Shown: positions 1 through 64,000 of the stretch, in pieces | Layout of the letters: the number at the start of each line of letters is the position of its first letter | How positions within the stretch are numbered: position 1 is the stretch's first letter | NCBI GenBank assembly: GCA_964344145.1 | Contig: CAYFME010000001.1 | Coordinates: 16,896 to 80,895, forward strand | Direction of reading: 5' to 3' | DNA length: 64,000 nt | DNA from: an uncultured Gammaproteobacteria bacterium | Lineage (GTDB): Bacteria; Patescibacteriota; Patescibacteriia; UBA9934 | Notes under the pieces: model-generated | What the model saw: the letters and a program-made list of their open reading frames with translations, nothing else | The model's database searches: none | Told to the model about the DNA's origin: nothing | Position numbers and translations under genes: made by a program

Positions 1-1
1 T

Positions 2-559
2 ATCGGTCCGCACTTCCTTCGCGCCGGTCTTGGCTATGGGGGTTCCTGTTTTCCAAAGGATGTCCGCGCACTGCATCAGACCGCTGGAACAAACGGCTAC
101 GTCTTCCAACTGCTGCGAAGTGTGATTGACGTGAATCACAACCAACGCTGGCACTTCTTCCAGCGAATGCGTCAAGCGCTCAATGGCTTTAAAGGAAAGC
201 GCGTGGGTGTGTGGGGTCTATCTTTCAAGCCAAATACCGATGACATTCGCGAGTCCGTCGCACTGGACTTGATTGAACAGTTGCTTGAGGAGGGTGCGCA
301 GGTGCGAGCGTATGATCCGCAGGCGATGGAGCATGTGCGCCGTGACCATCCTCACATTACTTGTACTGATTCTGCACAGGCCGCTGCCCAAGATGTTGAT
401 GCGTTGCTGATTGTGACGGAGTGGAATCACTTTAAAGATGTTGATTTGTCTGATGTGCGCAGGGCTATGCGCGGTAACATGATCTTTGACGGTCGCAACA
501 TGTTTGATCCGGCAAAAATGAAAGAGCTCGACTTTGATTATTATTGCATTGGTAAATAG
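2..559 (+). CDS. ugd: UDP-glucose 6-dehydrogenase, 3' portion (5' end lies outside window)
   Basis: Frame-2 translation from base 2 is open and reads IGPHFLRAGLGYGGSCFPKDV. This is the catalytic-Cys GGSCFPKD motif of UDP-glucose/GDP-mannose dehydrogenases. It continues into the C-terminal domain KRVGVWGLSFKPNTDDIRES of the listed 122..559 ORF. Confidence 0.85.
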   Translation: MGPHFLRAGLGYGGSCFPKDVRALHQTAGTNGYVFQLLRSVIDVNHNQRWHFFQRMRQALNGFKGKRVGVWGLSFKPNTDDIRESVALDLIEQLLEEGAQVRAYDPQAMEHVRRDHPHITCTDSAQAAAQDVDALLIVTEWNHFKDVDLSDVRRAMRGNMIFDGRNMFDPAKMKELDFDYYCIGK

Positions 560-561
560 CT

Positions 562-1512
562 ATGAAGATCCTTGTCACCGGCGCTGCCGGATTTATCGGG
601 TTCCATGTTTCCAAAGCCTTGCTCGCACGTGGCGATGAGGTTGTTGGTTTTGATAACGTAAATGACTACTACGATCCTGCACTTAAGGAAGAACGTATTA
701 AGAAGCTATCTGAGCACGATGGTTTTCAGTTTATTCGTGCGGATCTTGCTGACCTGCCTGCGGTTCATCAGATGTTCCAGGATCATAAGATCGACAAGAT
801 TTGTCACCTCGCTGCGCAAGCCGGCGTGCGTTACAGCCTTACACATCCGCATGTGTACATTCAGTCCAATCTTGTCGGCTTTACCAATCTGATTGACGAG
901 GCCAAGAACGCGGGCGTGAAAGACTTTATTTATGCTTCTTCAAGCTCCGTGTACGGCAAGAACAAGAAAGTACCGTTTAGTGTCGAAGACAATGTCGATC
1001 ATCCGATCTCGCTCTATGCGGCGAGTAAAAAGTCCAACGAGTTGATCGCGCATGTCTATCATCATCTCTTTGGCATGAACTGCACAGGTCTTCGCTTCTT
1101 TACGGTCTACGGCCCCTATGGCCGACCGGACATGGCGCTGTTTATTTTCACCAAGGCGATTCTTGAAGGGAAGCCGATCAACGTGTTTAACTATGGGAAG
1201 ATGAAGCGTGACTTCACGTACATTGATGACATTGTTGATGGCGTGATCGCGTCGCTTGATAAGGCGTATCCGTATGAGGTGTTTAACCTCGGAAACAACA
1301 ACACGGTGGAACTTGAGTACTTTATCTCGCGCATTGAGGAAGAGCTTGGTCAAAAAGCGCAGCGCAATGATCTACCGATGCAACCGGGAGATGTAGCCGA
1401 GACCTTTGCTGACATTGACGCCTCACGCGAGAAGCTCGGTTTCGATCCGAAGGTGAGAATTGAAGAAGGAATCAAACGATTTGTTTCATGGTATCGTGAG
1501 TTTTATGGATAG
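562..1512 (+). CDS. NAD-dependent epimerase/dehydratase, probably UDP-glucuronate 4-epimerase
   Basis: N-terminal TGAAGFIG Rossmann motif and SDR YAASK (YxxxK) catalytic motif. The start lies 3 nt after the ugd stop. Placement after a UDP-glucose dehydrogenase is typical for GlcA-to-GalA epimerases. Confidence 0.7.
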   Translation: MKILVTGAAGFIGFHVSKALLARGDEVVGFDNVNDYYDPALKEERIKKLSEHDGFQFIRADLADLPAVHQMFQDHKIDKICHLAAQAGVRYSLTHPHVYIQSNLVGFTNLIDEAKNAGVKDFIYASSSSVYGKNKKVPFSVEDNVDHPISLYAASKKSNELIAHVYHHLFGMNCTGLRFFTVYGPYGRPDMALFIFTKAILEGKPINVFNYGKMKRDFTYIDDIVDGVIASLDKAYPYEVFNLGNNNTVELEYFISRIEEELGQKAQRNDLPMQPGDVAETFADIDASREKLGFDPKVRIEEGIKRFVSWYREFYG

Positions 1513-1513
1513 T

Positions 1514-2848
1514 ATGCAGCCCACAGCGGATCCAGCTATGGAGGTCCCAACGGTTGCGGTGACCGCCAATCCAACCATTTGTATTGTTGGCCTAGGGTAC
1601 GTTGGCATGCCGTTGGCCTATCATTTTGCCAAGCATGGGCTTTCAGTATTCGGGTTTGATATCTCTGCACAGAAAGTTGAACAGCTCAAGGGTGGGTATG
1701 ATCCGAGTCATGAGGTGACCGCCGATCAGCTCGCTTCCGTTGATATCACCTATAGCGTTGACCCGACCGTCATCAGCGGGGCGAACTTTGTGATCGTAGC
1801 TGTGCCAACGCCGATTGATAGCAACAATCAACCAAACCTTGTGCCGGTAGAAGCGGCCAGCAAAACCGTGGGGGAGAACTTGCGTCCAGGCAGTATTGTT
1901 GTGTTTGAGTCGACCGTGTATCCTGGCGTGACCCAGGAGGTTTGTTTGCCTATTCTGGAGAGGACTTCAGGCTTGAAAGGAGGGAAAGACTTTTTTGTCG
2001 GCTATGCCCCTGAGCGTGTGAATCCGGGCGATGAGGAGCATACGATGGATAAAATCGTGAAGGTCGTTTCTGGTCAGACGCCGGAGATATGCGACGTGAT
2101 TGCGGATGTCTACTCCGTGGTGTGCAAGGCAGGCGTGCACAAAGCATCGAGCATTCAGGTAGCAGAGGCGGCGAAGGTTATTGAAAACATCCAACGAGAT
2201 TTGAATATCGCCCTGTTTAATGAGCTGTCACTGATCTTCAACCGTCTTGGGATCGACACACATGATGTCATCGAAGCTGCTGGCACCAAGTGGAACTTTC
2301 ACAAGTATCATCCAGGTCTTGTGGGTGGTCACTGCATTGGAGTTGATCCCTATTATTTGGTCCACAAGGCGCTGCAAGTTGGTCATGAACCAAGAATTAT
2401 CACCGCCGGGCGCGCGATCAACAACGCCATGCCGCATCATGTTGCAAACGAGGTTATCAAGATGATGATTCAGGCACACAAGAAAGTGAAGGGTGCGCGC
2501 GTGCTGATTATGGGATTGACGTTCAAAGAGGATGTCAACGACGTGCGAAATTCAAAAGTGGCGGACATCATCAAGACGCTGCATGAGTATGAGGTGGAGG
2601 TGTACGGGCACGAGCCGCACGTAGACGATGAGGTGATCCGTTCTACTTTTGGGATACACACTAGTGCCTTACCTCCTGTTGAGCCGGTGGACGCCGTGAT
2701 TCTTTGCAATCGTCACAAGTGTTTTGCCGACGTGACGTATGAGCAAGTTCGTGGATTTATGCGTGACGTGCCCGTGTTGTTTGATGTGAAAGGGGCATTT
2801 CGAGACGCGGTTTTAAGGGATGAAACGGTTGTGTACAAAAGTTTATGA
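1514..2848 (+). CDS. nucleotide-sugar 6-dehydrogenase (UDP-N-acetylhexosamine dehydrogenase family, WbpA/TviB/WecC-like)
   Basis: ICIVGLGYVGMPLA NAD-binding motif, VGGHCIGVDPYY catalytic-Cys region, C-terminal UDP-binding domain. ATG at 1514 is in frame with the listed 1460 ORF and lies immediately after the upstream stop (1510-1512). Confidence 0.75.
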   Translation: MQPTADPAMEVPTVAVTANPTICIVGLGYVGMPLAYHFAKHGLSVFGFDISAQKVEQLKGGYDPSHEVTADQLASVDITYSVDPTVISGANFVIVAVPTPIDSNNQPNLVPVEAASKTVGENLRPGSIVVFESTVYPGVTQEVCLPILERTSGLKGGKDFFVGYAPERVNPGDEEHTMDKIVKVVSGQTPEICDVIADVYSVVCKAGVHKASSIQVAEAAKVIENIQRDLNIALFNELSLIFNRLGIDTHDVIEAAGTKWNFHKYHPGLVGGHCIGVDPYYLVHKALQVGHEPRIITAGRAINNAMPHHVANEVIKMMIQAHKKVKGARVLIMGLTFKEDVNDVRNSKVADIIKTLHEYEVEVYGHEPHVDDEVIRSTFGIHTSALPPVEPVDAVILCNRHKCFADVTYEQVRGFMRDVPVLFDVKGAFRDAVLRDETVVYKSL

Positions 2849-2854
2849 TGTCCG

Positions 2855-2883
2855 TTGACACGTTCGCGTTAACGGATTAAAAA
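2855..2883 (+). promoter_or_regulatory. candidate sigma70-type promoter inside an imperfect palindrome
   Basis: TTGACA (2855-2860), 17-nt spacer, TAAAAA (2878-2883). It overlaps the imperfect palindrome CCGTTGACACG...CGCGTTAACGG in the only sizeable intergenic gap of the 5' operon. Confidence 0.35.
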
Positions 2884-2911
2884 GAGACAGAATTTACGCT
2901 TATCTGATTCT

Positions 2912-4861
2912 ATGAAGTTTACGATTGGTTTTGATCAGGAGGATCGCGAAAAGGTGCATAAGATGTGGGATGAAGTATTTGAAAGTGGGCAATGGAGTGA
3001 AGGGAAGTTTACAGAGCAGTTTGAGCAAACGTGGGGGGCGTACCATGGCATTGACGCGGTGGCCTTCTCCAGCTGGTCGGGTGCCGCGACAGCAACGCTT
3101 GATTTTTTCAATTTGCGAGGCAAGACCGTGTTGATGCCTGCAAATACGTTCATGGCAACACCACTTAGCGTGCTGCACATGGGCGGAAGAGTGGAATTCG
3201 TCGACTGCAATCGCGATGATTTGTGTATGAGTCTTGATGACTTACGCGTCAAGATTGATCTGTATCAACCGGCAGCCGTATTTTTGGTGCATATTGGTGG
3301 ACATATTGCGTTTCAGGTACGAGAGATTGCCGCGCTGTGTCGTGAGAAGAACATTATCCTTATTGAGGATTGCGCCCATGCGCATGGAGCCCAATGGAAT
3401 GGTCAGCGTGCAGGATCCTGGGGAGACGCAGGTATTTACTCCCTCTATGCCACGAAGTCGATTTCTACGGGCGAAGGAGGCGTGCTCGTGAGCCGCAATA
3501 AGGCGCTCATTGATTACGCAAAACAGTATCGTAACTATGGCAAGCCGGATTTTGCCGTGCGTGGGATCAATGCGCGCATGAGCGAATTCACGGCAGCGCT
3601 GGGCTGTGCGCAAATCGATCGATTGGATGATATTGTGAAATGGAAGCAGGAATATGCGCGGACCGTGCTTGATCCACAGTATCCGAATCGCGTCCACTTC
3701 CCTGCCGGGATGACGTCCGGTTACTATAAATACATTGTGTTTGATCCGATTCCCAAATCAACCGGGAAGGTGTACGACACGCCGTGTCACAGGATCTTAG
3801 GAAAACCATATGCGCTCCCGAATACGGAGTGGGTGGCAGAAAATCATTGGTGTGCGCCGCTGTATTACAAAGGAAATGACACGCAGACATCCTCACCATC
3901 TGTCGACGATATCGATCTGACTGGTTACAAAAAGGTGATGATCACGGGTGGTTCGGGATTTATTGGTTCGCATGTTGTTGAACAGCTCGTGAAAAGAGGC
4001 ATCAGGGTGCGCATTTACGATTTGATTGCCCCATCCTATCTTGACGACTTTTCGGAGTCTGAGCGCGCTCTGGTAGAGCATTACCAGGGAAGTCTTCTTG
4101 ATGAAGATCAATTGCGCATGGCCACAACAGGCATGGACGCGATTTTTCATCTGGCCGCCGTTGCCAATGTGAATGATGTTGCCGATGATCCTCTCTACGC
4201 GCAGCGGATTAACACGCAGGGAACATTTAATGTTCTGGAAGCGGCACGAAAGCAAAAGTTTTTGAAGCGCGTCGTTCTTGCGAGCACCGTGTGGGTGTAT
4301 CAAAACACCCCGCAAGGAGACCAGCCACTGGCCGAAGATGCCCCTCTTGCTCATCCTGACCACTTTTATACCGCAACAAAGATGGCCGGAGAGCAAATGT
4401 TCCTCTCCTACGCGAACATGTATGACGTTCCTGTATCGATTTTGCGCTTCGGGATCCCCTATGGAACGCGCGCTCGTCCCGCCGTCGTGAGCGCTATCTT
4501 CGTCGAGAAGGCTCTTAAGGGAGAGCCGCTTACGATCCAGGGCGACGGCAGTCAATATCGAAAGTTCGTGTACGTTGAAGATCTGGCTTTGGGATGTATT
4601 CGTGCGCTGCAGCCAGCAGGAAAGAACAAAATTTATAATCTGGAAGGAGACGTAAAGATTACCATTAAAGAAATCGCCGAAACGGTGCAGGAGCTGATAG
4701 GTAATGTACAGATTGAGTATACCGAGGGACGCAAGGCAGATTTTTCCGGAAAGGAGATTAGTAATGCGCGTGCAAAGGCGGAGATAGGCTGGTATCCGCG
4801 TATATCGTTTCGTGATGGGATGAAGCGGTATATTGACTGGCGAAAAACATTGGATCTGTGA
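2912..4861 (+). CDS. bifunctional fusion: DegT/DnrJ/EryC1-type PLP sugar aminotransferase (N) + NAD-dependent epimerase/dehydratase (C)
   Basis: The N-terminal ~300 aa carry the DegT fold signature with the lysine-containing YATKSISTGEGG segment. From ~residue 330 onward comes VMITGGSGFIGSHV (Rossmann) and YTATK (YxxxK), which is an SDR nucleotide-sugar epimerase/dehydratase domain. Confidence 0.75.
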   Translation: MKFTIGFDQEDREKVHKMWDEVFESGQWSEGKFTEQFEQTWGAYHGIDAVAFSSWSGAATATLDFFNLRGKTVLMPANTFMATPLSVLHMGGRVEFVDCNRDDLCMSLDDLRVKIDLYQPAAVFLVHIGGHIAFQVREIAALCREKNIILIEDCAHAHGAQWNGQRAGSWGDAGIYSLYATKSISTGEGGVLVSRNKALIDYAKQYRNYGKPDFAVRGINARMSEFTAALGCAQIDRLDDIVKWKQEYARTVLDPQYPNRVHFPAGMTSGYYKYIVFDPIPKSTGKVYDTPCHRILGKPYALPNTEWVAENHWCAPLYYKGNDTQTSSPSVDDIDLTGYKKVMITGGSGFIGSHVVEQLVKRGIRVRIYDLIAPSYLDDFSESERALVEHYQGSLLDEDQLRMATTGMDAIFHLAAVANVNDVADDPLYAQRINTQGTFNVLEAARKQKFLKRVVLASTVWVYQNTPQGDQPLAEDAPLAHPDHFYTATKMAGEQMFLSYANMYDVPVSILRFGIPYGTRARPAVVSAIFVEKALKGEPLTIQGDGSQYRKFVYVEDLALGCIRALQPAGKNKIYNLEGDVKITIKEIAETVQELIGNVQIEYTEGRKADFSGKEISNARAKAEIGWYPRISFRDGMKRYIDWRKTLDL

Positions 4862-5538
4862 TGTCAGATGAGCACAAGACGATACTCGTGATAGCACCCC
4901 ATCTTGACGATGAGGTGCTTGGGGTTGGAGGGACCATTGCCCGCGCGGTTGCGCAGGGATGCGACGTCCATGTGGGTTTCATCTGTAGCCGCGCCTATAA
5001 CCACCAGTACAATAGTGAGAATGATGCCAAAGAGGAGCAAGATGCACAGGCAGCGCGCCGGGTGCTTGGATACAAGAGCGCAACTTTTCTTCGATTACGT
5101 GATGAGCGGTTGTATGAGCAATTGATCGATGTGATCATCGGCATTGAGCGTATGGTGGAATCACTCCAGCCCCAAGTTGTCTACATTCCCCATCGGGGAG
5201 ACAACAATCAAGATCATCGCACCGTTTTTGAGGCCTCCATGGTGGCGCTTCGGAGTTTTTCCGCGCCTTGTGTGCGGGAGATCTATAGTTACGAAGTCGG
5301 ATCATCCACTGAGCAGGCGGCTCCCTTTACGGAGCACGCGTTCCTTCCCAACGCGTATGTGAACATTGAATCCGTCCTTGCCAAGAAGCAGCAGGCGTTG
5401 CAGTGCTATGAACGCGAACTGCGTGTGTTTCCCAACCCTCGATCCGTGAAAGGGGTGGACATCTGGGCAGCACGCCGGGGTGCGGAAGCGCATTGTCGGG
5501 CTGCGGAAGCGTTTGAGGTGATTCGCATGATCAAGTAA
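4861..5538 (+). CDS. PIG-L/LmbE-family de-N-acetylase
   Basis: ILVIAPHLDDEVLGVGGTIA, which is the PIG-L zinc-binding HxDDE-type motif. ATG overlaps the upstream TGA (GTGATG). Confidence 0.75.
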   Translation: MSDEHKTILVIAPHLDDEVLGVGGTIARAVAQGCDVHVGFICSRAYNHQYNSENDAKEEQDAQAARRVLGYKSATFLRLRDERLYEQLIDVIIGIERMVESLQPQVVYIPHRGDNNQDHRTVFEASMVALRSFSAPCVREIYSYEVGSSTEQAAPFTEHAFLPNAYVNIESVLAKKQQALQCYERELRVFPNPRSVKGVDIWAARRGAEAHCRAAEAFEVIRMIK

Positions 5539-5542
5539 CGGT

Positions 5543-6361
5543 ATGGAAGAAGGACGCATCGTTTTTATCGGCGCCGAGCGTGTGGGAAAGGCCGTTGCAC
5601 AAGCGCTCCTTGCGCAAGGAGCGCCCATTTGTGCCATTGTGACCGCGCACGAGGATCGTGCGCCACACATTGCAGATTATGTTTCTTTTCGTGATCTGGA
5701 AGAGCAGTATCCGCATGTGGACTTCCATTATGTGCGAGAGTCCAAGAGTGCGCAGGTGCGCGACTGTATTGCAGGCTATGCCCCCGAGTGTATTTTGGTG
5801 GCGAGCTGGTCTAATATCATTGCCCCAGATATTCTCTCGCTGCCTGAAAAAGGCGTCGTTGGCATGCACTACTCGTTGCTGCCCGATCGCCGCGGCGGGG
5901 CTCCGCTCAATTGGGCGATTATCGATGGGATTCCGGCGACCGGCATCACGCTGTACTATCTGGATGATGGAATTGATACAGGAGATATCATCGCGCAGCA
6001 GGATGTTCCTATTGATGCGGAGGATACGGTGAAGGATCTTCTTGATAAAATCATTGAGGCTGCTCCGTCACTTTTTTGCCGCCTTATTGATGATATCCTC
6101 GATGGCACGGCCCCGCGGATACCACAAAACGACGCGCAGGCTACCACAACGTCGCGTCGACGGCCAGCGGATAGCGCCATTGATTGGACGATGGATCTTG
6201 ATGCATTGCATCGATTTATCCGCGCCGTGGCCCCTCCCTATCCTGCGGCGTTTACGACACTCAAAACAAAACGCCTCGTGTTGACGAGCGCGAAGAAAGC
6301 GGGGGAGGGAAACCGTCTTTCCGTTACCGGTTACATTGAAGAGTATGACCACGAAGGATAA
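5543..6361 (+). CDS. sugar N-formyltransferase (Fmt/ArnA-N-like formyl_transf family)
   Basis: SWSNII...HYSLLPDRRGGAPLNWAIIDG, which is the formyltransferase HxSLLPxxRG active-site motif. Size and context fit a nucleotide-sugar N-formyltransferase. Confidence 0.75.
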   Translation: MEEGRIVFIGAERVGKAVAQALLAQGAPICAIVTAHEDRAPHIADYVSFRDLEEQYPHVDFHYVRESKSAQVRDCIAGYAPECILVASWSNIIAPDILSLPEKGVVGMHYSLLPDRRGGAPLNWAIIDGIPATGITLYYLDDGIDTGDIIAQQDVPIDAEDTVKDLLDKIIEAAPSLFCRLIDDILDGTAPRIPQNDAQATTTSRRRPADSAIDWTMDLDALHRFIRAVAPPYPAAFTTLKTKRLVLTSAKKAGEGNRLSVTGYIEEYDHEG

Positions 6362-7064
6362 TCATGCGCTGACCATCGTTGTCTGTTGTTTTAATGGGGA
6401 AGCGCACATCGAGGCGTGCCTCGCGTCACTGGCAAACCAAACAAGGGACGATTTTTCCGTGCTCATCATTGATGATGGATCGAACGATCGCTCAGCTATC
6501 ATTGCAGAGAAATTTGCCCAAACGCGTGCGGGATGGACACTGCGGGCTCATCCGGAAAATGCTGGACTGGTCGCGCGGTGCAATGAAGCGATCGCAACGA
6601 TTGCTACTCCGTTCTTTGCTCGTCTCGATGCAGATGATCTGTTTACTCCATACGCCGTGGAAAAAATGTATGTAGAGATGGCACGCATCGATGATGCGGC
6701 ATTTACGCTCTTTCAGCGATGGGATCTCTGGGAGGATGATACGCGTGCAATGGACGTACACGATGATCTCTATGAATGGATTGCCGCTGGAACGCTCTTT
6801 CGTACGGATGCGGTTCGGGCCGTTGGTGGATACGATAAAGAATTTTGGGAAGAGTATGATTTGTATCTCAAGTTATTGACGCAAGGGATGCGCTATCACG
6901 TTTCTCCCTTTAGTGTATACTACTACCGCCGCGGGCAGGAGAGCATGACGCAAAACCGCGCGGCAACGCTCAAGGGGTTCCGTTGTTTGGAGCAAAAATG
7001 GGGGTCCGCGGTGTTGCAGCAATACGGCAATGCTGATCGGATTCTCTCTTATTATCAACAATAA
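6336..7064 (+). CDS. family 2 glycosyltransferase
   Basis: LTIVVCCFNGEAHIEACLASLANQT...LIIDDGS. This is a GT-A N-terminus with a DxD-type motif region. The start may be the internal ATG at 6345. Confidence 0.75.
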   Translation: MKSMTTKDNHALTIVVCCFNGEAHIEACLASLANQTRDDFSVLIIDDGSNDRSAIIAEKFAQTRAGWTLRAHPENAGLVARCNEAIATIATPFFARLDADDLFTPYAVEKMYVEMARIDDAAFTLFQRWDLWEDDTRAMDVHDDLYEWIAAGTLFRTDAVRAVGGYDKEFWEEYDLYLKLLTQGMRYHVSPFSVYYYRRGQESMTQNRAATLKGFRCLEQKWGSAVLQQYGNADRILSYYQQ

Positions 7065-7067
7065 CGC

Positions 7068-7892
7068 ATGTACGTCCATATGAAACGACCTATCGTGATC
7101 GCAGAGATTGGAGAAAATTTTATCGGGGACCTTGATATCGCCCGTCGATTGATTGAGCAGGCAGCAGCAGCAGGGGCAGATTTTGCCAAATTTCAATCGT
7201 ATCGTCCGGAAACATTTGATAAGAGCGATCCGGAATATGATTGGTTCTGCAAAGTTTCTCTCTCTGATGACGATCATCGCATGCTGGCCGCACACGCGCA
7301 AAAGCACGGGATCGCCTTCATGAGTTCACCCTTTAGCTTAGAGCGCGCCCGTTTTCTCTGTGAGGGGATGGGTTGCAAAGAAATAAAGATCGCCTCTGGG
7401 ATGATGATGAACTTCCCCCTGCTCGATTATGTGAACGAGCATGCCCAGACGGTCTTTCTCTCAACCGGCATGGCAACCATTGAAGAGATTCGCGAAGCGC
7501 TCGCCCATCTTTCAAAGGTTCCGAAGGTGTATATTCTTCATTGTGTCACGCAATATCCATGCGCCGATGCTGACGCAAATCTTTCGGCAATAAACACACT
7601 GCAACGCACGTTTCCTGAGCACGAAATCGGCTATTCTGATCACACAGAGGGTGTTCTGGCACCCGTTATCGCGCATGCCATGGGAGCACGCGTGATTGAA
7701 AAGCACTTTACGTTCGACAAGAATGCAACCGAGGGAACGGATCATATTCTTTCAGCACTACCCGAAGAGCTTGGACAGATGATTACAGATATGCGCCGGG
7801 TAGAGCAGATGTATGGAAGCGGAGAAAAGGCTCCAAGGAAATCAGAGCAAGCCATTATCGATTTCGTGCGCAATCGCTTTTTAGAAGTATGA
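7068..7892 (+). CDS. NeuB-family ulosonic acid synthase, TIM-barrel domain only (no C-terminal SAF domain)
   Basis: IAEIGENFIGDLDIARRLIEQAAAAGADFAKFQSY matches the NeuB/PseI/SpsE N-terminus. At 274 aa it is too short to include the SAF domain. Confidence 0.7.
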   Translation: MYVHMKRPIVIAEIGENFIGDLDIARRLIEQAAAAGADFAKFQSYRPETFDKSDPEYDWFCKVSLSDDDHRMLAAHAQKHGIAFMSSPFSLERARFLCEGMGCKEIKIASGMMMNFPLLDYVNEHAQTVFLSTGMATIEEIREALAHLSKVPKVYILHCVTQYPCADADANLSAINTLQRTFPEHEIGYSDHTEGVLAPVIAHAMGARVIEKHFTFDKNATEGTDHILSALPEELGQMITDMRRVEQMYGSGEKAPRKSEQAIIDFVRNRFLEV

Positions 7893-8575
7893 TTGCCGGC
7901 ATTATTCAAGCTCGCATGGGGTCGACTCGTCTTGCCGGCAAGATGAACATGGAGATGCAGGGCGTTGCTCTTCTGACGTGGGTGCTGCGGCGTGTGAAGC
8001 GTGCAACACGTCTGGACGATGTTGTCTTGGCACTGCCAGATACAGCTGAAAATGATGTGCTGCACGCCATTGGTGATGAGGAAGGGGTGCGCGTTGTGCG
8101 TGGTGACGAGCAGGATGTGCTCGGTCGTTTTTTGAAGGCGGCATCGGTCGTGGGTGCGCAAACCATCGTGCGTATCTGTGCGGATAATCCATTGATCGCT
8201 CCCGAGGAGATTGATCGGCTCGTTCTTTTTTTTCAGAAGCATCCGTGTGACTACGCCTACAATCATATTCCGACAGATGATTACCCGGGACCGGACGGAC
8301 TTGGCGCGGAAATAGTGACCCGCGCCGCCCTCGATGCGAGTGCCGCGAGCACGGATTCCGATGATCATGAACATGTCACGCGCTATGTGAAGAGGCATCC
8401 GGAAACGTTCCGCCTGTTGGCAGCTCCTGCGCCGGCCGCCCTTCAGGGAATTCGTCATATGAAGTTTGATGTGGATACGCAGGCGGATTTCGATGATCTC
8501 ACCGCATTCACCTCTGGACTCACTCCACAAGCGACGCTTGAAGATATTATTGCGCAGGTACACGCAAACGCATGA
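7889..8575 (+). CDS. CTP_transf_3-family cytidylyltransferase (SpsF/PseF-like CMP-sugar synthetase)
   Basis: IIQARMGSTRLAGK glycine-rich NTP-binding motif. It is ATGA-coupled to the upstream NeuB-like gene, a classic SpsE/SpsF-type pairing. Confidence 0.7.
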   Translation: MIAGIIQARMGSTRLAGKMNMEMQGVALLTWVLRRVKRATRLDDVVLALPDTAENDVLHAIGDEEGVRVVRGDEQDVLGRFLKAASVVGAQTIVRICADNPLIAPEEIDRLVLFFQKHPCDYAYNHIPTDDYPGPDGLGAEIVTRAALDASAASTDSDDHEHVTRYVKRHPETFRLLAAPAPAALQGIRHMKFDVDTQADFDDLTAFTSGLTPQATLEDIIAQVHANA

Positions 8576-10287
8576 GCACTATCCGATTTTTTCTTAACCT
8601 CCTCGAGCCATTTCGCCCCCTTGCGATTGTACTTTTCGTTGCCATCCTGTGCTCGGCATTGTTTGAGAGTATTGGGATCGCTATGCTGGTTCCGCTGTTT
8701 GAGACGATTCTAAACGAAGGTGGGGAATCGCAACTGTCCAATGCCCTTGCGCCCGTGCTGCGATTGTTCGGTGCCCAGGAGAATGTTCCCGTTATTGCCG
8801 TGATCGTCCTGGTGATGTTTCTTGCAAAGAACGGGTTTCTTATTGCGACCGAATGGCTAAAGAGCAAGTTCATCTACCAGTTCCGCGCTTATTGGATGGA
8901 GCGCATTCACGCTTACTATATGCGCATGCCATATGGGGAATTGGTGCAGAAAAAACAAGGAACACTTATCGATACGTTGATCACGGAAACAAATAAAGGG
9001 GCGAGCGGTTTAGTGAACTTGGTGCAGTTCGTGACCGGTGTGGTGATGGTGACGGTTTTTTACACATTGCTTTTACTTGCGCATCTGGAGATGACTCTGA
9101 TTATGACCGCTGTCGCGCTCGCGTTGTATTTTGGCGTCGTGCGCACGATGAAGCGGTACTCAAAGGCTGTGGGCAAACAAGAGATCTTTTTTCAGCAGTC
9201 GCTCCATGAAGAGGCGGCAGAGAATATTCGTGCCACACGCCAAATTCGTACATTTGATCTGGAGGCCAGTGTGATCAGACGGTTTAACGAAACATTGCAT
9301 GCGCTGACGAAAATGCTCATCCGCTGGGATGTTGTGCGCGCTATTCCCAAGCCCACCGCCGAAGCCATGATTGTTGTGCTCTTTGTTGGCGTTGTGATGT
9401 GGTTGCAGCAGTATGATCCGGCACTCATGCGCACGCTGGTGCCGACCCTTGGAGTGATTGTTATTGTGGCGCAGCGCCTCTTCAATCATTTAACACAGCT
9501 GATTGTCCATCGCATGGTGGTGATTAGCTTCATGCCAGTTTTCGATTTGTTGCAGCGCGAGTTACGCGGGTTTCATTCCCTTCCCCCAGATACGCAAAAC
9601 GCACAAGCATGCACGCGTCTTTCCGACGACATTGCCTTTGCGGGGATGTGTTTTCAGTATCCGGGCAAGGAGCCACTCTTTGACAACGTGAGCTTCCAGA
9701 TTCCCCACGGGAAAACGACCGCGCTGATTGGAGCATCCGGTTCAGGAAAATCAACTATTGCCGACCTGCTCTTGGGGCTTTATGCGCCAACGAGTGGTGC
9801 GATCCTTGTCAACGGAATTGATCTGGAAACGATTGCCCCCACAACATGGCGACGGATGATCGGATTTGTGAGTCAGGATAATTTTCTCTTTCACACGAGC
9901 ATTGGCGAAAACATTCGCATCGGAACGCCCGAGGCGACGGACGAGGACATCCAGCGCGTGGCACGGCTCGCCAATGCCCATGATTTTATCACCCAGTTTC
10001 CCGAAGGATACGACACGATTGTTGGCGATGAAGGCGTGATGCTCTCGGGAGGACAGCGGCAGCGCATTGCGATCGCGCGTGCGTTGCTTCATAACCCTGA
10101 CATCCTTATTTTTGATGAGGCGACGAGCGCGTTGGACTTGGAGACCGAGCGCGCCATTCAACAAGAGATCGGTGCGTTGGCAAAAGGCAAGACGGTGATC
10201 ATCATTACGCATCGTCAAGAGGTACTTGCACACGTGGACCGCATCATCCGCATTGTTGACGGCGCCGTGCACATAGAAGATGTATGA
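8572..10287 (+). CDS. ABC exporter, fused permease + ATPase (MsbA/lipid-flippase-like)
   Basis: Six predicted TM helices N-terminally. Walker A GASGSGKST, signature LSGGQRQRIAIARAL, Walker B ILIFDEATSALD. Confidence 0.85.
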   Translation: MSTIRFFLNLLEPFRPLAIVLFVAILCSALFESIGIAMLVPLFETILNEGGESQLSNALAPVLRLFGAQENVPVIAVIVLVMFLAKNGFLIATEWLKSKFIYQFRAYWMERIHAYYMRMPYGELVQKKQGTLIDTLITETNKGASGLVNLVQFVTGVVMVTVFYTLLLLAHLEMTLIMTAVALALYFGVVRTMKRYSKAVGKQEIFFQQSLHEEAAENIRATRQIRTFDLEASVIRRFNETLHALTKMLIRWDVVRAIPKPTAEAMIVVLFVGVVMWLQQYDPALMRTLVPTLGVIVIVAQRLFNHLTQLIVHRMVVISFMPVFDLLQRELRGFHSLPPDTQNAQACTRLSDDIAFAGMCFQYPGKEPLFDNVSFQIPHGKTTALIGASGSGKSTIADLLLGLYAPTSGAILVNGIDLETIAPTTWRRMIGFVSQDNFLFHTSIGENIRIGTPEATDEDIQRVARLANAHDFITQFPEGYDTIVGDEGVMLSGGQRQRIAIARALLHNPDILIFDEATSALDLETERAIQQEIGALAKGKTVIIITHRQEVLAHVDRIIRIVDGAVHIEDV

Positions 10288-11768
10288 AGACGCGCGAGTT
10301 CACCGATTATATTGCCGAGGATACACAGGTAACACGACTGATTTATGACACGCTCCTTGCGGCGTATCGAGAATCGAGTCGCGATAGATCCCCTGCGGAA
10401 AATACATTCGGTCTGTTTTTTTGCGAGGTGTTGAAACTCCTCACGGGGACGGTGCTGCGCGCGCGCGAGTTGGATCATGAACTCGTGTCGCAAGAGATGA
10501 AACGTCGCACGCTCACGCGATGGCCGTATATCGGCTACGGAGATTTGCTCCACGGGGTTTCTACGGAGAATAAAACATACGGCCGTACGCAAGGTATGCG
10601 TGCACGACCGCGAGCGGTGCATCGCGGCGTCGAATGGCTCAGTACGCTGAGCGGTCTTTCAAAACGCAAAACCGTTGGGCTCATGAACACAGGGAATAAT
10701 CGGGCCCTTGCGCGCGCCTGCTTGTCGCGCGGATACTCCATACGATTTCTCGATGCGCGTCCGATTGCCCACCGCATGCCCCATCTTGACATCGACCTAG
10801 ACAACATAATGGCGGCGATCGATTCAGTGCATGCGCAAATCACCCTTCCTCTCGCGCCGGACGTATATAAAACGATTCTACGCCGCCATGTGGAAAGCAT
10901 CGTTGAAAGCGGAATGCCGCGTCATCCCGGTGTTGATGTGCTCGTGCGCGGCTCCGGATCGGAATTCATGAATCGGGTGCTTTCTCACGTCGCAGCGCTG
11001 CACAACATCCCCATTATCGATATTGTGCACGGCGAGGGATTCGGCATCTTAGATGAACATACGTTTGGTATTGGGGAACAGTATCTTGCTGACGCGGTCG
11101 TCGGCTACGGAGCGTTGTATGGCCAGCAGTCACAACAGTACTCACTCACACGGTATACGGATGATATGCCACAATACCTATCGACGAAGAGCGATACGCA
11201 GGCAGGTACAGGGCAACACGTCGAATCGCTTGATCTCGCTTCTCAAAAGAACGTGTTCTATTTTCCTACCTCACTTTCCGGAGATCGGTATCGATACGGG
11301 CCGTATCGTGACATGCCGGACGCCTTGTATCTACAATGGCAGCAGCATCTCACCACCCTTTTTGATCCATTGTTTATCAAGGCACATCCAAAAGAGCGAT
11401 TTCATGAGGCGCTGCGCGACACGCATGCACAGTACATCACCGAGGATCTTCGTACGATGATTGACCGTGTGGAGGTGTTCATTTTCGACTATGTTTCCTC
11501 GGCGTTTTTCTTGGCAGCGGCAACAAACAAGCCGATCATTTTTCTTGATCTCGGATTGCGCAACATCGCGCCGCACGCGCGGAAGTTGATGCAAGAGCGG
11601 ACGCACTACATTGATGTCGCGGCGTTTGGACATCTCGATCGCTCCACTCTCCTTCATGCGCTCGCCGATATACAGGAGAAAAAACACGCATTAACACATG
11701 CATGTATCACAGACAGTACAGCGAGTGGACGTTTAGAAACCATTTTTCAATTGGTGGAAGCATTATGA
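10284..11768 (+). CDS. TagF-like (CDP-alcohol/CMP-sugar phosphotransferase, Glyphos_transf-like) polymerase candidate
   Basis: The C-terminal region KAHPKE ... VFIFDYVSSAFFLAAATNKPIIFLDLG resembles the K-HP and TDYSS...KPIIFY motifs of TagF/TarL-type enzymes. The remaining ~350 aa are unassigned. Confidence 0.4.
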   Translation: MKTREFTDYIAEDTQVTRLIYDTLLAAYRESSRDRSPAENTFGLFFCEVLKLLTGTVLRARELDHELVSQEMKRRTLTRWPYIGYGDLLHGVSTENKTYGRTQGMRARPRAVHRGVEWLSTLSGLSKRKTVGLMNTGNNRALARACLSRGYSIRFLDARPIAHRMPHLDIDLDNIMAAIDSVHAQITLPLAPDVYKTILRRHVESIVESGMPRHPGVDVLVRGSGSEFMNRVLSHVAALHNIPIIDIVHGEGFGILDEHTFGIGEQYLADAVVGYGALYGQQSQQYSLTRYTDDMPQYLSTKSDTQAGTGQHVESLDLASQKNVFYFPTSLSGDRYRYGPYRDMPDALYLQWQQHLTTLFDPLFIKAHPKERFHEALRDTHAQYITEDLRTMIDRVEVFIFDYVSSAFFLAAATNKPIIFLDLGLRNIAPHARKLMQERTHYIDVAAFGHLDRSTLLHALADIQEKKHALTHACITDSTASGRLETIFQLVEAL

Positions 11769-12847
11769 CGGTAAACGTACAGGATGATATTCCATTGCTT
11801 GATGCGCTCATGCAGGACATGGAGCGTTATCCTGCGCATCAACCCACGAATTTCTGGAAGCCCTATGTGGCGCGCATTGATCATGCCATCCGTCAGGACG
11901 GTCTGTCCGCTTTTCGCAGCAATCGCGCCATTATCAAAGGCTATGAGTACACGACGCTTCCGGGGGAGAACCCGATGCGGCGTAATCGCTTCGCGCGCTT
12001 TGCGGACACATGCATGCGCGTACCACCACTTTCCTTGCTGCGTAAACCATATCAAGACATGTTCTACAAACTGCAAGAGCAGGTGCGAGAGGGTATCGCG
12101 CGGGAGTATCGATTGCTCTATCAGTACTGCGCAACCGAGCCTCGGATGCGAACGATTTTGAAGGCGGTGCACGAGCAGGGGGTGGGCGATCCGGTCACGA
12201 TTTCGATAGACGAACGGGCGTACTCAGAGAATTTGCTCAATCATATCCCCGCGGTGTCGCTCATGACCACGGTACGTCCGCTTGCACAGACGAAACGTAT
12301 CCTCGAGATTGGCGGCGGGTACGGTGTGTTTGCACAGATCATCACGCGATTGCAGCAGGATGTACTCGACTATCTTGTCATGGTCGATATCCCTCCGGTG
12401 CTGTATGTTGCTACGCAATATCTTAAAGCCCTTTTTCCTGATCGCGTACTTGATTATCGCGCCGTGCGTGATGTGCAGACCATTGATGCGCGCATGTTGC
12501 AAGGAAAGATTTTGCTGATCCCGCCATGGATGCTGGAGCGCCTTGCGTGCGATTTTGACCTTCTGTGGAGTGTGGGGGCATTTCAAGAGATGGAAAAAGA
12601 TCGCGTGGAGATGTACCTCGATCAGGGGGCAAAGCGGTGTGCTTCCATCTTCACGTCAGGCCTTATTCGTGGGCATGCGCCGGGTGCGGGCGGGCAGCGC
12701 GAGCCCATTGCGTTCGATTGGATTGTTGATGCCATTTGCGCGCGTGGGTATACTCATGTACCGCTTCCTTCCGATGTCCCGGAACGCACTGCCCTGCGCG
12801 CGTGCGTAGCGAACTACGATTTTGGCTATTTTGAAAAGGTAACTTAA
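11765..12847 (+). CDS. hypothetical protein, possible SAM-dependent methyltransferase-like fold
   Basis: ATG at 11765 forms an ATGA overlap with the upstream stop. The internal ILEIGGGYGVFAQI resembles a glycine-rich SAM-binding motif. No further recognisable signature. Confidence 0.35.
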   Translation: MTVNVQDDIPLLDALMQDMERYPAHQPTNFWKPYVARIDHAIRQDGLSAFRSNRAIIKGYEYTTLPGENPMRRNRFARFADTCMRVPPLSLLRKPYQDMFYKLQEQVREGIAREYRLLYQYCATEPRMRTILKAVHEQGVGDPVTISIDERAYSENLLNHIPAVSLMTTVRPLAQTKRILEIGGGYGVFAQIITRLQQDVLDYLVMVDIPPVLYVATQYLKALFPDRVLDYRAVRDVQTIDARMLQGKILLIPPWMLERLACDFDLLWSVGAFQEMEKDRVEMYLDQGAKRCASIFTSGLIRGHAPGAGGQREPIAFDWIVDAICARGYTHVPLPSDVPERTALRACVANYDFGYFEKVT

Positions 12848-12861
12848 TTCCGAATTGCATT

Positions 12862-13629
12862 ATGGAAACACCAAAGCAACATGATGTCGTGTGGGACGAG
12901 CAAAAAATTGCAGATTATTGGAATATTTGGGGAAACTTGAAACCAAAGAGTCCTTGGTTTGGCGAAAAAGCCGGTACGTGGATAAGGAAAGAGGTAGAAG
13001 AACTAAGGCCACATTTTAGCGGGAAGTCCCCTAAGGTGTTGGACATTGGTTGCGGTTCCGGCGTTCTTTTGCACAAGACGTTTGCTCCAATGGGATTTGA
13101 TTGTTATGGGGTCGACCTTTCACCGGAGCGCATGGAGCGCGCGCGCCGAGACTATCCGGAGATGACCTTTGCCGTCGGATCGATGAAGTCGTCGCCGTTT
13201 CCGGATGATACCTTCGATCTGGTGGTTTCCACGCAAATGGTAGAGCATTTGCTTGATGATGATCTTGAGCCCTCGTTTGCAGAGATGTCGCGCCTTGTAA
13301 AACCGGGCGGGCTCGTGATGATTACGACGCGATATGATGAAGACATGAGCCAGGGGCATAACGTCTGTCCGGATTGTCACGCCGTCTATCGTTACTCGCA
13401 GCACTTGCAATCGTTTGACATTCCGCGCATGACTGCCCTACTTGAGGGTGTGGGTCTTTCCCCATTGATCGTGAAACGGAGTCGTTGCCGGGATCATTTG
13501 CGCGACATGATCCCACAGCGTCGCATCCCGCTCGTTCGTCATTTAGGCCCCCTGTTGTATTGGCTGTTTGCCGATAAGCTGGATCGCGAGATGGGAAAGT
13601 ATCTTTACGCGGTAGGGAAGAAGGAATAG
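12862..13629 (+). CDS. class I SAM-dependent methyltransferase
   Basis: VLDIGCGSGVLL motif I, LVKPGGLVMITT post-II motif, and a CPDCHAVYRY zinc-ribbon-like insert. Confidence 0.75.
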   Translation: METPKQHDVVWDEQKIADYWNIWGNLKPKSPWFGEKAGTWIRKEVEELRPHFSGKSPKVLDIGCGSGVLLHKTFAPMGFDCYGVDLSPERMERARRDYPEMTFAVGSMKSSPFPDDTFDLVVSTQMVEHLLDDDLEPSFAEMSRLVKPGGLVMITTRYDEDMSQGHNVCPDCHAVYRYSQHLQSFDIPRMTALLEGVGLSPLIVKRSRCRDHLRDMIPQRRIPLVRHLGPLLYWLFADKLDREMGKYLYAVGKKE

Positions 13630-13665
13630 AAACAGAAGACCCCGCACCGGACAGGTGACGGGGTC
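13621..13665 (-). terminator. candidate minus-strand rho-independent terminator
   Basis: 11-bp GC-rich stem with one bulge: GACCCCGCACC-ggaca-GGTGACGGGGTC (13638-13665). On the minus strand it is followed by TTCTGTTTCTATTCCTT. It sits just downstream of the minus-strand stop at 13770. Confidence 0.4.
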
Positions 13666-13769
13666 ACTCTGTCGATGCGGGGTAGTTCACCCAGCGCCCT
13701 GCGTGGTGCGGGGGCTGCACCCCGGAGGCGGGCACGAGATGCGATTTCTGTGGGATGCGGTTGAGGTTG

Positions 13770-14006
13770 TCACGCGCTGGTGGACGTGTTCTGGCTTCGC
13801 ATCAGGTTCTGCCTCGCTCGGCGCATGATCACGACCAGCGCGGGCATGACGATGCACAAGATGGCGAAGATGGCGACGGAGGTCTTGGGGTGCGGTGAGC
13901 CGGGGATCGCAGCCGCCGACAGGAGGAGGATGAGAATAGCACCAAACCAGCTCACGCCCTCTCCGACCTTGGCCCAGAAGATCTCACGCTTGAAATAGTC
14001 CCCCAT
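13770..14006 (-). CDS. small 2-TM membrane protein (78 aa), high-GC islet
   Basis: Internal ATG at 14006-14004 is preceded by AGGAGG and overlaps the upstream stop (TGATG). Translation MGDYFKREIFWAKVGEGVSWFGAILILLL...AIFAILCIVMPALVVIM has two hydrophobic helices. The upstream extension of the listed 156-aa ORF has no RBS and is probably not translated. Confidence 0.5.
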   Translation of the reverse strand: MGDYFKREIFWAKVGEGVSWFGAILILLLSAAAIPGSPHPKTSVAIFAILCIVMPALVVIMRRARQNLMRSQNTSTSA

Positions 14007-14344
14007 CACTTTACCTCCTGCTGGATTTTCGACTCCGTCTTGTGCAGGTGGGCGAAGATCTTGTAGAAGAGCCAGCACATGAGCGCCATGGGGATGCCCA
14101 GCAGCGTCGCGCCGAACGCCTCGAGGACGTTGCCGGCTAGAAGGGGCGACACCGCGAAGCAGCACATCGCGCTGAAGTAGATCGTCTTGTTGAAGACCAT
14201 CAGGGTCATGACGTTCCCGGACTGCTCCGGGTAGGTGCACTGCAGGTAGTAGCGCACCGTGTTCCAGTTGAGCAGGTTGTAGACCACCCCGATGAACAGG
14301 GCGACCGCTCCGATGTAGAGCGTGATGGGAAGTGGCAGATCCAT
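14006..14344 (-). CDS. small 3-TM membrane protein (112 aa), high-GC islet
   Basis: GGAGAAAG RBS precedes the ATG at 14344. Three hydrophobic helices (ITLYIGAVALFIGVVY, IYFSAMCCFAVSPLLAG, LLGIPMALMCWLFYKIF). Translationally coupled to the downstream small membrane gene. Confidence 0.55.
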   Translation of the reverse strand: MDLPLPITLYIGAVALFIGVVYNLLNWNTVRYYLQCTYPEQSGNVMTLMVFNKTIYFSAMCCFAVSPLLAGNVLEAFGATLLGIPMALMCWLFYKIFAHLHKTESKIQQEVK

Positions 14345-14463
14345 GGCTTTCTCCAGTCGACTGGGTGAAGTTGCCGACGTGTCAAACTAGCATACAATGG
14401 CTCTGCCGTCAACCAGCTGTTGACGTGAGGCCATTTTTCTGTTAACCATCCTCTCTCAATTAC

Positions 14464-15030
14464 ATGATTATGCTATCATTTAGCAAAAGGGATATGAGTA
14501 ACGTTTGTAACGATAAATTTAAGAATCTTGTCCTCTACGTCCTATCTCACGAAGATTATAGGGAGGGAGGTATTAAGAAGTTGAATAAACTCCTGTACTT
14601 TATTGATTTCTATTTTTACAGAGACCACGAGGAGCTCATCTCGAACGTAGACTACGCAAAGGCAGACATGGGGCCTGTGGTTGACGGGTATAAGACTATT
14701 TTCAGTGCATTAGCCGAAGATGGCGTGATTGAGCAGGTGTCGAACGTGGGCTTTGTGGCGTATAAGGCGAACCAAGCACCAGATTTGAGTGATTTTTCTT
14801 CAGATGAGATCGCCCACATCGGACGAGTACTCGATCAGTATGGGAAACTTTCTGGAAGTGACTTGGAGTTAATCTCTCATCAGCAGCAACCGTGGGTGCT
14901 TACTGAAAGCATGGGAGATAAGATTGATCCTGATTTAGCACTCTTAATTGCAGATAGTGATAATGAAGATGTGGAAGTTCAAAATCAGGATTTGAAGAAC
15001 GAACTGATTGATCTTGCAAATTCTGTGTAG
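14464..15030 (+). CDS. Panacea-domain (DUF4065, SocA-like) putative antitoxin
   Basis: KKLNKLLYFIDFYFYRDHEELISNVDYAKADMGPVVDGY matches the DUF4065/Panacea core (KLxKLLYF...GPV..). The gene is AT-rich relative to its flanks. Confidence 0.6.
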   Translation: MIMLSFSKRDMSNVCNDKFKNLVLYVLSHEDYREGGIKKLNKLLYFIDFYFYRDHEELISNVDYAKADMGPVVDGYKTIFSALAEDGVIEQVSNVGFVAYKANQAPDLSDFSSDEIAHIGRVLDQYGKLSGSDLELISHQQQPWVLTESMGDKIDPDLALLIADSDNEDVEVQNQDLKNELIDLANSV

Positions 15031-15033
15031 CCT

Positions 15034-15363
15034 ATGGCTAAAATTACGGTTGAAGTCCTGGAGTCGCTACAAAAGGAGGTAGATAAAGGTGGTCCGAAAA
15101 TCAAGAAATTATTCGAAAAACAAAAACGATTCATGGAAATGAATCCCAACTATCCATCACTGGGACGAACCAAGCTGCAGGGCGTCTTTGACAAATATGG
15201 TGATCCACTTTGGGAAATTCGTTTGAACAAAAAGGACAGAATCGTATTTGTGGAAAGAAACAGCGGCGAAAGAGTCATCTGGTTGAAGATTGTTGACCAC
15301 GATTCACTCGTCAGAAAGAACACGATTCATGCAAAAGGAAACTATAAAGACACCCCTTGCTGA
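15034..15363 (+). CDS. small protein with RelE/ParE-like toxin C-terminus (putative cognate toxin)
   Basis: LWEIRLNKKDRIVFVERNSGERVIWLKIVDH resembles the RelE/ParE superfamily motif LYELR..RiiY...v.vL.i.hR. It starts 4 nt after the Panacea gene stop. Confidence 0.45.
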   Translation: MAKITVEVLESLQKEVDKGGPKIKKLFEKQKRFMEMNPNYPSLGRTKLQGVFDKYGDPLWEIRLNKKDRIVFVERNSGERVIWLKIVDHDSLVRKNTIHAKGNYKDTPC

Positions 15364-15368
15364 TTTTT

Positions 15369-16427
15369 TTAACTCTTTTTCGCAACAATCCGCAAGACAT
15401 CACGATTCGGTCCGTACTGGAAATCAGGATGCTGTAATAATGTGTAGAAATCGGGCGCGCGGTGTTTTGCAAGCATCGTAAGCCAGCCGCGCGTTGCGCG
15501 CTGTCCAAGCACCATACGGCTCGCGTTTAAGATCAACTGTTTCTTTTGCTGGCGGGCATGCGTTCTTTTAAGATTCGCATGCGTTGTTTTTGACGAGTGC
15601 ACTCCCTCTTTAACGTCCGTGGTCATTTCTTGCGCCGCCGCCGTGGATTCGAGGGATCGTACCGTGCGCTTCACATCTTCTTGTTTGCCCGCGCTGCCGA
15701 TAAATTGTGTTTCCAAGCCGGCGTTTGCGCAGACGCGCTCGAGTGATTCCATGCTGAAGAAGGAGAGGTGGGGAATTGAGTAATACTGATAGCGTGTCAG
15801 ATCTTCATTTGGGACTTCGCAAATAAAGATACCGCCTGGTGCGAGGAGCCGTGCCACATGCGCGACAATCCCCGGAACATCGTGTGCATTGAAATGCTCC
15901 AGCGAGTGGGACATGACAATCACGCGAAACGTATTGTCCGGAAGCTCGGCAATGGGCTCCGGACCGAACAATTGAGGAACAATCGTTGCGCCAAGTTTTT
16001 GTAGTCGAGGATGAGCGTCTTCCTGCGGCTCAACCGCCCAATACTCCATCGGCACATTAAGGCGCGTACATGTATGGAAGAAGTGCCCGGGACCAGGACC
16101 GATATCCAAAAGTTTATCCGTTGGTTTTGGATCAACATACTGGCGCATGAGCAGTACCTGCGCGAGCGCGCGCGGCTCAAAGTGAAATGGATTGCCAACA
16201 TTCAAGAGGGGATTTTTCCCCCCTTTCATGGCTCTGCCGGTGTAGGCTTTTGTGTAGAAGGCATCGAGGTCCTCCTCTGCAATGCGCTCCCCGCCGAAGC
16301 TAAACCGACAGTTGTTGCACGAATAGATGCTCAGCTGACGAAAGGAGGACGGCATGTCCATGGTGCCGGTGTAGTAGTCTCTTTTCCTCTCCGTATTTGT
16401 TGGCGTGGTACAGATGGGGCAGTTCAT
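15369..16427 (-). CDS. class I SAM-dependent methyltransferase with N-terminal CxxC zinc ribbon
   Basis: Start chosen at the ATG (16427) preceded by GGAG. MNCPICTTP...CNNCRF zinc ribbon, LLDIGPGPGHFF motif I, LAPGGIFICEVPNED. Confidence 0.7.
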   Translation of the reverse strand: MNCPICTTPTNTERKRDYYTGTMDMPSSFRQLSIYSCNNCRFSFGGERIAEEDLDAFYTKAYTGRAMKGGKNPLLNVGNPFHFEPRALAQVLLMRQYVDPKPTDKLLDIGPGPGHFFHTCTRLNVPMEYWAVEPQEDAHPRLQKLGATIVPQLFGPEPIAELPDNTFRVIVMSHSLEHFNAHDVPGIVAHVARLLAPGGIFICEVPNEDLTRYQYYSIPHLSFFSMESLERVCANAGLETQFIGSAGKQEDVKRTVRSLESTAAAQEMTTDVKEGVHSSKTTHANLKRTHARQQKKQLILNASRMVLGQRATRGWLTMLAKHRAPDFYTLLQHPDFQYGPNRDVLRIVAKKS

Positions 16428-16549
16428 GGGAATCTCCGTATTATGAATGCTGGGAGAGTATAGCAACAGGACGGAGACCATGGCAATACTCCTGTTTCAG
16501 AACAATTGACAGGCTTTCTTTGTATGCTACCATCGAATCCACAATACCT

Positions 16550-18949
16550 ATGGACAGTTCGGCACAAAAAAGAGCGGTGATTCTCGGTGCGGGTCCGGTG
16601 GGACTCGTTTCTGCGTGGCAGCTTGCAGAGCAAGGGTGGGCGGTAGAGATTTTTGAGAAGCAGGATCGCGTTGGGGGGATGTGCCGCACATGGAAGTGGC
16701 GCAATTTTCTTGTTGATACCGGACCACACATTTATCACACACCAGACACGCAACTTGCACAATTTTGGGAAGAACATTTCGGCGACCTTTTTGTGAAGGG
16801 GGAGTTTTGGTGTAAGAACGTTCGTGGGGAGCATTTTGATGAGTATTGGGACTACCCGCTATCGTGGGAGAGTATTGGTAAGTACCCACAGGAACTCAAG
16901 GAGACCATTCTCCAAGAGTTAGATGAACGAAGTGGGTACGACAAAGCGCGTGCGCGAAATTATACCGAGTACATGGATGCGTTAGTTGGTCCAACACTCC
17001 GAAAGATGTTTTTTGAAACGTATCCAAAAAAGGTTTGGGGCATTACGACCGACGAGATGACACCGGACTGGGCGCCCAAGCGTATGGAGTTTCGGCAGAA
17101 CGTCACTCCCTTTTATCACAACCAATGGAATGCGGTGGGGAAGTATGGAACGGGATGTATTTACGAACGGATCGCCCAAAAGATTCGAGCGCTCGGAGGC
17201 ACGATCCATCTTAATACAGAGGTGCGCAAGATTTGCGCGGACGGGAAGACATTAACGGCGATTGAATTTGCCGGTGATCGCGCGCCGTTGGTGCTCACGC
17301 CGGATGATGTGGTGATTTCCAGTTTACCCATTACGCTCACCGCGCGCTTTTTCGGCCATCAGAGCAAGCTTTCTTTTCGCGGTATCTGTGCCATCTATCT
17401 TGCGTATAAGAAGAAGGAAATTTTGCCGGAGGGGGTTCATTGGCTCTATTATGGTGCGGATGACATTGATTTTAATCGCATTACGGAGTCCAAGAAACTC
17501 GCCCCAAATGTGGCACCCGAAGATGAAACCTTTTTAACGATCGAGGTGACGTATAGCCGCGGAGATGACATTGACACCATGGATCCTGAGGTGCTTGCCA
17601 AGCGCATTGCACAGCAGGTGGAGCGTGTGGGGCTGGCGCGCGAAGACGAGGTGATTGATTGGAGTATTAACAAAGAGCCGTTTGTTTATCCATTGCAATA
17701 TGCCGGGTATCAGGATGAACTCGTAAAGACGCGCGCGGTTGTATCGCAATTTTCGAATCTCTATTCCATTGGTACCGGTGGAGATTATAACTACGCGGAT
17801 AGTCAAATTCTCTTTCACAAAGCCTTTGATACGGTGGCGATTCTTTGTGATAAGGATGCGTCGTACACGCAGGTGATTCGCGAGCAACGTCACGTAGAGC
17901 TCAATGAGACGATGGAGATCGGCGATCGCCGCATCGGAGAGGGTGAGCGACCGTTTATCATTGCCGAAGCAGGGATGAATCACAACGGAAGCATCGAGCT
18001 GGCAAAAGAATTGGTTGATGCCGCCGCGCGTGCAGGTGTTGATGCGGTGAAGTTTCAGACGTTCCGTGCAGCAAACCGTATTTCGCAGAAAGTGAAGGGC
18101 GTGCGTTACGCAGAGACAGTTATTGGGCTGGAAGAGACGCTCTATGAGATGTTCGACCGCTTAGCGATGTCCCCGGAAATGCACAAAGAGCTGTTTGCGT
18201 ATGCACGCGCGCAGGGCATTGAGATTTTTTCAACACCATTTGATGAGATCAGCGTTCGCTTGCTAGAGGAGCTCGGCGTGCCCATGTACAAGATCGCTTC
18301 GATGGATCTCGTGAACCTACCGCTCATTCGTACCGTGGCGCGCACCGGTAAGCCAATGATTCTGTCAACCGGGATGTCTACGATGGGACAGATTGAAGAG
18401 GCGCTGGATGCCGTTCGTGCACAAGGGAACCCAAACGCAGCACTTTTGCATTGCAACTCGTCGTATCCGGCGGCACCAAATGAGATGAACCTGCGCGCGA
18501 TTCAAACTATGCGCACAGCGTTTCGCGTGCCCACCGGGCTTTCGGATCACACGCTTGGTCTATCAGCATCGCACACGGCGCTTGCGCTGGGAGCCAATAT
18601 TATTGAGCGTCATTTTACCCTCGACCGTACGCTTGAAGGTCCGGATCATATTCTTTCCTCGGAACCGGATGAAATGGCCGAGCTTGTCGGGCTTGCGCGC
18701 ACCATTCCGGCGATGCTTGGCGATGGAGTGAAACGTATTCAGCCAAACGAGTACCAGACGTTGAATCAACAGCGAAAGAGTATCTATGCAGCGCGAAATA
18801 TCAAGGTGGGCGAGACGATAGACGCCGATGCGATTACCGTAAAGGGTCCTGGCGGGGGGCTGTTGCCGCGCTACGTCGAGATGGTGATTGGTCGCCCTGC
18901 ACGCCAAGACATCGAAGCCGATTATCCAATAACGTGGGACAATGTATAA
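16550..18949 (+). CDS. fusion: FAD/NAD(P)-binding oxidoreductase (amine-oxidase/Glf-like fold, N) + full-length NeuB-family ulosonic acid synthase with SAF domain (C)
   Basis: Start at the ATG (16550) after a 122-bp divergent intergenic region. N-terminus RAVILGAGPVGLVSAWQLAEQGWAVEIFEKQDRVGGMCRT is a dinucleotide-binding GxGxxG-EK-GG motif. From ~residue 480: PFIIAEAGMNHNGSIELAKELVDAAARAGVDAVKFQTF (NeuB TIM barrel). C-terminal SAF-like segment IKVGETIDADAITVKGPGGG. Confidence 0.7.
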   Translation: MDSSAQKRAVILGAGPVGLVSAWQLAEQGWAVEIFEKQDRVGGMCRTWKWRNFLVDTGPHIYHTPDTQLAQFWEEHFGDLFVKGEFWCKNVRGEHFDEYWDYPLSWESIGKYPQELKETILQELDERSGYDKARARNYTEYMDALVGPTLRKMFFETYPKKVWGITTDEMTPDWAPKRMEFRQNVTPFYHNQWNAVGKYGTGCIYERIAQKIRALGGTIHLNTEVRKICADGKTLTAIEFAGDRAPLVLTPDDVVISSLPITLTARFFGHQSKLSFRGICAIYLAYKKKEILPEGVHWLYYGADDIDFNRITESKKLAPNVAPEDETFLTIEVTYSRGDDIDTMDPEVLAKRIAQQVERVGLAREDEVIDWSINKEPFVYPLQYAGYQDELVKTRAVVSQFSNLYSIGTGGDYNYADSQILFHKAFDTVAILCDKDASYTQVIREQRHVELNETMEIGDRRIGEGERPFIIAEAGMNHNGSIELAKELVDAAARAGVDAVKFQTFRAANRISQKVKGVRYAETVIGLEETLYEMFDRLAMSPEMHKELFAYARAQGIEIFSTPFDEISVRLLEELGVPMYKIASMDLVNLPLIRTVARTGKPMILSTGMSTMGQIEEALDAVRAQGNPNAALLHCNSSYPAAPNEMNLRAIQTMRTAFRVPTGLSDHTLGLSASHTALALGANIIERHFTLDRTLEGPDHILSSEPDEMAELVGLARTIPAMLGDGVKRIQPNEYQTLNQQRKSIYAARNIKVGETIDADAITVKGPGGGLLPRYVEMVIGRPARQDIEADYPITWDNV

Positions 18950-19706
18950 CGTTGAAGGCAAATCCATACTGGTGACGGGAGCGCTGGGGCAGCTTGGACG
19001 CGCGTATTGCACGGCGTTGGCACAAGCCGGGGCGCGGGTTATTGTTTCGGACGTTGATGGAGAAGCGTGTGGAAAATTTGCAGGCGAGCTGATCGGAGAT
19101 GTGGATCATATTGGTATCCCACTCGATGTGGGCGATCCTGCATCGGTAAAGAGTGCGTTTGCGACGATTGAGGAGCAGTACGGCACGCTGGATGTACTGG
19201 TGAACAACGCCGGCATTGCGGTCTTCACGCCGTTTGCGGAGCGTAGTTTTGAGGATTTTATGCGCGTCTTTCGCGTGAACGCCGGTGGCGTCTTCCTTTG
19301 CACACAGGCCGCGAGTGCGCTCATGCAAAAGAACGGAACCAAAGGGGTCATTGTGAACATCGGATCCATTTATGGTGTGGTGAGCAGTAATCCGAGTATC
19401 TACACTGATTGCAACCGAATGAACTCGGAGTGTTATAGTGGATCCAAAGCCGCTATTATTCACATGACGAAATACTTTGCCGCGCATTTAGCGCCATATA
19501 GTATCCGGGTGAATTGCCTGTCGCCAGGCGGCGTCTTTAATCATCAAGGGGAAGATTTTGTAGAAAACTACACGAAGAAGACCCCGATGGCACGCATGGG
19601 CAGCGAAGAGGACATGGCGCGCGCCTTGCTGTTTCTCGCGTCAAGGGATTGTCCTTACCTTACTGGTCATAATCTTATTGTCGATGGCGGATTCACCGCT
19701 TGGTAA
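18942..19706 (+). CDS. SDR-family oxidoreductase
   Basis: ILVTGALGQLGRA Rossmann motif, NNAG, YSGSKAA (YxxxK). Confidence 0.8.
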   Translation: MYNVEGKSILVTGALGQLGRAYCTALAQAGARVIVSDVDGEACGKFAGELIGDVDHIGIPLDVGDPASVKSAFATIEEQYGTLDVLVNNAGIAVFTPFAERSFEDFMRVFRVNAGGVFLCTQAASALMQKNGTKGVIVNIGSIYGVVSSNPSIYTDCNRMNSECYSGSKAAIIHMTKYFAAHLAPYSIRVNCLSPGGVFNHQGEDFVENYTKKTPMARMGSEEDMARALLFLASRDCPYLTGHNLIVDGGFTAW

Positions 19707-20845
19707 TTATGGAAAATCGAGTCTATCTTGAGCAGTGGCTTGTCGACGCGGTTGCGCTGGCAAAAAAAATACACTCTTGTGCCCAAGAACGTGGCGGGAT
19801 GAGTGCGTTTACGATTGCGACGACTGTCAAGGCGGTTGATCGTACTCGTCCGTATCTCACACCACTGCGTTACTTGCGCGATGGAGCGATTGGCGGTGCC
19901 CTTGCATTTTCTCAGTTGCAGGCACGTCTCCTGTGTCGCGAGGTTGATGGCCTCGTTGATTGGATTTTGGTTGATGCCGAGAAAAAGATCCCGGTGAGCT
20001 TTGGGTATGATGAGGAGACGATTCAGCATTTTGCCATTGAGCCACCAGAAGTGAAGACGCATTCACGCATTCATGTTGAGCTGGGGAATCTCAGCGCGGC
20101 CTGTGCGCCGTATGCAAAGAAAAGCACGCTGTGTGAGTACAAGCCAAATGATATTACGGTTGAGGCTGTATGGCATAGTATCGCGCGCATGAAGGGGATT
20201 CTTTCCGGCAAGAAGATTGCCATCATTGGGTGTGGGAATGTGGGATTTAAATTGGCACTAAAATTGGTCGAGAGCGGATGCAGCGTTGAAATTCATCGTC
20301 GTGACGCACACCGTGGTTCATGTATGGCTGACACGATCAATATCGTGAAGTCTCCATCAACCGTCGCGATCGCACATTACAATCCCGACCCGCTGCAAGC
20401 ATCGCTGTTTGCAGATGTCATCGTTGGCTGTACAAACGGCACCCCGGCAATTACCTGGGAGATGATGCAGGCTATGCGTCCCGATGGTGTGGTGATTGAT
20501 CTTGGAAAAGGAACGGTTCATGAGGATGCGCTTGCGCGCGCCATCAAGGCCGGTATCTCCGTGGTGCGCGCCGATGTCGGCTCCGGTATGGAGGGACTCA
20601 TTGCTACCATGAGGCGCAGTCACGAGCTGCATCGCGCAGAGATTGGCAGGCGTCTGCTTGGAGGTGGCGTGGCTATTGTCTCGGGCGGATACATGGGGCT
20701 TGATGGAGATGTGATCGTGGACAACTATCATGATCCAACCTATGTTGTTGGCATTGCAAACGGTCGCGGAGATCTCCGCATTGATCATACAGAAGCAGAC
20801 AAGAAGGCGCTTGCGAGTGTTCAACAGATGATCGCACCCGTATAA
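19700..20845 (+). CDS. NAD(P)-binding Rossmann-fold protein of unknown specificity (amino-acid/opine dehydrogenase-like)
   Basis: KIAIIGCGNVGFKLALKLVESGCSVEIHRRD dinucleotide-binding motif in the middle of the protein. No other signature recognised. Confidence 0.35.
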   Translation: MVIMENRVYLEQWLVDAVALAKKIHSCAQERGGMSAFTIATTVKAVDRTRPYLTPLRYLRDGAIGGALAFSQLQARLLCREVDGLVDWILVDAEKKIPVSFGYDEETIQHFAIEPPEVKTHSRIHVELGNLSAACAPYAKKSTLCEYKPNDITVEAVWHSIARMKGILSGKKIAIIGCGNVGFKLALKLVESGCSVEIHRRDAHRGSCMADTINIVKSPSTVAIAHYNPDPLQASLFADVIVGCTNGTPAITWEMMQAMRPDGVVIDLGKGTVHEDALARAIKAGISVVRADVGSGMEGLIATMRRSHELHRAEIGRRLLGGGVAIVSGGYMGLDGDVIVDNYHDPTYVVGIANGRGDLRIDHTEADKKALASVQQMIAPV

Positions 20846-20848
20846 TCT

Positions 20849-21532
20849 ATGAAACTTGTTGCCGTCATCCCCGCGCGCGCAGGGAGCAAGAGCGTGCCAA
20901 AGAAAAATATCCGTCCGCTTGATGGAAAGCCCCTGCTTCAATACTCGGTTGAGTACGCGCTTGCGTGCCCGCTCGTTGATCGGGTCGTTGTTTCAACGGA
21001 TTCGCAAGAATTTGCCGATGTTGCCAAGAAGGCAGGCGCCGAGGTGCCTTTTTTGCGCCCCGCAGAGTTTGCGACGGATGACGCTCAGGATTATGGCGTG
21101 ATGCGTCATGCCTTAGACGCGCTGGAGGAGCTTTGGGGAGAAAATATTGACCTCATTGCTCTGTTACGCCCGACTTCTCCCCTGCGCCCAAAGGGTCTTA
21201 TTGAGCGTGCTGTGACACTGATGGATCAGCATCCGGAGGCGACGCATATCCGCTCGGTTGCCAAGAGCGTGGAGCATCCATATCGGCAATGGAAATACAA
21301 TGGTCCCTTTATCGAAGGGCTTTTTTCTGACGTTGATGAGTCTTATAACATTCCACGACAAGCCCTTCCGGAGATGTTTTTTCAAACAGGGGATTTGGAA
21401 ATGATGCGGCGTGAAACACTGCTCGCGGGGTCGATCACCGGTTCACGTGTGCTGCCTCTGATTATTGATCACGATGCGATGGTAGACATCGATACCGAGG
21501 CGGATTTTGCCGAAGCAACAAGCCGTGTATGA
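20849..21532 (+). CDS. N-acylneuraminate (CMP-NulO) cytidylyltransferase, NeuA-like
   Basis: VAVIPARAGSKSVPKKNIRPLDGKPLL is the canonical NeuA/CTP_transf_3 N-terminus. Length 227 aa. Confidence 0.8.
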   Translation: MKLVAVIPARAGSKSVPKKNIRPLDGKPLLQYSVEYALACPLVDRVVVSTDSQEFADVAKKAGAEVPFLRPAEFATDDAQDYGVMRHALDALEELWGENIDLIALLRPTSPLRPKGLIERAVTLMDQHPEATHIRSVAKSVEHPYRQWKYNGPFIEGLFSDVDESYNIPRQALPEMFFQTGDLEMMRRETLLAGSITGSRVLPLIIDHDAMVDIDTEADFAEATSRV

Positions 21533-22413
21533 ATCGTGACCAGCTTTGCATTGGCACGGTCAAGTTTGGTGTGCCCGACTATGGGTTTTCGTCGCAAGAA
21601 GGTCGTGCGTTTGATGCAGGGGCGTTTGTGCGCGACGTGTTGGCGCGCGGCATTCATCGCTTTGACACCGCGCCACGGTATGGGGACAGTGAAGCAGTAC
21701 TTGGACGAGCCTTTGCCGGCCTGGGCGAGCCCGTGTGGATATCGTCAAAAGGAGAAGACCTTGTCGTGAGGAGTCCAGATAATGCGGTACACATGGAAGA
21801 AAGCGCGCGCCGGTCGATCGAACGCCTTGGCGTTGACGCGCTTGATCTTTTCTATCTCCACCAAAACGAGCTTACGATCTTGCAAGATCCAACCGTTCAC
21901 GCAGGCCTCGCGCGTCTGAAGGAGCTTGGCATTGTCCGTGCGGTTGGAGCGTCTGTGTATAGTCACGACGAATGCGCGTATGCGCTTGGAAGTGGCGTTT
22001 TTGATTACATACAAGTCCCTGTGAGTGTTTTGGATGTTGGGTTTTATGATCGGTTTATCAAAAACAATACATCAGCGGTGAAGTTTGTTGCGCGCTCGCT
22101 TCTGCTGCAGGGCTTGATTGTGAATCGAACCTACGGCCGCGAACGGATCAAACAGTGGGAGGGCATCGCAGACCATCTTGCGTTTCTCGATGAACACGCG
22201 GCCGCGCTTGGCCTGTCGACGCTCGAACTCGCCCTTGCGTTTGTTTTTTCTCTTCCAGACATCGACCACGCCATCATCGGAACGACCTCTATTGGCAACG
22301 TCGAAAAAAATATCGCGTGTCTTGACCTGGCGCTCCCCGAGGAGATTCACCGGTCGCTTTACGCTCGCGCCGTCAAGCCGCGAACATGGACAAATCCGCG
22401 TCATTGGGTTTAA
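21529..22413 (+). CDS. aldo/keto reductase
   Basis: GTVKFGVPDYG...FDTAPRYGDSE AKR N-terminal signature. ATGA coupling to the upstream gene. Confidence 0.8.
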   Translation: MNRDQLCIGTVKFGVPDYGFSSQEGRAFDAGAFVRDVLARGIHRFDTAPRYGDSEAVLGRAFAGLGEPVWISSKGEDLVVRSPDNAVHMEESARRSIERLGVDALDLFYLHQNELTILQDPTVHAGLARLKELGIVRAVGASVYSHDECAYALGSGVFDYIQVPVSVLDVGFYDRFIKNNTSAVKFVARSLLLQGLIVNRTYGRERIKQWEGIADHLAFLDEHAAALGLSTLELALAFVFSLPDIDHAIIGTTSIGNVEKNIACLDLALPEEIHRSLYARAVKPRTWTNPRHWV

Positions 22414-22425
22414 GATGAGGCAATT

Positions 22426-23310
22426 ATGAGGCGTTTTCTTATTGGATGCATGCACGCTGTGCGACGTACGAAGGAATTCGTGGGGCTTTTTTATTCGCGA
22501 AAAACGTTGCGAGGGGCGCAATCAATGGATTTTCTTGGGGCTACGCTTGTTGGGCAGGGTTTCATGATTGCGAGCTATCGCACGATGGATCATGAAGCGT
22601 TTGTTCGATCGTTTGATCATCTGTTTGCCTATCTGCACAAACAACGCGCGGGACAGGAGATTACGGTGCTCGACGTTGGAGCGAATATGGGCTTCTACGC
22701 GTTTGCCTTTGCCCAACATCAGCCTGTGCACGTGCTCGCCTACGAGCCATCACGCTCGACCTTTGAAGCGCTCAAGCAAAATATCGCGCACAACAACATG
22801 CGGCACATCGAGGCATTTCCGGTCGCGCTCTTTTCGCAGGAGAAGACCATGACCATGGGAACGCCACGCGGGGCCATCGAGCAACGAGGAATCAACCGCC
22901 TCCTGAAGTATTTTGATCGAGAAGAGTCGGGCTGTCGCAGCATGTACCATGCCGACGATGCCGCAGCCGAGACCATTGATTGTTTTCGTGGTGATGATCG
23001 CCAAGAGATCCTGTCGCGCCCGACCATTGATTTTATCAAGATTGATGTTGAGGGAGCCGAGCTTGAAGCATTGCGTGGTCTTGCAGAAACCGTGAAAGCG
23101 CATGTGCCTGTTTTGCAAATGGAATGGAATCCGGTCGGCTTCGCAGCATCGGGAACGAATCCGCAGACCGTGCTTGATACGCTTCGTTCACTCGGGTATA
23201 CGCATGTGGCAACGGGGTACGCGGATGCTGATTGGTGGAAGCATGGAAGCGCCCTTTCGGGATACCGTGCCCCTGAAGGAAATCACGATCTCGTGTTTTA
23301 TCGTGTATGA
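22426..23310 (+). CDS. FkbM-family methyltransferase
   Basis: VLDVGANMGFYAFAFA and IDFIKIDVEGAELEAL are hallmark FkbM motifs. Confidence 0.75.
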   Translation: MRRFLIGCMHAVRRTKEFVGLFYSRKTLRGAQSMDFLGATLVGQGFMIASYRTMDHEAFVRSFDHLFAYLHKQRAGQEITVLDVGANMGFYAFAFAQHQPVHVLAYEPSRSTFEALKQNIAHNNMRHIEAFPVALFSQEKTMTMGTPRGAIEQRGINRLLKYFDREESGCRSMYHADDAAAETIDCFRGDDRQEILSRPTIDFIKIDVEGAELEALRGLAETVKAHVPVLQMEWNPVGFAASGTNPQTVLDTLRSLGYTHVATGYADADWWKHGSALSGYRAPEGNHDLVFYRV

Positions 23311-24965
23311 GCAAAATCATCGCGCTCTATCGACCAACGCGCATTGATCGTCTCCAAGCACGTATTGCCCACCTGTGTGGGCGGACGGTTTATGAGTGGG
23401 CAAATCCGGATGCCCCGCATCGCATTGCCTTTCCACCGAGCCGTGAATGGACACCCATCATGCTCGATGCGCGCGAACGACTCGCCCGCTACCGTGATCG
23501 GCACTGGCAGCATGCTCCGGATGTGTACATGCGTGATTATGTCTGCAAAACATACGACCTGTTGATTGGAGACTATACCGCCTTCCGAGTTGCTCTCGCC
23601 GAGCAACATGCTGACGATCATGTTCGGATCGTGGGATCACGCGTATTGCGGCGTATTCATGATGGCGAAGCACCAACGCGTTCTCTGATCTTTTTTCTTG
23701 GACTGCCGGTGGCTTTTTTCCTGTTTGTACGCACACTGTTGCGCGCCTCGCTCCTCTCTCTTATGGCAAAGGGTGATGTTGAGCATCCCGAGGTTCTTTA
23801 TGTGCGCAAAAAAGTGTATCCGGATTTGTCGGTGAGTGCGCGATTAGGGGCGGCGGTGCGCGCACAGGATCTGACCTTTGCCGGATCCTTTCTTGCGTTC
23901 GGGCGAGCAAAAGAGCGCTACGGCTTTTTCTTTCTCAATGCGTTTGCTGGTGCCGGGCGTCTTGTCAGACTCGCTGCGTGGCGTGTTGCGCGGACGATGG
24001 TCAGTGATGCACGGTTTTTTTATCGCGCCGGGGTGCCGGTACGATTGTTTTCAACGTATTTGAGGCACGCACTACACGCGGCGATGATCACAGGGCTTAG
24101 GAGTCGGTTGCTTACCGGTGTGCTTGTCGACAAGCCCTTTTTTGTTTTGCTTGCACGGTACAAGCGTGCAGAGCAACGGATGGTGAGTCTAAATGAGTTT
24201 TTCTCTTTTTATCCGTATCGCGGATTTGATTACAATCATTTAGACATTTATTATTCCATGAATGCCATTGATGCCGCACAACAAAACAAACATGGGGGCC
24301 GTATCCACGAGACACGCCATATTCCATTTTTTCGGCAGCATCAAGTCAGTACCGGAAAGGGGATTTCAAAAGATCTTCAGGTGCTTCTTGCGCAATACAA
24401 AACGCGCGTGTTGGCAACCACAACGCAAATCGCCACGCGCGTCTATTCGCAATGGTCCACTGATGAGCTGTGTGCATTCATTCGGACGATCGGGGAGCTT
24501 GCTCGTGCCAATCCCAATCAGTTGTTCATTATCAAAGGAAAAAAAGGCGAACTTCGCGCCATGCCCGCTGATGAACTTCGCGCCATCGAAGCGCAGCCGA
24601 ACGTCTATGTTATCCATTCCGATGTGCCGCGCATGCTCGAGTATAATCAATTTGAAGATCTGCTCCCCAAGGCTAACGTCTTGATCTCCATGGCACATCA
24701 ATCGACAACGGTCTGGCAGGCGATCGCATCTGGGATTCCAGCGATTGCCGTCAACGACGTGCATCCAAAGAGCTTCCTCTCCGAATACAAGCATCTTGAG
24801 GTTCCTCTGGACGCGCTTGCAGACGCATTAACGTATTGGTTGACGGTAACCCCGGAGGCATGGCAAGCATTTCGGGAACAACTTGTCCGGCAGGTGAATA
24901 TCAGCGATGCCGATGGTATGCAGATCGTCGCAAAGGATATATTGAAGATTCAGGAAGATGTATGA
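23307..24965 (+). CDS. hypothetical protein, possibly TagF-like/GT-B polymerase
   Basis: ATGA coupling at both ends. The C-terminal region (IIKGKKGE...VYVIHSDVPRMLEY...VLISMAHQSTTVWQAIASGIPAIAV) loosely resembles the C-terminal nucleotide-binding half of TagF-like enzymes. Weak. Confidence 0.3.
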   Translation: MSKIIALYRPTRIDRLQARIAHLCGRTVYEWANPDAPHRIAFPPSREWTPIMLDARERLARYRDRHWQHAPDVYMRDYVCKTYDLLIGDYTAFRVALAEQHADDHVRIVGSRVLRRIHDGEAPTRSLIFFLGLPVAFFLFVRTLLRASLLSLMAKGDVEHPEVLYVRKKVYPDLSVSARLGAAVRAQDLTFAGSFLAFGRAKERYGFFFLNAFAGAGRLVRLAAWRVARTMVSDARFFYRAGVPVRLFSTYLRHALHAAMITGLRSRLLTGVLVDKPFFVLLARYKRAEQRMVSLNEFFSFYPYRGFDYNHLDIYYSMNAIDAAQQNKHGGRIHETRHIPFFRQHQVSTGKGISKDLQVLLAQYKTRVLATTTQIATRVYSQWSTDELCAFIRTIGELARANPNQLFIIKGKKGELRAMPADELRAIEAQPNVYVIHSDVPRMLEYNQFEDLLPKANVLISMAHQSTTVWQAIASGIPAIAVNDVHPKSFLSEYKHLEVPLDALADALTYWLTVTPEAWQAFREQLVRQVNISDADGMQIVAKDILKIQEDV

Positions 24966-27079
24966 GGGGCGCAACAGGACAACGGGCAGATGCCCCGCAT
25001 GAGATTCGGGAGAACCTTCGTACGTTTTCGAACATTCTTTCTTCGTGCGGAGTTCCGTTTTGGTTGGAGGCAGGGACGGCGCTTGCGGCGCATCGCGATG
25101 GGAAGATTTTTCCCTGGGAGCACGATGTGGATGTGGCGACATGGATTGATCACAAGGAGGGCGTGTTGAGTGCTGTTTCAAAGATGCGCGCACGGGGCTG
25201 GACGGTGAAGATCCAAAAGGGCTTTCCGTACCTCGATAACATTATCCAGGTCACCTTGCCGACGCTTCCAGACGGTCGTGAGCCATTCCCGAATCAATAC
25301 GACATCTATCTGTATCGCCGTGTGGAGGATAAGGCGATGATGCGGTGGATCCATCAGCCAACTGGGCGTTTCGCTTCGCTACAAAAGAAGATGATCTGGT
25401 ACGCAAAGGCATTGGCGCTGCCACGTGGGCGCAAGGCGAGGAGCGTCAAGTGGATTCCGCAATCCCTTCGTCGCGGTGTCTTTGCCCTTGTCTTGCACCT
25501 TCTTGTCCGCTTTGGACAATGCAAATACCACGTGCATCCATTGCGTTTTTTTCAAGAGCTGCGAACGATGGATTTTTACGGTGTTACGGTGCAGATTCCC
25601 AAGGATACCGATGCGTTTCTTGCGCACCGTTATGGACCGGGATGGAAAAGCCCTGATCCGCAATTTAACCAAAGCGGGAAGTGGAAGAAATCAAACGCGC
25701 GCCCCGAGTTACCGTTGCGCCTACTAGGGATGCCACGTATTGAGTATGGATTACAAGAGCGAAGGAATGAGCGTGTGGAGCTTGCACAACAGTTGATGCA
25801 GGCGGGCGTGCGTGCCGGACATCCCGCAGCGTTTATGCGCGATCTTGTCTCTCGCGACGGGAGCACACTCACGATCAATGGGCAGCAGTATCCTATTGAA
25901 AATGGTGTGAAGATGCTTGCGTTTGGCAAGGCGGCCGGCTCAATGGCGGAGGCATTTGTTGAGATGGTTGGAGCGGAGCGTATCAGTGCGGGGTTAGTGT
26001 CCGCTCCGCGTCTTGATACCTCATCGCTGCGCCAATATGCGCAGATTGAATGTATTGAAGGAACCCATCCGTTTGTGAGTGAGCAGAGTCTCTTGGCAGG
26101 ACAGCACGCGCTCGCTTTTGCAGATGCGTGCACGGAATCGGACGTGGTCGTCTGCCTTGTGTCCGGTGGCGGTTCCGCATTGCTCGCCCATCCGGCGGAG
26201 GGGATCACGCTTCAACAGAAAATTGACTTTGTACGCACGTGTATGCAGCGTGGTATTGCGGAGCGAGAATTGAATGTCGTGCGAAAGGGACTCTCAGCGA
26301 TCAAGGGAGGAAAGTTGGCGAGAAAAATGGCTCCTGCGACCATCGTAAACATCATTCTTTCTGACGAGCGGTCGCATCAGATAGAGGCAAATGCATCTGG
26401 CCCAACGGTGCCAAACAATACGACGCTGACTGCCCAAGCCGTGCTGCAAGAAGCGGGGATGTGGGAAGAAACGCCGCGGCATCTGCGTGACGTGCTGGTG
26501 CGCAATCCATCACTCACGGATGATGATCTTGCAGACATCCATCTGGCGACGAGGTTAGTGCCCGGGCGAGATCATGCCCTTGCTGGTATGCGAAAAGCGG
26601 CAGCGCGTTTATGTGATTCCGTTACGGTGCACGAGGATTTTTTTCACGAAAAGACGCACGGAAGTGTTGAGGAAGTCGCGCAACGGTTGGGTACGTTCTT
26701 TCGTAAACAATTTGCGCACGCCGGGGCTGGCCGACACGCAGTACTTGCCCATGGAGAAGTTATGGTTCCGGCAAAAAAAGAAAGTCGTGGTGGCCGATGT
26801 CAGCACCTCGCAGCGCTTATGCTTAATGAATTGCGCTCTATTCCTGCGTTCACGTTTGCGGCGCTGTCCTCAGACGGGTGTGACTTTTTGCACGGAGTGC
26901 ACGGAGCGGTGATCACCGATGCAACCATCGCACGCGTTGACCGTGATCGTATTGACTGCGCAGATGCTGTTGACCAGACAGCAACCCATGCGTTGCATGA
27001 GCGGCTTGGCACGTTAGCAACTGGAGACTACACTGGGACGAATGTAAACGACTACTATATTTTCATCTTCGATACGTAA
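24962..27079 (+). CDS. fusion: LicD-family (phosphocholine/phospho-polyol transferase fold, N) + glycerate 2-kinase MOFRL family (C)
   Basis: N-terminus FWLEAGTALAAHRDGKIFPWEHDVDVA is the LicD/fukutin WLxxGTLLGxxRxxxxIPWDDDxD motif. The C-terminal half carries KMLAFGKAAGSMAEAF (GKAA..MA) and VVCLVSGGGSALLAHPAEGITLQQKIDFVRTCMQRGIAERELNVVRKGLSAIKGGKLA (SGGGSAL...RK.LS.IKGG.LA). Also AALSSDGCDFLHGVHGAVIT, the MOFRL DGxDG motif. Start ATG at 24962 forms an ATGA overlap. Confidence 0.7.
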   Translation: MRGATGQRADAPHEIRENLRTFSNILSSCGVPFWLEAGTALAAHRDGKIFPWEHDVDVATWIDHKEGVLSAVSKMRARGWTVKIQKGFPYLDNIIQVTLPTLPDGREPFPNQYDIYLYRRVEDKAMMRWIHQPTGRFASLQKKMIWYAKALALPRGRKARSVKWIPQSLRRGVFALVLHLLVRFGQCKYHVHPLRFFQELRTMDFYGVTVQIPKDTDAFLAHRYGPGWKSPDPQFNQSGKWKKSNARPELPLRLLGMPRIEYGLQERRNERVELAQQLMQAGVRAGHPAAFMRDLVSRDGSTLTINGQQYPIENGVKMLAFGKAAGSMAEAFVEMVGAERISAGLVSAPRLDTSSLRQYAQIECIEGTHPFVSEQSLLAGQHALAFADACTESDVVVCLVSGGGSALLAHPAEGITLQQKIDFVRTCMQRGIAERELNVVRKGLSAIKGGKLARKMAPATIVNIILSDERSHQIEANASGPTVPNNTTLTAQAVLQEAGMWEETPRHLRDVLVRNPSLTDDDLADIHLATRLVPGRDHALAGMRKAAARLCDSVTVHEDFFHEKTHGSVEEVAQRLGTFFRKQFAHAGAGRHAVLAHGEVMVPAKKESRGGRCQHLAALMLNELRSIPAFTFAALSSDGCDFLHGVHGAVITDATIARVDRDRIDCADAVDQTATHALHERLGTLATGDYTGTNVNDYYIFIFDT

Positions 27080-27080
27080 T

Positions 27081-28067
27081 ATGGACTTACAGCACATCGC
27101 CCTAAACATCTACTCCTTCGGTTATGCTGCTGGATTTCTTAAGGACGATCGATATCCAGATCAAAAGCAGGCAGTAACGATCGACGCGCTTCCAGACCTC
27201 GCCGCATCTCTCGGGCTTGGGGGGATTGAATTTCCGTTTGATTATTTTTTTCGCGATGACGTGTCCGCGGGCGTGGCGTTTATTAAGCGCGTACAGGCGC
27301 GTGGACTGACGGTTGCGATTGATTTTGAGAAATGTGATGCATCGCTGTTGCGCAACGTGCTGCCGCAACTGCGTACACTGGATATCTCCTGGTGCCGGAT
27401 CAAGCTTCCACAGACGCTCTATGGTGGGGCGCAATATAAAGAACACGATTTCGGCATCTGGCGAGGGAGGTTTATCCACCTCTTGCAGGAGTTGCTTCCC
27501 CTCTTACGCGAACGAGACATGCGGTTGCTCGTTGAGAATCATCAAGATCTTTTTATTCAAGATTTGATTGATGTGATCCGTGCGACTGATCCAAGGCACA
27601 TTGGTATCAATTGGGACATAGGCAATAGCTTAGCGATTGGTGCAACACCGCAGCAGTTTTATGACGCGCTTGGACCATACATCGGGAATGTGCATTTGAA
27701 GGATTATCAGATTATGCCGCAGGAGAAGGGGATTGGCCTTGTGCGCTGTGCGCTCGGTGATGGGGTGGTAGATTTTGGATCAATCCTCGGACGCATCAAA
27801 AAAGATCATGGCGCGATGCCGATGTCCATCGAACTTGGGGCGCAAGTGACGCGGATGGTGGACATGCATGAAGATGCCTATTGGAACCAGATGATTCCGG
27901 TTGATCGCGCCCGCCGTGTCGTCTATGAACAATTTGTTGCCGCGCATATGGCAACCGAGCAAAAAACAACACTCTGGCAGCAGCGAAAGGCTGCCGAAGC
28001 CATCGTTGATCGCGAACACGAAGAGGTTAAGCAATCGGTTGACTTTCTCTCTTCGCTTAATGTATAA
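27081..28067 (+). CDS. xylose-isomerase-like TIM-barrel protein (sugar-phosphate isomerase/epimerase; hydroxypyruvate-isomerase-like)
   Basis: LLVENHQDLFIQDLIDVIRATDPRHIGINWDIGNSLAIG...NVHLKD matches the conserved E-H-D-H-E metal-site architecture of the AP_endonuc_2/xylose isomerase-like family. Confidence 0.65.
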   Translation: MDLQHIALNIYSFGYAAGFLKDDRYPDQKQAVTIDALPDLAASLGLGGIEFPFDYFFRDDVSAGVAFIKRVQARGLTVAIDFEKCDASLLRNVLPQLRTLDISWCRIKLPQTLYGGAQYKEHDFGIWRGRFIHLLQELLPLLRERDMRLLVENHQDLFIQDLIDVIRATDPRHIGINWDIGNSLAIGATPQQFYDALGPYIGNVHLKDYQIMPQEKGIGLVRCALGDGVVDFGSILGRIKKDHGAMPMSIELGAQVTRMVDMHEDAYWNQMIPVDRARRVVYEQFVAAHMATEQKTTLWQQRKAAEAIVDREHEEVKQSVDFLSSLNV

Positions 28068-28075
28068 GTCTCCAT

Positions 28076-28894
28076 ATGAAAGGGAGAAACATCATCATTA
28101 CTGGCGGGACGCGCGGGTTGGGGCTTGCCTACGCTCGGCACCTGGCCGAGCAGGGATCCAACCTCGCCCTTGTTGATGTGTCGGCGGATGCGTGCCGGGT
28201 GTATGGGGAGGTGGAGGACGTAGAGGGACTTTGTTCAGAGCTTGCTGGTGATGACTCCATGGTTCGTTTTTATGCATGCGATTTGACGGATCGAGCGGCA
28301 ACGAAGGCAACGATCGATCAAATTGTTCAAGATTTTGCATCCATTGACGGTGTGGTCACCAACGCCGGAGGAGATGTTCGCGGGACACAGCATGATGCCT
28401 CGGGCGGCAAGGCTCCAGAGAATACGTTTTTCATCGCCGATGATGATCACGACACGATTTTTGCGCGCAATTACGACACGTGTCGTAATGCGCTCCGCGC
28501 GGTTGTTCCACACATGCAGCGGCAGGGGTATGGAAAGATCGTAACGGTTGCTTCCGTGAACGCCGGGTTTGGGATGGAGCGAGAGACGACGTACGCAACC
28601 GCGAAAGCGGCGGTGATCCACCTGATGCGTTGTCTTGCCGTACAGCTGCGCCAAGATGGGATCAACGTGAACTGCGTGGCACCGGGACCAACAAAAACGG
28701 GAAGATTTTTGTCGACACTGAAAGATCGTGCGGGACATGATCTTGAAGGAGTGCATTCGACTGCACGACTTGATCGGGTTGCACGCCCGGAAGACATCGC
28801 TCCGGTGGTCGCCTTTTTGTTGTCAGATGCGGCCGATTTTGTCTCTGGAGAAGTGGTTCGGGTTGATGGAGGGCTTTTCACGGCGCCCATATGA
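28076..28894 (+). CDS. SDR-family oxidoreductase
   Basis: IIITGGTRGLGLA Rossmann motif, NAGG, YATAKAA (YxxxK). Confidence 0.8.
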   Translation: MKGRNIIITGGTRGLGLAYARHLAEQGSNLALVDVSADACRVYGEVEDVEGLCSELAGDDSMVRFYACDLTDRAATKATIDQIVQDFASIDGVVTNAGGDVRGTQHDASGGKAPENTFFIADDDHDTIFARNYDTCRNALRAVVPHMQRQGYGKIVTVASVNAGFGMERETTYATAKAAVIHLMRCLAVQLRQDGINVNCVAPGPTKTGRFLSTLKDRAGHDLEGVHSTARLDRVARPEDIAPVVAFLLSDAADFVSGEVVRVDGGLFTAPI

Positions 28895-29787
28895 CCGATG
28901 ACGAGCGAAACATTGATACGCAACTCGCAAACATGATGTTCGCTGTGCAAAAGCAACTTGAGACGCGCTCGATCGGTATGGATTGGAAGCAAGCGTTCGT
29001 GCTGACGGCGCAAAACGTCCTAGAAACAGTTGGAGCGTCGTCGGACGTTTCGCGTGAGAAGGTGCAAGAGGCAGCAGAGGTGTTTCTAAGCGACTTTTGT
29101 GCCATCCCGATGCGTGATACGGTGTATCACGACGTGCCAGATGCGTTGCAGGCTCTGGCAACGGTAGCGGGCCATGTTGTGCTTTGGACTCGTGGCGATG
29201 TGGTGAACACACATCAAGCGCAGAAAGTGGAACAGTCAGGCATTGGCGAGATGTTGCGTTTGCTACAAGAGAAGCATGAGGTGAATGTGACCGAGCTGAT
29301 CGCTGCGCGCAAGATGGCGCGAACCGTCGAACATGTTGATGCAAGATGGCGGCAGGCGGGAGAGCCTGAGCAGCTCGTGATCTCCGTATACGAAGATTCG
29401 GTTGAAAATAGCGTTGCCGTTGATTCCCTACTGCGCACATGGGCTTCGCGCAAAGGAGTGGCCCTTGCATTGTTGCATCTTCGGGCAACATTAGGCCGAC
29501 GCGCCCACGAGCCAACGCCGCAAGATTTGCCTATATCGGTGGTGAGCGTAACGTCGCTCACGGACGCCGTTGATGTCATGCGCGGTGTCCTTGAGCAGGA
29601 GCAATTGACCCGTAACGAACATATTGCGCTGCTGGATTTTGACGGGGCGCTCTGCGATAATCGGCTTATGCGTTGCAGGCAAGCTGGTGTCATGGAGAAA
29701 CATCTTCGCATGCTATTGTCTCCAGACGATCAACACCATTTTGATAAACACTATTGGTATGAACAAGGATCCAAAACAGGCATTTGA
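28891..29787 (+). CDS. hypothetical protein (possible HAD-like motif near C-terminus)
   Basis: ATGA coupling. Only LLDFDGALCDN (DxDG-like) stands out. No confident family assignment. Confidence 0.35.
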   Translation: MTDDERNIDTQLANMMFAVQKQLETRSIGMDWKQAFVLTAQNVLETVGASSDVSREKVQEAAEVFLSDFCAIPMRDTVYHDVPDALQALATVAGHVVLWTRGDVVNTHQAQKVEQSGIGEMLRLLQEKHEVNVTELIAARKMARTVEHVDARWRQAGEPEQLVISVYEDSVENSVAVDSLLRTWASRKGVALALLHLRATLGRRAHEPTPQDLPISVVSVTSLTDAVDVMRGVLEQEQLTRNEHIALLDFDGALCDNRLMRCRQAGVMEKHLRMLLSPDDQHHFDKHYWYEQGSKTGI

Positions 29788-30538
29788 TTTTACAGGCGCC
29801 ACTGCGCTCATTGCGGGTGGTGCGACCGGACTCGGGCTCGAGATGGCGCGCGGACTGCTCGCGCATGGATGTCGCGTTGCTCTGATGGGGCGTCGTAAAG
29901 AGTTGTGCGAACAAGTAGCAGCGGAGCTATGTGCAACGTATGATGATCGTTGCGTGGCGATTCCGGGTGATATTTCCGATGAGGCTTCCATGCGCTCTGT
30001 AGCACAGCAGGTAGCGGCACAATTTGACGGCGAGCTCAATATTGCCATCAATTCTGCGGGATTTAACATCCGCAATCCTATTGAGAAGGTCTCGCTTGAT
30101 GAGTGGGAGTCGGTGCAGCGTACGAATGCGACAGGCGGCTTTCTCTTTGCACGCGAGCTTTTCCCTCTTTTGAAGAAGGCGTCCTTCGGGCGGCTGATCA
30201 ATGTGGTGAGCATTTTTGGTTCACACTCGTTTCCAGATCGCGTGAGTTACTCCTCGAGCAAAGGATCGCTTTTGCAACTCACGCGCACACTCGCGATTGA
30301 GTGGGCGTCCTATGGGATTACGGTTAATGCGATTTCGCCTGGACCGTTTTTGACAGACATCAATAAGGCTGTGCTCGATAACAAAGAGAACTACGAGAAG
30401 TTTTGCCAAAAGATTCCGATTGGTCGATTTGGTGACCCGCAAGAGGTGACGACGAGTGCGTTGTTTCTCGCATCGCCGGCATCAACCTATGTCACGGGAG
30501 CAGACATTATGGTCGATGGAGCGTGGACAATAACCTAG
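29759..30538 (+). CDS. SDR-family oxidoreductase
   Basis: Start at the internal ATG giving MNKDPKQAFDFTGATALIAGGATGLGL (Rossmann). NSAG, YSSSKGS (YxxxK). The long listed N-terminal extension overlaps the upstream gene and is unlikely. Confidence 0.75.
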   Translation: MNKDPKQAFDFTGATALIAGGATGLGLEMARGLLAHGCRVALMGRRKELCEQVAAELCATYDDRCVAIPGDISDEASMRSVAQQVAAQFDGELNIAINSAGFNIRNPIEKVSLDEWESVQRTNATGGFLFARELFPLLKKASFGRLINVVSIFGSHSFPDRVSYSSSKGSLLQLTRTLAIEWASYGITVNAISPGPFLTDINKAVLDNKENYEKFCQKIPIGRFGDPQEVTTSALFLASPASTYVTGADIMVDGAWTIT

Positions 30539-30563
30539 CTCTCGTGTACAACATCCAACAGAT

Positions 30564-31295
30564 ATGAACGCCATTATCTACGCTGCCGGCGCGGGCAATC
30601 GTCTGGGTGCTGCGATACATAAAGGGCTCGTGACGGTTGCGGGCGTACCTATGATTGACTATGCACTGCTGCGCGCTGCGCGAGGAAATCCTCAACAGAT
30701 TATTGTGGTCACCGGTCACTTTGCAGACGCGTTGCGTGAGCACATCGGAGCGGACTATCGCGGGATCCCGGTGCGCTACGTGCATAACGATCATTATCAG
30801 CTGCGCGGTAACATGAGCAGTCTGTGGGCGGCGCGTGATTACTGTACTGACGACGTCTTCTTCACAACGAGTGACCTCGTTTGTTCCTTGCAAGACATCG
30901 ATGCGTTTTTTGCTGCTCCACCCGTGAATAAAATCCTCATTGACACGAATCCGCAGTATCATACAGATCCCGATCCGGTAAAAGTGACGGTTGAGCAAGA
31001 GCGCATTGTGTCGGTGCGCAAGCAGATCGATGGGAGTGTCCATGGAGCCGCCATTGGCATGTATCACTTTAGCAAGAAGGCGATGCAACAGATGCTTGAC
31101 GCCATCGAGGCGCGGATCGCCGCAGGAGGCATTGATACGTCCCTTTATTGGGCTATTGATGACATTATGGGCGATGTGCATACCGTGCCCGTGTATTGTA
31201 AAGGGTTACCGTGGTTTGATGTGGATACGCCGGAAGAACTCCGCGCAGCGGAGCAAGCGGTAAGTAATGCCCAAGCTGATTATCTTGATGTATGA
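30564..31295 (+). CDS. sugar/alcohol-phosphate nucleotidyltransferase (NTP_transferase fold, LicC/IspD/CofC-like)
   Basis: MNAIIYAAGAGNRLG...GLVTVAGVPMIDY is the G-x-G-x-R-L nucleotidyltransferase signature. 243 aa. Confidence 0.7.
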   Translation: MNAIIYAAGAGNRLGAAIHKGLVTVAGVPMIDYALLRAARGNPQQIIVVTGHFADALREHIGADYRGIPVRYVHNDHYQLRGNMSSLWAARDYCTDDVFFTTSDLVCSLQDIDAFFAAPPVNKILIDTNPQYHTDPDPVKVTVEQERIVSVRKQIDGSVHGAAIGMYHFSKKAMQQMLDAIEARIAAGGIDTSLYWAIDDIMGDVHTVPVYCKGLPWFDVDTPEELRAAEQAVSNAQADYLDV

Positions 31296-32233
31296 AAATA
31301 CTTGTTGTTGGGGGTTCCGGGTTTATCGGAAGCCATGTCGCAGATCAACTTTCTGACGCAGGACACGACGTTGCGATTTTCGCACCGGATCGTTCACCTT
31401 ATGTACGAGACGACCAACGGATGATTGTTGGTGATATTACCAATGCCGACGATGTCGATCGCGCGGTCGCAGGACATGATATTGTTTATAATTTTGCAAG
31501 TGTGGCCGCCATCAAAGAGGCAAGCGAAAATCCAATCGCGGTCACGCGCGTGAATGTCCTTGGGACCGTGCATCTGCTGGAGGCCTGCAGAACGCACAAC
31601 GTGAGGAGATTTATTCTGGCAAGTTCGGTCTATGTGTATAGTCACACGGGGTCGATTTATAAAGCGAGTAAGCAGGCGGCCGAACGGTTTGTGGAGGCGT
31701 ATCTGGAGCGGTTTGATGCGCCGGCGCACACGATTGCGCGCGTGGGCACCGTGTATGGTCCCCGTGCCCAAGAGTGGAACGGCTTTCGTCAGCTCATCAC
31801 CGAGGCGGTGACAAAACAATCGGTCGTGTACAACGGATCGGGCGATGAGGTGCGTGCCTTTGTGCACGTGCACGATGTTGCCGCAAGTTTTGTCGATCTG
31901 CTCGCCCCTGAATATGAAAATGCGCACGTGATTATTGCCGGACAAGAGCAGGTCCGCGCGCGCGATTTTGTTGATATGCTTGCGGAGATGTTCGGCGGCG
32001 CCCTTGATGTAACCTTTGCGCATGAGGGAAGCGCGCGCCCAGATCATTACACCATGACGCCGTTTAGTTACCGTCCGAAAATGGCAAAGAAGATGACGCG
32101 CAGCACCTACATTGATCTTGGGCAGGGGATCCTTGAATACGTACATGAGCTGCAGTTAGAAAAGAACGGCGTTGATCACACCGGGATTCCAACGTTGCAG
32201 ATCGAGCATAACGGCGTTGATCACACCGTATGA
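31292..32233 (+). CDS. NAD-dependent nucleotide-sugar epimerase/dehydratase
   Basis: MKILVVGGSGFIGSHV Rossmann motif, YKASK (YxxxK). The C-terminal tail is created by an 18-bp tandem-type repeat. Confidence 0.75.
   Translation: MKILVVGGSGFIGSHVADQLSDAGHDVAIFAPDRSPYVRDDQRMIVGDITNADDVDRAVAGHDIVYNFASVAAIKEASENPIAVTRVNVLGTVHLLEACRTHNVRRFILASSVYVYSHTGSIYKASKQAAERFVEAYLERFDAPAHTIARVGTVYGPRAQEWNGFRQLITEAVTKQSVVYNGSGDEVRAFVHVHDVAASFVDLLAPEYENAHVIIAGQEQVRARDFVDMLAEMFGGALDVTFAHEGSARPDHYTMTPFSYRPKMAKKMTRSTYIDLGQGILEYVHELQLEKNGVDHTGIPTLQIEHNGVDHTV
32165..32227 (+). repeat. perfect 18-bp direct repeat AACGGCGTTGATCACACC x2, 45 bp apart, at the 3' end of the epimerase gene
   Basis: Copies at 32165-32182 and 32210-32227. 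Encodes the duplicated NGVDHT in the tail ...NGVDHTGIPTLQIEHNGVDHTV*. Confidence 0.8.
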
Positions 32234-33003
32234 ATATCATCGCCATTATTCCAGCGCGAATGGCCTCGACACGCCTGCCGGGAAAGCCCATGAAGCCTAT
32301 TTGTGGGATGCCCATGGTCGGGCATGTGTATGCGCGCGCGAAGATGAGTGAAAAGTTGACAGGAGTGTATATTGCCACCTGCGACCAGGAGATTATGGAT
32401 TACGCTGGCAGCATTGGCGCTCCCGCTTATATGACCAGTGATACGCATGAGCGCTGTACCGACCGCGTTGCCGAGGCGATGGCCTATGTGGAGCGTGATA
32501 CGGGAGAAGAGGCAGATATTGTCTTGGTCTTGCAGGGGGATGAGCCGATGACAACGCCCGAGATGATTGATGCAGCCTTGGCACCTATGATGGACGATCC
32601 ATCCATTGATGTTGTGAATTTGATGGCACCGCTTGCCAGTGCCAAAGAGCATGATGATAAGAATGAGCCGAAGGTGGTGGTAGATAAGCAAGGAAATGCG
32701 ATGTATATGTCGCGCGAGGCGATTCCGTCGCGCTGGAAGCAAGGAGAGGATGTGCCGATGATGAAGCAGGTGTGCGTGATGCCGTTTCGCCGGCAAGCGT
32801 TGCTTGACTTTAATGCTATGGAGCAAACGCCTTGCGAGATTGCCGAGTCCATCGACATGTTGCGCCTCCTTGAAAACGGCAAGCCTGTGCGGATGGTCCT
32901 ATCTCCAACCGCTGCAACGTATAGCGTGGACACGCCGGAGGACTTGGCGCATGTTGAGCAAGCGATGCGGGATGATCCGCTGGTTGTCCAGTACGCAGCA
33001 TGA
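32230..33003 (+). CDS. KdsB-like CMP-ulosonic acid synthetase (CTP_transf_3 family)
   Basis: IIAIIPARMASTRLPGKPMKPICGMPMV...YIATCDQEI...MTSDTHERCTDRVAEA parallels KdsB (IIPARYASTRLPGKPL...HQSGTDR). ATGA coupling to the upstream gene. Confidence 0.7.
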   Translation: MNIIAIIPARMASTRLPGKPMKPICGMPMVGHVYARAKMSEKLTGVYIATCDQEIMDYAGSIGAPAYMTSDTHERCTDRVAEAMAYVERDTGEEADIVLVLQGDEPMTTPEMIDAALAPMMDDPSIDVVNLMAPLASAKEHDDKNEPKVVVDKQGNAMYMSREAIPSRWKQGEDVPMMKQVCVMPFRRQALLDFNAMEQTPCEIAESIDMLRLLENGKPVRMVLSPTAATYSVDTPEDLAHVEQAMRDDPLVVQYAA

Positions 33004-33025
33004 GATCGGTGAAAAACGTCTTCCA

Positions 33026-33054
33026 TTGACAAATCTAGGAGCTTACTCTATATT
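33026..33054 (+). promoter_or_regulatory. near-consensus sigma70 promoter
   Basis: TTGACA (33026-33031), 17-nt spacer, TATATT (33049-33054). It lies immediately after the long glycan operon ends and upstream of the high-GC orphan gene, with a ~150-nt leader. Confidence 0.5.
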
Positions 33055-33206
33055 GACTCCTTGTTCTTTGTGATTTTGGTCTTCTTTTTCGCTACCAAAC
33101 AACCGTAGTAGAGAGAAAGAAGGTCGGAATCCTCCGGTCCCCGTGGTACGCGTTACGCGAACAGTTTGGTTGGTACGACGTACGCCGCATCTTAAGGAGG
33201 TGCCTC

Positions 33207-33743
33207 TTGGCACGCACAGATACGCACAACAGCCCCGTCTCGTGGCTTCGTCGGCTCTCAGGAACTCTCGAGAAGATCATCGAGGCGGTCGAAGAGCAGG
33301 GTGGTACGTTCGACCATCTCAAGTCGTTTGTCGCCGATGCTCGCAACTGCGTCAACCTGGGCAAGCTGGTGATGGGAAGGCTCGAGATCGTCGAGTCGGA
33401 ACTTCCCACCCAGATCACCCTCGGCGATCGCACCTACGAGATCCTCGGCTTCCTCAAGCCTGGCGAGACCTCGGTCAAGGGTGACGTCATGGTCCAGCGC
33501 GCCAAGGAGATGAACGCCCACCTCGGCAAGGAAGACGGCCAGTGGTTCCTGGACCACCAGGACGACATCCCTGAGAGTCTGCGCGGCAAGGTCGCCTTCG
33601 TCTTCACCGACTGGCGTGACCCCGGCGCCTCGCGCAGCGTCTGCTACGTCTACTGGCACGGCGCTTCCCGTCGCTGGATCAGGCACTGGCGCGGCCTCCG
33701 CGACCAGTGGGGTGTCAGCGACCGTCTTGTGCGTCGCAAGTAG
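33207..33743 (+). CDS. hypothetical protein, TTG start, high-GC foreign-looking orphan
   Basis: AAGGAGG RBS 6 nt upstream of TTG. The 178-aa ORF is markedly more GC-rich than its flanks. No recognisable domain. Confidence 0.5.
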   Translation: MARTDTHNSPVSWLRRLSGTLEKIIEAVEEQGGTFDHLKSFVADARNCVNLGKLVMGRLEIVESELPTQITLGDRTYEILGFLKPGETSVKGDVMVQRAKEMNAHLGKEDGQWFLDHQDDIPESLRGKVAFVFTDWRDPGASRSVCYVYWHGASRRWIRHWRGLRDQWGVSDRLVRRK

Positions 33744-33802
33744 GCTCTTGGGTACTGGGGCTCTTGGCACCTGTCTTGGCCCTCGCTCCCTTGGTTCCTC
33801 CG

Positions 33803-33830
33803 CGACCCCCGTCCACATGGACGGGGGTCG
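33803..33830 (+). other. perfect 12-bp GC-rich inverted repeat (hairpin) CGACCCCCGTCC-acat-GGACGGGGGTCG
   Basis: Read directly. Located 60 nt after the high-GC orphan gene, with no following T-tract. Possible terminator or recombination/structural site. Confidence 0.4.
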
Positions 33831-33947
33831 AGTGCTTTGCAAGCGCCATTTCTCACAGTCAACGAACATATGGTGAAGGCCCTCGGCTGGAATGTTAAGA
33901 GCAAGATAGGAGTTGTCACTGGACTGTATGTGATAAGATAGCCCTGT

Positions 33948-34535
33948 ATGAAGCGCCGGCTGAAATCAAAAGGCGAACAAAGCGTCTACGTTTTCATCGA
34001 CGCATCTAACCTGTGGGAGGCGCAGAAGGCCAAGGGGAAGATGTTTGATTTTGAAAAGCTGGTCGCTTATCTGAAAGACGAGTTTTCAACGCCAGATGTT
34101 GAGGTGTTTTATTACACCGCCTATCCCGCAGACGGAACACGCTCATACAGCCTGGATCCAAAGCACAAGTTTTTCGCATTTCTAAAAAAAGGCCTTAGAT
34201 TCCATGTACGTAAGAAGCCGCTGAAGCGCATCACGATCGACAGCGACGAAGGTCAATCAGTACAAGAGAAAGGTAATATGGATGTGGAGATGACGATTGA
34301 TGCCCTCCACCACCGAGATAAGTATGACGTTGCCGTCTTTTTCACGGGTGACTCGGATTTCCTCGCTTTGGTGAACTATCTAAAAAACAACGGAAAGAAG
34401 GTATACATTTTCTCATCTAAGAACAATGTCTCACATGAGCTGAAAACAGGTGGTCATGGATACCGAGACATTCTCAAAATCGACAAGGACATCTGGGGGC
34501 GTGATCTGCGCCACAGAGGACAAAAGAAACGATAA
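33948..34535 (+). CDS. NYN-domain (LabA-like) protein, putative RNase, stand-alone
   Basis: VYVFIDASNLW...DVAVFFTGDSDFLALVNYLK are the NYN/PIN-like acidic motifs. AT-rich gene between GC-rich flanks. Confidence 0.65.
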   Translation: MKRRLKSKGEQSVYVFIDASNLWEAQKAKGKMFDFEKLVAYLKDEFSTPDVEVFYYTAYPADGTRSYSLDPKHKFFAFLKKGLRFHVRKKPLKRITIDSDEGQSVQEKGNMDVEMTIDALHHRDKYDVAVFFTGDSDFLALVNYLKNNGKKVYIFSSKNNVSHELKTGGHGYRDILKIDKDIWGRDLRHRGQKKR

Positions 34536-34705
34536 AGGAAAGCACCCTCCGCAAGGAGGGTGCTTCTTGGATGTAATACCCTAACAGTCTATGGCTAGAC
34601 TGAAAGACACTAAAATCATAGCCTGTGGAGTCGATTCTGTCAATAGTGGTCCCGTCGCGTCAAGTTGACGCGAAAAGGCCAAATGAGTACCCTGAGGCTA
34701 GAAAA

Positions 34706-36607
34706 ATGAAGGTTTGTCAAGGTATTAGCCACATGAAAGCGAGCATTATCATCCGTACACTCAACGAGGAGAAGCACATTGGAAATCTCCTTGCGGCGAT
34801 CAACAAGCAGACACATCGGGACTATGAAATTATCCTGGTTGATTCTGGTTCGAGCGATCGCACGATGGAGATCGCGCGTCCACACTGCGACGTTGTCACA
34901 ACGATTGAGAGCAGAGATTTTACCTTTGGATACTCACTGAACGAAGGGTGCAAGCGTGCAAGCGGTGATGTGCTTATCATCACGTCCGCACATGCGTATC
35001 CGGCAGATGAACATTGGCTCGCGGAGCTTGTTGCACCGTTTTGTGACCCGGACGTCGCCATGGCGTATGGGCGGCAGGTTGGTGCACGAGAGACAAAACA
35101 TTCTGAACGAAATGATTTTGAGCGTATTTTTGGCTCCATCGATACGCCGCGACATTCGCTTCCCTATTTTGCCAACAATGCAAATGCGGCCGTACGTGCA
35201 GAGCTCTGGAAAGAGGAACCATTTGATGCCGCACTGACGGGACTTGAAGATATCGCGTGGGCACGCCATTGGTTTGAGCGTGGAAAGAACATCACATACG
35301 TTGCCACTGCCTCCGTGCATCATATCCATGAGGAAGTCTGGCCACAGGTGTACAACCGGTACCGTCGCGAGGCGATCGCGGCGCGCCGCATGGGACTTCC
35401 GGAACCACCGATGGCAAGCATCAACCCACTCATAGCAACAAAGCGGGCACTGCATGATTTTGCGACGTCGCCTCTTCGTACGTGGGCAACGAAGTATGGA
35501 ATGGACATTCTGCGCTTTCGCTTTGAGCAGTGGCGCGGGTCGCACCACGGGTGGCATAAAGATTCCACCGAAGATTTGCCGGATATTCGCACAGAGCTTT
35601 TTTATTCCTCTATGACCAATTATGGCGTGCGCATTGAATCCCCTGGGCAGGCGCGACTCACGCAGCTTCCCGTTCCAGAGGTTAAGCCGGGAGATGTCCT
35701 GATTCGTGTGGCTTACACGGGTATTTGCGCGACAGATCTGGAGGTATACGAGGGTACGCTCGGGTACTACAAAACAGGGCGCGCAAGCTATCCGATTGTT
35801 CCGGGACATGAGTTTTCCGGGACCATCGCGCGTGTCGGCGCGCGGGTAACGGATCTTGCCGTGGGGGATCCTGTTGTTGGCGAGTGTATCCAGTCGTGCC
35901 GTCGCTGCGCTCATTGTAAGCGCGAGGCGTTTACCGCCTGCCCGGATCGCATTGAGGTGGGCGTGATGAACAAACACGGTAGCTATGCGCAGTACGTGGT
36001 GGTGCCTGCCGTGTACGTGCACAAACTTCCCGCGGGCGTTCCTCTCTCTCGCGCGGCGCTTGTGGAACCGCTTGCCGTCGTGTTGCGTGGTGTGCGGCGA
36101 CTTGAACCGTTTTTGAAGGAACCGCTGCGCGTAGGAGTTGTTGGCGCAGGGCCGATTGGAAATCTTGCCGCCCAGGTGCTTTCCCATCGCGGGCATGACG
36201 TAACCGTATTCGAGCGCAATAGGGCGCGCCGCGCACACCTTCCGGATTCAATCGCCACAAAAGCAGACCTGTACAACGTGCATGAGTATGATATTCTCGT
36301 CGAGGCCACGGGCAATCGCGATGCTCTGCAAACGGTGCTCCGCGACAGTCGCGTAGGCGCAACGGCACTACTCCTTGGTTTCCCGTACGGATCCTTGCCG
36401 TATAACTTTGAAGAAGTGGTTGGCGGTGATCGTGTGATCATCGGTTCGGTCGGAGGATCGCGCGAGGATTTCATTGCGGCAACGCGATGGCTTGTTAAGC
36501 TCGATTGTACGGCATTTCATGCAGGGGTTTTTCCGCTTGTGGAATTTGAAACTGCATGGAATGCGCACCGCGAAGGGAAATTCTTGAAGACAATGCTCGC
36601 CTTATGA
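34706..36607 (+). CDS. fusion: family 2 glycosyltransferase (N) + Zn-dependent medium-chain alcohol dehydrogenase (C)
   Basis: N-terminus SIIIRTLNEEKHIGNLLAAINKQTHRDYEIILVDSGSSD (GT-A). C-terminal half VLIRVAYTGICATDLEVYEG...PIVPGHEFSGTI...GECIQSCRRCAHCK carries the Zn-binding signature plus structural-Zn Cys cluster of MDR alcohol/threonine dehydrogenases. Start at the ATG with an upstream GAGG. Confidence 0.7.
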   Translation: MKVCQGISHMKASIIIRTLNEEKHIGNLLAAINKQTHRDYEIILVDSGSSDRTMEIARPHCDVVTTIESRDFTFGYSLNEGCKRASGDVLIITSAHAYPADEHWLAELVAPFCDPDVAMAYGRQVGARETKHSERNDFERIFGSIDTPRHSLPYFANNANAAVRAELWKEEPFDAALTGLEDIAWARHWFERGKNITYVATASVHHIHEEVWPQVYNRYRREAIAARRMGLPEPPMASINPLIATKRALHDFATSPLRTWATKYGMDILRFRFEQWRGSHHGWHKDSTEDLPDIRTELFYSSMTNYGVRIESPGQARLTQLPVPEVKPGDVLIRVAYTGICATDLEVYEGTLGYYKTGRASYPIVPGHEFSGTIARVGARVTDLAVGDPVVGECIQSCRRCAHCKREAFTACPDRIEVGVMNKHGSYAQYVVVPAVYVHKLPAGVPLSRAALVEPLAVVLRGVRRLEPFLKEPLRVGVVGAGPIGNLAAQVLSHRGHDVTVFERNRARRAHLPDSIATKADLYNVHEYDILVEATGNRDALQTVLRDSRVGATALLLGFPYGSLPYNFEEVVGGDRVIIGSVGGSREDFIAATRWLVKLDCTAFHAGVFPLVEFETAWNAHREGKFLKTMLAL

Positions 36608-37254
36608 ATACAGATGGGAAGAAGATCATTGACATTACGATGCCCCTTGTCGCAGGGAGCACGCCAACGTGGCCGGGAAGTCCGGGGCTTTCGGTCGAGT
36701 ATTTCCAGGCGATTCCACGTGGTGATCGGTCAAATAACACGCAACTCACCATGGATGTGCATGTGGGGACCCACCTTGAGGGTTCGCTTCATTTTGTCGA
36801 TGGCGGGGAGTCGGTGGACACCATTGCTCTGGCTATGTGTGTTGGTGAGGCGTACGTGGTAGATTGTACCGGGCGCTCCCAAGTGGGTGCCGCGGATCTT
36901 GCTGCGTGCAATATCCCAGATGACTGCACACGTCTGCTGCTAAAAACGGAGAACAGTGCGCGTTGGAATCAAGGGAAACGGGATTTTGACGAGGCGCTTG
37001 TGGGACTCACGGCCGATGGAGCCGCTTGGGTGGTAGAGCATGGAATCCAGCTGATCGGGAACGACTATCTCTCTATCTCCGCACGCGGACAGGCGTCTGA
37101 GGTACACGCGACGCTCTTTGATGGTGGTGTGGCGGTTCTAGAAGGAGTAGTGCTTGCCGACGTTGACCCCGGTACCTATACGCTTGTGTGTCTTCCTCTT
37201 TCGCTTCCAAAAAGAGAGTCGGCTCCTGCGCGCGCTGTTTTAATCAAATCATAA
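36604..37254 (+). CDS. cyclase-family protein (kynurenine formamidase-like metal hydrolase)
   Basis: ATGA overlap with the upstream stop. HVGTHLEGSLHFVDGG matches the cyclase-family HxGTHxDxPxH motif. Confidence 0.65.
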   Translation: MNTDGKKIIDITMPLVAGSTPTWPGSPGLSVEYFQAIPRGDRSNNTQLTMDVHVGTHLEGSLHFVDGGESVDTIALAMCVGEAYVVDCTGRSQVGAADLAACNIPDDCTRLLLKTENSARWNQGKRDFDEALVGLTADGAAWVVEHGIQLIGNDYLSISARGQASEVHATLFDGGVAVLEGVVLADVDPGTYTLVCLPLSLPKRESAPARAVLIKS

Positions 37255-37273
37255 CGATAACTGAAAACGTCCT

Positions 37274-38221
37274 ATGGCAAAATGGAACATCCTTATCTCG
37301 GCACCGTATTTTCAACCGGTGGTCGATGAGTATAAAGACTTTTTTGATCAACACGATATGCAGATTACGGTTCCGGAGGTGCGTGAGCGCCTCAATGAGG
37401 AGGAATTACTTGCGTGTGTTGAAGGAATGGATGGTGTTGTTTGCGGGGATGATCATTTCACCGAGCGCGTGCTCGATCAATGCAAAGATCTTAAGGTGAT
37501 TTCTAAATGGGGGACAGGTATTGATTCCATTAACAAGCCGGCAGCGGAATCTCGGGGCATCGCCGTGAAAAATACTCCCAACGCCTTCACCGACTGCGTT
37601 GCGGACACCACGGTGGGGTACATCTTGAATTTTGCTCGGCAGCTATCCGCGATGGATCGAAAAATGAAGCAGGGGGGATGGGAGAAGATGATGTCGCGTA
37701 CACTCAAGGAGTCAACGGTTGGTGTCCTTGGTCTCGGGAATATCGGACGCGCGGTTGTCAGACGTCTGGTGCCTTTTGGCCCTCGCATCGTTGGGTTTGA
37801 TAGTTTCGCGCCTCCTTCTGATGAATTCGTTCAAGAGACGGGCATCGAAGTGATGTCGATGGACGATGTCATTCGTGAGGCGGACTACTTGACCCTCCAT
37901 TGTTTTCTGGATGAAAACAGCAGGCATCTGATTAATGCCGACCGGCTGGCGCAAATGAAAAACGACGCCGTGATTGTCAATACCGCACGAGGTCCGCTTA
38001 TTCACGAGCAGGCGCTTATCGAGGCCCTGCAAGCGGGAACCATTGGCGGTGCGGCCCTAGATGTGTTTGAGTTCGAGCCGCTTCCAGAGGAGAGTCCGTT
38101 GCGACGCATGGATAACGTGCTCATCGCCCCGCATAATTCAAATGCAAGTCCGGAGGCATGGAGACGCATTCACGAGTCCACCCTCGCCAATCTCCTGGAA
38201 GAGCTACATCGCTATGCATAA
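37274..38221 (+). CDS. D-isomer-specific 2-hydroxyacid dehydrogenase (glycerate/hydroxypyruvate or phosphoglycerate dehydrogenase-like)
   Basis: VGVLGLGNIGRAV NAD-binding motif. NTARGPLIHEQALIEAL...GAALDVFEFEP catalytic-domain signature. Confidence 0.8.
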   Translation: MAKWNILISAPYFQPVVDEYKDFFDQHDMQITVPEVRERLNEEELLACVEGMDGVVCGDDHFTERVLDQCKDLKVISKWGTGIDSINKPAAESRGIAVKNTPNAFTDCVADTTVGYILNFARQLSAMDRKMKQGGWEKMMSRTLKESTVGVLGLGNIGRAVVRRLVPFGPRIVGFDSFAPPSDEFVQETGIEVMSMDDVIREADYLTLHCFLDENSRHLINADRLAQMKNDAVIVNTARGPLIHEQALIEALQAGTIGGAALDVFEFEPLPEESPLRRMDNVLIAPHNSNASPEAWRRIHESTLANLLEELHRYA

Positions 38222-40340
38222 GGGACTATTCCCGAATACGAACTTTAACATCTTCCGTCGTGCAAACGGCTGCGACTCGTTCAAAAAGCCTCAAAATAGC
38301 TCTGCTATTCTTGCGTTTTTTGAACTTCGTCTCGCTCGCTTGCACTCGGAATCTGTCGAAAGCCGTACTCGGGAACAGTCCCCTAAACGCGTCTTATTCG
38401 TGATTGATCACGATGAGACGGTTCAGGATACGGTTTTTAAGAGCGCGGTGAGTAAGTTAGTGAGTGAGGCCCGACGTAGTGGGGTTGAGTCCCTGTCGGT
38501 TCTCTCGTTTTGTGATGGTCAGCAGGATGGGCTGCGGGCCTATTGTCAATCGCTGTGGCAGGAACCCATCGAGTGGCTTGATGCCGGCGAGCAGGTACAG
38601 GCCATCAGCGTGCAGGCGCAGCAGGCAATTTTGGACGGTGTGCATGCGCTGGGGCAGGCCATGATCTCGTGTATGGATGTTCGAGGTAGGGCGGGTGATC
38701 GAGAGCGTTGTGAGCGTGATTGGCAGTATACAGAGTTAGCAGAAAAGAACAGTCCCGGGAGCCCGCTCTGGTGGCGTATGGTACGCATATTTGCCGTCCA
38801 AACGCTTTGTCGTGATCGTTCGTTTGATCAGCTCTTGTATCTTGGTCGGCGGGATGTTGGTTCTGTCATGCACCAGATCGCGCAGCAGGAGGGGATGGGA
38901 TATAGCGCCCACACATACGGCAGGAGACGTATGGGCGTGATGGTGTCATTGATGCGTCGCGTTGTTGGCTTGCTGCAGCTCACGGTAGCCGCTGCCATGG
39001 CACGCGCGCTAACGTATCGGACACCTCCGTCCGTCGGTGGTTTGCAGTTCTACACCTGGTTTCCGCGCATCTGGCATGAATCTCATCCACATGAGCAGGA
39101 TCGATATCTTGGGAATTTGGTTGAACGATTACGAGCTGACGGCCACGTAGTTTGGTATATTGGTCGGCTCTTTGATCGACCGGATGGGGTACCGGTTCGC
39201 ACGATGTGGAAACGGTTTTTGCGGGCACGACGTGACCAGGAACGTCTTGGACTGATCGTCCTTGAGCGCTCCATTTCGATGTACAGCGTGATACAAGCAT
39301 GGTTGAATCTTAGATCGCTGAAATATGTTTGGCGTGCAATGTCCAATCCCGCGGTTGTGTCTTGCATGCAAGTAAACGGCCTCTCTTATCGTTCCCTCCT
39401 GTTGCCGCGTTTGGTGCGGTCTTTGTTGGTGCATGTCCCTCTGTTGAATGTTTTAGAAGCGGCAACGTTTCGACTAACGTGTGAACGTCGTCCACGTGTG
39501 GTGACGACGTATTGTTTCGAATATATGTACGGTCGCGCGATCGTGGCGGGTGTGCACGGGGCGGCATCAACAACGAAAGTATTTGGACTGCAGCATGGGC
39601 CGATCAGTCCCATGAAATGGTTGTATTGGCAATTGGAAAGGGGCGTGCCAGGCGCTATGTGTCCCGATCACTATCTTTTGGATGGAGCGTATGCAAAACA
39701 GTTATTGGAGGAAGGGGGGGTTGATCCGGCGCGCATCTCCGTCAGCGGCGCCGTGCGTTTGGATGCGGTTTGGTCGCAGGCTCGCAAGAGTCATCCGCCC
39801 GCACTAATGAAAGGTCGGATGCGTATTTTGGTTGCTCCCGGATTGCATGATACGGAGCTTGTTCTTGCCATGGTACGCGAGGCATTATTGAGCGTTGGTT
39901 CTTGGGAGATCGTCATTAAATCGCATCCGAAAGTGTCGATTGATTTGGTCAATGAAATAGTTAGGTCATGGGGGACGGACTCAACCATGGCTTCTGTCCA
40001 GGTGGTGCGAGATGGGAGTCTGTATGAGTGGATTGAGTCGGCGGATGTGTTTGTGTCATCGTATTCATCAGCTGGCGTCGAGGCGATTGCCTTTGGGGTA
40101 CCTGTTGTTTACATCCGTTCAGGATCCACACCGGATATGAGTGTCTTTTTCGATTGTGACCAAGTGCATATGGTGAGCACGCCGCCGGATCTGTACCACT
40201 CTGTCGCGAAGCTTATGCAAGATGCCGACGCGCATCATACGTATGTGCAGACCCTTTCTGCCTTGCTTGAACATCGATATGCGCATGTGCGGCATGGGGA
40301 TGCGATGTCGCAATTACAAGCGGTGTATGCCAGAGCGTAA
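38214..40340 (+). CDS. large hypothetical protein with TagF-like C-terminal motifs (polymerase candidate)
   Basis: IKSHPK and VFVSSYSSAGVEAIAFGVPVVYIRSG resemble the K-HP and DYSS...P.IFY motifs of CDP-glycerol glycerophosphotransferase-type enzymes. The start at 38214 is uncertain. Confidence 0.35.
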   Translation: MHKGLFPNTNFNIFRRANGCDSFKKPQNSSAILAFFELRLARLHSESVESRTREQSPKRVLFVIDHDETVQDTVFKSAVSKLVSEARRSGVESLSVLSFCDGQQDGLRAYCQSLWQEPIEWLDAGEQVQAISVQAQQAILDGVHALGQAMISCMDVRGRAGDRERCERDWQYTELAEKNSPGSPLWWRMVRIFAVQTLCRDRSFDQLLYLGRRDVGSVMHQIAQQEGMGYSAHTYGRRRMGVMVSLMRRVVGLLQLTVAAAMARALTYRTPPSVGGLQFYTWFPRIWHESHPHEQDRYLGNLVERLRADGHVVWYIGRLFDRPDGVPVRTMWKRFLRARRDQERLGLIVLERSISMYSVIQAWLNLRSLKYVWRAMSNPAVVSCMQVNGLSYRSLLLPRLVRSLLVHVPLLNVLEAATFRLTCERRPRVVTTYCFEYMYGRAIVAGVHGAASTTKVFGLQHGPISPMKWLYWQLERGVPGAMCPDHYLLDGAYAKQLLEEGGVDPARISVSGAVRLDAVWSQARKSHPPALMKGRMRILVAPGLHDTELVLAMVREALLSVGSWEIVIKSHPKVSIDLVNEIVRSWGTDSTMASVQVVRDGSLYEWIESADVFVSSYSSAGVEAIAFGVPVVYIRSGSTPDMSVFFDCDQVHMVSTPPDLYHSVAKLMQDADAHHTYVQTLSALLEHRYAHVRHGDAMSQLQAVYARA

Positions 40341-41427
40341 GACCATCTTGATCCCACTTGAGTCCATGAAGTTGGGCGGAGCGGAGCGAACGATGTTAAA
40401 CATTGCGAATCATCTCCCTGCGGATCGGTGGCGTGTTGTTTTGGCGTTGTATCAAGAGTGTGGAGCGTACCTTCCAATAGTCCACTCGTCGGTTGAGCTG
40501 CGCGTCTTGCATTGTCGTCGACCAGTGCAGGCGATCATGCCGCTTTCACGACTGATTGGGCGCGAGCAGCCGGATGTGGTGTTTTCTACATTGCTGTACA
40601 ACAATGCGGCGGCCGTATTGGCGGCACGTGGCCGGGTGCCGACCGTTGTGCGGGAGAGTAATCATCAGACCGCTGCCGGTCGATCTTCCAGGTCGCTAAA
40701 GGAACGGATGGTGCGATATGCGTATCGACGCGCATCCCATGTGATCGCTCTGTCCGATGGCGTCTTACACGATTGTGTTGAGCGGTATGGTCTGCCAAAG
40801 AGCCAGATCAGTCGGATCTATAATCCTATTGATCTGGAGATGATTGAAGAGATGGCCGACAGAGTGGAAGACCGTCTTTTGTCTCCTGGCGAGGATCTTG
40901 TTCATTTGCTGGCCGTTGGTCGGCTGGTTCCACAGAAAGGATTTGACTTGCTTCTTCAGGCGTGCGCCCTGCTTCCTTCGTCGCTGCCTTGGTGTCTTAC
41001 GATTCTTGGAGAGGGGCCTATGCGCGCTGCGTTGCACGAGCAAGCCGAGCGACTCGGTATTTCGGATCGTCTGCAGATGCCCGGATCGGTCAGCAATCCG
41101 TTTGCGACCATGAAGGCGGCTGATGTGTTTATTCTCAGTTCTCGTTGGGAGGGATTTGGCCATGTGATTGCGGAGGCCATGTCGTGTGGGGTGCCCGTTA
41201 TCGCGACCCGATGTCCATCAGGACCGGATGAAATTATTACGACAGAGGTAGACGGGATATTGGTCGATCCTGGAGATATTTTCGAAATGGCGCGCGCAAT
41301 TGAGCGCGTTGCCACGGATCGCGCGTTGGCTAGGCGTCTGACACAAGCGGCGAATACGTCCGTGCGGCGGTTCGCAGTGAAAGAAATTGTCGGCCAGTAC
41401 GATGAGTTGTTTTCGAGATTTGTATGA
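40327..41427 (+). CDS. family 4 (GT-B) glycosyltransferase
   Basis: LLAVGRLVPQKGFDLL and FILSSRWEGFGHVIAEAMSCGVPVIATR are Glycos_transf_1 EX7E-region motifs. Confidence 0.8.
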   Translation: MPERKTILIPLESMKLGGAERTMLNIANHLPADRWRVVLALYQECGAYLPIVHSSVELRVLHCRRPVQAIMPLSRLIGREQPDVVFSTLLYNNAAAVLAARGRVPTVVRESNHQTAAGRSSRSLKERMVRYAYRRASHVIALSDGVLHDCVERYGLPKSQISRIYNPIDLEMIEEMADRVEDRLLSPGEDLVHLLAVGRLVPQKGFDLLLQACALLPSSLPWCLTILGEGPMRAALHEQAERLGISDRLQMPGSVSNPFATMKAADVFILSSRWEGFGHVIAEAMSCGVPVIATRCPSGPDEIITTEVDGILVDPGDIFEMARAIERVATDRALARRLTQAANTSVRRFAVKEIVGQYDELFSRFV

Positions 41428-42575
41428 GCAGTGATCTAAAGCGCATCGTCTTGGTGTTGCCGGAGTTGGACCGAGGAGGTCCGACGCTTGGGGCGTTGGC
41501 ATTGACACGTGAATGGGTGGCTCAATCGCTGGATGTGCGTGTTGTGGTTCTTGGTCGCCAATCACATGCCAACACGCATATGCGTGAGCTGTTGGATCAA
41601 GTGGGGGTGCCGGTGGTTTTTTTGGAGGCTCCCGGTTGGGGACGGTTGCCGTTGGCCTTGATCCGTCTGCGAGCCTGCATCACGTCACAGCGCGTTGATG
41701 TTGTGATGAGCTTTGGTTTGCGCCCGGATCTCTTGAATGTGTGTATTCCCAAACGCGCCCTGCGCGTATCGTCTGTACGAGCGCTGCTTCGGAAGGAGTA
41801 CACGTATCGCTTTGGCCCCTTGCTCGGGCACTTTTATGCTTTTGTCCATATTCGAGCTCTCAAAGCGCTCACTCATGTGATCGTGATGACGCAAGCCATG
41901 CGGCAGGAATTGGTCGCAGCCACGATCGATCCATCGCGCGTGACAAAGATACCCAATGCGGTTGACACGGCGTTTGTTCGTGCACGGGCGCTCCAGTCAC
42001 CACAGGCGACCTTGCCTACCTCAGTGGCTGGTGGACTGGATGTGGCATTTGTCGGTAGCCTCATTCCAAGAAAACGTCCAGAGGATCTTGTCCATGCTAT
42101 ATCAAACCTGGTAAGACGTGACTGCCGATCCGTGCGGCTCCATCTATTTGGTGATGGACCGCTGCGCGGGGCCATAGAGTCGATCATTCAGTCTGAGCAT
42201 CTGGAACGTTATGTGCATCTTTATGGGTTTCGCAACGATCTCATTCCCCTGCTCGGATCGATGTCTGCTTGCGTTCTCCCTTCGGGATCTGAGGGGACGC
42301 CCAGAGCCATATTGGAAGCCATGACGCTTGGAAAAACCTGCGTTGTTGCTGATTATCCAGGAGTGCATGACCTGATTGACAATGGCAGGACCGGTTGGGT
42401 ATACCCTGTTGGAGATGTGAAGGCCCTTTCGGATATCCTCGAGCGCATTTATCATAACGGTCCATTGCCGCCCGAACCTATCCGGGAGCACATCGATAAG
42501 CGATTTGATTCCCCGGTCGTGGCAAAAGAGACACGACACCTTCTGCAAGATCTATGGCACAGACACGGCTTCTAA
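41424..42575 (+). CDS. family 4 (GT-B) glycosyltransferase
   Basis: VAFVGSLIPRKRPEDL and CVLPSGSEGTPRAILEAMTLGKTCV motifs. ATGA coupling. Confidence 0.8.
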   Translation: MSSDLKRIVLVLPELDRGGPTLGALALTREWVAQSLDVRVVVLGRQSHANTHMRELLDQVGVPVVFLEAPGWGRLPLALIRLRACITSQRVDVVMSFGLRPDLLNVCIPKRALRVSSVRALLRKEYTYRFGPLLGHFYAFVHIRALKALTHVIVMTQAMRQELVAATIDPSRVTKIPNAVDTAFVRARALQSPQATLPTSVAGGLDVAFVGSLIPRKRPEDLVHAISNLVRRDCRSVRLHLFGDGPLRGAIESIIQSEHLERYVHLYGFRNDLIPLLGSMSACVLPSGSEGTPRAILEAMTLGKTCVVADYPGVHDLIDNGRTGWVYPVGDVKALSDILERIYHNGPLPPEPIREHIDKRFDSPVVAKETRHLLQDLWHRHGF

Positions 42576-43888
42576 CCGCTGATCTCACGACGCGCCGTAT
42601 TTTAGGGTTCTTTATCCAGGCAAGCATTGCGTGGATCCTATTGACGGGCATCACGTTGGTCTCCAACTTTATTCAGGTGATCTATGCGTTTTCTAGCACC
42701 GGAACGAATTTCCTGATTATGTTGGCGGTGACGGTTTTTTGTATCCTGGATCTTCGTGGGACATTTTCCGGAAGTAATCAGGCTGTCAAATGGGTGATGC
42801 TTGTGACGTTACCCCTTGTTGGCTTTTTGATGACTGAATCGTTTGTTGCGATGGGTTCTGGTATCGGGGTGAAAAGTACGTTGACAACATTGATGAACAG
42901 CATGGGCTTTATCATGATGCTCGTCACCGCGTTTTATTGGGCGGGTGGAGGAGTCAATCCATATCGTGGTCTGTTGTTTTTACTCAAGCCGTTCTTTGCG
43001 GTTGTTGGTTACATCGTGATAACAGGCATCCTTGCGAGCGTATTGGTGTCGTCTGGAATGGTGGAACCGTCCGCGTGGCATCTGCCGCCAGAGATCACTC
43101 CGGCTGGAAAAAATGTATCCATGCCGTTTTATTTGTCGCAGATTACGCTTGAATATGACGAGGCATTCCAGCTGTTTGGATTTCGGCTCATTCGTGTGGC
43201 TGGTCTGTCAAAAGAACCGTCACATGCGGCATTGCTGATCGCACCGGCCTTGTTCTTATTGGGCGTCTTGGCGATGAAGCGGCGATGGAGGAAGCGAGCG
43301 GTGATTGGGGCTGTTGTGCTTTTTTTACTGTTAACCGCGTCGGTGGCCAGCTGGATCGTTTTGTTTCTCTTGCTTCCGCTTGTCGCGTGGCGCTATCGGA
43401 GTCGCGCCTTGGCCGTTCTCTTTGTGTGCTTGGTGATCGTGGCATCGTTTCTCTTGCTTAAACCTGTCCGCGAGTACTTTGACGTTGAGCAATTTGAAAC
43501 GAATATTGTTTCGCACAAGTTGTTTTACATCGGCAACAGAGGCGCCTTAACCGGTCGGTATGCCGACTATCTTTCGTCAGACAAGCTGATCGGTGTTGGC
43601 TTATTTGGGACGGTTGATCTTGGTCCAACGCACCCGCTTGCGGTGCGCGGGCTACTTTCCATTGGCGCCGAACATCTCCTTTACGCCCTGTTAGGACTGA
43701 TTGCCCTCGGACTCATCCTCTCGTCAAAAGAACGTGCCTGCTTCGGATTCGCGCTTCTCTATTATATCCTCCATATGCAGAAGGACCCCCCGCACATGCT
43801 CGAGTTCCCTATTTTTACGTTTTTTATCGTGTTGGCGGGCATTGCCCTGCTGCGTTCACCATCATCCCATGCAACCTCTCTCACATAA
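42554..43888 (+). CDS. polytopic membrane protein, O-antigen polymerase/ligase (Wzy-like) candidate
   Basis: About 10 predicted TM helices throughout. Located between glycosyltransferases in a Wzx/Wzy-style cluster. Confidence 0.45.
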   Translation: MAQTRLLTADLTTRRILGFFIQASIAWILLTGITLVSNFIQVIYAFSSTGTNFLIMLAVTVFCILDLRGTFSGSNQAVKWVMLVTLPLVGFLMTESFVAMGSGIGVKSTLTTLMNSMGFIMMLVTAFYWAGGGVNPYRGLLFLLKPFFAVVGYIVITGILASVLVSSGMVEPSAWHLPPEITPAGKNVSMPFYLSQITLEYDEAFQLFGFRLIRVAGLSKEPSHAALLIAPALFLLGVLAMKRRWRKRAVIGAVVLFLLLTASVASWIVLFLLLPLVAWRYRSRALAVLFVCLVIVASFLLLKPVREYFDVEQFETNIVSHKLFYIGNRGALTGRYADYLSSDKLIGVGLFGTVDLGPTHPLAVRGLLSIGAEHLLYALLGLIALGLILSSKERACFGFALLYYILHMQKDPPHMLEFPIFTFFIVLAGIALLRSPSSHATSLT

Positions 43889-44900
43889 GCTCCCATTTGT
43901 TACGGTGATTGTGCCGTGTCGAAACGAGGCGAAATTTATTCGCGCCTGCTTAGAATCACTCCTAAAAAATACCTATCCATCTGATCGCATGGAGTTGTTG
44001 GTGATAGACGGCGAAAGCGACGACGGGACTGTTGATATTGTGCGGACCGTGCAGGGCGAGTGGCCGGGGCGAGTGCAATTGATTCGTAACGAGAAACGGA
44101 TCTTGGCCGCAGCATGGAATCTTGGCATAACGCACGGATCCGGCGAGATCATCATGGGCCTGAATGCCCATGGAGTCTTTTGCCCAACCTACATTCAAAC
44201 GTGTGTAACGGCACTAGAGCAGACCGGTGTGGATTACTGTGGCGGAATCATCCGTACCCATCCTCGGTCTCATGGGATCATCGCACGGTCCATTGCTCGT
44301 GTCCTTTCCAGTCCGTTTGGCGTTGGAGGATCTCGTTTTCGCACAGGGGTGCACGAGCCAGTGGAGACGGATACCGCGGCATTCGGAGGATATCGGCGGT
44401 CGGTGTTTGAGCGTTTTGGGACGTATGATGAGCGGTTAACGCGCAGTCAAGATTTTGACTTTCATTTACGAATGAAGGCAGCCGGATGTCGGATCCTGCT
44501 TCATCCGGCGATGGTGTGCGACTACTACGTGCGGACCAATCTCAGGCGTTTTTTAAAGGACTATGTGCGTAACGGCTATTGGGTGAGTTATCCGTTGCGA
44601 TACAATCATCGGTTTTGGTCGTGGCGTCACCTTGTTCCGGCACTGTGCATGGGCGTGGGTCTGTTGATGTTTATGTTGGCCTTTTTTCTGCCACCGCTGT
44701 GGTGGGTATTGGCCGCTTGTGTGGTGGCGTATGTGGTGGCAAACATCGTTGCGTCGGCCGTGGAGGCGCTGCGCGCGCGCGAACCGTGGTTTCTCCTCAC
44801 ACTTCCTTGGCTCTACGCGCTGCTTCATACAACCTATGCCATTGGTACATTGGCAGGGTTGATTCATGCTGCGATTGGACGAATGTATGCATCGCGTTGA
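43869..44900 (+). CDS. family 2 glycosyltransferase with C-terminal membrane helices
   Basis: Start at the internal ATG giving MQPLSHKLPFVTVIVPCRNEAKFI...LLVIDGESDDGT (GT-A). Two C-terminal TM helices. Confidence 0.75.
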   Translation: MQPLSHKLPFVTVIVPCRNEAKFIRACLESLLKNTYPSDRMELLVIDGESDDGTVDIVRTVQGEWPGRVQLIRNEKRILAAAWNLGITHGSGEIIMGLNAHGVFCPTYIQTCVTALEQTGVDYCGGIIRTHPRSHGIIARSIARVLSSPFGVGGSRFRTGVHEPVETDTAAFGGYRRSVFERFGTYDERLTRSQDFDFHLRMKAAGCRILLHPAMVCDYYVRTNLRRFLKDYVRNGYWVSYPLRYNHRFWSWRHLVPALCMGVGLLMFMLAFFLPPLWWVLAACVVAYVVANIVASAVEALRAREPWFLLTLPWLYALLHTTYAIGTLAGLIHAAIGRMYASR

Positions 44901-46173
44901 ACGCGCCGTATACGATCTGATCAAGCGAAACCTTTTTGTGAAGGGATTGGTTCGATTTGTATACCAACATGTGGCCGTGATCCTTTCGTTCTCATGGCTG
45001 CGGAAAAAATGGGCGCACCACCCCGTACGTTACTGGCCCGGTCACTTTTTTGGCTATTACGACATCTGTCCATGGTCATTTGATGATCGATATCTTTTGG
45101 CTCATGCGTATTCTGATAAGCGTGGTACGGGGTCTACGCAAGGGACCCTTCGCATTCGCTGTTTGGATGAGCAGACCGGTGTCGCCCGTGAACTCGGAAA
45201 AACCCGTGCTTGGAATTGGCAACAGGGATCGTTATTGCAGTGGGTGGGCGACACGCACAGCGTTGCTTTTAACGATTGTGAAAACGGCGCGTTTATCACA
45301 CGGATGGTTGATCGAAGCGGCACGCCGATTCGAACCCTTCCATTTGCCAGTGCAGGATTGTCCCCTGATGGACGATACGCGGCCAGCTACAGCTTCACTA
45401 GACTGCAACGCGTGGCTCCCGGATATGCCTATCGCGGGGAGTTGACCTTGGCTGACCGGGAAGCGTGTCCAAAGGGCGATGGTCTTTTTGTGCATGACGT
45501 GCTCACCGGATCACGTGTGTGTCTGATCTCCCTGTATGAGCTATCGCAATACGCGCCGGAGGCGAGCATGCAGGAAGCCGTGCATTATGTAAACCATGTA
45601 ACCTTTTCCCCATCGAGTGACTCCCTTGTGTTTTTTCATCGTTGGCAGGTTCCAAATCGGGAGTGGACGCGCATGATCTCGTATCATATTCCCTCACGCC
45701 GATGGCACCTGTTTAAAACGGCGGGGATGCTCTCGCACGTTGCCTGGCAAGATGACACCCATGTGATGGCATGGGCGCGCTTGCCGAATGAATCGTCAGA
45801 CGCCCAAGTGATCTTTGAAGATGGGACAGATCGGATGCAGATCGTTGGTGAGAAGACGATCACCTCTGATGGGCATCCAACGTGGGGGCCTGATGGGACG
45901 TGGTTTCTTTCTGATACGTATCCAAATAGGTCGCGTATGACGACCTTGTATCGTTTTGATCTTCCCTCTGGTCGCAACGAACTTGCGCGGCTGTATCATC
46001 CGTTTCGATTCAGCGGAGACCAGCGTGTGGATCTCCACCCACGACTCAATAGGAGCGGAACACGAGCCTGTTTTGATGCGGTGGTAGACGGCTCCCGCGC
46101 TCTTTGTACCATGGACCTCACACGCCCCGCCGATGCGTCGGATGAGTGTTGGCATTTGCGGTCTGTCGCGTAA
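44887..46173 (+). CDS. hypothetical protein (possible beta-propeller-type fold)
   Basis: Long ORF with good coding appearance, short-overlap coupled to upstream GT2. No motif recognised. Confidence 0.35.
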   Translation: MHRVERAVYDLIKRNLFVKGLVRFVYQHVAVILSFSWLRKKWAHHPVRYWPGHFFGYYDICPWSFDDRYLLAHAYSDKRGTGSTQGTLRIRCLDEQTGVARELGKTRAWNWQQGSLLQWVGDTHSVAFNDCENGAFITRMVDRSGTPIRTLPFASAGLSPDGRYAASYSFTRLQRVAPGYAYRGELTLADREACPKGDGLFVHDVLTGSRVCLISLYELSQYAPEASMQEAVHYVNHVTFSPSSDSLVFFHRWQVPNREWTRMISYHIPSRRWHLFKTAGMLSHVAWQDDTHVMAWARLPNESSDAQVIFEDGTDRMQIVGEKTITSDGHPTWGPDGTWFLSDTYPNRSRMTTLYRFDLPSGRNELARLYHPFRFSGDQRVDLHPRLNRSGTRACFDAVVDGSRALCTMDLTRPADASDECWHLRSVA

Positions 46174-46230
46174 CCCAAATTTGACTAATTTTTTCTCAAG
46201 CAACATAATGGAAACAAGGTAAAATAACGT

Positions 46231-46452
46231 ATGAGCAAAATAGATTTCAAAGTAGCCGTATGGAAAGAGGGAGACTACTACGTCTCGCGTTGTTTGGATG
46301 TTGAGGTGTCAAGCTTTGGGAAAACAAAAAAAGAAGCCCTTGCGATGCTTCAAGAAGCACTGGAACTCTATTTTGAAGACGCACCATTTCCAAACAAAAA
46401 GGATTTGATAAAAAGACCAGTTCTCGCTTCGGTCACGTTGCAACATGCCTAA
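46231..46452 (+). CDS. hicB: HicB-family antitoxin
   Basis: 73 aa. VAVWKEGDYYVSRCLDVEVSSFGKTKKEALAMLQEALELYFE matches the HicB/UPF0150 pattern. Overlaps the downstream HicA-like gene. Confidence 0.6.
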   Translation: MSKIDFKVAVWKEGDYYVSRCLDVEVSSFGKTKKEALAMLQEALELYFEDAPFPNKKDLIKRPVLASVTLQHA

Positions 46453-46669
46453 ACAATACTCCGTGAGACTTGTCATCAAAGTCCTTCTCAGTAAGGGCTT
46501 CTTTTTTGTTTCCCAAAAAGGATCTCATGCCAAATATCGGAAAATAGGGGACCCAACGAGGGTCGTCATTGTTCCAAAGCATGAAAAAGATTTGCGCTAC
46601 GGAACTTTTAAGTCAATTTTGGAGCAGGCGAATTTAAAAGAAAGCGATTTTCGGGGCAAGAAAAAATAA
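46445..46669 (+). CDS. hicA: HicA-family toxin (YcfA-like mRNA interferase)
   Basis: 74 aa. KVLLSKGFFFVSQKGSHAKYRK...VVIVPKHEKDLRYGTFKSILEQANL matches HicA (G-f.....GSH......t.P.H...l..GtL..Il). Confidence 0.65.
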   Translation: MPKQYSVRLVIKVLLSKGFFFVSQKGSHAKYRKIGDPTRVVIVPKHEKDLRYGTFKSILEQANLKESDFRGKKK

Positions 46670-46701
46670 GCAAACCTTCGCTATACCCCGGCGTCGTGGG
46701 G

Positions 46702-46730
46702 TTGAGGTTCTCATGGTGCCGTGATAATAT
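46702..46730 (+). promoter_or_regulatory. candidate promoter with extended -10 for the tkt/downstream glycan operon
   Basis: TTGAGG (46702-46707), 17-nt spacer, TGaTAATAT extended -10 (46722-46730). 44 nt upstream of the tkt N-subunit start. Confidence 0.4.
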
Positions 46731-46773
46731 ATCGACGCATAATTTCGGGGGATCATTGACGCGCTAGACTTGT

Positions 46774-47598
46774 ATGATTGACGCAGCTGCACTGGCTCTT
46801 CAGGCAAGGCAGGAGGTACTAAAAATGGTGAAACGGGCGCGCTCGGGTCACGTGGGAAGTAACTTTTCCGCCGCGGACATTTTAAGCACATTATATACGG
46901 ATGTGTTAAATGTGCGGCCAACGGATCCGGATTTTGAAGCACGCGACCGCTTTATTTTGAGCAAAGGGCATGGATGTGCCGTTGCGTATGCCGTTTTGGC
47001 TCTGCGCGGATTTTTTCCTATGGAGCGTCTGACGACGTACTATTGTGACGGGGGGAAGTTGGCCGGCCACATGACCCATCGTGATGTGCCGGGCGTGGAG
47101 GTGTCGACGGGATCCCTTGGGCATGGTCTTCCTATTGGCGTGGGCATGGCATTGGCCGTGTCGCGCCAGGGTGCTTCTTGGCGGACCTTCGTGCTTATGT
47201 CCGACGGGGAGATGGATGAGGGGACAACGTGGGAAGCGGCGTTGTTTGCGGCGCACCACAAGCTCGAGGGGCTCGTGGTGATCGTTGACTATAATCACAT
47301 CCAAAGTCTGACATGGGTGGAAGATACGCTCCGACTGGAGCCTCTTGCGGACAAATGGAGGGCATTTGGCTGGGATGTCGTGGAAATAGATGGGCATGAC
47401 CACGGGGCGATTAGGGATGCGTGTCAGGATCGCACGCGCGGTGAGGGTCGACCAACGTGCATCCTAGCGCATACAACAAAGGGAAAGGGGGTTTCGTTTA
47501 TGGAGAACAACAACCTTTGGCACTATCGTACGCCCGATGAGAATGAATATCCTCGAGCGTGTGAAGAATTAGGTATGAATGCAACACTCCCTCTATGA
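46774..47598 (+). CDS. transketolase, N-terminal (TPP-binding) subunit of split enzyme
   Basis: LSKGHGCAVAYAVLA, GSLGHGLPIGVGMALA, DGEMDEGTTWEA thiamine-diphosphate motifs. Confidence 0.85.
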   Translation: MIDAAALALQARQEVLKMVKRARSGHVGSNFSAADILSTLYTDVLNVRPTDPDFEARDRFILSKGHGCAVAYAVLALRGFFPMERLTTYYCDGGKLAGHMTHRDVPGVEVSTGSLGHGLPIGVGMALAVSRQGASWRTFVLMSDGEMDEGTTWEAALFAAHHKLEGLVVIVDYNHIQSLTWVEDTLRLEPLADKWRAFGWDVVEIDGHDHGAIRDACQDRTRGEGRPTCILAHTTKGKGVSFMENNNLWHYRTPDENEYPRACEELGMNATLPL

Positions 47599-48533
47599 GA
47601 ACGGCCTACATTGACGCCATGATGCGTGCGGCAAGGGAGGATCCTTCCATTTTTTTACTGGTCGGTGATTTGGGGTTTGGCGTGATCGAACCGTTTGCCC
47701 AGGCGTATCCGGATCAGTTTGCCAATGCAGGCATTGCTGAGCAGAACATGACCGGTATGGCCGCCGGATTGGCACGCAGTGGCTACAAGGTCTTCACCTA
47801 CTCCATCGCCAACTTCACCACTCTTCGCTGTTTTGAACAGATTCGCAACGATGTCTGTTACCACGATGCCAATGTGAATGTTGTGAGTGTTGGAGGGGGC
47901 TATGCCTATGGGGCGCTCTCATTTACCCACCATGCGACCGAGGATCTGGCGGTGATGAGAGCGTTACCAAATATGACCGTGGTGGCACCGGCTGATCCTC
48001 AAGAGGCCGCGCAAGCAACGCTGGCGCTGATCAATGATCCGCATCCAAGCTACTTGCGTCTAAATCGTGCCGGTGATCCCCCCGTGCATCGATCAGACAT
48101 CACGTTTGAGTTGGGCAAGGCGATTGAAGTCATGGCAGGATCGGACGTTACTCTGATTGGTACCGGAGCGATTATGGGCACCGTGGTGGAGGCTGCGGAT
48201 CAATTACATGCACAGGGCGTGTCCACGCGCGTTCTTTCGATGCACACCGTTAAGCCCATTGACCAGGAGGCATTGGTCCGTGCCGCGAATGAGACATCGC
48301 TTTTGGTGACCGTGGAGGAACATTCGATTGTTGGAGGGTTGGGATCTGCCGTCCTGGAATCCCTCACGGATGCAGGAGTGGCGCCACAGGTACAGCGCAT
48401 TGGTCTTTGCGACCGATTTGTGACAACCTATGGATCACAAGCCTATCTACGTGAGCAAGCAGGTCTCACAGCAACGGCTATCGTGGATCGGGTCATGTCA
48501 TCTATACGCACTCCTTCTTATACCGTTGTATGA
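47595..48533 (+). CDS. transketolase, C-terminal (pyrimidine-binding) subunit of split enzyme
   Basis: ATGA coupling. Transketolase pyrimidine-binding and C-terminal domain features (AGIAEQNMTGMAAGLA). Confidence 0.85.
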   Translation: MRTAYIDAMMRAAREDPSIFLLVGDLGFGVIEPFAQAYPDQFANAGIAEQNMTGMAAGLARSGYKVFTYSIANFTTLRCFEQIRNDVCYHDANVNVVSVGGGYAYGALSFTHHATEDLAVMRALPNMTVVAPADPQEAAQATLALINDPHPSYLRLNRAGDPPVHRSDITFELGKAIEVMAGSDVTLIGTGAIMGTVVEAADQLHAQGVSTRVLSMHTVKPIDQEALVRAANETSLLVTVEEHSIVGGLGSAVLESLTDAGVAPQVQRIGLCDRFVTTYGSQAYLREQAGLTATAIVDRVMSSIRTPSYTVV

Positions 48534-49303
48534 GTCTTACTTCCATTACCGAGCGGCCGGGTTTGCAAGCCACGGAAATACAGGTGGCGCGGTTGTTACA
48601 GCGCTACCAATTCGTCCGTTCTTTTGCCGATGAAACGAGTGATGTTCTTGAGGTCGCCTGTGGGAGTGGGATGGGCTTGCCGTACTTAGTAAAGCGCGCA
48701 CGCACGGTGACGGGAACGGATGTAGATCCGGCGAATATCGAGTTGTCGCGAGAGCTTGCGCAAGGGCACCCGGGCATCACCGTATCTTGTTGTGATGGAC
48801 ATGTGCAGCCCTATGATGATGCGTCATTTGACGTCGTGTCCCTCTTGGAGGCTGTGTATTATCTTGAAGATCCGCCCGCGCATGTTGCCGAAGTGCACCG
48901 TCTGCTTAAACCTGGTGGACGCTATATTCTGTCAACGGTCAATTGCGAGATGGAAGGGTTTCATCCGTCACCCCATGCGCAGACCTATTTCGAAGCACAT
49001 GCATTGCGCCGTCTCCTTTCGTCAACATTTTCACAGGTGGAGATCTATGGGGGATTTCCGCAACGTTCAAGTGCCATGGCAAAGACGGTGATGCTGTGCA
49101 AGAAAGCGGCGGTGCGGTTTAATCTGATTCCTGGGAGTTTGGCCGCGCGGGCCTATCTCAAGCGCGTGTTTATTGGCAGGACATCGCCGTTGCCTTTGGT
49201 TGTGGACGATGCCATAGCGGCCGCCCCACCGCCGATGCGCATCACAAACGATGACGAGGCGAGCAGGTATACCATTTTATACGCTGTCGCCACTAAGGCA
49301 TGA
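48530..49303 (+). CDS. class I SAM-dependent methyltransferase
   Basis: VLEVACGSGMGL motif I, LLKPGGRYILST. ATGA coupling. Confidence 0.75.
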   Translation: MSLTSITERPGLQATEIQVARLLQRYQFVRSFADETSDVLEVACGSGMGLPYLVKRARTVTGTDVDPANIELSRELAQGHPGITVSCCDGHVQPYDDASFDVVSLLEAVYYLEDPPAHVAEVHRLLKPGGRYILSTVNCEMEGFHPSPHAQTYFEAHALRRLLSSTFSQVEIYGGFPQRSSAMAKTVMLCKKAAVRFNLIPGSLAARAYLKRVFIGRTSPLPLVVDDAIAAAPPPMRITNDDEASRYTILYAVATKA

Positions 49304-49306
49304 TCT

Positions 49307-49900
49307 ATGAAGCGATTATTTGATATCAGCCTGAGTACGCTTCTCATCGTGGGATTCCTCCCCATCATGGCTGTACTAGCGTGGATGATCTGGAAAGAAG
49401 ATCGAGGTCCTGTTTTGTATCGTGGTGAGCGGATTGGAAAGGGAGAGCGGCCGTTTCGCATGTTAAAATTCCGCACAATGCGGGTTGATAACGGGGCAGG
49501 GGGTCCAACGACCACCTCTAATGATGACCCACGCATCACCCGCCCTGGCCATTGGATCCGTCACTATAAGTTGGACGAATTACCACAATTGTTTAATGTG
49601 TGGAGGGGTGATATGAGTTTTGTCGGGCCACGCCCTCAGGTTGCATGGGCCGTGGAAACCTATTCCCCTGAAGATCGCGCGATTCTCTCCATACGACCCG
49701 GCATCACGGATGAAGCGTCCATTCGATTTCATAACGAAGGAGAGATTGTTGCCGGCTATCCTGACCCAGACCGTGCGTATATGGAGCTCATTCATCCGGA
49801 AAAAATGCGATTGGCAAGAGCCTATGTGCAAAATCAGTCACTCATGCTGGACCTAAAGATTCTCTACAAAACTGCTGAACAGGTATGGAAGAAACACTAA
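49307..49900 (+). CDS. polyprenyl-phosphate sugar-1-phosphate transferase (PglC/WbaP-C-like initiating phosphoglycosyltransferase)
   Basis: One N-terminal TM helix, then PVLYRGERIGKGERPFRMLKFRTM...LDELPQLFNVWRGDMSFVGPRP, the bacterial sugar transferase signature. Confidence 0.85.
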   Translation: MKRLFDISLSTLLIVGFLPIMAVLAWMIWKEDRGPVLYRGERIGKGERPFRMLKFRTMRVDNGAGGPTTTSNDDPRITRPGHWIRHYKLDELPQLFNVWRGDMSFVGPRPQVAWAVETYSPEDRAILSIRPGITDEASIRFHNEGEIVAGYPDPDRAYMELIHPEKMRLARAYVQNQSLMLDLKILYKTAEQVWKKH

Positions 49901-50652
49901 ACAAACCCATTGCCACCGATGGAGGGTTTCGAACCAATCAAGAGCACGATGCATCTTCGTTGTACGCTGAGACCTTCGAGAACTCGTCCGCTGACACGAA
50001 AACGAAACTACAACACCTTGTGCGCTACATGCGGCGTCAAGATCTCACACGGTTAATGGCACGATACGAGATCTTTAAGAAGGCTCTGCCGGTAAAAGGA
50101 TCGGTCATCGAGTGTGGGGTGTATCATGGATCCGGATTGATGACGTGGGCTCTGGTTTCAGACATGTTAGAGCCCGTGAATTTGACCCGTCGTATTTATG
50201 GATTTGATACATTCGATGGATTTGCCGATGTGAGTCAAAAGGATGAGAATGCTCTGCGTACGCATAACACGGGCGACTTGCAGGCTCCCTCATTTGATGA
50301 GCTATCGACGTTGATTCAGGCCTATGATATGAATCGTTGGCTGGGTCATGTTGATAAAGTACACTTGGTGAAGGGCGATGCCGTCTCGTCAATCCCTGCA
50401 TTTATCGACGCGCACCCTCATCTGGTTGTCAGCCTATTGTTTTTGGACTTTGATTTGTATGAACCGACAAAGGTCGCGCTTGAGCATTTTGTTCCACGCA
50501 TGCCCAAGGGGGCGATTATTGCCTTTGATGAGCTCGATAATCCTCTGTGGCCTGGGGAGACCATGGCGCTTCTAGATTCACTTACGATTGGCAAGCTCGC
50601 TATTCGTCGGCTGCCATTTGATCCATACATCGGATATGCCATTATCGAATAA
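49885..50652 (+). CDS. TylF/MycF-family O-methyltransferase
   Basis: GSVIECGVYHGSGLMTWAL and the C-terminal DxD/FDEL region are typical of macrocin-O-methyltransferase-like enzymes. Confidence 0.65.
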   Translation: MEETLNKPIATDGGFRTNQEHDASSLYAETFENSSADTKTKLQHLVRYMRRQDLTRLMARYEIFKKALPVKGSVIECGVYHGSGLMTWALVSDMLEPVNLTRRIYGFDTFDGFADVSQKDENALRTHNTGDLQAPSFDELSTLIQAYDMNRWLGHVDKVHLVKGDAVSSIPAFIDAHPHLVVSLLFLDFDLYEPTKVALEHFVPRMPKGAIIAFDELDNPLWPGETMALLDSLTIGKLAIRRLPFDPYIGYAIIE

Positions 50653-51787
50653 CACGTTGATCACTCCTGTGGATGCGACACAGGATTCATCCGTCCCCTT
50701 TTTTCCGTATAAGGAGTTGTACGAGGATGAGCGTGAAACCCATTTGGCCATCATCGACGATGTGTATCGGCGCGGTTCCTTTATTCTCGGGCAAGACCTC
50801 GATGCGCTAGAGCAGGAGATGGCCGCGTTTTTGCAGGTGAAGCATGTTGTTGGCGTTGCCAATGGCACCGATGCGATTTTGTTGGCGTTGATGGCGGCTG
50901 GTGTGGGCCCTGGAGATGAAGTGATTACGGTCTCACACACCTTTGTTGCCACCGTTGAAGTGATCCATGCGTTGGGGGCAAAGCCCGTGTTTGTGGATAT
51001 TTTAGATGATCATGGGATGGATGTTCAGGCGGTTGAGGCGGCCAGAACACCGGCGACCAAGGCCGTGATCCCGGTGCATTTAAACGGGCGCATTGTTACA
51101 AACATGTCGTGGTTGCGTCAGTGGTGCCAAAAGCACAATCTTTTTCTTGTTGAAGATGCCGCGCAGGCGTTTGGAGCAAAGCAAGACGGAGTTTCGGCAG
51201 GAGCCTTTGGCTTGGCCGGCTGTTTTAGCTTCTATCCGGCCAAGCTGCTCGGCACCTTTGGTGATGCGGGGGCGATCACGACGAATGACGACACGGTTGC
51301 AGAGCGTCTAAAGTTGATACGTAATCATGGACGAGGAAGTGGCATCGAAATTCAATGCTGGGGTCTTAATGGCCGTATGGACACGGTCCAGGCGGCGCTT
51401 TTGCGGCATCGCCTGACGCGAGTGCCAACTTGGATTGCACGTCGGCGCGCGATTGCGGAGCGGTATGTTTCGGCACTTCAAGGACTGGAGGCGTTGTCGC
51501 TTCCACCGGGTCCCACCACGGAACCATTTGATGTGTTTCAAAACTTCGAGATGGAGGTAGCTGATCGTGATGCCCTGATGGAGACGCTGAAAGAACAAGG
51601 AGTACATACATCATTGCCATGGGGTGGAAAGGCTGTCCATGAGTTTCCTGCCCTACAGCTTTCCACCGTCACCCTCCCTCGTACAGAGCAGTGCATGCGA
51701 CGCTCGCTCATGTTGCCGCTACATCATCTCCTTACCGATGAACAGGTGGAGCGCGTCATTGAGGTAGTCCACGCCCATTATGCCTAG
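50636..51787 (+). CDS. DegT/DnrJ/EryC1/StrS-family PLP-dependent sugar aminotransferase (PglE-like)
   Basis: GVANGTDAILLALMAAGVGPGDEVIT...FSFYPAKLLGTFGDAGAITTND (Schiff-base Lys). Confidence 0.85.
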   Translation: MPLSNNTLITPVDATQDSSVPFFPYKELYEDERETHLAIIDDVYRRGSFILGQDLDALEQEMAAFLQVKHVVGVANGTDAILLALMAAGVGPGDEVITVSHTFVATVEVIHALGAKPVFVDILDDHGMDVQAVEAARTPATKAVIPVHLNGRIVTNMSWLRQWCQKHNLFLVEDAAQAFGAKQDGVSAGAFGLAGCFSFYPAKLLGTFGDAGAITTNDDTVAERLKLIRNHGRGSGIEIQCWGLNGRMDTVQAALLRHRLTRVPTWIARRRAIAERYVSALQGLEALSLPPGPTTEPFDVFQNFEMEVADRDALMETLKEQGVHTSLPWGGKAVHEFPALQLSTVTLPRTEQCMRRSLMLPLHHLLTDEQVERVIEVVHAHYA

Positions 51788-53777
51788 AACGTGGCATCAG
51801 CGTTTGCAGCGGTTGATGGCGCCGACCAATCTCAAGCGGGCCACCTTTTTTGTCGTTGCCGACGTGTGTACCATTGCAGCAGCGGTGCTTTTGGCATTTT
51901 TGATCCGTTTTGACTTTTCGGTGGAGCAAGCGCTTTTGTACAAAAATGCGTTGTTGTGGTTCTTGCCGATTGGTGTGGGCTTTCGCTTGATAGCGCTCGT
52001 GTCCTTTCGTGTGTATGCGATGTCGTGGCGATATGTGAGCTTGGGAGACATTTCGCGCATTGCGATGGCGGTAGGATTGTCGTCCTTGGCCGTGGCAGGC
52101 GCGCTGTTCTTTCTTGTCATTCCATTCGGGCCACAATCGGTTGTATCGTTTCCAACGCCAAGTGGATTTCCACGCAGCATTCTTGTGATTGAAGCTTTCT
52201 TATCTTTCTTTGGCTTGGCATTGGTGCGTATTACAAAGCGGCTGTACTTACAGATGGTCCGTGGATATCGTACATCCTCTGGGGCGCGAACGTTGATTAT
52301 CGGTGCCGGGGACATGGGGGATACGGTTGCACGTGATCTTGTGCGACAACAGCAGGCATTTTCATTAGTGGCGTTTTTGGATGACGCTCCGTCGAAAATC
52401 GGAACACGTTTACACGGAGTCAGGGTGATTGGCAAGCTTGATGCATTAGATCGAGCGATCGTTCAGTACGATGTGCAAGCGATCATCGTGGCGATTGGCT
52501 CATTGCATCACTCAAAGTTAAAAGAGATTTATCGCATTGCCAGAAAGCGAGGGGTAAAACAGTTAAAAATCGTCCCGCATTTTTATGGACTGGATGAGGG
52601 GTTGCGGATAAACATCAACGCCCTTGAAGATATTAAGTTAGAGGATTTGATTGGGCGAGAAGAGGTACGTGTGGACTTTCGTGCGATTGAAAACGAACTG
52701 TTTGGGAAGTCTGTGATGATCACGGGCGCATGTGGCTCCATCGGATCGGATATCGTAAAGCAGGTGTGTCGGTTTCGTCCAAGGCATCTTCTTTGTTTTG
52801 ATTGTGATGAAACGGCCATGTTTCATCTTAAACGGACATTATCAGAGCAATTTCCCAAACAACGTGATCATATCAGCTTTGTGATCGGTGATATCCGTGA
52901 TCAAGAGCGTGTCGATGAGGTGTTTGAACATCACCGACCGGATGTTGTTTTTCACGCGGCTGCGTATAAGCACGTCCCTCTCATGGAGGATAACCCGGGT
53001 GAGGCGGTAAAAGTGAATGTGCTTGGAACAGCCGTCCTGGCCGAAGCCGCGCAACGGTATGAGGCGCGTAAGTTTGTCATGATTTCTTCAGATAAGGCCG
53101 TGAACCCAACAAGTGTGATGGGGGCGACGAAGCGGGTGGCCGAGGAACTTTGCCGCGGCATGAATGGAATGACGGCCTTTGTATCGGTACGATTCGGAAA
53201 CGTCATTGGGAGCCGAGGCAGTGTGTTACCTCTTTTTCTCGAGCAATTAGCCGCTGGTGGACCCCTCACGGTTACCCATCCGGATATGGAGCGCTACTTC
53301 ATGACGATTCCGGAGGCTGTATCGCTGGTGTTGCAGGCGTCTGTCCTTGGCCGTGGTGGCGAGGTGTTCGCTTTGGACATGGGGCGGCGTGTGAGGATAT
53401 TGGATTTGGCCGAAGACCTCATTCGTTTGCATGGGTTCGAGCCATACGATGATGTTGATATCACCATTGTCGGTCCACGTCCTGGTGAAAAGCTCTTTGA
53501 AGAGATTGTTGCGGCTGAAGATGGGACGTGTCCAACGGCTCACGAAAAGATCTCGAGATGTCTGCGTAACGACAAGGTTCCTGAAAAAGACTATCGCTCT
53601 GTTCTTCGTGAGTTTCGTCAGATCGTGAGCATGTATGGATTGAGTCCTGATACGATTCGCGCTACTCTGCAGCGCCATGTTCCATCGTATGGCGCACCAT
53701 CCACGTCATTGTCACGTCCGATGACAGGAGACGATGTTTTGAGCGCGAAGGAGGGTTATCATTCAATTGATCGTTAA
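51780..53777 (+). CDS. membrane-anchored UDP-N-acetylhexosamine 4,6-dehydratase (CapD/PglF/WbpM family)
   Basis: Four N-terminal TM helices. LIIGAGDMGDTVARDL and VMITGACGSIGSDIVKQV double Rossmann motifs, YKASK-type SDR region. Confidence 0.85.
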   Translation: MPRTWHQRLQRLMAPTNLKRATFFVVADVCTIAAAVLLAFLIRFDFSVEQALLYKNALLWFLPIGVGFRLIALVSFRVYAMSWRYVSLGDISRIAMAVGLSSLAVAGALFFLVIPFGPQSVVSFPTPSGFPRSILVIEAFLSFFGLALVRITKRLYLQMVRGYRTSSGARTLIIGAGDMGDTVARDLVRQQQAFSLVAFLDDAPSKIGTRLHGVRVIGKLDALDRAIVQYDVQAIIVAIGSLHHSKLKEIYRIARKRGVKQLKIVPHFYGLDEGLRININALEDIKLEDLIGREEVRVDFRAIENELFGKSVMITGACGSIGSDIVKQVCRFRPRHLLCFDCDETAMFHLKRTLSEQFPKQRDHISFVIGDIRDQERVDEVFEHHRPDVVFHAAAYKHVPLMEDNPGEAVKVNVLGTAVLAEAAQRYEARKFVMISSDKAVNPTSVMGATKRVAEELCRGMNGMTAFVSVRFGNVIGSRGSVLPLFLEQLAAGGPLTVTHPDMERYFMTIPEAVSLVLQASVLGRGGEVFALDMGRRVRILDLAEDLIRLHGFEPYDDVDITIVGPRPGEKLFEEIVAAEDGTCPTAHEKISRCLRNDKVPEKDYRSVLREFRQIVSMYGLSPDTIRATLQRHVPSYGAPSTSLSRPMTGDDVLSAKEGYHSIDR

Positions 53778-53786
53778 CCTCTCCGT

Positions 53787-54800
53787 ATGAACAACTCCAC
53801 TGGATCCAGCTTCTCTCTGACATCATGTATCCACATCCTCATTCGTCGATGGTTCGTGGTGGTCATTGTTTTTGGCCTGTGCATCTTGGCCGGAATTGGG
53901 GCGTACCTTGGTCAGCCGGCTCGACCGTTTCCACACACGACCATCCTTGAGATTGGATCTGTTGATGGCGAGCTTATTGAGTCACAACAGTCTGCATTGG
54001 CAAAAATGGAACGTGTGTTTTTACAGCGCGCCCTGTTGGAGCATGCGGAGGAAAACGAGTATGAAACGAATAAATATTCGATTCAGGTGACAATCCCAGA
54101 TAATACCGATGTGCTTGTGCTCGAGGCGTTTGGTGATGAGAGTCAGTCTGAGGATCTATTGAGTATTCAACAGAGAGCCAGCGAACAGTTGATTGAGGAT
54201 CACTATGATTCAATAGAACAACAAGAGCGTGAATTACTCTCGACGCAGTTTGAGCGAGAGCAAGAATTGGAGAAGTTACAAGGGAAAGCTGCTGTTTTGA
54301 TTCAACGACAACAGGATCTTCAGGCAACGGACGCGTTGCTTGAGCAGCAAATTGCAGAGATCAGCGCTTCCATTGATACCGTCTTAGTGCAACGGGCAAC
54401 CCTTGTAGCGTCCGAAGGGAGCCGTGCGTCGCAATCGGCATCACTTGCCACAGCGTTGCTGGTGATTGATACGGATATTCAAGCACAGCGTGTTCGTCAG
54501 CAGGAGTTAGAACAAGAACGTACGATGACGATACAGCAATCGTTAACAGAGATTGATGAGGCGATGCTGGAAAATGAGCAAGAGCAGGCCGTCGTTTTGC
54601 GTACGATTGATGATTTGCAGTTGACGATCGAAGGTGTCCAGGCGACGCAATATTTGCTGGAGCCATCTCGGCGCCTGCAATCATCACTGCATGGCCCGTC
54701 CGTTTTCCTTATGCTGTCAGGCATGTTAGGAATGGTGGCCGGTGTGTTTATCGCGTTTGTAGTGGACGTCGTGAGTCGAGCGCGTCGATCGGCAAGATAG
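53787..54800 (+). CDS. polysaccharide co-polymerase (Wzz-like chain-length determinant) candidate
   Basis: N-terminal TM helix, long Q/E-rich coiled-coil middle, C-terminal TM helix (VFLMLSGMLGMVAGVFIAFVV). This is the PCP topology. Confidence 0.45.
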   Translation: MNNSTGSSFSLTSCIHILIRRWFVVVIVFGLCILAGIGAYLGQPARPFPHTTILEIGSVDGELIESQQSALAKMERVFLQRALLEHAEENEYETNKYSIQVTIPDNTDVLVLEAFGDESQSEDLLSIQQRASEQLIEDHYDSIEQQERELLSTQFEREQELEKLQGKAAVLIQRQQDLQATDALLEQQIAEISASIDTVLVQRATLVASEGSRASQSASLATALLVIDTDIQAQRVRQQELEQERTMTIQQSLTEIDEAMLENEQEQAVVLRTIDDLQLTIEGVQATQYLLEPSRRLQSSLHGPSVFLMLSGMLGMVAGVFIAFVVDVVSRARRSAR

Positions 54801-54891
54801 CCCCCGGAGGGAACCATCCCGGAGTATTGCAATGGTCTCATGATATACTGCTCACGCATTTCGTGACTCATACCATCAGGGAAGAATAGCC

Positions 54892-56601
54892 ATGCACTGC
54901 ACATCATTTGTTTTGGCGTTGTGGAAACGTCTGCGTGATCGGGTACCTACGTCCGTCCTTTGGGGTGCGTTGTTTTTGGTCGCACTATTGCTGCTGGCAC
55001 CGCGTGATTTGAGCTGGTTGGAAATCGTTTCGTTTTTTTCGTACGCCATCTTTTTATTCTGGGTGATCTGGATGCACGCCAGCAAGCCTGGTGTAACATT
55101 AGCGAGTCTTTCTAAAACGAAGCATATCTTTCTCATCCTCCTAGTCGTTGGAGTTGTGCTCTTTGTTGTTACGCGATCGCTGCCGTTTATTCGGTTTGGA
55201 GAAACGCCTCTCGGGTATGACACAGGTTTTTACCTTCAGTATATGGAGGAAGCCTTTGCTGCAGAGAAGCCCACGCGACAGATTGCGACCTATCTTTGGA
55301 CGCCGTTACTGTGGCTGGGTATTTCGCCTATTGCGGTCCTTCACGGGTTATATGTTTTGGCGCAAGCTCTGACGCTCGGCGCCTTTTATGCTCTTGGACG
55401 GTCCATCTCATCAAAACTCGGTCGTGCCTCGGCCTATACAATGGTCTTCTTGTTTGCCTTTTCTATTGTGCAGTTTTCTGCGTATTGGTGGATGTTTTAC
55501 CAGACGCAATTTGCCGTCGCCTTTTTGGTTATGACGATCGCCTTACTGTATCGCCGCTCGCCATTGGCCTTGTTGACAGGAGCGTTTGGAGCCGCGATGC
55601 ACACGCCAACGTTTTTTGTCTTTGGCGGGGCACTGTTTTTGTATGCGGCTTTTCGGGCGATTCGGTGCAAGTTCCGTGATCTGGAACCAGAGATTTGGGC
55701 CATTTTAGGTTTAGGATTATTGGCACCCGTCGCCCTACTGGTATTGCGTGGCCCAACGTATGTCCTGGATCAGTTGGAAAACATCGCGCATTATAAATTT
55801 CTTGCAACCAATTTTCCTGAATTTAAGATTCAAGAAATGTTGGGACTCTTTCTTCCGCCGTCTGTTTTTCGTATTGCCAGCATGATGCTCACGCCATGGG
55901 CTTTGATCGGTATTCTGTTGTACCTGCGTCCGACGAAGGAATTGCGATCTGATCCCGCGTGGCGGCTTCGCATGACGCCATTTTTCATCATGTTTGTGAT
56001 TCTCATGTTCCTCTCATCGTTCCCATTTGTCTATCAGCACCGGTACTTCATTTATCTGAGCTTGGCCATGATTGTCTTTTCGGCATATCCCATCCTTCTT
56101 CTCGTGCGCTATATGGCAACAACGCGCACGGGCTATGGGATGCTCGCGGTCTTTGCCGTTGGGATGTTGACGTATTCGCTGGCGGTGACGGCGCATCAGC
56201 GTCCCCAGATGTATGCGGACGAAGTGGCGGAGCTGCGGGCGATTAATGAGGATCCGCGCGCCCAAGATGCTGTGGTGATGGCGCCACACCCGCTTTACAC
56301 GCCATGGGTGGGAGCGTTTTCCGAGCATACCGTGGCAGCTCCTGGGTACTATTACAATTTATGGCGCATGGACCAATGGGCAGAAATGTGGGTTGGTTCT
56401 GATGATGTGCGCCGTCATGAACTTCTGCGCATGTATTATGTGCCCGTGTATGTTTTTGTCGGAACATGGATTGAAGAGGGAGATATGACCGACTTCTTTT
56501 ACACAGATCCGCTTGTAGAGCAGGTGAGTCCACACATATTTCGATATGATACACACGACAGGTCTCTTGACGAGATTCGCAAAATTTTAGAATCGTATTA
56601 A
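54892..56601 (+). CDS. polytopic membrane protein with soluble C-terminal domain (GT-C/ligase-like candidate)
   Basis: About 12 predicted TM segments over 440 aa plus ~130 aa hydrophilic tail. No motif recognised. Confidence 0.4.
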   Translation: MHCTSFVLALWKRLRDRVPTSVLWGALFLVALLLLAPRDLSWLEIVSFFSYAIFLFWVIWMHASKPGVTLASLSKTKHIFLILLVVGVVLFVVTRSLPFIRFGETPLGYDTGFYLQYMEEAFAAEKPTRQIATYLWTPLLWLGISPIAVLHGLYVLAQALTLGAFYALGRSISSKLGRASAYTMVFLFAFSIVQFSAYWWMFYQTQFAVAFLVMTIALLYRRSPLALLTGAFGAAMHTPTFFVFGGALFLYAAFRAIRCKFRDLEPEIWAILGLGLLAPVALLVLRGPTYVLDQLENIAHYKFLATNFPEFKIQEMLGLFLPPSVFRIASMMLTPWALIGILLYLRPTKELRSDPAWRLRMTPFFIMFVILMFLSSFPFVYQHRYFIYLSLAMIVFSAYPILLLVRYMATTRTGYGMLAVFAVGMLTYSLAVTAHQRPQMYADEVAELRAINEDPRAQDAVVMAPHPLYTPWVGAFSEHTVAAPGYYYNLWRMDQWAEMWVGSDDVRRHELLRMYYVPVYVFVGTWIEEGDMTDFFYTDPLVEQVSPHIFRYDTHDRSLDEIRKILESY

Positions 56602-56625
56602 TAAGATGGGAAAGATAGGAAGGCT

Positions 56626-56955
56626 ATGACTTGGATTGAAATGATACTAGGGGCGACTGTTGTCTTATTTGTTCCTGGTTGGGCCATCACCGCACTCCTA
56701 TATCCCATGTGGAAGTGTCGGTCATGTGAACAATGGTGGCTGGGACTTGGGTTGAATGGTTGGGTTGAACGTGGTGTCACGGCGATTCTCCTTTCCATCA
56801 TCACCTCGACCGCCATTGTCTTTATCCATTTGACATTCTTTTCTCTTGATCGTGAAAATCTCGTTCTTTCGTACTTCACCGTGACGAGTGTTTTATTGCT
56901 GTTGGTTGCATTACGATACGCCTGGCACTGTTTTCGCCACGCAGCGAGAGGGTAA
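56626..56955 (+). CDS. small membrane protein
   Basis: 109 aa, three hydrophobic helices. Follows the large membrane protein. Confidence 0.35.
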   Translation: MTWIEMILGATVVLFVPGWAITALLYPMWKCRSCEQWWLGLGLNGWVERGVTAILLSIITSTAIVFIHLTFFSLDRENLVLSYFTVTSVLLLLVALRYAWHCFRHAARG

Positions 56956-57052
56956 CGCTGTGGATAAAGCCTAAGGCTCGTTGAAGAAAAGTGCTAGAAT
57001 GCATCATATCGGTGTTAGATCCATTCAAAAGAAACCTAGACATGTTAAATGT

Positions 57053-58471
57053 ATGAGTAAAAAAGATCGTGGTCTATTTGGTGCCGGGGCACTGTCCATG
57101 CTAGATGGTAAGCAACGAACCGTCCTCCAGGGAGTTATTGGAGTGGCTGTTTTCGTTGTATTCACATTACTTACCCTCCAGAGCGTTCAGGCTCTTAACC
57201 AAATCGCCGGTTACTACGGTTACTACAACGGAACGTATGCGTACAACAACGCTACGACGTCATCTGACGCGCTCCCAAGTGCGCCGACTAGCTTGAGCGT
57301 GAGCCAGGCAGTGACCGCGGCAACGGTGAGCTGGACAGCCCCTACGACGACGACGGATGCCACCTCTTTGGACAACCTTGAGGAATACACGATTGCATAC
57401 GACACGAGCTCCATTACAGACTGTACGGATGGAACATCGACAGACACAGATTCCACGACGGCGTCCTATAGCTTGACGGGTCTCACCGCGAACACAACCT
57501 ACTATGTCGCTGTTTGTGCGAAGGATGATAATAAAAACCGTGGATTGTCATTGACAGGATCGTTCACCACCAACGCATCGACGACCAGCAGCGGAGGTGG
57601 CGGCGGAGGAGGAGGATCCACCAGTAGTGACGACTCATCAGATGATTCAGACGATTCGGACGACGACTCGGTAGCCGTTGAAGAGGGTGAGAGCGACACA
57701 TCTTCCTACGAAGTTGGAACAGCTACACCAGTCACCGTTGGATCCGCTAGCCACACGGTTACTGTGAGCGAGGCAACGGAAGAGTCATGTACGTTGACCA
57801 TCGAATCTGATCCAATTGAAATCACCGTTGCAAACGGCGAGTACGAAGATGTAGATACAGACAGCGACGGTATCGACGACGTCCGCGTGCAGTACGACGG
57901 ACTCGACGACGACGGAAATCCGCAGCTCACCATTACAGCCCTTGAAGTATCAATGGAGTGTGAGATGCCAAGTGGTACAGGAACATCGCCTGTCAGCGGA
58001 GACGAAGAGGAGATCACGGACGTTGAGGCAGGAGACTTTATCAAGTCAGACAGCTACTCAACGGTCTACCAAGTGACAGCAGACTGCGGACGCCGCGTGT
58101 TCATGGACGAGAAGACCTACTTCACATGGCAGGATGACTTCGACAGCCTTGTGACGGTCACGGACGCAACACTCGCAGAGCTCTCGCTTGAAGGAGTGAT
58201 GCTACCAAAGGCAGGTGTGGTACTCGTGAAGATTCAATCAGATCCAAAGGTCTATGCCCTAGGTGATGGCTCAACCTACACACCGGACTTGCAGTGGGTC
58301 ACCTCAGAGGACGTTGCCATCGAGCTCTTCGGAGACGATTGGGCAGACTACGTCATCGATGTCGAACCAACGTTCTTCACCAAGTTCGGAGACGGCGACG
58401 ACATCGAAGATGCAGACGACTTCGATGCAGATACCGACAAGATGAAGAAGCGAGATGATCTCTCAGGATAA
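57053..58471 (+). CDS. secreted/cell-surface protein: signal-anchor, S/T-rich FN3-like domain, poly-Gly and acidic D/S tract
   Basis: Signal-anchor LQGVIGVAVFVVFTLLTLQSVQA. PTSLSVSQAVTAATVSWTAPTTTT...TYYVAVCAKDD (FN3-like). GGGGGGGGSTSSDDSSDDSDDSDDDS. Start uncertain (TTG at 56981 also possible). Confidence 0.55.
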   Translation: MSKKDRGLFGAGALSMLDGKQRTVLQGVIGVAVFVVFTLLTLQSVQALNQIAGYYGYYNGTYAYNNATTSSDALPSAPTSLSVSQAVTAATVSWTAPTTTTDATSLDNLEEYTIAYDTSSITDCTDGTSTDTDSTTASYSLTGLTANTTYYVAVCAKDDNKNRGLSLTGSFTTNASTTSSGGGGGGGGSTSSDDSSDDSDDSDDDSVAVEEGESDTSSYEVGTATPVTVGSASHTVTVSEATEESCTLTIESDPIEITVANGEYEDVDTDSDGIDDVRVQYDGLDDDGNPQLTITALEVSMECEMPSGTGTSPVSGDEEEITDVEAGDFIKSDSYSTVYQVTADCGRRVFMDEKTYFTWQDDFDSLVTVTDATLAELSLEGVMLPKAGVVLVKIQSDPKVYALGDGSTYTPDLQWVTSEDVAIELFGDDWADYVIDVEPTFFTKFGDGDDIEDADDFDADTDKMKKRDDLSG

Positions 58472-58480
58472 GTAGATAAT

Positions 58481-60391
<1,911 letters not shown>

Positions 60392-60419
60392 GTGAATTGA
60401 ATTCTGATATAATTGTCTC

Positions 60420-60794
60420 ATGTCCACATTTCTTCTTGGACTACGCTATTTCTTCCTCGATTTGGTCGGCGGTATTTTGCGCTGGCCGCTTTGGTGGTAC
60501 ACGCAGGGATTGGCGTTTATGGTCCGATGGGCCGTCGGCACGATTAAAGGGTACTCACGTACGCTCGCCATTCGCGTGTGGATCAAGAATATTTTTGTGC
60601 CGATGTTTGGCATGTATGACTGGCAGAGTCGGTTGATTAGTTTCTTCATGCGCGTCGTGCAGATCATCGGACGGTCTATCGCCTTGGTGATCTTTGTGTT
60701 TGTGGCTTTGTTCGCCCTGGCGATCTATGTGTTGATTTTGCCAACGACTGTTGGATTTGCAGCGTATCATTTCATGGGAGCCCTGGTGACATAG
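60420..60794 (+). CDS. small membrane protein
   Basis: 124 aa, three or four hydrophobic helices. Stop is 2 nt before the ClpC-like gene start. Confidence 0.4.
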   Translation: MSTFLLGLRYFFLDLVGGILRWPLWWYTQGLAFMVRWAVGTIKGYSRTLAIRVWIKNIFVPMFGMYDWQSRLISFFMRVVQIIGRSIALVIFVFVALFALAIYVLILPTTVGFAAYHFMGALVT

Positions 60795-60795
60795 T

Positions 60796-63480
60796 ATGGA
60801 AGACCTTCTTAAACAAATGGATGCTCTTCCGCCACAGAATGCGCCCGTGGCTGAGCCAGAGTCGATGGAGGGGTACGCTGGTCTTGTGATCAATGGCCAG
60901 TTTTGGCATTGGAAGGAACCAATGACTGAGCCATCCATTGCGTTGCGCAAAGTACGGGACAGGATTCAAAAGCTGATCAACATTGTGACTGTTGCCGTGG
61001 CACTTGGTTCACTTGTTCTTTTCGTACTGCTTGTTGGCCTGTCTGAGGATGCTGCAGAGATCATTACGGCCGAGTATTGGGTTGAGCCGCACTTTGGTCC
61101 ATTTGCTCTCTGGCTGGTGCTTTGTTGTTTGCTGTTCTTGTTCTATCGCGTGCAAGACAAGAAGCTGCGCGTGAAGACGATTCCACAGCAAAAAGAAGGA
61201 CCGGTGGCTGAAGTGCAGACGGTTCCGTCGCTTGATAGTTTGGAAAAGAAGCAGAATGTTGCTCGTGTGCTGACAGCGGATGCGCGCGAATCGCTTGAAG
61301 AAGCGTACCAGCTCGCACGAAAGAGTGGACAGGCTCAGGTGAGTCCATTGCACGTGTTCTTGGGGACACTCTCGAGTCCTGGTGTAAGTTTGTTGTTCAT
61401 GCGTCTCGGATTAACGTTTGATCAGATGAAAGGCGCTCTGCGCCGTCGACTTGGAACGCTGCCGCAGGGAAATGCACAGTTCGGCGTGCAAGCACAGGAG
61501 ATCGTGGCAAAGGGTCTACGTAATGCTGTGATTCACGAGCGTCCGCGTTTGAGTTCCGTTGAGTTGTTCATCGAGTCGTACAATTCCGACGAGTTTTTAC
61601 AGGAGTTGTTGTTCTCGCTGGAGGTGGAGCGACAGGAGCTTGAAAATGCGGTGATGTGGATCCGTATTAATGATGAATTGCGTGAGCGCTATCAAGAGTT
61701 TCGAGCGGCAGCATCGTTCAAGCCAACGAAGAACATGAACCGCGCTTATACGGCCGTGGCAACGCCGTTCTTGGACAAAGTCTCGCGCGATCTCACGCGT
61801 GCGGCTGTCTATGGTCGTTTGCCAATGCTCATTGGTCGTGATCGTGAGATACGTGAGATCATGCGCGCGATTGAAGGTGGAAACAAGAGCGTTGTCCTTG
61901 TTGGGCCGCACGGCGTTGGAAAGGATGCGGTTGTTGCGGGTATTGCTCAGCTCATGGTTGAAGAGAAGGTGCCAAAGATTTTGCAAGATAAGCGGCTTGT
62001 CAGCCTGTCGATTCCACACATCGTGAGCGCGCAAGGTGGGTCGGGCGCCGAGGAACGATTGCTTTATGCCCTGCAAGAGATCGGCCGTTCTGGAAACATC
62101 GTGACGGTCATTGAGAACATCGATCAGATCGTCGGATCGTCTGGCGGTGTTGATCTCTCAGCCGTGCTGTCATCGGAGCTCGAGAAGGGATATACGTTTG
62201 TGATCGGAACGTCTACACCACAGGGCTACACCGGTTTGATTGAACGTTCTGTGTTGAATCAGCGACTCGAAAAGATCATTATCGAGGAGCCTGAGCGCAA
62301 CGATGCGATTCAGGTGCTTGAGTCAAAGATCGGTGGTGTGGAGAACAAGAACAAGGTTGTTTTCACGTATCCAGCGGTCGCAGCACTTGTGGATCTTTCG
62401 AGCCGTTACATGCACGATAGCTATCTTCCGGAAAAAGCGATTGTGCTTGCAGCAGAGGTTGCCAACTCGGTTGCAAAGCGTGGCGGAGAGTGGAACCGCG
62501 TGATGCCTGAAGACGTGGCGTCGATTGTTTCCGAGAAGACGAAGATTCCTATCACACAAGTCGGTCAAGAAGAAGGTCAGAAGCTGTTGAACCTTGAAGA
62601 GCGCATGCACGAGCGCATCATCGGCCAAGAGGAGGCGGTGAAGGCGGTTGCGGCGGCGCTTCGACGCGCGCGCGTTGAGCTACGGTCAAAAGATCGGCCA
62701 ATTGCGAACTTCTTGTTCTTAGGACCTACCGGTGTTGGTAAAACCGAGCTTGCCAAGACAACGGCAGAGGTGTACTTCGGCAGCGAGACGAACATGCTGC
62801 GCTTTGACATGTCTGAGTATCAAGACAAGGCGTCAGTGTATCGGTTGATTGGTAGTTCGGGAGAAGGCGGGCTTCTCACTGAGGCCGTGCGCCAGAATCC
62901 ATTTGCTCTGCTGTTGCTCGATGAGCTTGAAAAGGCCCATCCAGATATTTTGAACCTCTTCTTGCAGGTCATGGATGACGGACGACTCACCGATGGTGCA
63001 GGCCGCACGATCGACTTTACGAACGTTATCTTGATCTCCACGTCAAACGCAGGGACGCAGTATATTCAGGACGAGGTTGGCAATGGGACGGATCTTGCAA
63101 CGATTCGTGAGCACTTGATGAATAATGAGTTGAAGCAGGTCTACCGTCCTGAGTTCCTCAACCGTTTTGATGGCGTGATGGTCTTCAAGCCACTGTCACC
63201 TGAGGATGTTGTTGCCATTGCCTACCTGATGATCAATAAAGTTGCTCAACGATTGGAAGCAAAAGGTATTTCATTCCGTGCTTCGGATGAGGCTGTCCAC
63301 GAGTTGGCGGTGAAGGGCTATGATGTGAAGTTCGGTGCGCGTCCACTGCGTCGCGTGATTCAGGATACGGTTGATAACTCTATCGCTGAGTTCTTATTGC
63401 AAGGGAAGGTTGGTCGACGTGATACGCTTGTGCTCGGTCAGGGTGGGGCGATTGAAGTTGAGAAGGCGGCTGAGCTTTAG
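60796..63480 (+). CDS. membrane-anchored ClpC/ClpB-family AAA+ ATPase with degenerate D1 domain
   Basis: Two N-terminal TM helices, Clp_N-like repeat (LARKSGQAQVSPLHVFLGTL). D1 Walker A reads GPHGVGKDAV (Thr->Asp) and D1 Walker-B position reads VTVIENIDQI (no DE). D2 is canonical: GPTGVGKTELAKT, LLLLDELEKAHPD, sensor-2 GARPLRR. Confidence 0.8.
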   Translation: MEDLLKQMDALPPQNAPVAEPESMEGYAGLVINGQFWHWKEPMTEPSIALRKVRDRIQKLINIVTVAVALGSLVLFVLLVGLSEDAAEIITAEYWVEPHFGPFALWLVLCCLLFLFYRVQDKKLRVKTIPQQKEGPVAEVQTVPSLDSLEKKQNVARVLTADARESLEEAYQLARKSGQAQVSPLHVFLGTLSSPGVSLLFMRLGLTFDQMKGALRRRLGTLPQGNAQFGVQAQEIVAKGLRNAVIHERPRLSSVELFIESYNSDEFLQELLFSLEVERQELENAVMWIRINDELRERYQEFRAAASFKPTKNMNRAYTAVATPFLDKVSRDLTRAAVYGRLPMLIGRDREIREIMRAIEGGNKSVVLVGPHGVGKDAVVAGIAQLMVEEKVPKILQDKRLVSLSIPHIVSAQGGSGAEERLLYALQEIGRSGNIVTVIENIDQIVGSSGGVDLSAVLSSELEKGYTFVIGTSTPQGYTGLIERSVLNQRLEKIIIEEPERNDAIQVLESKIGGVENKNKVVFTYPAVAALVDLSSRYMHDSYLPEKAIVLAAEVANSVAKRGGEWNRVMPEDVASIVSEKTKIPITQVGQEEGQKLLNLEERMHERIIGQEEAVKAVAAALRRARVELRSKDRPIANFLFLGPTGVGKTELAKTTAEVYFGSETNMLRFDMSEYQDKASVYRLIGSSGEGGLLTEAVRQNPFALLLLDELEKAHPDILNLFLQVMDDGRLTDGAGRTIDFTNVILISTSNAGTQYIQDEVGNGTDLATIREHLMNNELKQVYRPEFLNRFDGVMVFKPLSPEDVVAIAYLMINKVAQRLEAKGISFRASDEAVHELAVKGYDVKFGARPLRRVIQDTVDNSIAEFLLQGKVGRRDTLVLGQGGAIEVEKAAEL

Positions 63481-63509
63481 TTGACAAGCGGAAGCAATTC
63501 CGCTAAGGT
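63481..63509 (+). promoter_or_regulatory. candidate sigma70 promoter
   Basis: TTGACA (63481-63486), 17-nt spacer, TAAGGT (63504-63509). An alternative TACAAT lies 8 nt further on. Confidence 0.4.
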
Positions 63510-63894
63510 AGGCGTACAATTTCCGTGGGATAACAGAGATTCCTCCATTTCGCATCGCGACGTTTGTCGTGCAGCGAAATGGGGGAGTTTGTTCTTTAAG
63601 GGAGTGTTTAGTGAGCGAAGAAGCGTCGACGAAGGAGGAGAAAGAGAGGGGGAAGGAGGAAGAGCCCAAGCTCATGGTCTCAGTCGCTCAGCTTATCAGG
63701 GAGGGATGGTGTCTGACCGCTTGCTGGTCCCCTGATGTTCAAGAGGAGCGAGGTCGATGGGCTCGCCAATTCCGAGCCGCCCGCCCGGTTGACGGTTCAC
63801 CAGAGGGGTCCTGGTAATTTAGGACACTTCCTTACCAACACGGAGGCTGTGTGCAGAAATCGCAGATGATTTGAGCTAGGCGCGTTTAGCTAGA

Positions 63895-63927
63895 GACCGC
63901 ACCCTCGCGTGCGGTCGTTGCTTTTGT
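63895..63927 (+). terminator. rho-independent terminator
   Basis: GACCGCAC-cctcgc-GTGCGGTC followed by GTTGCTTTTGT. Confidence 0.55.
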
Positions 63928-63943
63928 GCTAGACTGTACACAT

Positions 63944-64000
63944 TATGCCGACTTGGTGGATTTATCCGGTTATTGCCAGCTTTTTGTTGTCATTGATTTT
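63944..64000 (+). CDS. 5' end of a membrane-protein gene running off the window
   Basis: ATG followed by MPTWWIYPVIASFLLSLIF, a hydrophobic N-terminus open to the window edge. Too short to be sure. Confidence 0.25.

Follow-up and report, generated by a model that had tools for sequence, protein, structure and literature searches.

The gene described here encodes, in one polypeptide, a DegT-type aminotransferase and an extended SDR, and this fusion is a rare form of a widespread, uncharacterised gene pair that is usually found as two neighbouring genes in clusters for sialic-acid-like sugars. It is a single ATG-to-stop ORF for 649 aa in the window, i.e. the whole stretch of 64,000 nucleotides that was analysed, and neither a stop nor a frameshift separates its halves (Table 1). 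The fusion is genuine and not an assembly artefact. The identical protein was present on contigs of two separate runs, ERR2281801 and ERR2281800 (L001, L002), as well as in the NCBI and ENA records. Additionally, four diverged relatives (P0002-P0005, 70-60% identity) are in-frame fusions too, with intact domain ends and with linkers that differ in length and sequence. The single-chain arrangement that the earlier note had read from the ORF was thus confirmed, and the same fusion was found in relatives, where the note had suggested looking for it. That an assembly or sequencing error merged two distinct genes is extremely improbable: split neighbouring genes are the norm for this pair, and several actinobacterial 'fusions' in the protein database appear frameshifted, but against such an error stand, besides the independent assemblies and the relatives, the 19-aa linker and the start codon of the ancestral SDR, which became Lys340.

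Table 1. Features of the fusion gene and its neighbours (positions in the window; residue numbers refer to the fusion protein).
Feature	Position	Strand	Basis or remark
TviB/WbpO-like nucleotide-sugar 6-dehydrogenase (candidate UDP-GlcNAc 6-dehydrogenase)	1538..2848	+	NCBIfam TIGR03026, 397 bits, above cut-off
Fusion ORF, DegT-linker-SDR, 649 aa	2912..4861	+	stop codon overlaps start of PIG-L gene
DegT/DnrJ/EryC1-type PLP aminotransferase domain, residues 1-321	2912..3874	+	Pfam PF01041, E 1.5e-60
K182 codon, predicted PLP Schiff-base Lys, motif YATK-SISTGEGG	3455..3457	+	alignment to BtrR 2C7T
Linker NDTQTSSPSVDDIDLTGYK, 19 residues, residues 322-340	3875..3931	+	junction comparison with L058
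Extended SDR domain (NAD-dependent epimerase/dehydratase fold), residues 341-649	3932..4858	+	Pfam PF01370, E 8.6e-47
NAD-binding TGxxGxxG, T345-G352	3944..3967	+	invariant in family
D370 codon	4019-4021	+	more in keeping with NAD than with NADP
T459-V460-W461, catalytic Thr with Val-Trp after it	4286..4294	+	T459 aligned to catalytic S121 of PelX 6WJB
H484-F-Y486-T-A-T-K490, catalytic Tyr/Lys preceded by family-invariant His	4361..4381	+	YTATK = YxxxK
PIG-L/LmbE-family de-N-acetylase, motif PHLDDE	4858..5538	+	Pfam PF02585, E 1e-21
Formyltransferase, N- and C-terminal domains, HYSLLPDRRG motif	5543..6361	+	Pfam PF00551/PF02911
Small soluble GT2-family glycosyltransferase-like protein	6336..7064	+	Pfam PF00535
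Nonulosonic-acid synthase of the NeuB family, short (274 aa), lacking a SAF domain	7068..7892	+	Pfam PF03102, E 3.7e-71
SpsF-like CTP_transf_3 cytidylyltransferase, candidate CMP-NulO synthetase	7889..8575	+	Pfam PF02348, E 8.5e-22

The origin of the fusion can be read from the related locus L058, a syntenic 11-gene operon (DegT, SDR, PIG-L, formyltransferase, GT2, NeuB, CTP_transf_3, ABC, two unknowns and a methyltransferase) in which DegT and SDR are separate genes 34 nt apart. Where this split version has a stop codon, a 34-nt spacer and a start codon, the fusion has the linker; it arose from two translationally coupled genes when the stop codon and spacer between them were lost. In L003 one in-frame stop alone separates the two genes. 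Fusion appears to have occurred at least three separate times (the window clade, P0007/P0008 and P0244), and P0007, P0008 and P0014 are in frame. We dismissed the actinobacterial 'fusions' P0006, P0009-P0012 and P0101, in which the last ~70 DegT residues read like an out-of-frame translation, probably caused by indels in long-read MAGs. Our literature searches, which covered DegT-SDR fusions, WbqC/LmbE/NulO cassettes and Pcryo_0617, gave no characterised member. Stand-alone members of the SDR family directly adjoin a DegT gene on all six contigs checked, and also in ~40 Actinomycetota loci and three Planctomycetia loci. The order is DegT-then-SDR in the actinobacterial loci and SDR-then-DegT in the Planctomycetia MAGs. 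The 'reverse pathway order' emphasised in the earlier note is therefore uninformative, being the usual gene order, which recurs in L058, in the actinobacterial loci and in an unfused pair at 50588..53777 of the window. The 'channelled route' proposed there had been drawn from the fusion alone; the AlphaFold2 model gave two confident domains joined by a linker with pLDDT <50 (residues 323-328) and a pTM of 0.58, so that the linker is predicted to be flexible, with no defined inter-domain interface.

The N-terminal half belongs to the DegT/DnrJ/EryC1/StrS family by both profile score and PLP-binding residues. Pfam PF01041 (DegT_DnrJ_EryC1) matched residues 12-251 with 205.8 bits (cut-off 19.8); the match ends at profile position 250 of 360, and a compact C-terminal subdomain, modelled with high pLDDT, gives the domain its short 'pair-type' form. 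In the alignment with BtrR (2C7T), K182 within YATKSISTGEGG pairs with the lysine region QQGK-VLTAGEGG, and D153, located in EDCAHAHG, is the aspartate that pairs with the pyridine nitrogen. Residues 1-323 are 68% identical to the stand-alone 324-aa DegT protein of L058. Among the NCBIfam equivalogs, the half missed the cut-offs of PseC (TIGR03588; 135.9 vs 423.5 bits), LegC (TIGR04181; 127.0 vs 420) and ArnB (NF008658; 76.3 vs 631). Enzymes acting on nucleotide-free substrates, namely BtrR and KdnA (Kdo8N route), are among its best sequence matches in the PDB.

The C-terminal half is an extended SDR: Pfam PF01370 (Epimerase) matched residues 342-577 with 160 bits (cut-off 20.9), and TGxxGxxG, T459, Y486 and K490 are all present and family-invariant, the last two forming the YxxxK on which the earlier note had made its reading depend. 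It shares 65% identity with the SDR (320 aa) that L058 encodes as a separate gene, and belongs to a subfamily whose homologues, 55-68% identical, number in the thousands and span many phyla; no characterised member of this or of the DegT subfamily was found in the literature. The family motifs are ST.WVY, invariant across 128 members, and P.H.YTATK; the first holds Trp461 and the second His484, both specific to the family. The Asn that normally occurs in the nucleotide-sugar motif RxxNxxG is lost (LRFGIPYG). Structures resembling the domain (Foldseek against PDB, TM 0.84-0.90) were generic extended SDRs only, which do not discriminate as to function, and the top neighbours include the decarboxylating SDRs EvdS6 (8SK0), Pcryo_0617 (8VR2) and UXS. 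The best PDB sequence matches were PelX (6WJB, 130.6 bits) and T. maritima GalE (4ZRM, 128.1 bits). Decarboxylating SDRs of the ArnA/UXS type carry the active-site motif Thr-Ser-Glu, and the fusion has Thr-Val-Trp instead. The 'dehydratase' label of the earlier note is not established: all characterised NS-SDR 4,6-dehydratases have Asp-Glu, Asp-Lys or Glu right after the catalytic Thr/Ser (PMC8987622), positions that V460-W461 occupy here. Furthermore, in NCBIfam the SDR missed every equivalog cut-off: RmlB (TIGR01181; 143.6 vs 365.1), LegB (TIGR04180; 128.8 vs 475) and GalE (TIGR01179; 128.5 vs 262.3), together with PRK11908 (46 vs 294 bits), and ArnA was absent from its best 25 matches. SQD1 and Agl3 lack those acid/base residues and yet dehydrate; beside this caveat, His484 is invariant in the family.

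Directly upstream of the fusion and on the same strand lie a Ugd fragment, a uronate-epimerase-like SDR and the TviB-like dehydrogenase, whose gene ends 64 nt before the fusion and whose product scored 435 bits with the TviB model (cut-off 592). The PIG-L and formyltransferase genes follow directly, as the earlier note had seen. PIG-L is kept beside the DegT/SDR pair in L054, L058, L059 and L042, and the formyltransferase is closest to Arn-type sugar formyltransferases (NCBIfam PRK06988, 194 bits; ArnA, 153 bits; both below cut-off). The GT2-like gene is conserved in L058, and in L007 it adjoins NeuB. The NeuB-family product reached 265 bits with the NCBIfam NeuB_NnaB model (cut-off 400); its gene and the cytidylyltransferase gene are co-located, an arrangement kept in L058, L054, L059, L062 and L064. 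Judged by this gene content, the fusion operon is a cassette for a nonulosonic acid and more than a simple route to an amino-deoxy-hexose. The N-formylated amino sugar foreseen in the earlier note is a reasonable product; the note missed that NeuB and the cytidylyltransferase continue the cluster.

Other genes of such pathways were looked for. Phmmer searches with locus-derived queries gave no PseG-like or Epimerase_2-like ORF above 20 bits in the window, and neither window 1-30 kb nor L058 yielded an NDP-sugar hydrolase (PseG, LegG/NeuC); PseG is present in the relatives L064 (165 vs a cut-off of 153.6) and L010. Two conserved unknowns that might have been the missing hydrolase, orf494 and orf360, matched no Pfam family or PDB entry. 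The canonical 4,6-dehydratase motif was found in none of the SDRs read in L010, L062, L063, L064 and window 1-30 kb, and no canonical 4,6-dehydratase is annotated beside the SDR in L058-L060. The unfused pair at 50588..53777, in contrast, is of canonical PglE/PglF type, with a PglF-like dehydratase at 51780..53777. Nor was a nucleotidase found. Over 1-14 kb, the scans for promoters and terminators did no better than chance.

We lean towards the reading that the fusion is a two-enzyme module on one chain in an SDR-DegT-formyltransferase-PIG-L-NeuB-cytidylyltransferase route to a CMP-nonulosonic acid; within it, the SDR most likely supplies the 4-keto nucleotide sugar that DegT aminates, and we infer the substrate, the regiochemistry, the order of the steps and any channelling. 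The C-terminal SDR would oxidise C4 of a nucleotide-activated HexNAc with NAD+, either removing the 6-OH as well, like LegB and PseB, or oxidising C4 alone, and the DegT half, with PLP and an amino donor, would convert the keto group to an amine. The adjacent formyltransferase may then N-formylate the aminated product and the PIG-L enzyme de-N-acetylate, after which NeuB and the cytidylyltransferase would yield a CMP-nonulosonic acid bearing one formamido group and one free amine, in agreement with the product proposed for the related Kuenenia cluster described below. The scheme is supported by the intact catalytic sets, the orthology to an adjacent split pair, the recurrent fusion and the cassette synteny, and also by the constant adjacency of stand-alone SDRs to DegT, by the lack of a competing dehydratase in the loci read and in window 1-30 kb, and by the Kuenenia parallel. 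In addition, the Actinomycetota pair is accompanied by no other sugar-modifying oxidoreductase, which makes the SDR the sole candidate keto-supplier there, and the SDR is fused in that phylum to an MGDG-synthase-type glycosyltransferase, which points to a glycosyl donor as substrate.

Several observations weigh against the scheme: V460-W461 occupy the sites at which all characterised classes of 4,6-dehydratase have acid/base residues; the RxxNxxG Asn is lost and the LegB, RmlB, GalE, PseC and LegC cut-offs are missed; no NDP-sugar hydrolase was found in window 1-30 kb or L058; the DegT/PglF-like pair at 50.6-53.8 kb could feed the NulO route instead; L064 has a canonical PseC-like DegT neighbour and other SDRs; and the AlphaFold2 model has no defined inter-domain interface.

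Known systems resemble the fused pair in part. In the PseB/PseC and PglF/PglE pairs, as in the logic proposed here, an NAD-dependent SDR produces the 4-keto nucleotide sugar that a DegT enzyme then aminates. The known partners are separate proteins, unlike the fusion, as are LegB and LegC of legionaminic acid biosynthesis. The extended SDRs ArnA and Pcryo_0617 (8VR2) perform a net C4 oxidation followed by a DegT 4-aminotransferase (ArnB in the Arn route, which adds an N-formyltransferase), and ArnA, a formyltransferase-SDR fusion, demonstrates that these three activities can be fused with one another; however, both decarboxylate uronic acids, the partner in ArnA is not an aminotransferase, and the fusion SDR is only weakly similar to them by its PRK11908 score. 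PelX and GalE share the fold and the Ser/Thr-Tyr-Lys triad, whereas Trp461 and His484 are specific to the fusion family, whose partner gene is DegT in all loci examined, and an epimerase would give DegT no substrate. In WbpB/WbpE, GnnA/GnnB and NtdC/NtdA a hydroxyl is oxidised without deoxygenation and transaminated at once, and the tight coupling of two enzymes of the WbpB/WbpE type pulls the unfavourable oxidation. Such coupling would provide a rationale for the adjacency and fusion of DegT and SDR if the SDR does not dehydrate. Unlike the extended SDR of the fusion, with a presumed C4 position, WbpB, GnnA and NtdC are of the GFO/IDH/MocA family and act at C3. PseB and PglF, in turn, are of the Polysacc_synt_2 type with Asp-Lys (PMC8987622), whereas the SDR of the fusion is of the classical extended kind and has Thr-Val-Trp.

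The closest parallel in gene content is a cluster of the anammox bacterium Ca. Kuenenia stuttgartiensis (KSMBR1_RS09820-09860), which encodes LegB, a nucleotidyltransferase, LegC, PIG-L, WbqC, a formyltransferase, NeuB, a cytidylyltransferase and a nucleotidase (10.64898/2026.04.20.719630). CMP-NulOs with a residue mass of 260.101 (C10H16N2O6) have been linked to that cluster and interpreted as carrying a formyl group and a free amine, the latter proposed to neutralise surface charge (10.64898/2026.04.20.719630). NulO-variant fragments at 261/275/289 had been reported earlier. Both cassettes are headed by an SDR and a DegT gene and include genes for PIG-L, a formyltransferase, NeuB and a cytidylyltransferase of the SpsF type. 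The Kuenenia cluster differs in its WbqC and nucleotidase, the latter not found here, and the fusion SDR in missing the LegB cut-off and lacking the dehydratase acid/base residues.

Other pathways have to be weighed against this route. The fusion could make a nucleotide amino sugar that is distinct from the NulO precursor but serves the same polysaccharide. A UDP-HexNAc-uronic acid would be oxidised at C4, with or without decarboxylation, then aminated at C4 and N-formylated, much as in the ArnA/ArnB route or by Pcryo_0617 and its aminotransferase. The TviB-like dehydrogenase immediately upstream would be the source of the uronic acid, and the Ugd fragment and uronate-epimerase-like SDR on the same strand, a close TviB-like homologue in L056 (504 bits, four genes upstream of the fused gene), the decarboxylating structures among the top Foldseek neighbours and the Arn-type affinity of the formyltransferase are consistent with this idea. 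We nevertheless consider it unlikely, though not negligible: no sugar 6-dehydrogenase lies near the pair in L058, L059, L060, L062 or L064, the pair co-varies with PIG-L, NeuB and CTP_transf_3 and not with dehydrogenases, the SDR has no Thr-Ser-Glu motif, and PRK11908 (46 vs 294) and ArnB (76 vs 631) are missed. Both this ArnA-like decarboxylase reading and that of a plain epimerase were down-weighted, for the reasons given here and in the next paragraph.

An epimerase or ketoreductase acting after or beside the aminotransferase, on a keto substrate made elsewhere (e.g. by the PglF-like enzyme at 51780..53777), appears decidedly improbable. PelX and GalE, the best PDB sequence matches, are C4-epimerases, a canonical dehydratase is encoded in the same window and L064 has an extra epimerase-like SDR and one other SDR; but the bulky Trp461, where epimerases have a small Ser, Ala or Thr, would be expected to hinder rotation of the 4-keto intermediate, the actinobacterial DegT plus SDR-glycosyltransferase loci hold no other keto-making enzyme, and the repeated fusion, like the strict adjacency, suggests that the two steps are consecutive. 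It is also improbable that the pair tailors a finished sugar, with NeuB and the cytidylyltransferase first making a CMP-ulosonic acid in which the SDR would oxidise a hydroxyl for DegT to aminate, and with formylation and de-N-acetylation likewise at the CMP-sugar level. This order would suit the minimal cassettes (window, L058), which lack an NDP-sugar hydrolase and a canonical dehydratase, the HAD phosphatase that adjoins NeuB in L054 and suggests a sugar-phosphate route, the lost Asn of the UDP-sugar-binding motif, the nucleotide-free substrates of BtrR and KdnA, and the finding of formylated, de-acetylated NulOs already at the CMP level (10.64898/2026.04.20.719630). Against it, the Actinomycetota pair, fused to a lipid glycosyltransferase, has no NeuB or cytidylyltransferase within 10 kb, and the PseG or PseG-like hydrolases of L064 and L062 imply UDP-linked intermediates. 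Moreover, we know of no case in which an extended SDR acts on a CMP-NulO.

Within the two-enzyme module route, it is conceivable, if rather unlikely, that the SDR subfamily is a non-dehydrating C4 oxidase, so that the pair adds an amine and keeps the 6-OH and the cassettes make 5,7-diamino 9-hydroxyl nonulosonic acids. If true, these '7-amino sialic acids', here N-formylated with a free amine, would be a class of sialic-acid-like sugars not described before; if the SDR is an ordinary dehydratase, the gene is merely a rare fusion inside a known kind of pathway. The identity of this step thus decides between ordinary 9-deoxy legionaminic/pseudaminic-type sugars made via a non-canonical dehydratase and a new amino-sialic acid class. 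In this regard, the fusion acts as a 'Rosetta stone', suggesting that a widespread uncharacterised extended-SDR subfamily and its neighbouring DegT take consecutive steps, and it offers one readily expressed polypeptide for identifying them. The cluster would also be a second, differently built 'deacetylase plus formyltransferase' nonulosonic-acid cassette besides the one recently proposed in Kuenenia.

Lastly, some database candidates proved to be something else. P0282, P0326 and P0344, taken as reverse-order fusions, were SDR-SDR tandems with no DegT domain in Pfam, and PDB 8RDG proved to be a GDP-sugar 4-epimerase. The matches listed from a metagenome scan with the generic motif TGG[SA]GFIGS included unrelated SDRs of ~30% identity.

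The DegT-SDR fusion is encoded by one ATG-to-stop ORF (Table), with no frameshift or stop separating its halves, and Pfam places a DegT/DnrJ/EryC1 aminotransferase domain (residues 12-251, E 1.5e-60) ahead of an NAD-dependent epimerase/dehydratase domain of the extended SDR type (residues 342-577, E 8.6e-47) in the same chain. In the DegT half, the PLP lysine K182 (YATK) and D153 are preserved, and the SDR half retains TGxxGxxG (345-352), D370, the catalytic T459, which aligns to S121 of PelX, and Y486-x3-K490, the YxxxK motif that the earlier note had read there. An AlphaFold2 model built on a 56-sequence alignment folded both halves confidently (mean pLDDT 89.5) and, because linker residues 323-328 had pLDDT below 50 and pTM was just 0.58, indicates two independent domains joined by a flexible tether.

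The same architecture was found in relatives: database proteins P0002-P0005 share it at 70, 66, 62 and 60% identity, with linkers of varying length and sequence. In L058, a contig of NCBI assembly GCA_030674435.1, the operon matches the window gene for gene (DegT, SDR, PIG-L, formyltransferase, GT2, NeuB, CTP_transf_3, ABC transporter, two unknowns, methyltransferase), with DegT (324 aa) and SDR (320 aa) encoded by two genes that lie 34 nt from each other; their products are 68 and 65% identical to the fusion. The L058 DegT ends in ...HWCVPLYYKGHEI-stop and its SDR starts with MKILITGG; the window reads ...HWCAPLYYKG-NDTQTSSPSVDDIDLTGYK-KVMITGG, so that the 19-residue linker replaces the stop, spacer and start codon of the split version. 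Adjoining but separate DegT and SDR ORFs occurred in 51 loci of species-representative genomes, among them about 40 Solirubrobacterales/Thermoleophilia MAGs with DegT first, and three Planctomycetia MAGs and one acidobacterial MAG with SDR first. In contig L003 the two genes share one frame, with one stop codon and no spacer between them, and the junction of protein P0007 is that of L003 minus the stop. When 1.84 billion representatives were searched exhaustively with phmmer, only P0004, the window's own cluster, came back as a clean full-length fusion, together with a distant second one, P0244 (705 aa, 39% identity). Fused and split members were intermixed in a rough neighbour-joining tree, and thus the fusion was gained or lost at least three times and is rare but recurrent. 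The final ~70 DegT residues of P0006, P0009-P0012 and P0101 look out of frame; these actinobacterial "fusions" probably stem from indel errors in MAGs built from long reads.

The domain order had been taken as a reversal of the pathway, a reading that falls away: it carries no mechanistic information, because the fusion copies the prevailing DegT-then-SDR gene order, and the aminotransferase gene also comes first in the window's canonical unfused pair. It is well known that enzymes of successive sugar-nucleotide steps can be fused (ArnA, RmlC/D), and the DegT-SDR architecture is already present, unannotated, in public databases; the kind of fusion is therefore known and this variant new. More interesting than the fusion, and beyond what the earlier note claimed, is a highly conserved, uncharacterised subfamily of SDRs whose active site is non-canonical and whose partner is a DegT, occurring in nonulosonic-acid (NulO) cassettes without a canonical dehydratase.

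In this regard, an SDR-only search matched thousands of stand-alone ~315-aa proteins (55-68% identity) from many phyla, all with generic annotations. The family motifs ST.WVY, P.H.YTATK and LR.GIPYG.RAR are invariant, the first placing Val-Trp right after the catalytic Thr, the "yellow wall" position at which 4,6-dehydratase classes carry Asp-Glu, Asp-Lys or a single Glu (PMC8987622). The SDR half also stayed below all NCBIfam equivalog cut-offs: RmlB (143.6 bits against 365.1), LegB (128.8 against 475), GalE (128.5 against 262.3) and PRK11908 (46 against 294). Of the earlier "dehydratase/epimerase" assignment, the extended SDR fold stands and the dehydratase identity is only putative. The SDR may nevertheless dehydrate, since SQD1 and Agl3 dehydrate without such acid/base residues (PMC8987622) and the invariant His484 could in principle act as base. 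The closest PDB sequences were C4-epimerases (PelX, T. maritima GalE) and UXS, with the decarboxylases EvdS6 and Pcryo_0617 also among the best fold matches, and these matches do not tell the functions apart.

The family SDR lay directly after a DegT gene on all six stand-alone SDR contigs looked up, and recurring neighbours of the pair were PIG-L, WbqC or formyltransferase, NeuB, CTP_transf_3 and radical-SAM/SPASM enzymes. PseG or PseG-like hydrolases were near the pair in L010, L062 and L064 (the last above the equivalog cut-off, 165 vs 153.6), and the canonical dehydratase motif was absent from the additional SDR sequences read in L010, L062, L063 and L064. In Solirubrobacterales and other Actinomycetota the pair occurs without NeuB and the SDR C-terminus is joined to an MGDG-synthase-type glycosyltransferase, which points to direct use of its nucleotide-sugar product as glycosyl donor. 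A DegT gene precedes and a Polysacc_deac_1 deacetylase is nearby in these loci (L057; also L003-L034), where the SDR is the only candidate maker of DegT's keto group; they look like a compact amino-sugar glycolipid system.

Downstream of the fusion come the PIG-L de-N-acetylase (PHLDDE) and formyltransferase (HYSLLPDRRG) already noticed beside it, GT2, a short NeuB and CTP_transf_3, followed by an ABC exporter, two unknowns and a methyltransferase. The nearest counterpart in the literature is KSMBR1_RS09820-09860 of Ca. Kuenenia stuttgartiensis (LegB, nucleotidyltransferase, LegC, PIG-L, WbqC, formyltransferase, NeuB, cytidylyltransferase, nucleotidase), which has been tied to CMP-NulOs with residue masses of 260.101 (C10H16N2O6), 274.116 and 288.132, interpreted as diamino NulOs that bear one formyl group and one free amine, with O-methylation (SugarBase preprint, 10.64898/2026.04.20.719630); an earlier glycoproteomics preprint gives fragments at 261/275/289 for NulO-bearing glycan variants. 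The window's downstream half agrees with this logic, whereas at its front end the aminotransferase is fused to an SDR other than LegB, and no nucleotidase was found in the window cluster.

On balance we lean towards a route in which the SDR domain would oxidise C4 of an NDP-HexNAc, DegT would aminate it, the formyltransferase would formylate the new amine, PIG-L would free the 2-amine, and NeuB and the cytidylyltransferase would build and then activate a nonulosonic acid. Established here are the domain layout, the intact state of the catalytic residues, orthology with a split gene pair and the repeated adjacency and fusion of the two genes; substrate, position, step order and the fate of C6 are inferred. 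The channelling proposed in the earlier note is a plausible conjecture. It would help with keto sugars that are labile, or with a net oxidation that is unfavourable, as in WbpB/WbpE, where such an oxidation is coupled to an aminotransferase.

Upstream of the fusion lie a Ugd fragment, a uronate-epimerase-like SDR and a TviB-like dehydrogenase, and the formyltransferase is nearest to Arn-type enzymes; it is nevertheless unlikely that the pair makes a separate amino-uronic or Arn-like sugar supplied by the upstream dehydrogenase. Late tailoring of a CMP-ulosonic acid by the pair, which also occurs without NeuB, seems improbable, and we give very little weight to the SDR being an epimerase, like some of its closest PDB sequences, or a reductase, with the keto sugar coming from the PglF-like enzyme of the window. 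That the single ORF is an assembly artefact is scarcely credible; the protein is identical on contigs L001 and L002, assembled from two different runs. Should this SDR subfamily not dehydrate, the products of its clusters would be 9-hydroxy diamino sugars that resemble sialic acids and form a class of their own, hitherto undescribed, an outcome we hold as doubtful.

Table. Coordinates of features in the window and in the contigs compared
Feature	Location	Coordinates	Strand	Length (aa)
DegT-SDR fusion	window	2912..4861	+	649
Short NeuB	window	7068..7892	+	274
Conserved protein A	window	10284..11768	+	494
Conserved protein B	window	11765..12847	+	~360
SocA/Panacea antitoxin-domain protein	window	14464..15030	+	
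Minus-strand ORF	window	15369..16481	-	
Amine-oxidase/mutase-like-NeuB fusion	window	16397..18949	+	850
adh_short	window	18942-19706		
2-hydroxyacid-dehydrogenase-like	window	19700-20845		
CTP_transf_3	window	20849-21532		
Aldo/keto reductase	window	21529-22413		
FkbM methyltransferase	window	22426-23310		
LicD-DUF4147-MOFRL	window	24836..27079	+	747
Bacillosamine-type set	window	49307..53777	+	
Canonical unfused pair	window	50588..53777		
DegT aminotransferase, unfused	window	50588..51787	+	399
PglF/WbpM-type membrane 4,6-dehydratase, unfused	window	51780..53777	+	665
DegT/SDR junction	L003	10943..11065		
SDR-glycosyltransferase	L057	11077..13770		897
Radical-SAM	L010	11848..14016		
Radical-SAM	L060	10106..11161		
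Radical-SAM	L062	9987..11270		
Radical-SAM	L063	1742..2824		
Radical-SAM	L064	4061..5143		
Second SDR group	L010	7880..8803		290-307
Second SDR group	L062	13036..13908		290-307
Second SDR group	L064	6851..7765		290-307
NeuB-CTP_transf_3	L059	11391..13154		587
CTP_transf_3-MbnB/TglH-like	L063	16045..17532		495
Epimerase_2-Glyphos_transf	L063	5806..7857		683

The NeuB homologue of the fusion cluster is short and without the SAF domain that canonical sialic, legionaminic and pseudaminic acid synthases have, a form also present in L058, L054, L060 and L010. The two conserved proteins after the ABC transporter have orthologues in L058; protein A had no Pfam or PDB matches and protein B only faint methyltransferase-like ones, and either may be the missing hydrolase or a NulO transferase. 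The radical-SAM enzymes that repeatedly adjoin the pair (SPASM type; B12-binding in L010) could be responsible for deoxygenation or C-methylation. A second, likewise uncharacterised group of small SDRs (ASTYWVYG, ASTYDLYG or ASSYRVYG) accompanies PseG-like and WbqC genes in larger clusters, and related clusters in L059 and L063 hold further fusions.

Lastly, the window carries a second nonulosonic-acid module (adh_short to FkbM), headed by an ORF in which a flavin amine-oxidase/UDP-galactopyranose-mutase-like N-terminal half is followed by a SAF-containing NeuB synthase. Between the two sugar modules lies the SocA/Panacea protein, and the otherwise same-strand cluster is broken between ~13.6 and 16.4 kb, where one ORF is on the minus strand. 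The same glycan region includes an unusual fusion of a LicD-family segment with DUF4147 and MOFRL (glycerate-kinase-like), and the canonical bacillosamine-type set comprises a PglC-like phosphoglycosyltransferase (197 aa), DegT and the PglF/WbpM-type dehydratase.

Follow-up and report, generated by a model that had tools for sequence, protein, structure and literature searches.

The flagellin glycosylation locus of Campylobacter jejuni is a nonulosonic-acid (NulO) cluster with several synthases and CMP-synthetases. The lic1 phosphocholine pathway consists of the kinase LicA, the cytidylyltransferase LicC and the transferase LicD, and the pneumococcal CDP-2-glycerol pathway is comparable. PglL-type enzymes are members of the Wzy_C family. 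The NulO cluster of Leptospira interrogans combines multiple aminotransferases, NeuB-type synthases and CMP-NulO synthetases in one locus and includes a fusion of NeuB to a phosphatase (PMC3438082); multiple synthases and CMP-NulO synthetases in one locus imply more than one nonulosonic acid. In Tannerella forsythia, Tanf_01245, TFUB4_00887 and BFO_1060 are transferases of Pse/Leg derivatives; the BFO_1060/Tanf_01245 enzymes are genetically validated and are described as GT-B/TagB-like proteins that carry an HP motif, the transferase genes adjoin NulO biosynthesis genes, and the donor is a CMP-activated, heavily tailored NulO (PMC5420450). The Tannerella Pse5Am7Gra glycan carries a glycerate-derived N-glyceroyl substituent on the NulO, the genetic basis of which is unknown (PMC5378307).

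The locus described here, located in a 64,000-nucleotide stretch of contig CAYFME010000001.1 (the window), is an unusual variant of this already known type. Like the Leptospira and Campylobacter clusters, it has several aminotransferases, NeuB-type synthases and CMP-NulO synthetases; the occurrence of a synthase fusion is shared with Leptospira. Unlike both clusters, it has one NeuB fused to an FAD oxidoreductase and another without SAF, integrates a KdsB-subfamily cytidylyltransferase and a glycerate-kinase/LicD branch, and lacks NeuC, LegG, PseG and Maf proteins. Domain calls come from Pfam and NCBIfam profile searches of the ORFs, and domain content, folds, fusions and synteny are direct observations. 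Based on these, we lean towards reading the region as the central part of a locus for surface-glycan biosynthesis with three precursor modules.

Extent and conservation of the locus

The preliminary description had placed the cluster at 7068-33003, whereas it actually begins no later than base 562 and extends to about 56,600 (~55 kb), which makes it much larger. Its first two genes would supply a hexosaminuronic acid precursor:

562-1512, plus strand: TviC/GalE-like epimerase (Pfam, NCBIfam)
about 1505-2848, plus strand: TviB-like UDP-GlcNAc 6-dehydrogenase (Pfam, NCBIfam)

The latter scores 434.6 bits with the TviB model, under its cut-off, and lies over the cut-off of the NDP-sugar dehydrogenase subfamily (NCBIfam). 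From the DegT aminotransferase to the MobA-like nucleotidyltransferase, gene order is the same in the unclassified MAG JAUSIX010000019.1 (42-68% amino-acid identity) and in contig L010, and parts of the cluster are found again in marine Gammaproteobacteria, Legionellales and Dehalococcoidia.

Cytidylyltransferases and NeuB synthases

Three cytidylyltransferases (CTP_transf_3, PF02348) and two NeuB synthases lie in the locus, as previously proposed:

7068-7892, plus strand: NeuB synthase 1, 274 aa, without SAF domain (NeuB 239.8 bits)
7889-8575, plus strand: cytidylyltransferase 1 (PF02348 78.5 bits)
16550-18949, plus strand: synthase 2, a fusion of an FAD amine-oxidase/GLF-like oxidoreductase, NeuB and SAF (NeuB 300.9 bits)
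20849-21532, plus strand: cytidylyltransferase 2, PseF-like (PF02348 79.8 bits)
32230-33003, plus strand: cytidylyltransferase 3, KdsB subfamily (PF02348 149.9 bits)

The cytidylyltransferases share only 24-29% pairwise identity; all three types also occur together in L012/L066 (Legionellales) and in L014. Their earlier subfamily assignments fared unevenly. The KdsB call for 32230 stands (NF009905, 296.7 bits over a cut-off of 255; NCBIfam), the supposed NeuA at 20849 is nearest to PseF yet below that cut-off (144.9 against 205.7; NCBIfam), and no specific NCBIfam subfamily model fits 7889, which had been called SpsF/PseF-like. Identity between the two NeuB domains is 35%. Homologs of synthase 1 (64-66% identity) are likewise short, at 269-271 aa, and the fusion forming synthase 2, an ORF of 800-850 aa, is kept in L004 and L010 (67-75% identity).

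Modules 1 and 2

Around these genes, module 1 (2912-8575) and the genes that adjoin it comprise:

2912..4861, plus strand: fusion of a DegT aminotransferase (PseC/LegC-like) and an NAD-dependent 4,6-dehydratase (LegB-like) (Pfam, NCBIfam)
4858-5538, plus strand: PIG-L family de-N-acetylase (Pfam)
5543-6361, plus strand: N-formyltransferase (Pfam; NF005414 193.8 bits, below cut-off)
6336..7064, plus strand: short soluble GT2 protein (Pfam)
11765-12847, plus strand: NanM-type sugar O-methyltransferase (TIGR04371, 148 bits with the cut-off at 44)
12862-13629, plus strand: class I SAM methyltransferase (Pfam)

The DegT-dehydratase fusion, also present in L010 and split into two genes in MAG JAUSIX010000019.1, would perform the first steps. 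Together with the deacetylase, the formyltransferase, the SAF-less NeuB and its cytidylyltransferase, it is predicted to yield a diamino, probably N-formylated, nonulosonic acid. The PIG-L and formyltransferase calls are confirmed, although both genes lie upstream of the start previously given (7068). The GT2 gene at 6336 travels with module 1, its position being kept in L004, L010, L016 and L052.

Module 2 (16550-23310) and the gene divergent from it add:

15369..16481, minus strand: Methyltransf_23 methyltransferase (Pfam)
18942, plus strand: SDR (Pfam)
19700, plus strand: NAD-binding 2-Hacid_dh_C-like protein (Pfam)
21529, plus strand: aldo-keto reductase (Pfam)
22426, plus strand: FkbM methyltransferase, block ending at 23310 (Pfam)

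The divergent arrangement of the 15369 methyltransferase and the FAD-NeuB gene is shared with MAG JAUSIX010000019.1 and L010. The FAD-oxidoreductase-NeuB fusion, the reductases, the PseF-like cytidylyltransferase and the FkbM methyltransferase would make a second nonulosonic acid, tailored differently; the identity of every sugar named here is a prediction. With 11765, 12862, 15369 and 22426, the four methyltransferases of the preliminary description are all accounted for.

Module 3 and the LicD branch

Module 3 (24962-33003) would couple the KdsB-subfamily cytidylyltransferase to a kinase/nucleotidyltransferase/LicD branch:

24962..27079, plus strand: fusion of a LicD phosphotransferase and a glycerate 2-kinase (DUF4147+MOFRL) (Pfam)
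27081, plus strand: xylose-isomerase-like TIM barrel (Pfam, NCBIfam)
28076, plus strand: SDR (Pfam, NCBIfam)
28891, plus strand: unknown 298-aa protein
about 29759-30538, plus strand: second SDR (Pfam, NCBIfam)
30564-31295, plus strand: MobA-like/NTP_transferase nucleotidyltransferase (Pfam)
31292, plus strand: NAD-dependent epimerase/dehydratase, block ending at 32233 (Pfam)

The gene string 27081..32233 is conserved in related loci. The proposed LicC/LicD-like pair is borne out, with the MobA-like protein as the "LicC-like" partner of a LicD domain (PF04991, 40.7 bits against a cut-off of 22.6) that forms the N-terminal part of 24962-27079. The kinase call reaches no further than the family (139.7 bits with the NCBIfam equivalog, whose cut-off is 670). 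LicD and kinase are separate, adjacent genes 57 bp apart in MAG JAUSIX010000019.1, and in L050 LicD follows the nucleotidyltransferase by 25 bp.

The branch resembles the lic1 and pneumococcal CDP-2-glycerol pathways in the order kinase, nucleotidyltransferase and LicD-type phosphotransferase decorating a glycan. It differs in its kinase, a glycerate 2-kinase of the MOFRL/DUF4147 kind that is fused to LicD, and in the enzymes beside it: a 2-hydroxyacid dehydrogenase, a TIM-barrel isomerase and two SDRs. The kinase and its companions point to a phospho-hydroxy-acid substituent rather than choline or glycerol. By this LicA/LicC/LicD logic, the branch probably adds a phosphodiester-linked C3 hydroxy-acid, likely derived from 2-phosphoglycerate, although a dedicated glycerate kinase is not obviously needed because 2-phosphoglycerate is a central metabolite. 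This chemistry also differs from that in Tannerella, since a kinase with LicD would lead to a phosphodiester and not to N-acylation. Of the phosphodiester links envisaged earlier, a substituent is thus plausible, and a TagF-type backbone polymerase is unsupported.

Three divergent GT-B proteins

One divergent GT-B protein comes after each module:

10284..11768, plus strand: 494-aa protein of the rare GT-B family A1, with FPTSLSG, KAHPKE and FDYVSS motifs
23307..24965, plus strand: 552-aa protein of family A2, with one predicted TM helix
38214..40340, plus strand: 708-aa GT-B fold protein of family A3, related to TIGR04326

These proteins had been described as TagF-like, with K-HP and DYSS motifs. 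Such motifs are indeed present in 10284 (IKAHPKE ... FDYVSS, the HP and DYSS-type motifs being conserved across A1) and in 38214 (IKSHPK ... SSYSS, with an invariant His-Pro and a TYSS motif in A3), but 23307 has neither, its corresponding stretches reading KGKKGEL ... SMAHQSTT. Profile searches upheld the LicD call and removed the TagF calls: none of the three proteins matches PF04464 in Pfam, even at E<=10. By sequence, they are TagF-like at superfamily level only, as distant GT-B relatives.

We consider it unlikely that they are true TagF-type phosphotransferases making a teichoic-acid-like or group-2-capsule-like polymer whose backbone contains phosphodiester bonds, using CDP-activated alcohols or acids from the kinase/nucleotidyltransferase branch. 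In line with such a role, A3 is homologous to TarL/TagF (E 2.6e-8, profile against PDB sequences; hhalign 96.6%) and shares the motif series PR.D, AP(T/G), K.HP, (D/T)YSS and F..DG..S.R, and A1 directly adjoins the glycerate kinase in 17 loci. In A1 and A3, a His-Gly pair is also conserved 110-120 residues ahead of HP, compared with 133 residues for the catalytic H300 of TarL (QvWHAvGaFK). However, the homology is confined to the C-terminal donor-binding (nucleotide-binding) domain, for which UDP-GlcNAc 2-epimerases (E 1.5e-6; hhalign 88.8% to WecB) and KpsC (E 3e-4) score similarly, and hhalign gives only 20.6% for A1 and 0.4% for A2 against TagF proteins. TagF/TarL (PF04464; PDB 3L7I, 8VA1) and the TagF-like capsule polymerases Cps3D and Bcs3 have the GT-B-like fold in common with our proteins, and the 38214 family has the homologous C-terminal domain of TagF/TarL, HP and DYSS-type motifs included, but there is no family-level match and the N-terminal acceptor/catalytic half fails to align. 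The cluster lacks a TagGH/KpsMT-type ABC-2 exporter, KpsC/S-type Pfam matches, IspD/TarI-type cytidylyltransferase matches and TarI/TarJ- or TagD-type supply genes, which argues against the teichoic-acid-like polymer proposed before, and a phosphotransferase is already present in LicD. The validated TagB-like HP-motif proteins of nonulosonic-acid loci are, moreover, glycosyltransferases and not polyol-phosphate polymerases (PMC5420450). Nor do our proteins match the CMP-Kdo transferase families KpsC/KpsS and WaaA (PF05159, Glycos_transf_N), from which they differ in having a large stretch of 125 to about 400 additional residues at the N terminus.

In the 33 A1 loci whose flanks are long enough, the A1 gene adjoins a CTP_transf_3 gene in 24 and a glycerate kinase in 17; homologs of 32230 (53-56% identity) are its neighbors in 19 loci. 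The recurrent string reads NeuB, (HpcH aldolase), KdsB-like cytidylyltransferase, A1, glycerate kinase, 2-Hacid_dh, TIM barrel, SDR, SDR, NTP_transf_3. The A2 gene is always preceded by an FkbM methyltransferase.

Since no canonical NeuC/LegG/PseG enzyme was found in the window (Pfam; tblastn with WecB), one GT-B protein might be a sugar-nucleotide hydrolase. We regard it as improbable, more so than a TagF-type function, that 10284, possibly also 38214, is the missing hydrolase (and epimerase) of a nucleotide-linked hexosamine, the freed sugar then being condensed by NeuB or an aldolase. The same searches gave no Epimerase_2 or PseG-type protein, and the A3 match to 2-epimerases fits this role, as do the positions of A1, which in L016 and L052 is flanked by cytidylyltransferase and NeuB and in marine loci immediately follows the (aldolase and) cytidylyltransferase. 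By eye, D..V..GSG ... IP.I.I.HGE.FG ... GE of A1 recalls D.V.VHGD ... IPV.HVEAG ... PEE of WecB. Yet the hhalign probability of A1 against WecB is 0.26%, its C-terminal FPT, K.HP and DYSS resemble TagF and not the epimerase T.HR.E, H.NP and DSGG.QEE, and L016 carries A1 plus a canonical WecB homolog. Three CMP-activated donors would, in addition, be left without a recognizable transferase.

Our preferred reading is that 10284, 23307 and 38214 are most likely cognate transferases for cytidine-nucleotide-activated donors, with 10284 as a candidate transferase depending on such a donor; the donor of each is a prediction. As in Tannerella, GT-B proteins lie beside NulO biosynthesis genes, but only 23307 matches the BFO_1060_trans model (NCBIfam), very weakly (E 2.6e-4) and far under its cut-off (20 against 200 bits), and 10284 and 38214 belong to other families.

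Predicted assembly and export

The putative assembly genes and the genes that lie among them are:

8572..10287, plus strand: half-size ABC exporter of MsbA/Sav1866/PglK type (Pfam, PDB sequence matches)
34625, plus strand: fusion of GT2 and a Zn-dependent alcohol dehydrogenase (Pfam, NCBIfam)
36556, plus strand: cyclase/arylformamidase-like protein (Pfam, NCBIfam)
37274, plus strand: D-2-hydroxyacid dehydrogenase, block 34625..38221 (Pfam, NCBIfam)
40222 and 41424, plus strand: two GT4 glycosyltransferases (Pfam)
42554, plus strand: membrane protein weakly matching Wzy_C, with 9 or more TM helices (Pfam, TM prediction)
43701, plus strand: GT2, block 40222..44900 (Pfam)
46774 and 47595, plus strand: split transketolase (Pfam)
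48530, plus strand: methyltransferase (Pfam)
49307, plus strand: small PglC-like Bac_transf phosphoglycosyltransferase (Pfam)
49885, plus strand: TylF methyltransferase (Pfam)
50588, plus strand: DegT aminotransferase (Pfam)
51780, plus strand: PglF/CapD-like dehydratase, block 46774..53777 (Pfam)

The block of cyclase, 2-Hacid_dh, A3 and GT4 is also kept in L019. In place of teichoic-acid or capsule machinery, the cluster has MsbA/PglK-type ABC, PglC-like, PglE/PglF-like and Wzy_C-family proteins. Assembly would start on undecaprenyl phosphate via the PglC-like transferase (49307) with a bacillosamine-like sugar from the PglE/PglF-like enzymes, and the chain would grow through the action of the GT2 and GT4 enzymes. 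The ABC protein at 8572, which aligns full length to MsbA (3e-65) and PglK (about 5e-62), is a candidate for flipping the lipid-linked glycan, and the membrane protein at 42554 would then polymerize or ligate it.

The final acceptor is likewise a matter of prediction. Possibly, at about one chance in four, the product is an oligosaccharide moved en bloc to S-layer, pilin or outer-membrane proteins, as in Tannerella, Neisseria and Campylobacter, with 42554 as a PglL-type O-oligosaccharyltransferase and 8572 as a PglK-type flippase. This alternative deals solely with where the glycan ends up and does not conflict with our main biosynthetic reading. PglC-, PglE- and PglF-like genes accompany the PglK-similar ABC protein, the Wzy_C family takes in PglL-type enzymes, and no Wzx-type flippase was recognized in the window; the nearest functional precedent for 23307 is a protein O-glycosylation system (PMC5420450). 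On the other hand, the Wzy_C match lies below the Pfam gathering score (23 < 31.7), the chain-length-regulator topology of ORF 53787 (predicted TM helices at the N and C termini) and Wzz in homologous loci (L007) suggest a polymer, and the window yielded neither a target protein nor an S-layer gene.

Predicted product

The claim that the polymer goes beyond a simple Wzy-type O-antigen holds for its chemistry, which is far more elaborate than that of a plain O-antigen cluster, and is not supported for its assembly route, where PglC-like, MsbA/PglK-type and Wzy_C-family genes are present. A teichoic-acid machine is probably not what this locus encodes. Its gene content could supply several CMP-activated acidic sugars, as had been proposed, and the locus can activate three different ones. 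The product that we find somewhat probable from the genes at hand is an undecaprenyl-linked heteroglycan with several CMP-activated ulosonic acids, each of which would be added by its own cognate GT-B transferase.

Precursor modules and their synthases

Over the first ~56.6 kb of the window, plus-strand genes follow one another almost without interruption. The G+C content is even (about 0.50–0.55). We scanned all sizeable plus-strand ORFs and the single minus-strand gene against Pfam, and key ORFs against NCBIfam. The three CMP-sugar synthetases and two NeuB homologues named in the preliminary description were recovered above the gathering scores of PF02348 (CTP_transf_3) and PF03102, respectively, and Pfam also upheld the deacetylase, the formyltransferase and the four methyltransferases, downstream of which lie two more. 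In the proposed LicD/LicC-like pair, the LicD domain stands, while its candidate partner is a MobA-like/NTP_transferase protein. The genes concerned are listed by ORF start or span.

4858, plus strand, PIG-L deacetylase
5543, plus strand, formyltransferase
7068, plus strand, NeuB-1 (PF03102, 239.8 bits)
7889, plus strand, cytidylyltransferase 1
11765, plus strand, NanM-type sugar O-methyltransferase
12862, plus strand, methyltransferase
15369, minus strand, methyltransferase
16550–18949, plus strand, N-terminal FAD amine-oxidase/GLF-like domain and NeuB-2 (PF03102, 300.9 bits) in one ORF
20849, plus strand, cytidylyltransferase 2
22426, plus strand, FkbM methyltransferase
24962–27079, plus strand, LicD–kinase fusion
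30564, plus strand, nucleotidyltransferase
32230, plus strand, cytidylyltransferase 3

The three cytidylyltransferases share just 24–29% pairwise identity and the NeuB domains share 35%, which indicates separate lineages rather than recent duplicates. Only 32230 passes a curated NCBIfam cut-off, that of the KdsB ‘subfamily’ model NF009905 and not those of the kdsB equivalogs; 20849 is PseF-like, below the cut-off of the PseF model, and no substrate-specific NCBIfam model fits 7889. In other loci the 32230-type enzyme is usually encoded 3' of a NeuB or aldolase gene, so its substrate need not be Kdo. Both NeuB proteins score higher with the NeuB_NnaB model than with PseI, each below the equivalog cut-offs, and for this reason the acids of modules 1 (2912–8575) and 2 (16550–23310) probably belong to the NeuB/LegI and not to the PseI type. 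We infer that these modules make two differently tailored nonulosonic acids, the first probably N-formylated, and that 32230 would activate a third.

A SAF domain is present in NeuB-2 and absent from NeuB-1. Besides the NeuB-2 fusion, the aminotransferase and 4,6-dehydratase of module 1 are fused, as are a GT2 enzyme and a zinc alcohol dehydrogenase. The NeuB–FAD amine-oxidase/GLF-like fusion recurs in two related contigs (L004 and L010), and a marine locus (L046, 4576–8342) encodes a CBS–NeuB–SAF–TIM barrel fusion followed by a GMC (FAD) oxidoreductase gene. That NeuB is repeatedly paired with a flavoenzyme suggests that the nonulosonic acid is oxidised.

Three GT-B families outside the TagF family

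A GT-B-like protein is encoded 3' of each precursor module: 10284 (494 aa, family A1), 23307 (family A2) and 38214 (family A3). All three had been described as TagF-like, 23307 with reservation. That family assignment did not hold, as neither 10284, 23307 nor 38061/38214 matched PF04464 (Glyphos_transf), even at E ≤ 10, or any of the TagF-type NCBIfam models. What survives is a GT-B-like fold with two Rossmann domains, as in TagF/TarL, and, in 10284 and 38214 only, the motifs: IKAHPKE and FDYVSS in the former, conserved across A1, and IKSHPK and SSYSS in the latter, conserved across A3. At the HP and DYSS positions 23307 has KGKKGEL and SMAHQSTT instead.

Profile comparisons placed the families at different distances from a TagF reference set of three annotated plasmid genes (Staphylococcus epidermidis tarL, one Streptomyces and one Leuconostoc gene). 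A3 aligned with this set at an hhalign probability of 96.6%, confined to TarL residues 342–560, the donor-binding half, and with Escherichia coli WecB at 88.8%; the value was weak for A1 (20.6%) and 0.4% for A2, and a homologous C-terminal CDP-binding domain was not found in 23307. TarL carries its catalytic histidine (H300, the residue changed in 8VA1; H444 in TagF) in Q.WHA.G.FK. About as far upstream of the HP motif, A3 has QHGP and A1 has HGE, in regions that hhalign leaves unaligned. The HP histidines are H368 of 10284 and H571 of 38214, and the respective upstream histidines are H249 and H461. Among PDB sequences, an A3 profile built from 60 members matched TarL best (E 2.6e-8), followed by UDP-GlcNAc 2-epimerases (1.5e-6), KpsC (3e-4) and Bcs3 (0.013). 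A3 is also related to TIGR04326 of NCBIfam (‘surface carbohydrate biosynthesis’, function unknown), at 89 bits and below its cut-off. An exhaustive search gave 838 A3 representatives at E ≤ 1e-3, where a word-index search for homologues of 38214 had turned up next to none. A1 is very rare, with ten sequences from a word-indexed search of 5.8 billion proteins.

Single-sequence PDB searches with the three candidates found nothing, and the 10284 and 23307 families gave only chance-level matches to PDB sequences in single-sequence and profile searches (torsin, PelD, MtrA). BLASTP did not support the three as mutual paralogues; at the profile level, A1–A3 (91% over 62 columns) and A2–A3 (56%) were the sole links. 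A by-eye likeness of 10284 to the WecB/NeuC catalytic motif was likewise unsupported (hhalign 0.26%). Part of 23307 (residues 380–538) resembles the BFO_1060 transferase model NF046086 (E 2.6e-4; 20.2 bits against a cut-off of 200), a similarity that should be read as a lead and not as membership.

Taken by their sequences, 10284, 23307 and 38214 appear to be distant members of a wider TagF/2-epimerase/KpsC GT-B superfamily, outside the TagF family itself. The reading of 38214 and 10284 as true TagF-type phosphotransferases is weakened by the failed family test, by the presence of LicD, and by the missing accessory genes: Pfam assignments of all plus-strand genes include no TagD, TarI/TarJ or TagGH ABC-2 exporter. 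Alternatively, one of the GT-B proteins might be the missing sugar-nucleotide hydrolase. Pfam and tblastn found no NeuC-, LegG- or PseG-type gene in the window, and Foldseek with the AlphaFold model of 10284 (GT-B fold; pLDDT 83, pTM 0.86) ranked NeuC first and TarL fourth; against this, the likeness is without statistical sequence support. More probably, the GT-B proteins transfer the activated acids, a role supported by precedent in Tannerella, where transferases for Pse and Leg derivatives, validated by knock-out and glycan mass spectrometry, are described as GT-B/TagB-like proteins with an HP motif (PMC5420450). The model NF046086, weakly matched by 23307, was built on these enzymes.

Conservation of the gene string

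The gene order of the window is kept from the aminotransferase to the nucleotidyltransferase in an unclassified bacterial MAG (JAUSIX010000019.1), at 42–68% amino acid identity. The FAD–NeuB fusion is present there, and LicD and the kinase are adjacent separate genes. Modules 1 and 2 are repeated in the metagenomic contig L010, at up to 75% identity. Scans with the A1 alignment identified seven loci in species-representative genomes and 45 in metagenomes, with hosts among Legionellales, Dehalococcoidia, marine gammaproteobacterial single-cell genomes and Hyphomicrobiales, as well as many marine metagenomes.

We mapped the window proteins onto these loci by tblastn and counted adjacency in the 33 loci whose flanks extend to 4 kb or more. 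A CTP_transf_3 gene adjoins A1 in 24 of them (19 KdsB-like, 5 of the 7889 type), and the glycerate kinase does so in 17. The commonest order is NeuB, (HpcH/HpaI aldolase), KdsB-like cytidylyltransferase, A1, glycerate kinase, 2-hydroxyacid dehydrogenase, TIM barrel, SDR, SDR and nucleotidyltransferase, often followed by a Methyltransf_23 gene and a PseF-like cytidylyltransferase/aldo-keto reductase pair. Uncultured marine Gammaproteobacteria carry the string widely, and it has a scattered occurrence in other phyla. The full set of three cytidylyltransferase types recurs in L012/L066 and L014; the FkbM methyltransferase–A2 pair is kept in the window, the MAG and L011, and a block of cyclase, 2-hydroxyacid dehydrogenase, A3 and GT4 genes is also kept in L019.

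The class II pyruvate aldolase (HpcH/HpaI), verified by Pfam in three loci, lies immediately 5' of the KdsB-like gene (L007, 8450–9208; L024, 8438–9184; L046, 8431–9198); the window has no such gene. Its presence in the marine loci hints that a 3-deoxy-2-ulosonic acid is made there by way of an aldolase and not of a PEP synthase. Between the SDR genes of module 3 (24962–33003), an ORF without a family match (28891–29787, 298 aa) has a counterpart of 35% identity in the MAG, and its position in marine loci holds no gene or an unrelated one.

A LicD and putative glycerate 2-kinase branch

The LicD domain of ORF 24962–27079 matches PF04991 with 40.7 bits (cut-off 22.6), and both companions expected of a LicD system are present, a linked nucleotidyltransferase and a kinase, the latter fused to LicD itself. 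In L050 a LicD homologue lies 25 bp 3' of the nucleotidyltransferase, and in the MAG 57 bp from the kinase. The kinase part matches DUF4147 and MOFRL well above the Pfam cut-offs (189.9 and 61 bits), with only 135–140 bits against the NCBIfam glycerate 2-kinase equivalogs, whose cut-offs are 550–670. The 2-hydroxyacid dehydrogenase is PGDH- or hydroxypyruvate-reductase-like by NCBIfam, which fits glycerate supply. We dropped hydroxypyruvate isomerase as an assignment for the TIM-barrel protein, which NCBIfam relates only faintly to L-ribulose-5-phosphate 3-epimerase.

The kinase/nucleotidyltransferase/LicD branch parallels LicA/LicC/LicD. Given the kinase's membership of the glycerate 2-kinase family and its physical fusion to LicD, the branch would attach a phosphodiester-linked, glycerate-type substituent. 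The glycerate chemistry could alternatively serve N-glyceroyl groups, as on Pse5Am7Gra of Tannerella, whose genetics are unknown (PMC5378307), although such an amide would not be expected to need a kinase and LicD. A search of the literature for the genes behind glyceramide or glycerate 2-phosphate substituents yielded no usable result. We also offer a speculative proposal that we think is rather unlikely to hold as a whole: the conserved string above, from an aldolase or NeuB gene to the nucleotidyltransferase and with LicD as an optional member, would encode an undescribed pathway in which D-glycerate is phosphorylated, nucleotide-activated and then passed, as an acid in phosphodiester linkage, to a glycan containing ulosonic acids, with A1 as a new TagF-superfamily enzyme class for it. 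Such a pathway would be a LicA/LicC/LicD-type system, but for a phospho-hydroxy-acid.

Assembly machinery and cluster boundaries

The window’s only ABC protein (8572) is of the MsbA/PglK type, with end-to-end alignments to MsbA, Sav1866 and PglK. It is predicted to be a flippase of lipids or lipid-linked oligosaccharides and not an ABC-2 transporter of the kind used for teichoic acids and group-2 capsules. Downstream lie the following genes.

Two GT4 enzymes, and GT2 enzymes, by Pfam
Membrane protein, 9 or more TM helices, Wzy_C match below threshold
Further downstream, PglC-like Bac_transf protein (197 aa), PglE-like aminotransferase and PglF-like dehydratase
53787, 337 aa, TM helices at both ends, a chain-length-regulator (Wzz-like) topology, without a family match
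54892, 569 aa, at least 10 TM helices, without a family match

The PglC/PglE/PglF-like set and the membrane genes point to synthesis on undecaprenyl phosphate from a bacillosamine-like sugar. Pfam searches at relaxed thresholds gave no match for 44866, 53787 or 54892; candidate roles for 54892 are those of flippase, polymerase or GT-C enzyme. The glycan might be a protein-linked oligosaccharide and not a polymer, two fates between which the sequence does not discriminate.

Other features lie within and beside the cluster. A SocA/Panacea-domain antitoxin gene (14464–15030) and a small unassigned ORF (15034–15363) are located between methyltransferase genes; neither is found in the syntenic loci of the MAG and L010, so the pair looks like a toxin–antitoxin insertion in the glycan cluster. 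An NYN-domain (predicted RNase) gene in the 33948–34566 region, within the ~1.6-kb gap between module 3 and the GT2–alcohol dehydrogenase gene, probably either stands alone or represents a second insertion; a 12-bp G+C-rich hairpin (34539–34566) lies 3' of it. The glycosyltransferase block includes a 435-aa soluble protein with only faint WD40/beta-propeller signals (44866–46173). A split transketolase, its N- and C-terminal halves as two genes, occupies 46774–48533 in the cluster, and a transketolase/DXP-synthase-like gene adjoins the A2 gene in L011 and L035; these genes could add a two-carbon branch to the sugar or extend its chain. The cluster ends before a fn3/purple-acid-phosphatase-N-like protein at 56981, beyond which (to 63480) are a tRNA-guanine transglycosylase (58537), a weak IS200-like Y1 transposase match (59682) and a ClpB-like AAA+ protein (60796). 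Rfam gave no match in the window, and promoter and terminator scans remained at background level.

Discussion

Several NeuB and CMP-synthetase genes in one locus are found in Campylobacter. Such loci are also known in Leptospira (PMC3438082). LicD decorations are already known as well, and the locus described here is an unusual variant of such multi-NeuB loci in which nothing contradicts current understanding. Its unusual features are the FAD–NeuB fusion, the SAF-less NeuB, the LicD–glycerate-kinase fusion in a conserved string of nine genes, three GT-B families that are poorly populated or uncharacterised, and the absence of canonical NeuC/PseG from the window. HP and DYSS-type motifs beside NeuB genes should not be taken for teichoic-acid polymerases.

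Sialic acid apart, little is known of the transferases for nonulosonic acids, and for most non-carbohydrate decorations of these sugars the genetics are open. The locus and its relatives supply three uncharacterised GT-B families, each linked by gene order to a different cytidylyltransferase and one with only a few dozen known members, and are thus a source of candidate nonulosonic-acid transferases and possibly of a new phospho-acid decoration for glycobiology. The fusions of an FAD oxidoreductase with NeuB and of LicD with a kinase of the glycerate 2-kinase family tie partner functions together and indicate specific chemistry. The phospho-glycerate branch, if true, would be a new class of anionic decoration on bacterial surface glycans and would account for a gene string common in marine metagenomes.

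Follow-up and report, generated by a model that had tools for sequence, protein, structure and literature searches.

A probably acquired two-gene membrane-protein unit in a conserved cell-surface-sugar locus, and the very rare protein family to which it belongs

Anatomy of the gene pair

The 64,000-nt stretch of DNA analysed here (the window) is almost entirely plus-strand in its coding; its credible minus-strand genes are a methyltransferase gene (15369..16481) and two small genes, here called A and B. The original prediction described A and B as a translationally coupled pair of membrane proteins, of 112 aa with three transmembrane (TM) helices and of 78 aa with two, joined by a TGATG overlap with an AGGAGG site, richer in G+C than their flanks, foreign in composition and followed by a strong hairpin. 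Each of these points was borne out by the evidence set out below (Table 1).

Table 1. Features of the A/B locus and the adjoining module, numbered from the first nucleotide of the window
Feature	Position	Strand	Description
Whole insertion	13630..15368		1,739 bp, separating the stops of the two converging methyltransferase genes
Predicted intrinsic terminator	13628..13683	minus	Long G+C-rich hairpin (13639..13683), then UCUUCUGUUUC; directly adjoins the plus-strand methyltransferase gene at its stop codon
Gene B	13770..14006	minus	78 aa, 2-TM hairpin, basic C-terminal tail, GC3 0.85
Gene A	14006..14344	minus	112 aa, 3 TM helices, integral membrane protein, GC3 0.92
AGGAGG ribosome-binding site for gene B	14014..14019	minus	Within the last codons of A (QQEVK)
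Short 5' leader	14345..14378	minus	Contains GTCGGCAAC; ribosome-binding site GGAG 6 nt ahead of the ATG of A
Predicted sigma-70-type promoter	14384..14412	minus	-35 TTGACG (14412..14407), 17-nt spacer, -10 TAGTTT (14389..14384); read from the sequence
PanA-type antitoxin candidate	14464..15030	plus	SocA_Panacea (PF13274), E=2.2e-17; GPV motif; GC 0.416
109-aa partner of PanA	15034..15363	plus	3 nt downstream of PanA; GC 0.412; weak Gp49/HigB-like match, E=0.073

A stops at a TGA whose last base opens the ATG of B (TGATG, 14008..14004), and the AGGAGG site, read 14019..14014, stands 7 nt ahead of that ATG; on this arrangement B appears to be translationally coupled to A. A second copy of the pair, found in a Candidatus Uhrbacteria genome, retains the stop/start overlap as TAATG and has AAGAGG at the equivalent position.

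The three TM helices of A are seen both as hydropathy peaks and in an AF2 model (pLDDT 76; helices 7-25, 27-36, 39-69 and 73-111), and B has two hydropathy peaks, at 17-36 and 43-61. A ends in a hydrophilic, charged C-terminal tail, HLHKTESKIQQEVK, and the C-terminal tail of B is RRARQNLMRSQNTSTSA. The best-conserved stretch of A is the loop that follows helix 1, W-N-x-V-R-Y-Y-x-Q-C-x-Y-P-E-Q beginning at W27, which is almost identical even among homologues with an overall identity of 40-43%. From the distribution of Lys and Arg under the positive-inside rule we infer an N-out/C-in topology for all five A proteins known to us, which would place loop 1 and the C-terminus in the cytoplasm.

The idea that these are chance ORFs in GC-rich non-coding or misassembled DNA is hardly credible and, for A, effectively refuted: GC-rich DNA here does yield long spurious ORFs in several frames, but the third-position periodicity of A is frame-specific (GC3 0.92 against GC2 0.35), its Uhrbacteria homologue is of exactly equal length and 63% identical in amino acids with dN/dS ~0.46, below 1, its ribosome-binding sites, promoter and terminator are correctly placed, there is neither an Rfam match nor unusual structure in its mRNA (z=-1.9 and -0.17), and both junctions were recovered in three sequencing runs. 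The identity and dN/dS indicate that A is under purifying selection. Contigs from the three runs, assembled independently, match both junctions at 99.9-100% identity, so the locus is not an assembly chimera.

The predicted promoter is unlisted by an automated promoter scan because the scan's -10 rule demands at least four matches in six positions. Its arrangement, TTGACR-17-TAnnTT, precedes A in four of the five homologues; at locus L021 the -35 hexamer is TAGACA. The alignment of the window and Uhrbacteria units starts ~8 nt upstream of the -35, takes in TCGGCAAC and CTGGAG.AA.CCATG, and ends at the terminator, which abuts a neighbouring stop codon. A GTCG...CAACCC motif recurs in the 5' leaders of A copies, and a consensus structure sought in the five leaders was not seen; the A promoter could be repressed, or, given the recurrent motif, the leader could be regulatory. 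At the other end of the unit, the hairpin (13639..13683, minus strand) is followed by UCUUCUGUUU, and the 3' region has a folding energy of -67 kcal/mol (z=-4.8), a stability equalled by none of 200 shuffles. A predicted promoter and a predicted intrinsic terminator are present at each of the five A copies, and together with the leader they mark these copies as self-contained units.

Composition and insertion site

GC content is 0.590 in A and 0.616 in B against 0.522 in the window, and the 575-bp A/B span falls in the top 1.2% of sliding windows (z=2.6). At third codon positions the shift is sharper, with z=10.4 for A and z=8.4 for B relative to a GC3 of 0.553±0.035 in 52 other genes of the window, and a maximum of 0.705 among 152 background chunks of 112 codons. 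Codon choice is altered across the board, as the use of ATC (0.93 vs 0.42 in the background), TTC (0.91 vs 0.26) and TAC (0.88 vs 0.38) illustrates. The composition of A/B is well outside local variance. Rfam gave no match at E<=1 between 13000 and 15500 and none across the window as a whole, and tRNAs were also absent. With the A mRNA unremarkable in structure as well, the GC richness is not explained by RNA structure. The codon bias typical of highly expressed genes was rejected as the source of this GC3: in the Uhrbacteria locus rpsO stands at 0.45.

The surroundings are a conserved cell-surface-sugar locus. Two relatives, L030 (GCA_030674435.1) and L032, share the gene order of the window around the methyltransferases: NeuB, CTP-transferase, ABC transporter, two unknowns, methyltransferase, minus-strand methyltransferase and an amine-oxidase/NeuB fusion. 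The plus-strand methyltransferase, which in the window ends at 13629, is 64% identical to its counterpart in L030 and 63% identical, over 83% of the query, to that in L032; for the minus-strand methyltransferase the identities are 49% (L030) and 55% (L032). In both relatives these convergent genes are 27 nt apart or overlapping, with no insertion between them, and the whole of 13630..15368 is therefore an insertion. The composite accessory patch of the original prediction thus stands, with empty sites in L030 and L032. Composition and empty sites together suggest a recent transfer of the cassette from a high-GC donor; no composition-matched donor was found, nor were flanking repeats or a recombinase for the cassette found in the window.

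The insertion is made up of two parts, the A/B cassette at a GC of ~0.60 and a low-GC module of PanA and its 109-aa partner at ~0.41, and this difference argues that the two modules are of separate origins. The PanA candidate carries the GPV signature described for PanA (PMC8832971); against the NCBIfam SocA model it scores 27.3 bits, far under the 190-bit cut-off. By published criteria a PanT gene stands no more than 100 nt from PanA, and the arrangement, of two or three genes, recurs in two species or more (PMC8832971); the 109-aa gene lies within this spacing, and its product is likely the PanT toxin. That A/B would adjoin a Panacea module had been predicted correctly. The two had also been described as back-to-back, which did not hold: A and PanA are divergent, head-to-head on opposite strands, with 119 bp of common upstream region between them.

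A very rare family in five lineages

Family A is very rare. A word-indexed search covering 5.8 billion clusters returned a single homologue of A (P0002; 63% identity, equal length) and none of B, and HMMER, run exhaustively over 1.84 billion representatives with a two-sequence profile, added only P0004 and P0005. A scan of metagenome DNA gave one further A, L029, 43% identical in its best local segment and 40% over its full length. The family thus comprises five lineages in total, whose copies are 25-63% identical. P0002, the nearest relative, belongs to a Candidatus Uhrbacteria MAG (PFJC01000022), the sole match in the genome-collection scan; the three other homologues are metagenomic, at least one of them from groundwater, and at least one A-bearing lineage is a Candidate Phyla Radiation bacterium.

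The five neighbourhoods have nothing in common. A lies among sugar methyltransferases in the window, by Cu-oxidase_4 and polA in Uhrbacteria (L014), by a TrmB regulator at L015, by rsmH-ftsL at L029 and among unknown proteins at L021. What recurs is the codon signature, for the GC3 of A exceeds that of the surrounding host genes at all five loci: 0.92 against 0.55 in the window, 0.885 against 0.40-0.43 in Uhrbacteria, 0.83 against 0.50-0.58 at L015, 0.755 against 0.43-0.58 at L021 and 0.735 against 0.58 at L029. At L015 three orphan neighbours are likewise elevated (0.72-0.74). Other GC3-rich orphan units were observed nearby in three of the loci. Counted as islets beside A/B were 33207..33743, L014 8414..9193 and the L015 neighbours.

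A coupled second gene is present in two of the five lineages, the window and Uhrbacteria; in the other three, A is solitary behind a near-consensus promoter. The Uhrbacteria counterpart of B, assigned by position, has 86 aa and the same two-helix topology, and its similarity to window B is not significant (E=0.098). The two B proteins fall into one size class, and each has a two-helix hairpin with GSP in its loop; a basic C-terminal tail and the one-base overlap with A are also common to them. As the A proteins of the same two genomes are 63% identical while their B proteins are undetectably similar, B would be the fast-evolving and dispensable partner and A the conserved core.

These observations place the locus beside known kinds of accessory DNA. 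Morons were first described in lambdoid prophages, and their classical definition includes a prophage host. The A/B unit resembles morons and genomic islets in its predicted promoter and terminator, its deviant composition and its precise insertion between genes that are adjacent in relatives, where the sites are empty; it also resembles them in its small accessory cargo, which in known morons often consists of membrane proteins. It differs from the classical case in three respects: its host is a chromosomal sugar-biosynthesis cluster in place of a prophage, its cargo is GC-richer than the host where acquired DNA is usually GC-poorer, and, unlike in known morons, the cargo of family A keeps its GC bias in five different hosts. 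As a genomic object it is of a known kind, a small acquired moron-like islet beside a toxin-antitoxin (TA) module, and family A appears to travel as moron-like promoter-to-terminator units of one or two genes. Its cargo, judged by the searches and alignments above, is a new and very rare family of small membrane proteins with a sharply conserved loop.

Possible functions and the alternatives

Based on these observations, we suggest that A/B is an acquired bicistronic membrane-protein unit with a non-lethal accessory role, a reading to which, taken as a whole, we give a probability of about 45%. Its parts differ in strength. That the pair forms a horizontally acquired, self-contained bicistronic unit of ~0.8 kb (~13630..14421) is highly probable. 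That its products form a non-lethal accessory membrane complex, of an immunity-, exclusion- or envelope-modifying kind and with B as modulator, is a tentative and rather doubtful proposal.

In the mechanism that we propose, the A/B promoter would drive a single mRNA, from which the TGATG overlap and AGGAGG site would yield roughly equimolar A and B. A would insert N-out/C-in with three helices, presenting the conserved loop (WN-VRYY-QC-YPEQ) to the cytoplasm, and B, a helical hairpin with a basic cytoplasmic tail, would bind A within the membrane and modulate it, as a partner that evolves fast and can be dispensed with. The complex would then protect the cell, as immunity- or exclusion-type proteins do, or alter its envelope, and would not be a hole-forming killer. 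Three lineages tolerate A without B under a near-consensus promoter, which is the reason for reading the complex as non-lethal and makes a constitutively lethal pore-former unlikely; it is also the one observation from which the protective reading may be drawn, and we hold that reading with low confidence.

Searches for a known function were negative. Scans of A and B against Pfam, NCBIfam, PHROGs and PADLOC gave nothing above threshold, and neither did scans of the four other A proteins against Pfam and/or PHROGs. Searches of solved structures by sequence, with four- and five-member profiles and with B, found no relative. Foldseek of the A model against PDB and BFVD gave no match at E<0.4, and the matches were generic helical bundles; PomA and ZorB appeared among the non-significant fold matches only (E>2). 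A MotA/TolQ/ExbB match (PF01618) was rejected: it reached 20.7 bits against a cut-off of 22.9, covered residues 68-106 only, and occurred in one of four members. Paired SMR transporters were also considered; these are two coupled genes of ~105-120 aa, each product having four TM helices, a membrane-embedded Glu in TM1 and a Pfam Multi_Drug_Res match. The helix counts here are three (A) and two (B), TM1 of A lacks an acidic residue and Pfam gave no match; this assignment too was rejected.

An alternative is that A is an ordinary lineage-restricted membrane protein of ultra-small groundwater bacteria (a small transporter or channel subunit, or an envelope factor), its GC3 being raised by a gene-specific process such as GC-biased repair in the course of frequent recombination, with no recent transfer from a GC-rich donor. 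We regard this as unlikely, and it has points in its favour: GC3 is raised in five hosts although the copies are 25-63% identical, which five recent transfers would hardly account for when no donor appears among 15 billion proteins, A is under purifying selection, and some copies lie in housekeeping neighbourhoods (polA; rsmH-ftsL). Nevertheless, the empty sites make A accessory in the lineage of the window, the family is far too rare for housekeeping, and there is no transporter family or fold match, the sub-threshold MotA_ExbB match being confined to a single member.

The functional class named in the original prediction was a holin/antiholin-like, phage-exclusion or membrane-disrupting module. 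Holins act by lethal, timed hole formation that releases endolysin, and in a holin/antiholin-like or abortive-infection pair A would make the lethal holes and B restrain it, or the reverse. The likeness to class I (lambda S, 3 TM) and class II (S21, 2 TM) holins and to holin/antiholin pairs extends to size, TM count, inferred topology, charged C-termini and close coupling: A resembles class I (~110 aa, three TM helices, N-out/C-in, charged C-terminus), B resembles class II (~70-80 aa, two TM helices, N-in/C-in), and both are small TM proteins with charged C-terminal tails, a generic trait that does not discriminate. The pair is also translationally coupled, as far as the sequence tells, and appears to have been acquired, beside a TA module in a small hotspot of accessory genes, and the partner B evolves fast, as is common for antagonist pairs.

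Against this, no holin family matched at E<=1, whether in PHROGs (five A proteins searched), in Pfam (four A proteins) or with window B, and there was no PADLOC match. Searches of phage, plasmid and viral-contig collections found no relative of A or B, and returned only insignificant, hydrophobic matches to TctA permease. No endolysin or phage gene was found among the annotated or called immediate neighbours in the five A contexts, and neither the window nor the four other A loci has a lysis-cassette or prophage setting. A has no dual-start motif; in three of the five lineages it stands without B under a near-consensus promoter, which ill suits a lethal pore-former dependent on a partner; and it carries a highly conserved cytoplasmic loop that is unusual for holins. 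Size and topology, the sole basis of the holin idea, are generic, and the idea fails on context, family match and dual start; with no family, viral or fold match and no lysis context, the predicted class was not sustained, and we consider a lethal pair quite improbable.

A different possibility concerns mobility more than function. In Uhrbacteria an 837-bp unit holding the pair is flanked on both sides by a 32-nt direct repeat (AAAATGTGGTCGCTTAGTGACCACATC...; ATGTGGTCGCTTAGTGACCACAT) whose core is palindromic (8-7-8), and an additional half-copy lies upstream. The repeat has no other occurrence in the 20-kb locus, it is found at both flanks in every sufficiently long metagenomic contig of that locus, and a gene for a Xer-type tyrosine recombinase lies 2.7 kb from the cassette. 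In this the unit resembles Xer-dependent dif/pdif modules, IMEX elements and other small cassettes set between core sites of tyrosine recombinases; pdif modules carry inverted sites, whereas the Uhrbacteria repeats are direct. Sites of the attC type are longer than 32 nt and have a GTTRRRY motif; the repeats are shorter and without the motif, and do not resemble attC. In the window the repeat is absent, even with 3 mismatches allowed, so that the resemblance to Xer/pdif-type cassettes does not extend to it, and an apparent repeat remnant upstream of the window -35 was rejected as no better than shuffles. By analogy with these systems, Xer-type mobilisation of the Uhrbacteria cassette may be taken as a lead only. 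It is a long shot that the A units are miniature mobile cassettes of a class so far unrecognised, which circulate among the ultra-small bacteria of groundwater (Candidate Phyla Radiation); if they were, promoter-to-terminator units would move via short palindromic recombination sites like those beside the Uhrbacteria copy, perhaps by the host's single Xer-type recombinase, would keep their GC-rich codon signature in every host, and would carry as cargo a three-helix membrane protein, its cytoplasmic loop conserved, acting in cell-cell or host-symbiont interaction or in defence.

The toxicity of a PanT is neutralised through direct binding by its cognate PanA, and A/B could in principle be one or two extra membrane toxins under the control of the neighbouring PanA, in a Panacea system of three or four genes whose promoters diverge. 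The likeness to PanAT systems is that a genuine PanA adjoins the pair and that small TM proteins are a known class of PanT, many validated PanT toxins being small TM peptides that depolarise membranes (PMC8832971). In addition, a palindrome, GTCAAC-CAGCT-GTTGAC (14408..14424), lies in the 119-bp region and overlaps both -35-like hexamers. We nevertheless consider this very unlikely indeed. PanA has a same-strand partner 3 nt downstream; A/B lie on the opposite strand, 119 nt away and above the 100-nt criterion, with their own predicted promoter and terminator and a GC of 0.60 against 0.41; and no Panacea gene is present at any of the four other A loci. With PanA already partnered and the adjacency unconserved, A/B fall outside the Panacea module by published criteria (PMC8832971).

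A defence or holin annotation, tempting as the appearance of the locus makes it, is unsupported, and we remove it. What the locus offers is a case, resolved to the base pair, of two unrelated accessory modules of opposite composition in one convergent-terminator gap of a conserved glycan locus. The GC-rich synonymous signature of family A, kept in five hosts of differing base composition, is unusual, and so are the repeats around the Uhrbacteria copy. If a mobile gene pool held in common, or a bias driven by recombination in ultra-small bacteria, lies behind the signature, it would be relevant to the way in which such reduced genomes come by envelope functions.

Leaders, operator and partner gene

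The 5' leaders of gene A, the first gene of the high-GC3 two-gene A/B membrane-protein cassette, carry a recurrent short motif, GTCG shortly past the -10 followed by CAACCC. It is seen in four of five A homologues, and the window has a degenerate version of it; a consensus secondary structure across the leaders was not found. A palindrome between A and the divergent Panacea-type antitoxin candidate PanA coincides in part with a TTGACG hexamer on each strand and could serve as a shared operator. The 109-aa partner of PanA could be assigned to no family: its sole match was a weak Gp49/HigB-like one (E=0.073), with no PDB relatives, and this partner may be an undescribed type of PanT toxin.

Features of the window and of related loci (L014, Candidatus Uhrbacteria genome with the cassette; L015, L021 and L029, other loci with an A homologue)
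Feature	Locus	Position	Strand	Remark
5' leaders of A	window; L014; L015, L021, L029	14345..14378; 9935..10000; upstream of A
Promoter-like site TTGCCG-16-TACAAT	window	14371..14398	+	promoter scan; inside A leader
Palindrome GTCAAC-CAGCT-GTTGAC	window	14408..14424		within 119-bp A/PanA intergenic region
109-aa partner gene	window	15034..15363
Aminotransferase-epimerase fusion	window	2912..4861
Amine-oxidase-NeuB fusion	window	16397..18949
LicD-DUF4147-MOFRL fusion	window	24836..27079
Glycosyltransferase-alcohol dehydrogenase fusion	window	34625..36607
ClpB-like gene	window	60796..63480		sugar locus upstream
Second GC3-rich islet	window	33026..33829
Promoter TTGACA-17-TATATT	window	33026..33054		178-aa ORF; from sequence
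178-aa orphan ORF	window	33207..33743	+
Islet hairpin	window	33804..33829
NYN-domain gene	window	33948..34535		directly downstream of islet
Xer-type recombinase gene	L014	6165..7142
GC3-rich orphan gene	L014	8414..9193	-	one gene away from cassette
32-nt direct repeats	L014	9858..9904; 10710..10741		flanking cassette
Larger GC3-rich patch	L015	557..4839		holds A homologue P0004

Repeats and read-level variation

The direct repeats at the Uhrbacteria cassette share a palindromic core, ATGTGGTC-7 nt-GACCACAT, and an additional half-copy lies upstream; the repeat is absent elsewhere in the 20-kb locus. Within gene B of the window, the ERR2281801 unitig assembly breaks, with contig ends at 13879 and 13907 and a 29-nt overlap. 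A third run differs by one mismatch in 1,846 bp. These differences may reflect strain-level variation inside the cassette.

Sugar locus and other GC3-rich genes

Positions 1..60000 of the window are mostly a one-strand cell-surface sugar/nonulosonic-acid locus with several unusual fusions. The orphan ORF of the second islet (GC 0.63, GC3 0.83, z=7.8) is preceded by its own promoter and a leader some 150 nt long. It matched nothing in Pfam or PHROG; no viral relatives were found.

Comparable neighbours occur near A elsewhere. In the Uhrbacteria genome, a gene for a lipoprotein-like product without a family match (GC3 0.80 against about 0.41), separated from the cassette by one gene (Cu-oxidase_4, about 0.65 kb), has its own promoter (TTGACA-17-TACATT) and terminator as sequence features. 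The L015 patch holds orphan genes of 357, 261 and 153 aa with GC3 of 0.72-0.74, against 0.50-0.58 for the TrmB and GIY-YIG genes. Its setting may come closer to a native context or a larger mobile one.

Follow-up and report, generated by a model that had tools for sequence, protein, structure and literature searches.

A Panacea-domain gene and a RelE/ParE-fold partner form a likely toxin-antitoxin cassette inside a glycan locus of a metagenomic contig

We analyzed a window of 64,000 nucleotides, the whole stretch of DNA under study, from the metagenomic contig CAYFME010000001.1. The window is one long plus-strand cluster that includes genes for an ABC exporter, methyltransferases, an amine-oxidase-like/NeuB/SAF fusion, an SDR, a dehydrogenase, and a cytidylyltransferase, and because of this gene content the surroundings of the genes described here are a nonulosonic-acid or glycan locus. 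Inside it lie two genes, here called panA and panT, that are separated by a 3-nt spacer. An initial annotation had called this two-gene pair, and both open reading frames run exactly where it had placed them (Table 1). It had also described the pair as wedged inside the glycan locus between a high-GC islet and a minus-strand methyltransferase gene, and this is the arrangement that we found. A high-GC stretch (0.58 to 0.61) with two small minus-strand membrane-protein genes lies upstream, and the methyltransferase gene lies downstream, convergent with panT.

Table 1. Features of the panA-panT locus and its neighbors in the window
Feature	Coordinates	Strand	Remarks
Small membrane-protein gene, 78 aa	13770..14006	-	High-GC pair, GC 0.60
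Small membrane-protein gene, 112 aa	14006..14344	-	Joined to the 78-aa gene by an ATGA overlap
Perfect 7-5-7 palindrome CGTCAAC-CAGCT-GTTGACG	14407..14425	.	Direct sequence reading; straddles the left border
5' leader, putative promoter	14420..14493	+	L004 homology starts exactly at 14420; GC drop
panA	14464..15030	+	188 aa in the longest ORF; Panacea core, acidic linker, C-terminal helix
panT	15034..15363	+	RelE/ParE-fold toxin, 109 aa, pI 9.7
Methyltransferase gene, 370 aa	15369..16481	-	Convergent, downstream of panT
FAD/NAD amine-oxidase-like + NeuB + SAF fusion gene, 809 aa	16520-18949	+	Relatives in L013-L022

The PanA protein matched the Pfam profile SocA_Panacea (PF13274, formerly DUF4065) with 64.4 bits (cutoff, 25.7; E value, 2.2 × 10−17) over profile positions 1 to 112 of 113, which bears out the earlier assignment of the first gene to this family. 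Judged from its sequence, PanA is a stand-alone Panacea-domain protein, and no helix-turn-helix (HTH), PAD1, or zinc-binding N-terminal domain was found in it. The GPV motif has been reported to be a Panacea signature that is critical for neutralization (Kurata et al. 2022, PMC8832971); it lies at PanA residues 70 to 72, where the window protein reads MGPVVDGY, and G70 and P71 are invariant across the PanA subfamily (alignment A2). There were 89 close PanA relatives among 5.8 billion proteins, mostly 174 to 199 aa long and many of them labeled Patescibacteria or Candidatus Uhrbacteria, and PF13274 was present in all 89. The true start of panA is probably the ATG at 14494 (M11), which would give a protein of 178 aa, because the alignment of the 89 relatives begins near window residue 14, the tblastn matches start at residues 9 to 18 in seven of the eight other contexts described below (at residue 3 in the closest relative, L004), and the first 16 residues are disordered in the AlphaFold model.

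The AlphaFold model of PanA (pLDDT, 84.3; pTM, 0.76) has three parts: a compact Panacea core (residues 17 to 161), an acidic disordered linker (about residues 162 to 174, with pLDDT of <50 at 165 to 172), and a C-terminal amphipathic helix (residues 175 to 187). The amphipathic face of this helix (E180, L181, L184, and A185) is nearly invariant in alignment A2. A Foldseek search of the PDB found no close solved structure for the model. Its sole high-probability match was to chains B and D of 7yk3 (E value, 0.017; TM score, 0.47), the M. tuberculosis DarTG complex, and the matched chain of about 187 residues may, on this model comparison, have a Panacea-like fold.

The second gene had been described as RelE/ParE-like. 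The window toxin fell below every cutoff in Pfam and NCBIfam, with a score on Gp49 (PF05973) of 13.6 bits versus 23.9, and it had no matches in PHROGs or PADLOC. Its family is small, with 34 sequences in the 5.8-billion protein set and, with the family HMM, 12 representatives at an E value of ≤1 × 10−3 among 1.84 billion, and it occurs largely in Patescibacteria-type metagenome bins. Across the 34 members, sub-threshold Pfam matches recurred to Gp49 (27/34), ParE_like (17/34), and ParE_toxin (3/34), which are all of one Pfam clan, and no other Pfam family recurred in more than 5 of the 34. No individually scanned member passed the gathering score of Gp49 (PF05973), ParE_toxin (PF05016), HigB-like (PF05015), ParE_like (PF24732), or YoeB (PF06769). 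The family HMM reached three distant proteins, P0044, P0045, and P0047, at whole-library E values of 2.7 × 10−5 to 8.9 × 10−4, and these proteins score above the Pfam cutoffs of Gp49 (31.4 bits), ParE_toxin (34.4 bits), and HigB-like (32.0 bits), respectively. The motif W..R(I/L)....R(I/V).F...HD is common to the toxin family and all three of them. The toxin shows the RelE/ParE fold, in which an N-terminal strand and a helical hairpin pack on an antiparallel beta-sheet. Because of the family-wide sub-threshold matches, the profile bridge to bona fide members, and the structure, we conclude that the panT product belongs to the RelE/ParE fold superfamily but to no named Pfam family. The RelE/ParE-like call stands through these three independent lines and not through any above-cutoff Pfam match of the window toxin itself. 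Sequence searches with the toxin and the family profile also returned PDB-chain matches, which were noise (for example, haemagglutinin coiled coils and a WD40 protein) and were discarded.

The invariant or near-invariant residues of the toxin family are K47, E61, R63, R69, K85, H89, D90, R94, and Y104, and the conserved charged residues sit on consecutive strands and at the C terminus. Such a pattern is typical of a RelE-type active site, and ParE generally lacks it; the catalytic residues are K52, K54, R61, R81, and Y87 in RelE and E46, R65, and H83 in YoeB. Both structure searches of the toxin put RelE, HigB, and YoeB a little ahead of ParE, and Gp49, a HigB-type family, was the most frequent weak Pfam match. 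Because of the structure ranking, the Gp49 frequency, and the conserved charged residues, we lean toward the toxin being an mRNase of the RelE type. The best sub-threshold E value in the family (6.4 × 10−5) fell on ParE_like (PF24732), which leaves room for the same architecture with a ParE-type gyrase poison that would block DNA replication. We regard a gyrase poison as unlikely. Compared with ParDE, the window pair has an unrelated antitoxin, and its toxin retains conserved charged residues of a kind typical for RNase-branch toxins. We also aligned the toxin family by hhalign with E. coli YoeB and RelE, whose reference sequences were checked residue by residue against the PDB. Both matches were nonsignificant (E values, 0.15 for YoeB and 0.24 for RelE); R59 and R65 of YoeB fell opposite R63 and R69 of the toxin, the RelE alignment was uninformative, and we claim no catalytic-residue assignment from either.

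We compared the pair across nine contexts, namely, the window, L004, L005, L007, L009, L011, L023, L025, and L027/L028, many of which are from Patescibacteria. In all nine, without exception, a gene of the PanA subfamily is followed 1 to 13 nt downstream by a gene of the toxin family whose product is about 105 aa long, and the genes flanking the pair are unrelated between the contexts. Relative to the window copies, the two proteins lose identity in step (84/86, 68/71, 69/69, 57/62, and 63/52%). The charges of the two proteins are complementary, with a basic toxin (pI, 9.7; family median, 9.3) and an acidic PanA (pI, 4.35; family median, 4.8). No Shine-Dalgarno sequence of its own was found for panT, which suggests that it is probably translationally coupled to panA, with which it would be cotranscribed.

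The two genes share a reading frame in the window, with only TAG-CCT between them (15028-15036), and read-through of the stop codon would yield a PanA-toxin fusion. L004, L007, and L028 share this in-frame arrangement and the other five contexts lack it, and because the feature is not conserved the shared frame is probably incidental. P0065 (315 aa) was considered as a natural PanA-toxin fusion and was rejected since its N terminus is over-extended.

The AT richness that had been claimed for the pair was confirmed, with a GC content of 0.416 versus 0.544 and 0.512 in the 3-kb flanks and a low-GC block that extends from about 14400 to 15400 at 100-nt resolution. The DNA of the closest relative, L004, is homologous to window positions 14420-15356 (80% identity over 937 nt), and this homology begins at a TTGACG box and stops just before the toxin stop codon. 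The initial annotation had proposed a comparison with loci lacking the islet to define the insertion borders. No such empty-site relative was found, and we set the borders from the L004 homology and the GC profile. Together they predict a cassette of about 0.94 kb (14420-15356), whose extent matches the drop in GC (0.42 versus 0.52).

The leader of the cassette has a −35-like TTGACG (14420-14425) and, after a 17-nt spacer, a weak −10 candidate TAACCA (14443-14448), with a Shine-Dalgarno-like AAAGGGA directly before the ATG at 14494. The promoter assignment is putative, and a promoter consensus scan preferred a 9/12 site at 14371-14398, outside the cassette. The right arm of the palindrome at the left border, which includes the TTGACG box, is shared with L004 and its left arm lies in DNA that is not shared, so the palindrome is not conserved; it may be a candidate operator or a chance or junction artifact. 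At the other end, the stop codons of panT (15361-15363) and of the convergent methyltransferase gene (15369-15371, minus strand) are 5 nt apart, and a run of seven T's overlaps both. No terminator-like hairpin was detected between panT and the methyltransferase gene, and Rfam gave no matches across 13400-16700.

One explanation of these features would be that the cassette is a decaying, nonfunctional remnant, to which the weak predicted promoter elements and the lack of an empty-site relative would lend some weight. Against decay, both open reading frames are full length relative to 34 toxin and 89 PanA homologs and keep every invariant residue, and the sequence is identical in three independent metagenome assemblies. 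We consider a decayed remnant very improbable.

In nine of nine contexts, both flanks are richer in GC than the pair. In L005 it is bracketed by near-perfect direct repeats of 97 nt (5140-5236 and 6421-6517; 94 nt identical), which are spaced 1,281 nt apart, carry an internal hairpin (AAAAAGACGTAC...GTACGTCTTTTT), and occur in just two copies in the 11-kb locus. These repeats may be a long target duplication or cassette recombination sites. In L023, a 23-nt direct repeat (ACGACGGGATTGTGGTGGAATAG) is present at 2935-2957, where it is the 3' terminus of the upstream gene, stop codon included, and at 3898-3920, about 27 nt past the toxin stop codon, an arrangement that looks like an insertion footprint. 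Large serine recombinases are encoded within about 2.5 kb of the pair in L004 and L027/L028. In the window, there was no flanking direct repeat of at least 10 nt around the pair. A scan of genome contigs with the NeuB-fusion protein gave relatives in other phyla at 59 to 69% identity, none of which keeps the upstream synteny of the window, and an empty site was not found among them. Because of the GC step, the retention of the pair in nine unrelated contexts, the DNA-level boundary with L004, and the direct repeats in two other loci, the sequence comparisons support horizontal acquisition of the pair as a cassette, in agreement with the earlier description of a horizontally inserted toxin-antitoxin module.

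A search of 5.8 billion proteins found a single cluster of homologs of the 112-aa membrane protein (P0137, 63% identity). In L030, the gene for the P0137 homolog again precedes an overlapping transmembrane-protein gene (about 86 aa), there in an unrelated context that lacks a PanAT pair. The two genes at 13770-14344 look like a second, independent foreign two-gene unit beside the toxin-antitoxin cassette. A 112-aa minus-strand gene beside the L004 pair was considered as a copy of the window gene and rejected, with no tblastn match. The 370-aa methyltransferase gene is the only long minus-strand gene in the otherwise plus-strand cluster, and the methyltransferase was not found upstream in any related NeuB-fusion locus; because of this, the segment from 13.6 to 16.5 kb looks like a mosaic of separately acquired pieces. 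The 809-aa fusion itself is kept at 59 to 69% identity in bins labeled Nitrospirota (Ca. Magnetomicrobium), Omnitrophota, Gammaproteobacteria, Nitrospina, Porphyromonadaceae, and Leptospira, where it is usually followed by the same dehydrogenase gene, and it seems to be a gene of the glycan pathway that has been exchanged widely.

Abortive infection had been named as an alternative role for the module. An anti-phage module of this kind would use the Panacea domain to sense infection and then release or activate the toxin, which is compatible with the explanation that we prefer below. Ernits et al. (2023, PMC10440598) have proposed a sensory role for Panacea and tie toxin-antitoxin networks to phage defense, and the module is on mobile DNA in some contexts. 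However, neither protein matched PADLOC-DB v2 at an E value of ≤1, no copy of the toxin was present on IMG/VR viral contigs, and no recognized defense genes adjoin the pair in the contexts examined. The searches thus did not bear out this alternative, and we think a phage defense role rather unlikely.

Panacea is a hyperpromiscuous antitoxin domain whose listed partners include MqsR-like, PemK, ParE, Fic/Doc, and toxSAS toxins (Kurata et al. 2022, PNAS, PMC8832971), as the initial annotation had stated in describing its pairing with many unrelated toxins. PanAT pairs act by direct complex formation that is independent of ClpXP and Lon, and several PanT candidates were nontoxic or not neutralized in E. 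coli (PMC8832971). Dataset S1 of the same study lists PanA clusters that have no N-terminal domain and an antitoxin-then-toxin order and whose toxins are HigB-2, YoeB, ParE, or RelE by HHpred, for example, T14 and T28, and all clusters with toxins of this type are marked "notest"; thus, there is no validated PanA with a RelE-fold partner of this type (PMC8832971). Compared by description only, the window pair resembles T14 and T28 in its stand-alone Panacea protein, gene order, RelE/ParE-fold partner, and very short or negative gap and differs from them in that its toxin family is very small, has no Pfam assignment, and occurs largely in Patescibacteria-type bins. Two neutralization modes have been described, a direct one for stand-alone Panacea proteins and one in which other PanAs act through an appended Phd-C, PAD1, or ZBD (Ernits et al. 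2023, PMC10440598). The dissected MqsR:PanA pair neutralizes through its ZBD (PMC10440598), unlike which the window PanA has none.

SocA is the founding Panacea protein, and like the antitoxin of the type VI SocAB system of Caulobacter the window antitoxin carries a Panacea domain. A SocAB-like system would make PanA a proteolytic adaptor that hands the toxin to ClpXP, and the weak match of PanA to the NCBIfam equivalog SocA_antitoxin (NF047745; E value, 2.5 × 10−6) is in keeping with this, as is the suggestion that one mode may not rule out the other (Kurata et al., PMC8832971). However, PanA scored 27.3 bits on the equivalog, whose cutoff is 190, and its partner, with a RelE/ParE fold, does not resemble SocB. 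The tested PanAT pairs need neither ClpXP nor Lon for neutralization and form stable complexes (PMC8832971), and the strong charge complementarity fits stoichiometric binding. An adaptor role for PanA therefore seems extremely improbable to us.

The explanation that we consider probable is that this horizontally acquired cassette of about 0.94 kb is a type II PanAT module in which PanA directly neutralizes a RelE/ParE-fold toxin. In such a module, the free 109-aa toxin would most likely act as a ribosome-dependent mRNA endonuclease of the RelE/HigB/YoeB type and arrest translation, and the acidic PanA would bind the basic toxin and neutralize it. The contact could be made by the globular Panacea core, which carries the GPV motif, or, as we suspect, by the tethered C-terminal amphipathic helix. 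The C-terminal helices of RelB, YefM, and Phd wrap their toxins, and by analogy the PanA helix, held on its acidic disordered linker, might do the same. The cassette would persist in the glycan locus through addiction or selfish maintenance. In RelBE, HigBA, and YefM-YoeB, the antitoxin has a RelB, HigA (HTH), or YefM/Phd fold, whereas here it is a Panacea protein in which no DNA-binding domain can be recognized. The toxin here is 10 to 20 residues longer than in those modules, with a conserved C-terminal ...R94...Y104 extension.

The cassette is thus a fairly ordinary case of the already catalogued PanAT kind, with a toxin family that the profile libraries do not recognize. It offers a well-delimited candidate for a Panacea:RelE/ParE-fold pair, and such pairs were predicted in the PanAT census and never tested. 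The toxin family is unannotated in Pfam, NCBIfam, PHROGs, and PADLOC, and a profile built from alignment A1 would make its genes recognizable. The meaning for the host genome is limited: its glycan locus appears to be a mosaic into which selfish DNA has entered. The arrangement of Panacea core, acidic tether, and helix bears on the question raised by Ernits et al. (2023) of whether Panacea itself neutralizes or only carries a neutralizing appendage. As a tentative proposal, the window PanA may belong to a PanAT subfamily in which a stand-alone Panacea protein neutralizes a RelE-fold mRNase through a C-terminal helix (LK.ELI.LAN) on an acidic tether, leaving the core free as a sensor; this subfamily would be Patescibacteria enriched and would have spread into unrelated phyla as a cassette of about 1 kb. 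If this is true, the tethered helix would be a new "linear" neutralizing module and a functional analogue of the RelB and YefM C termini.
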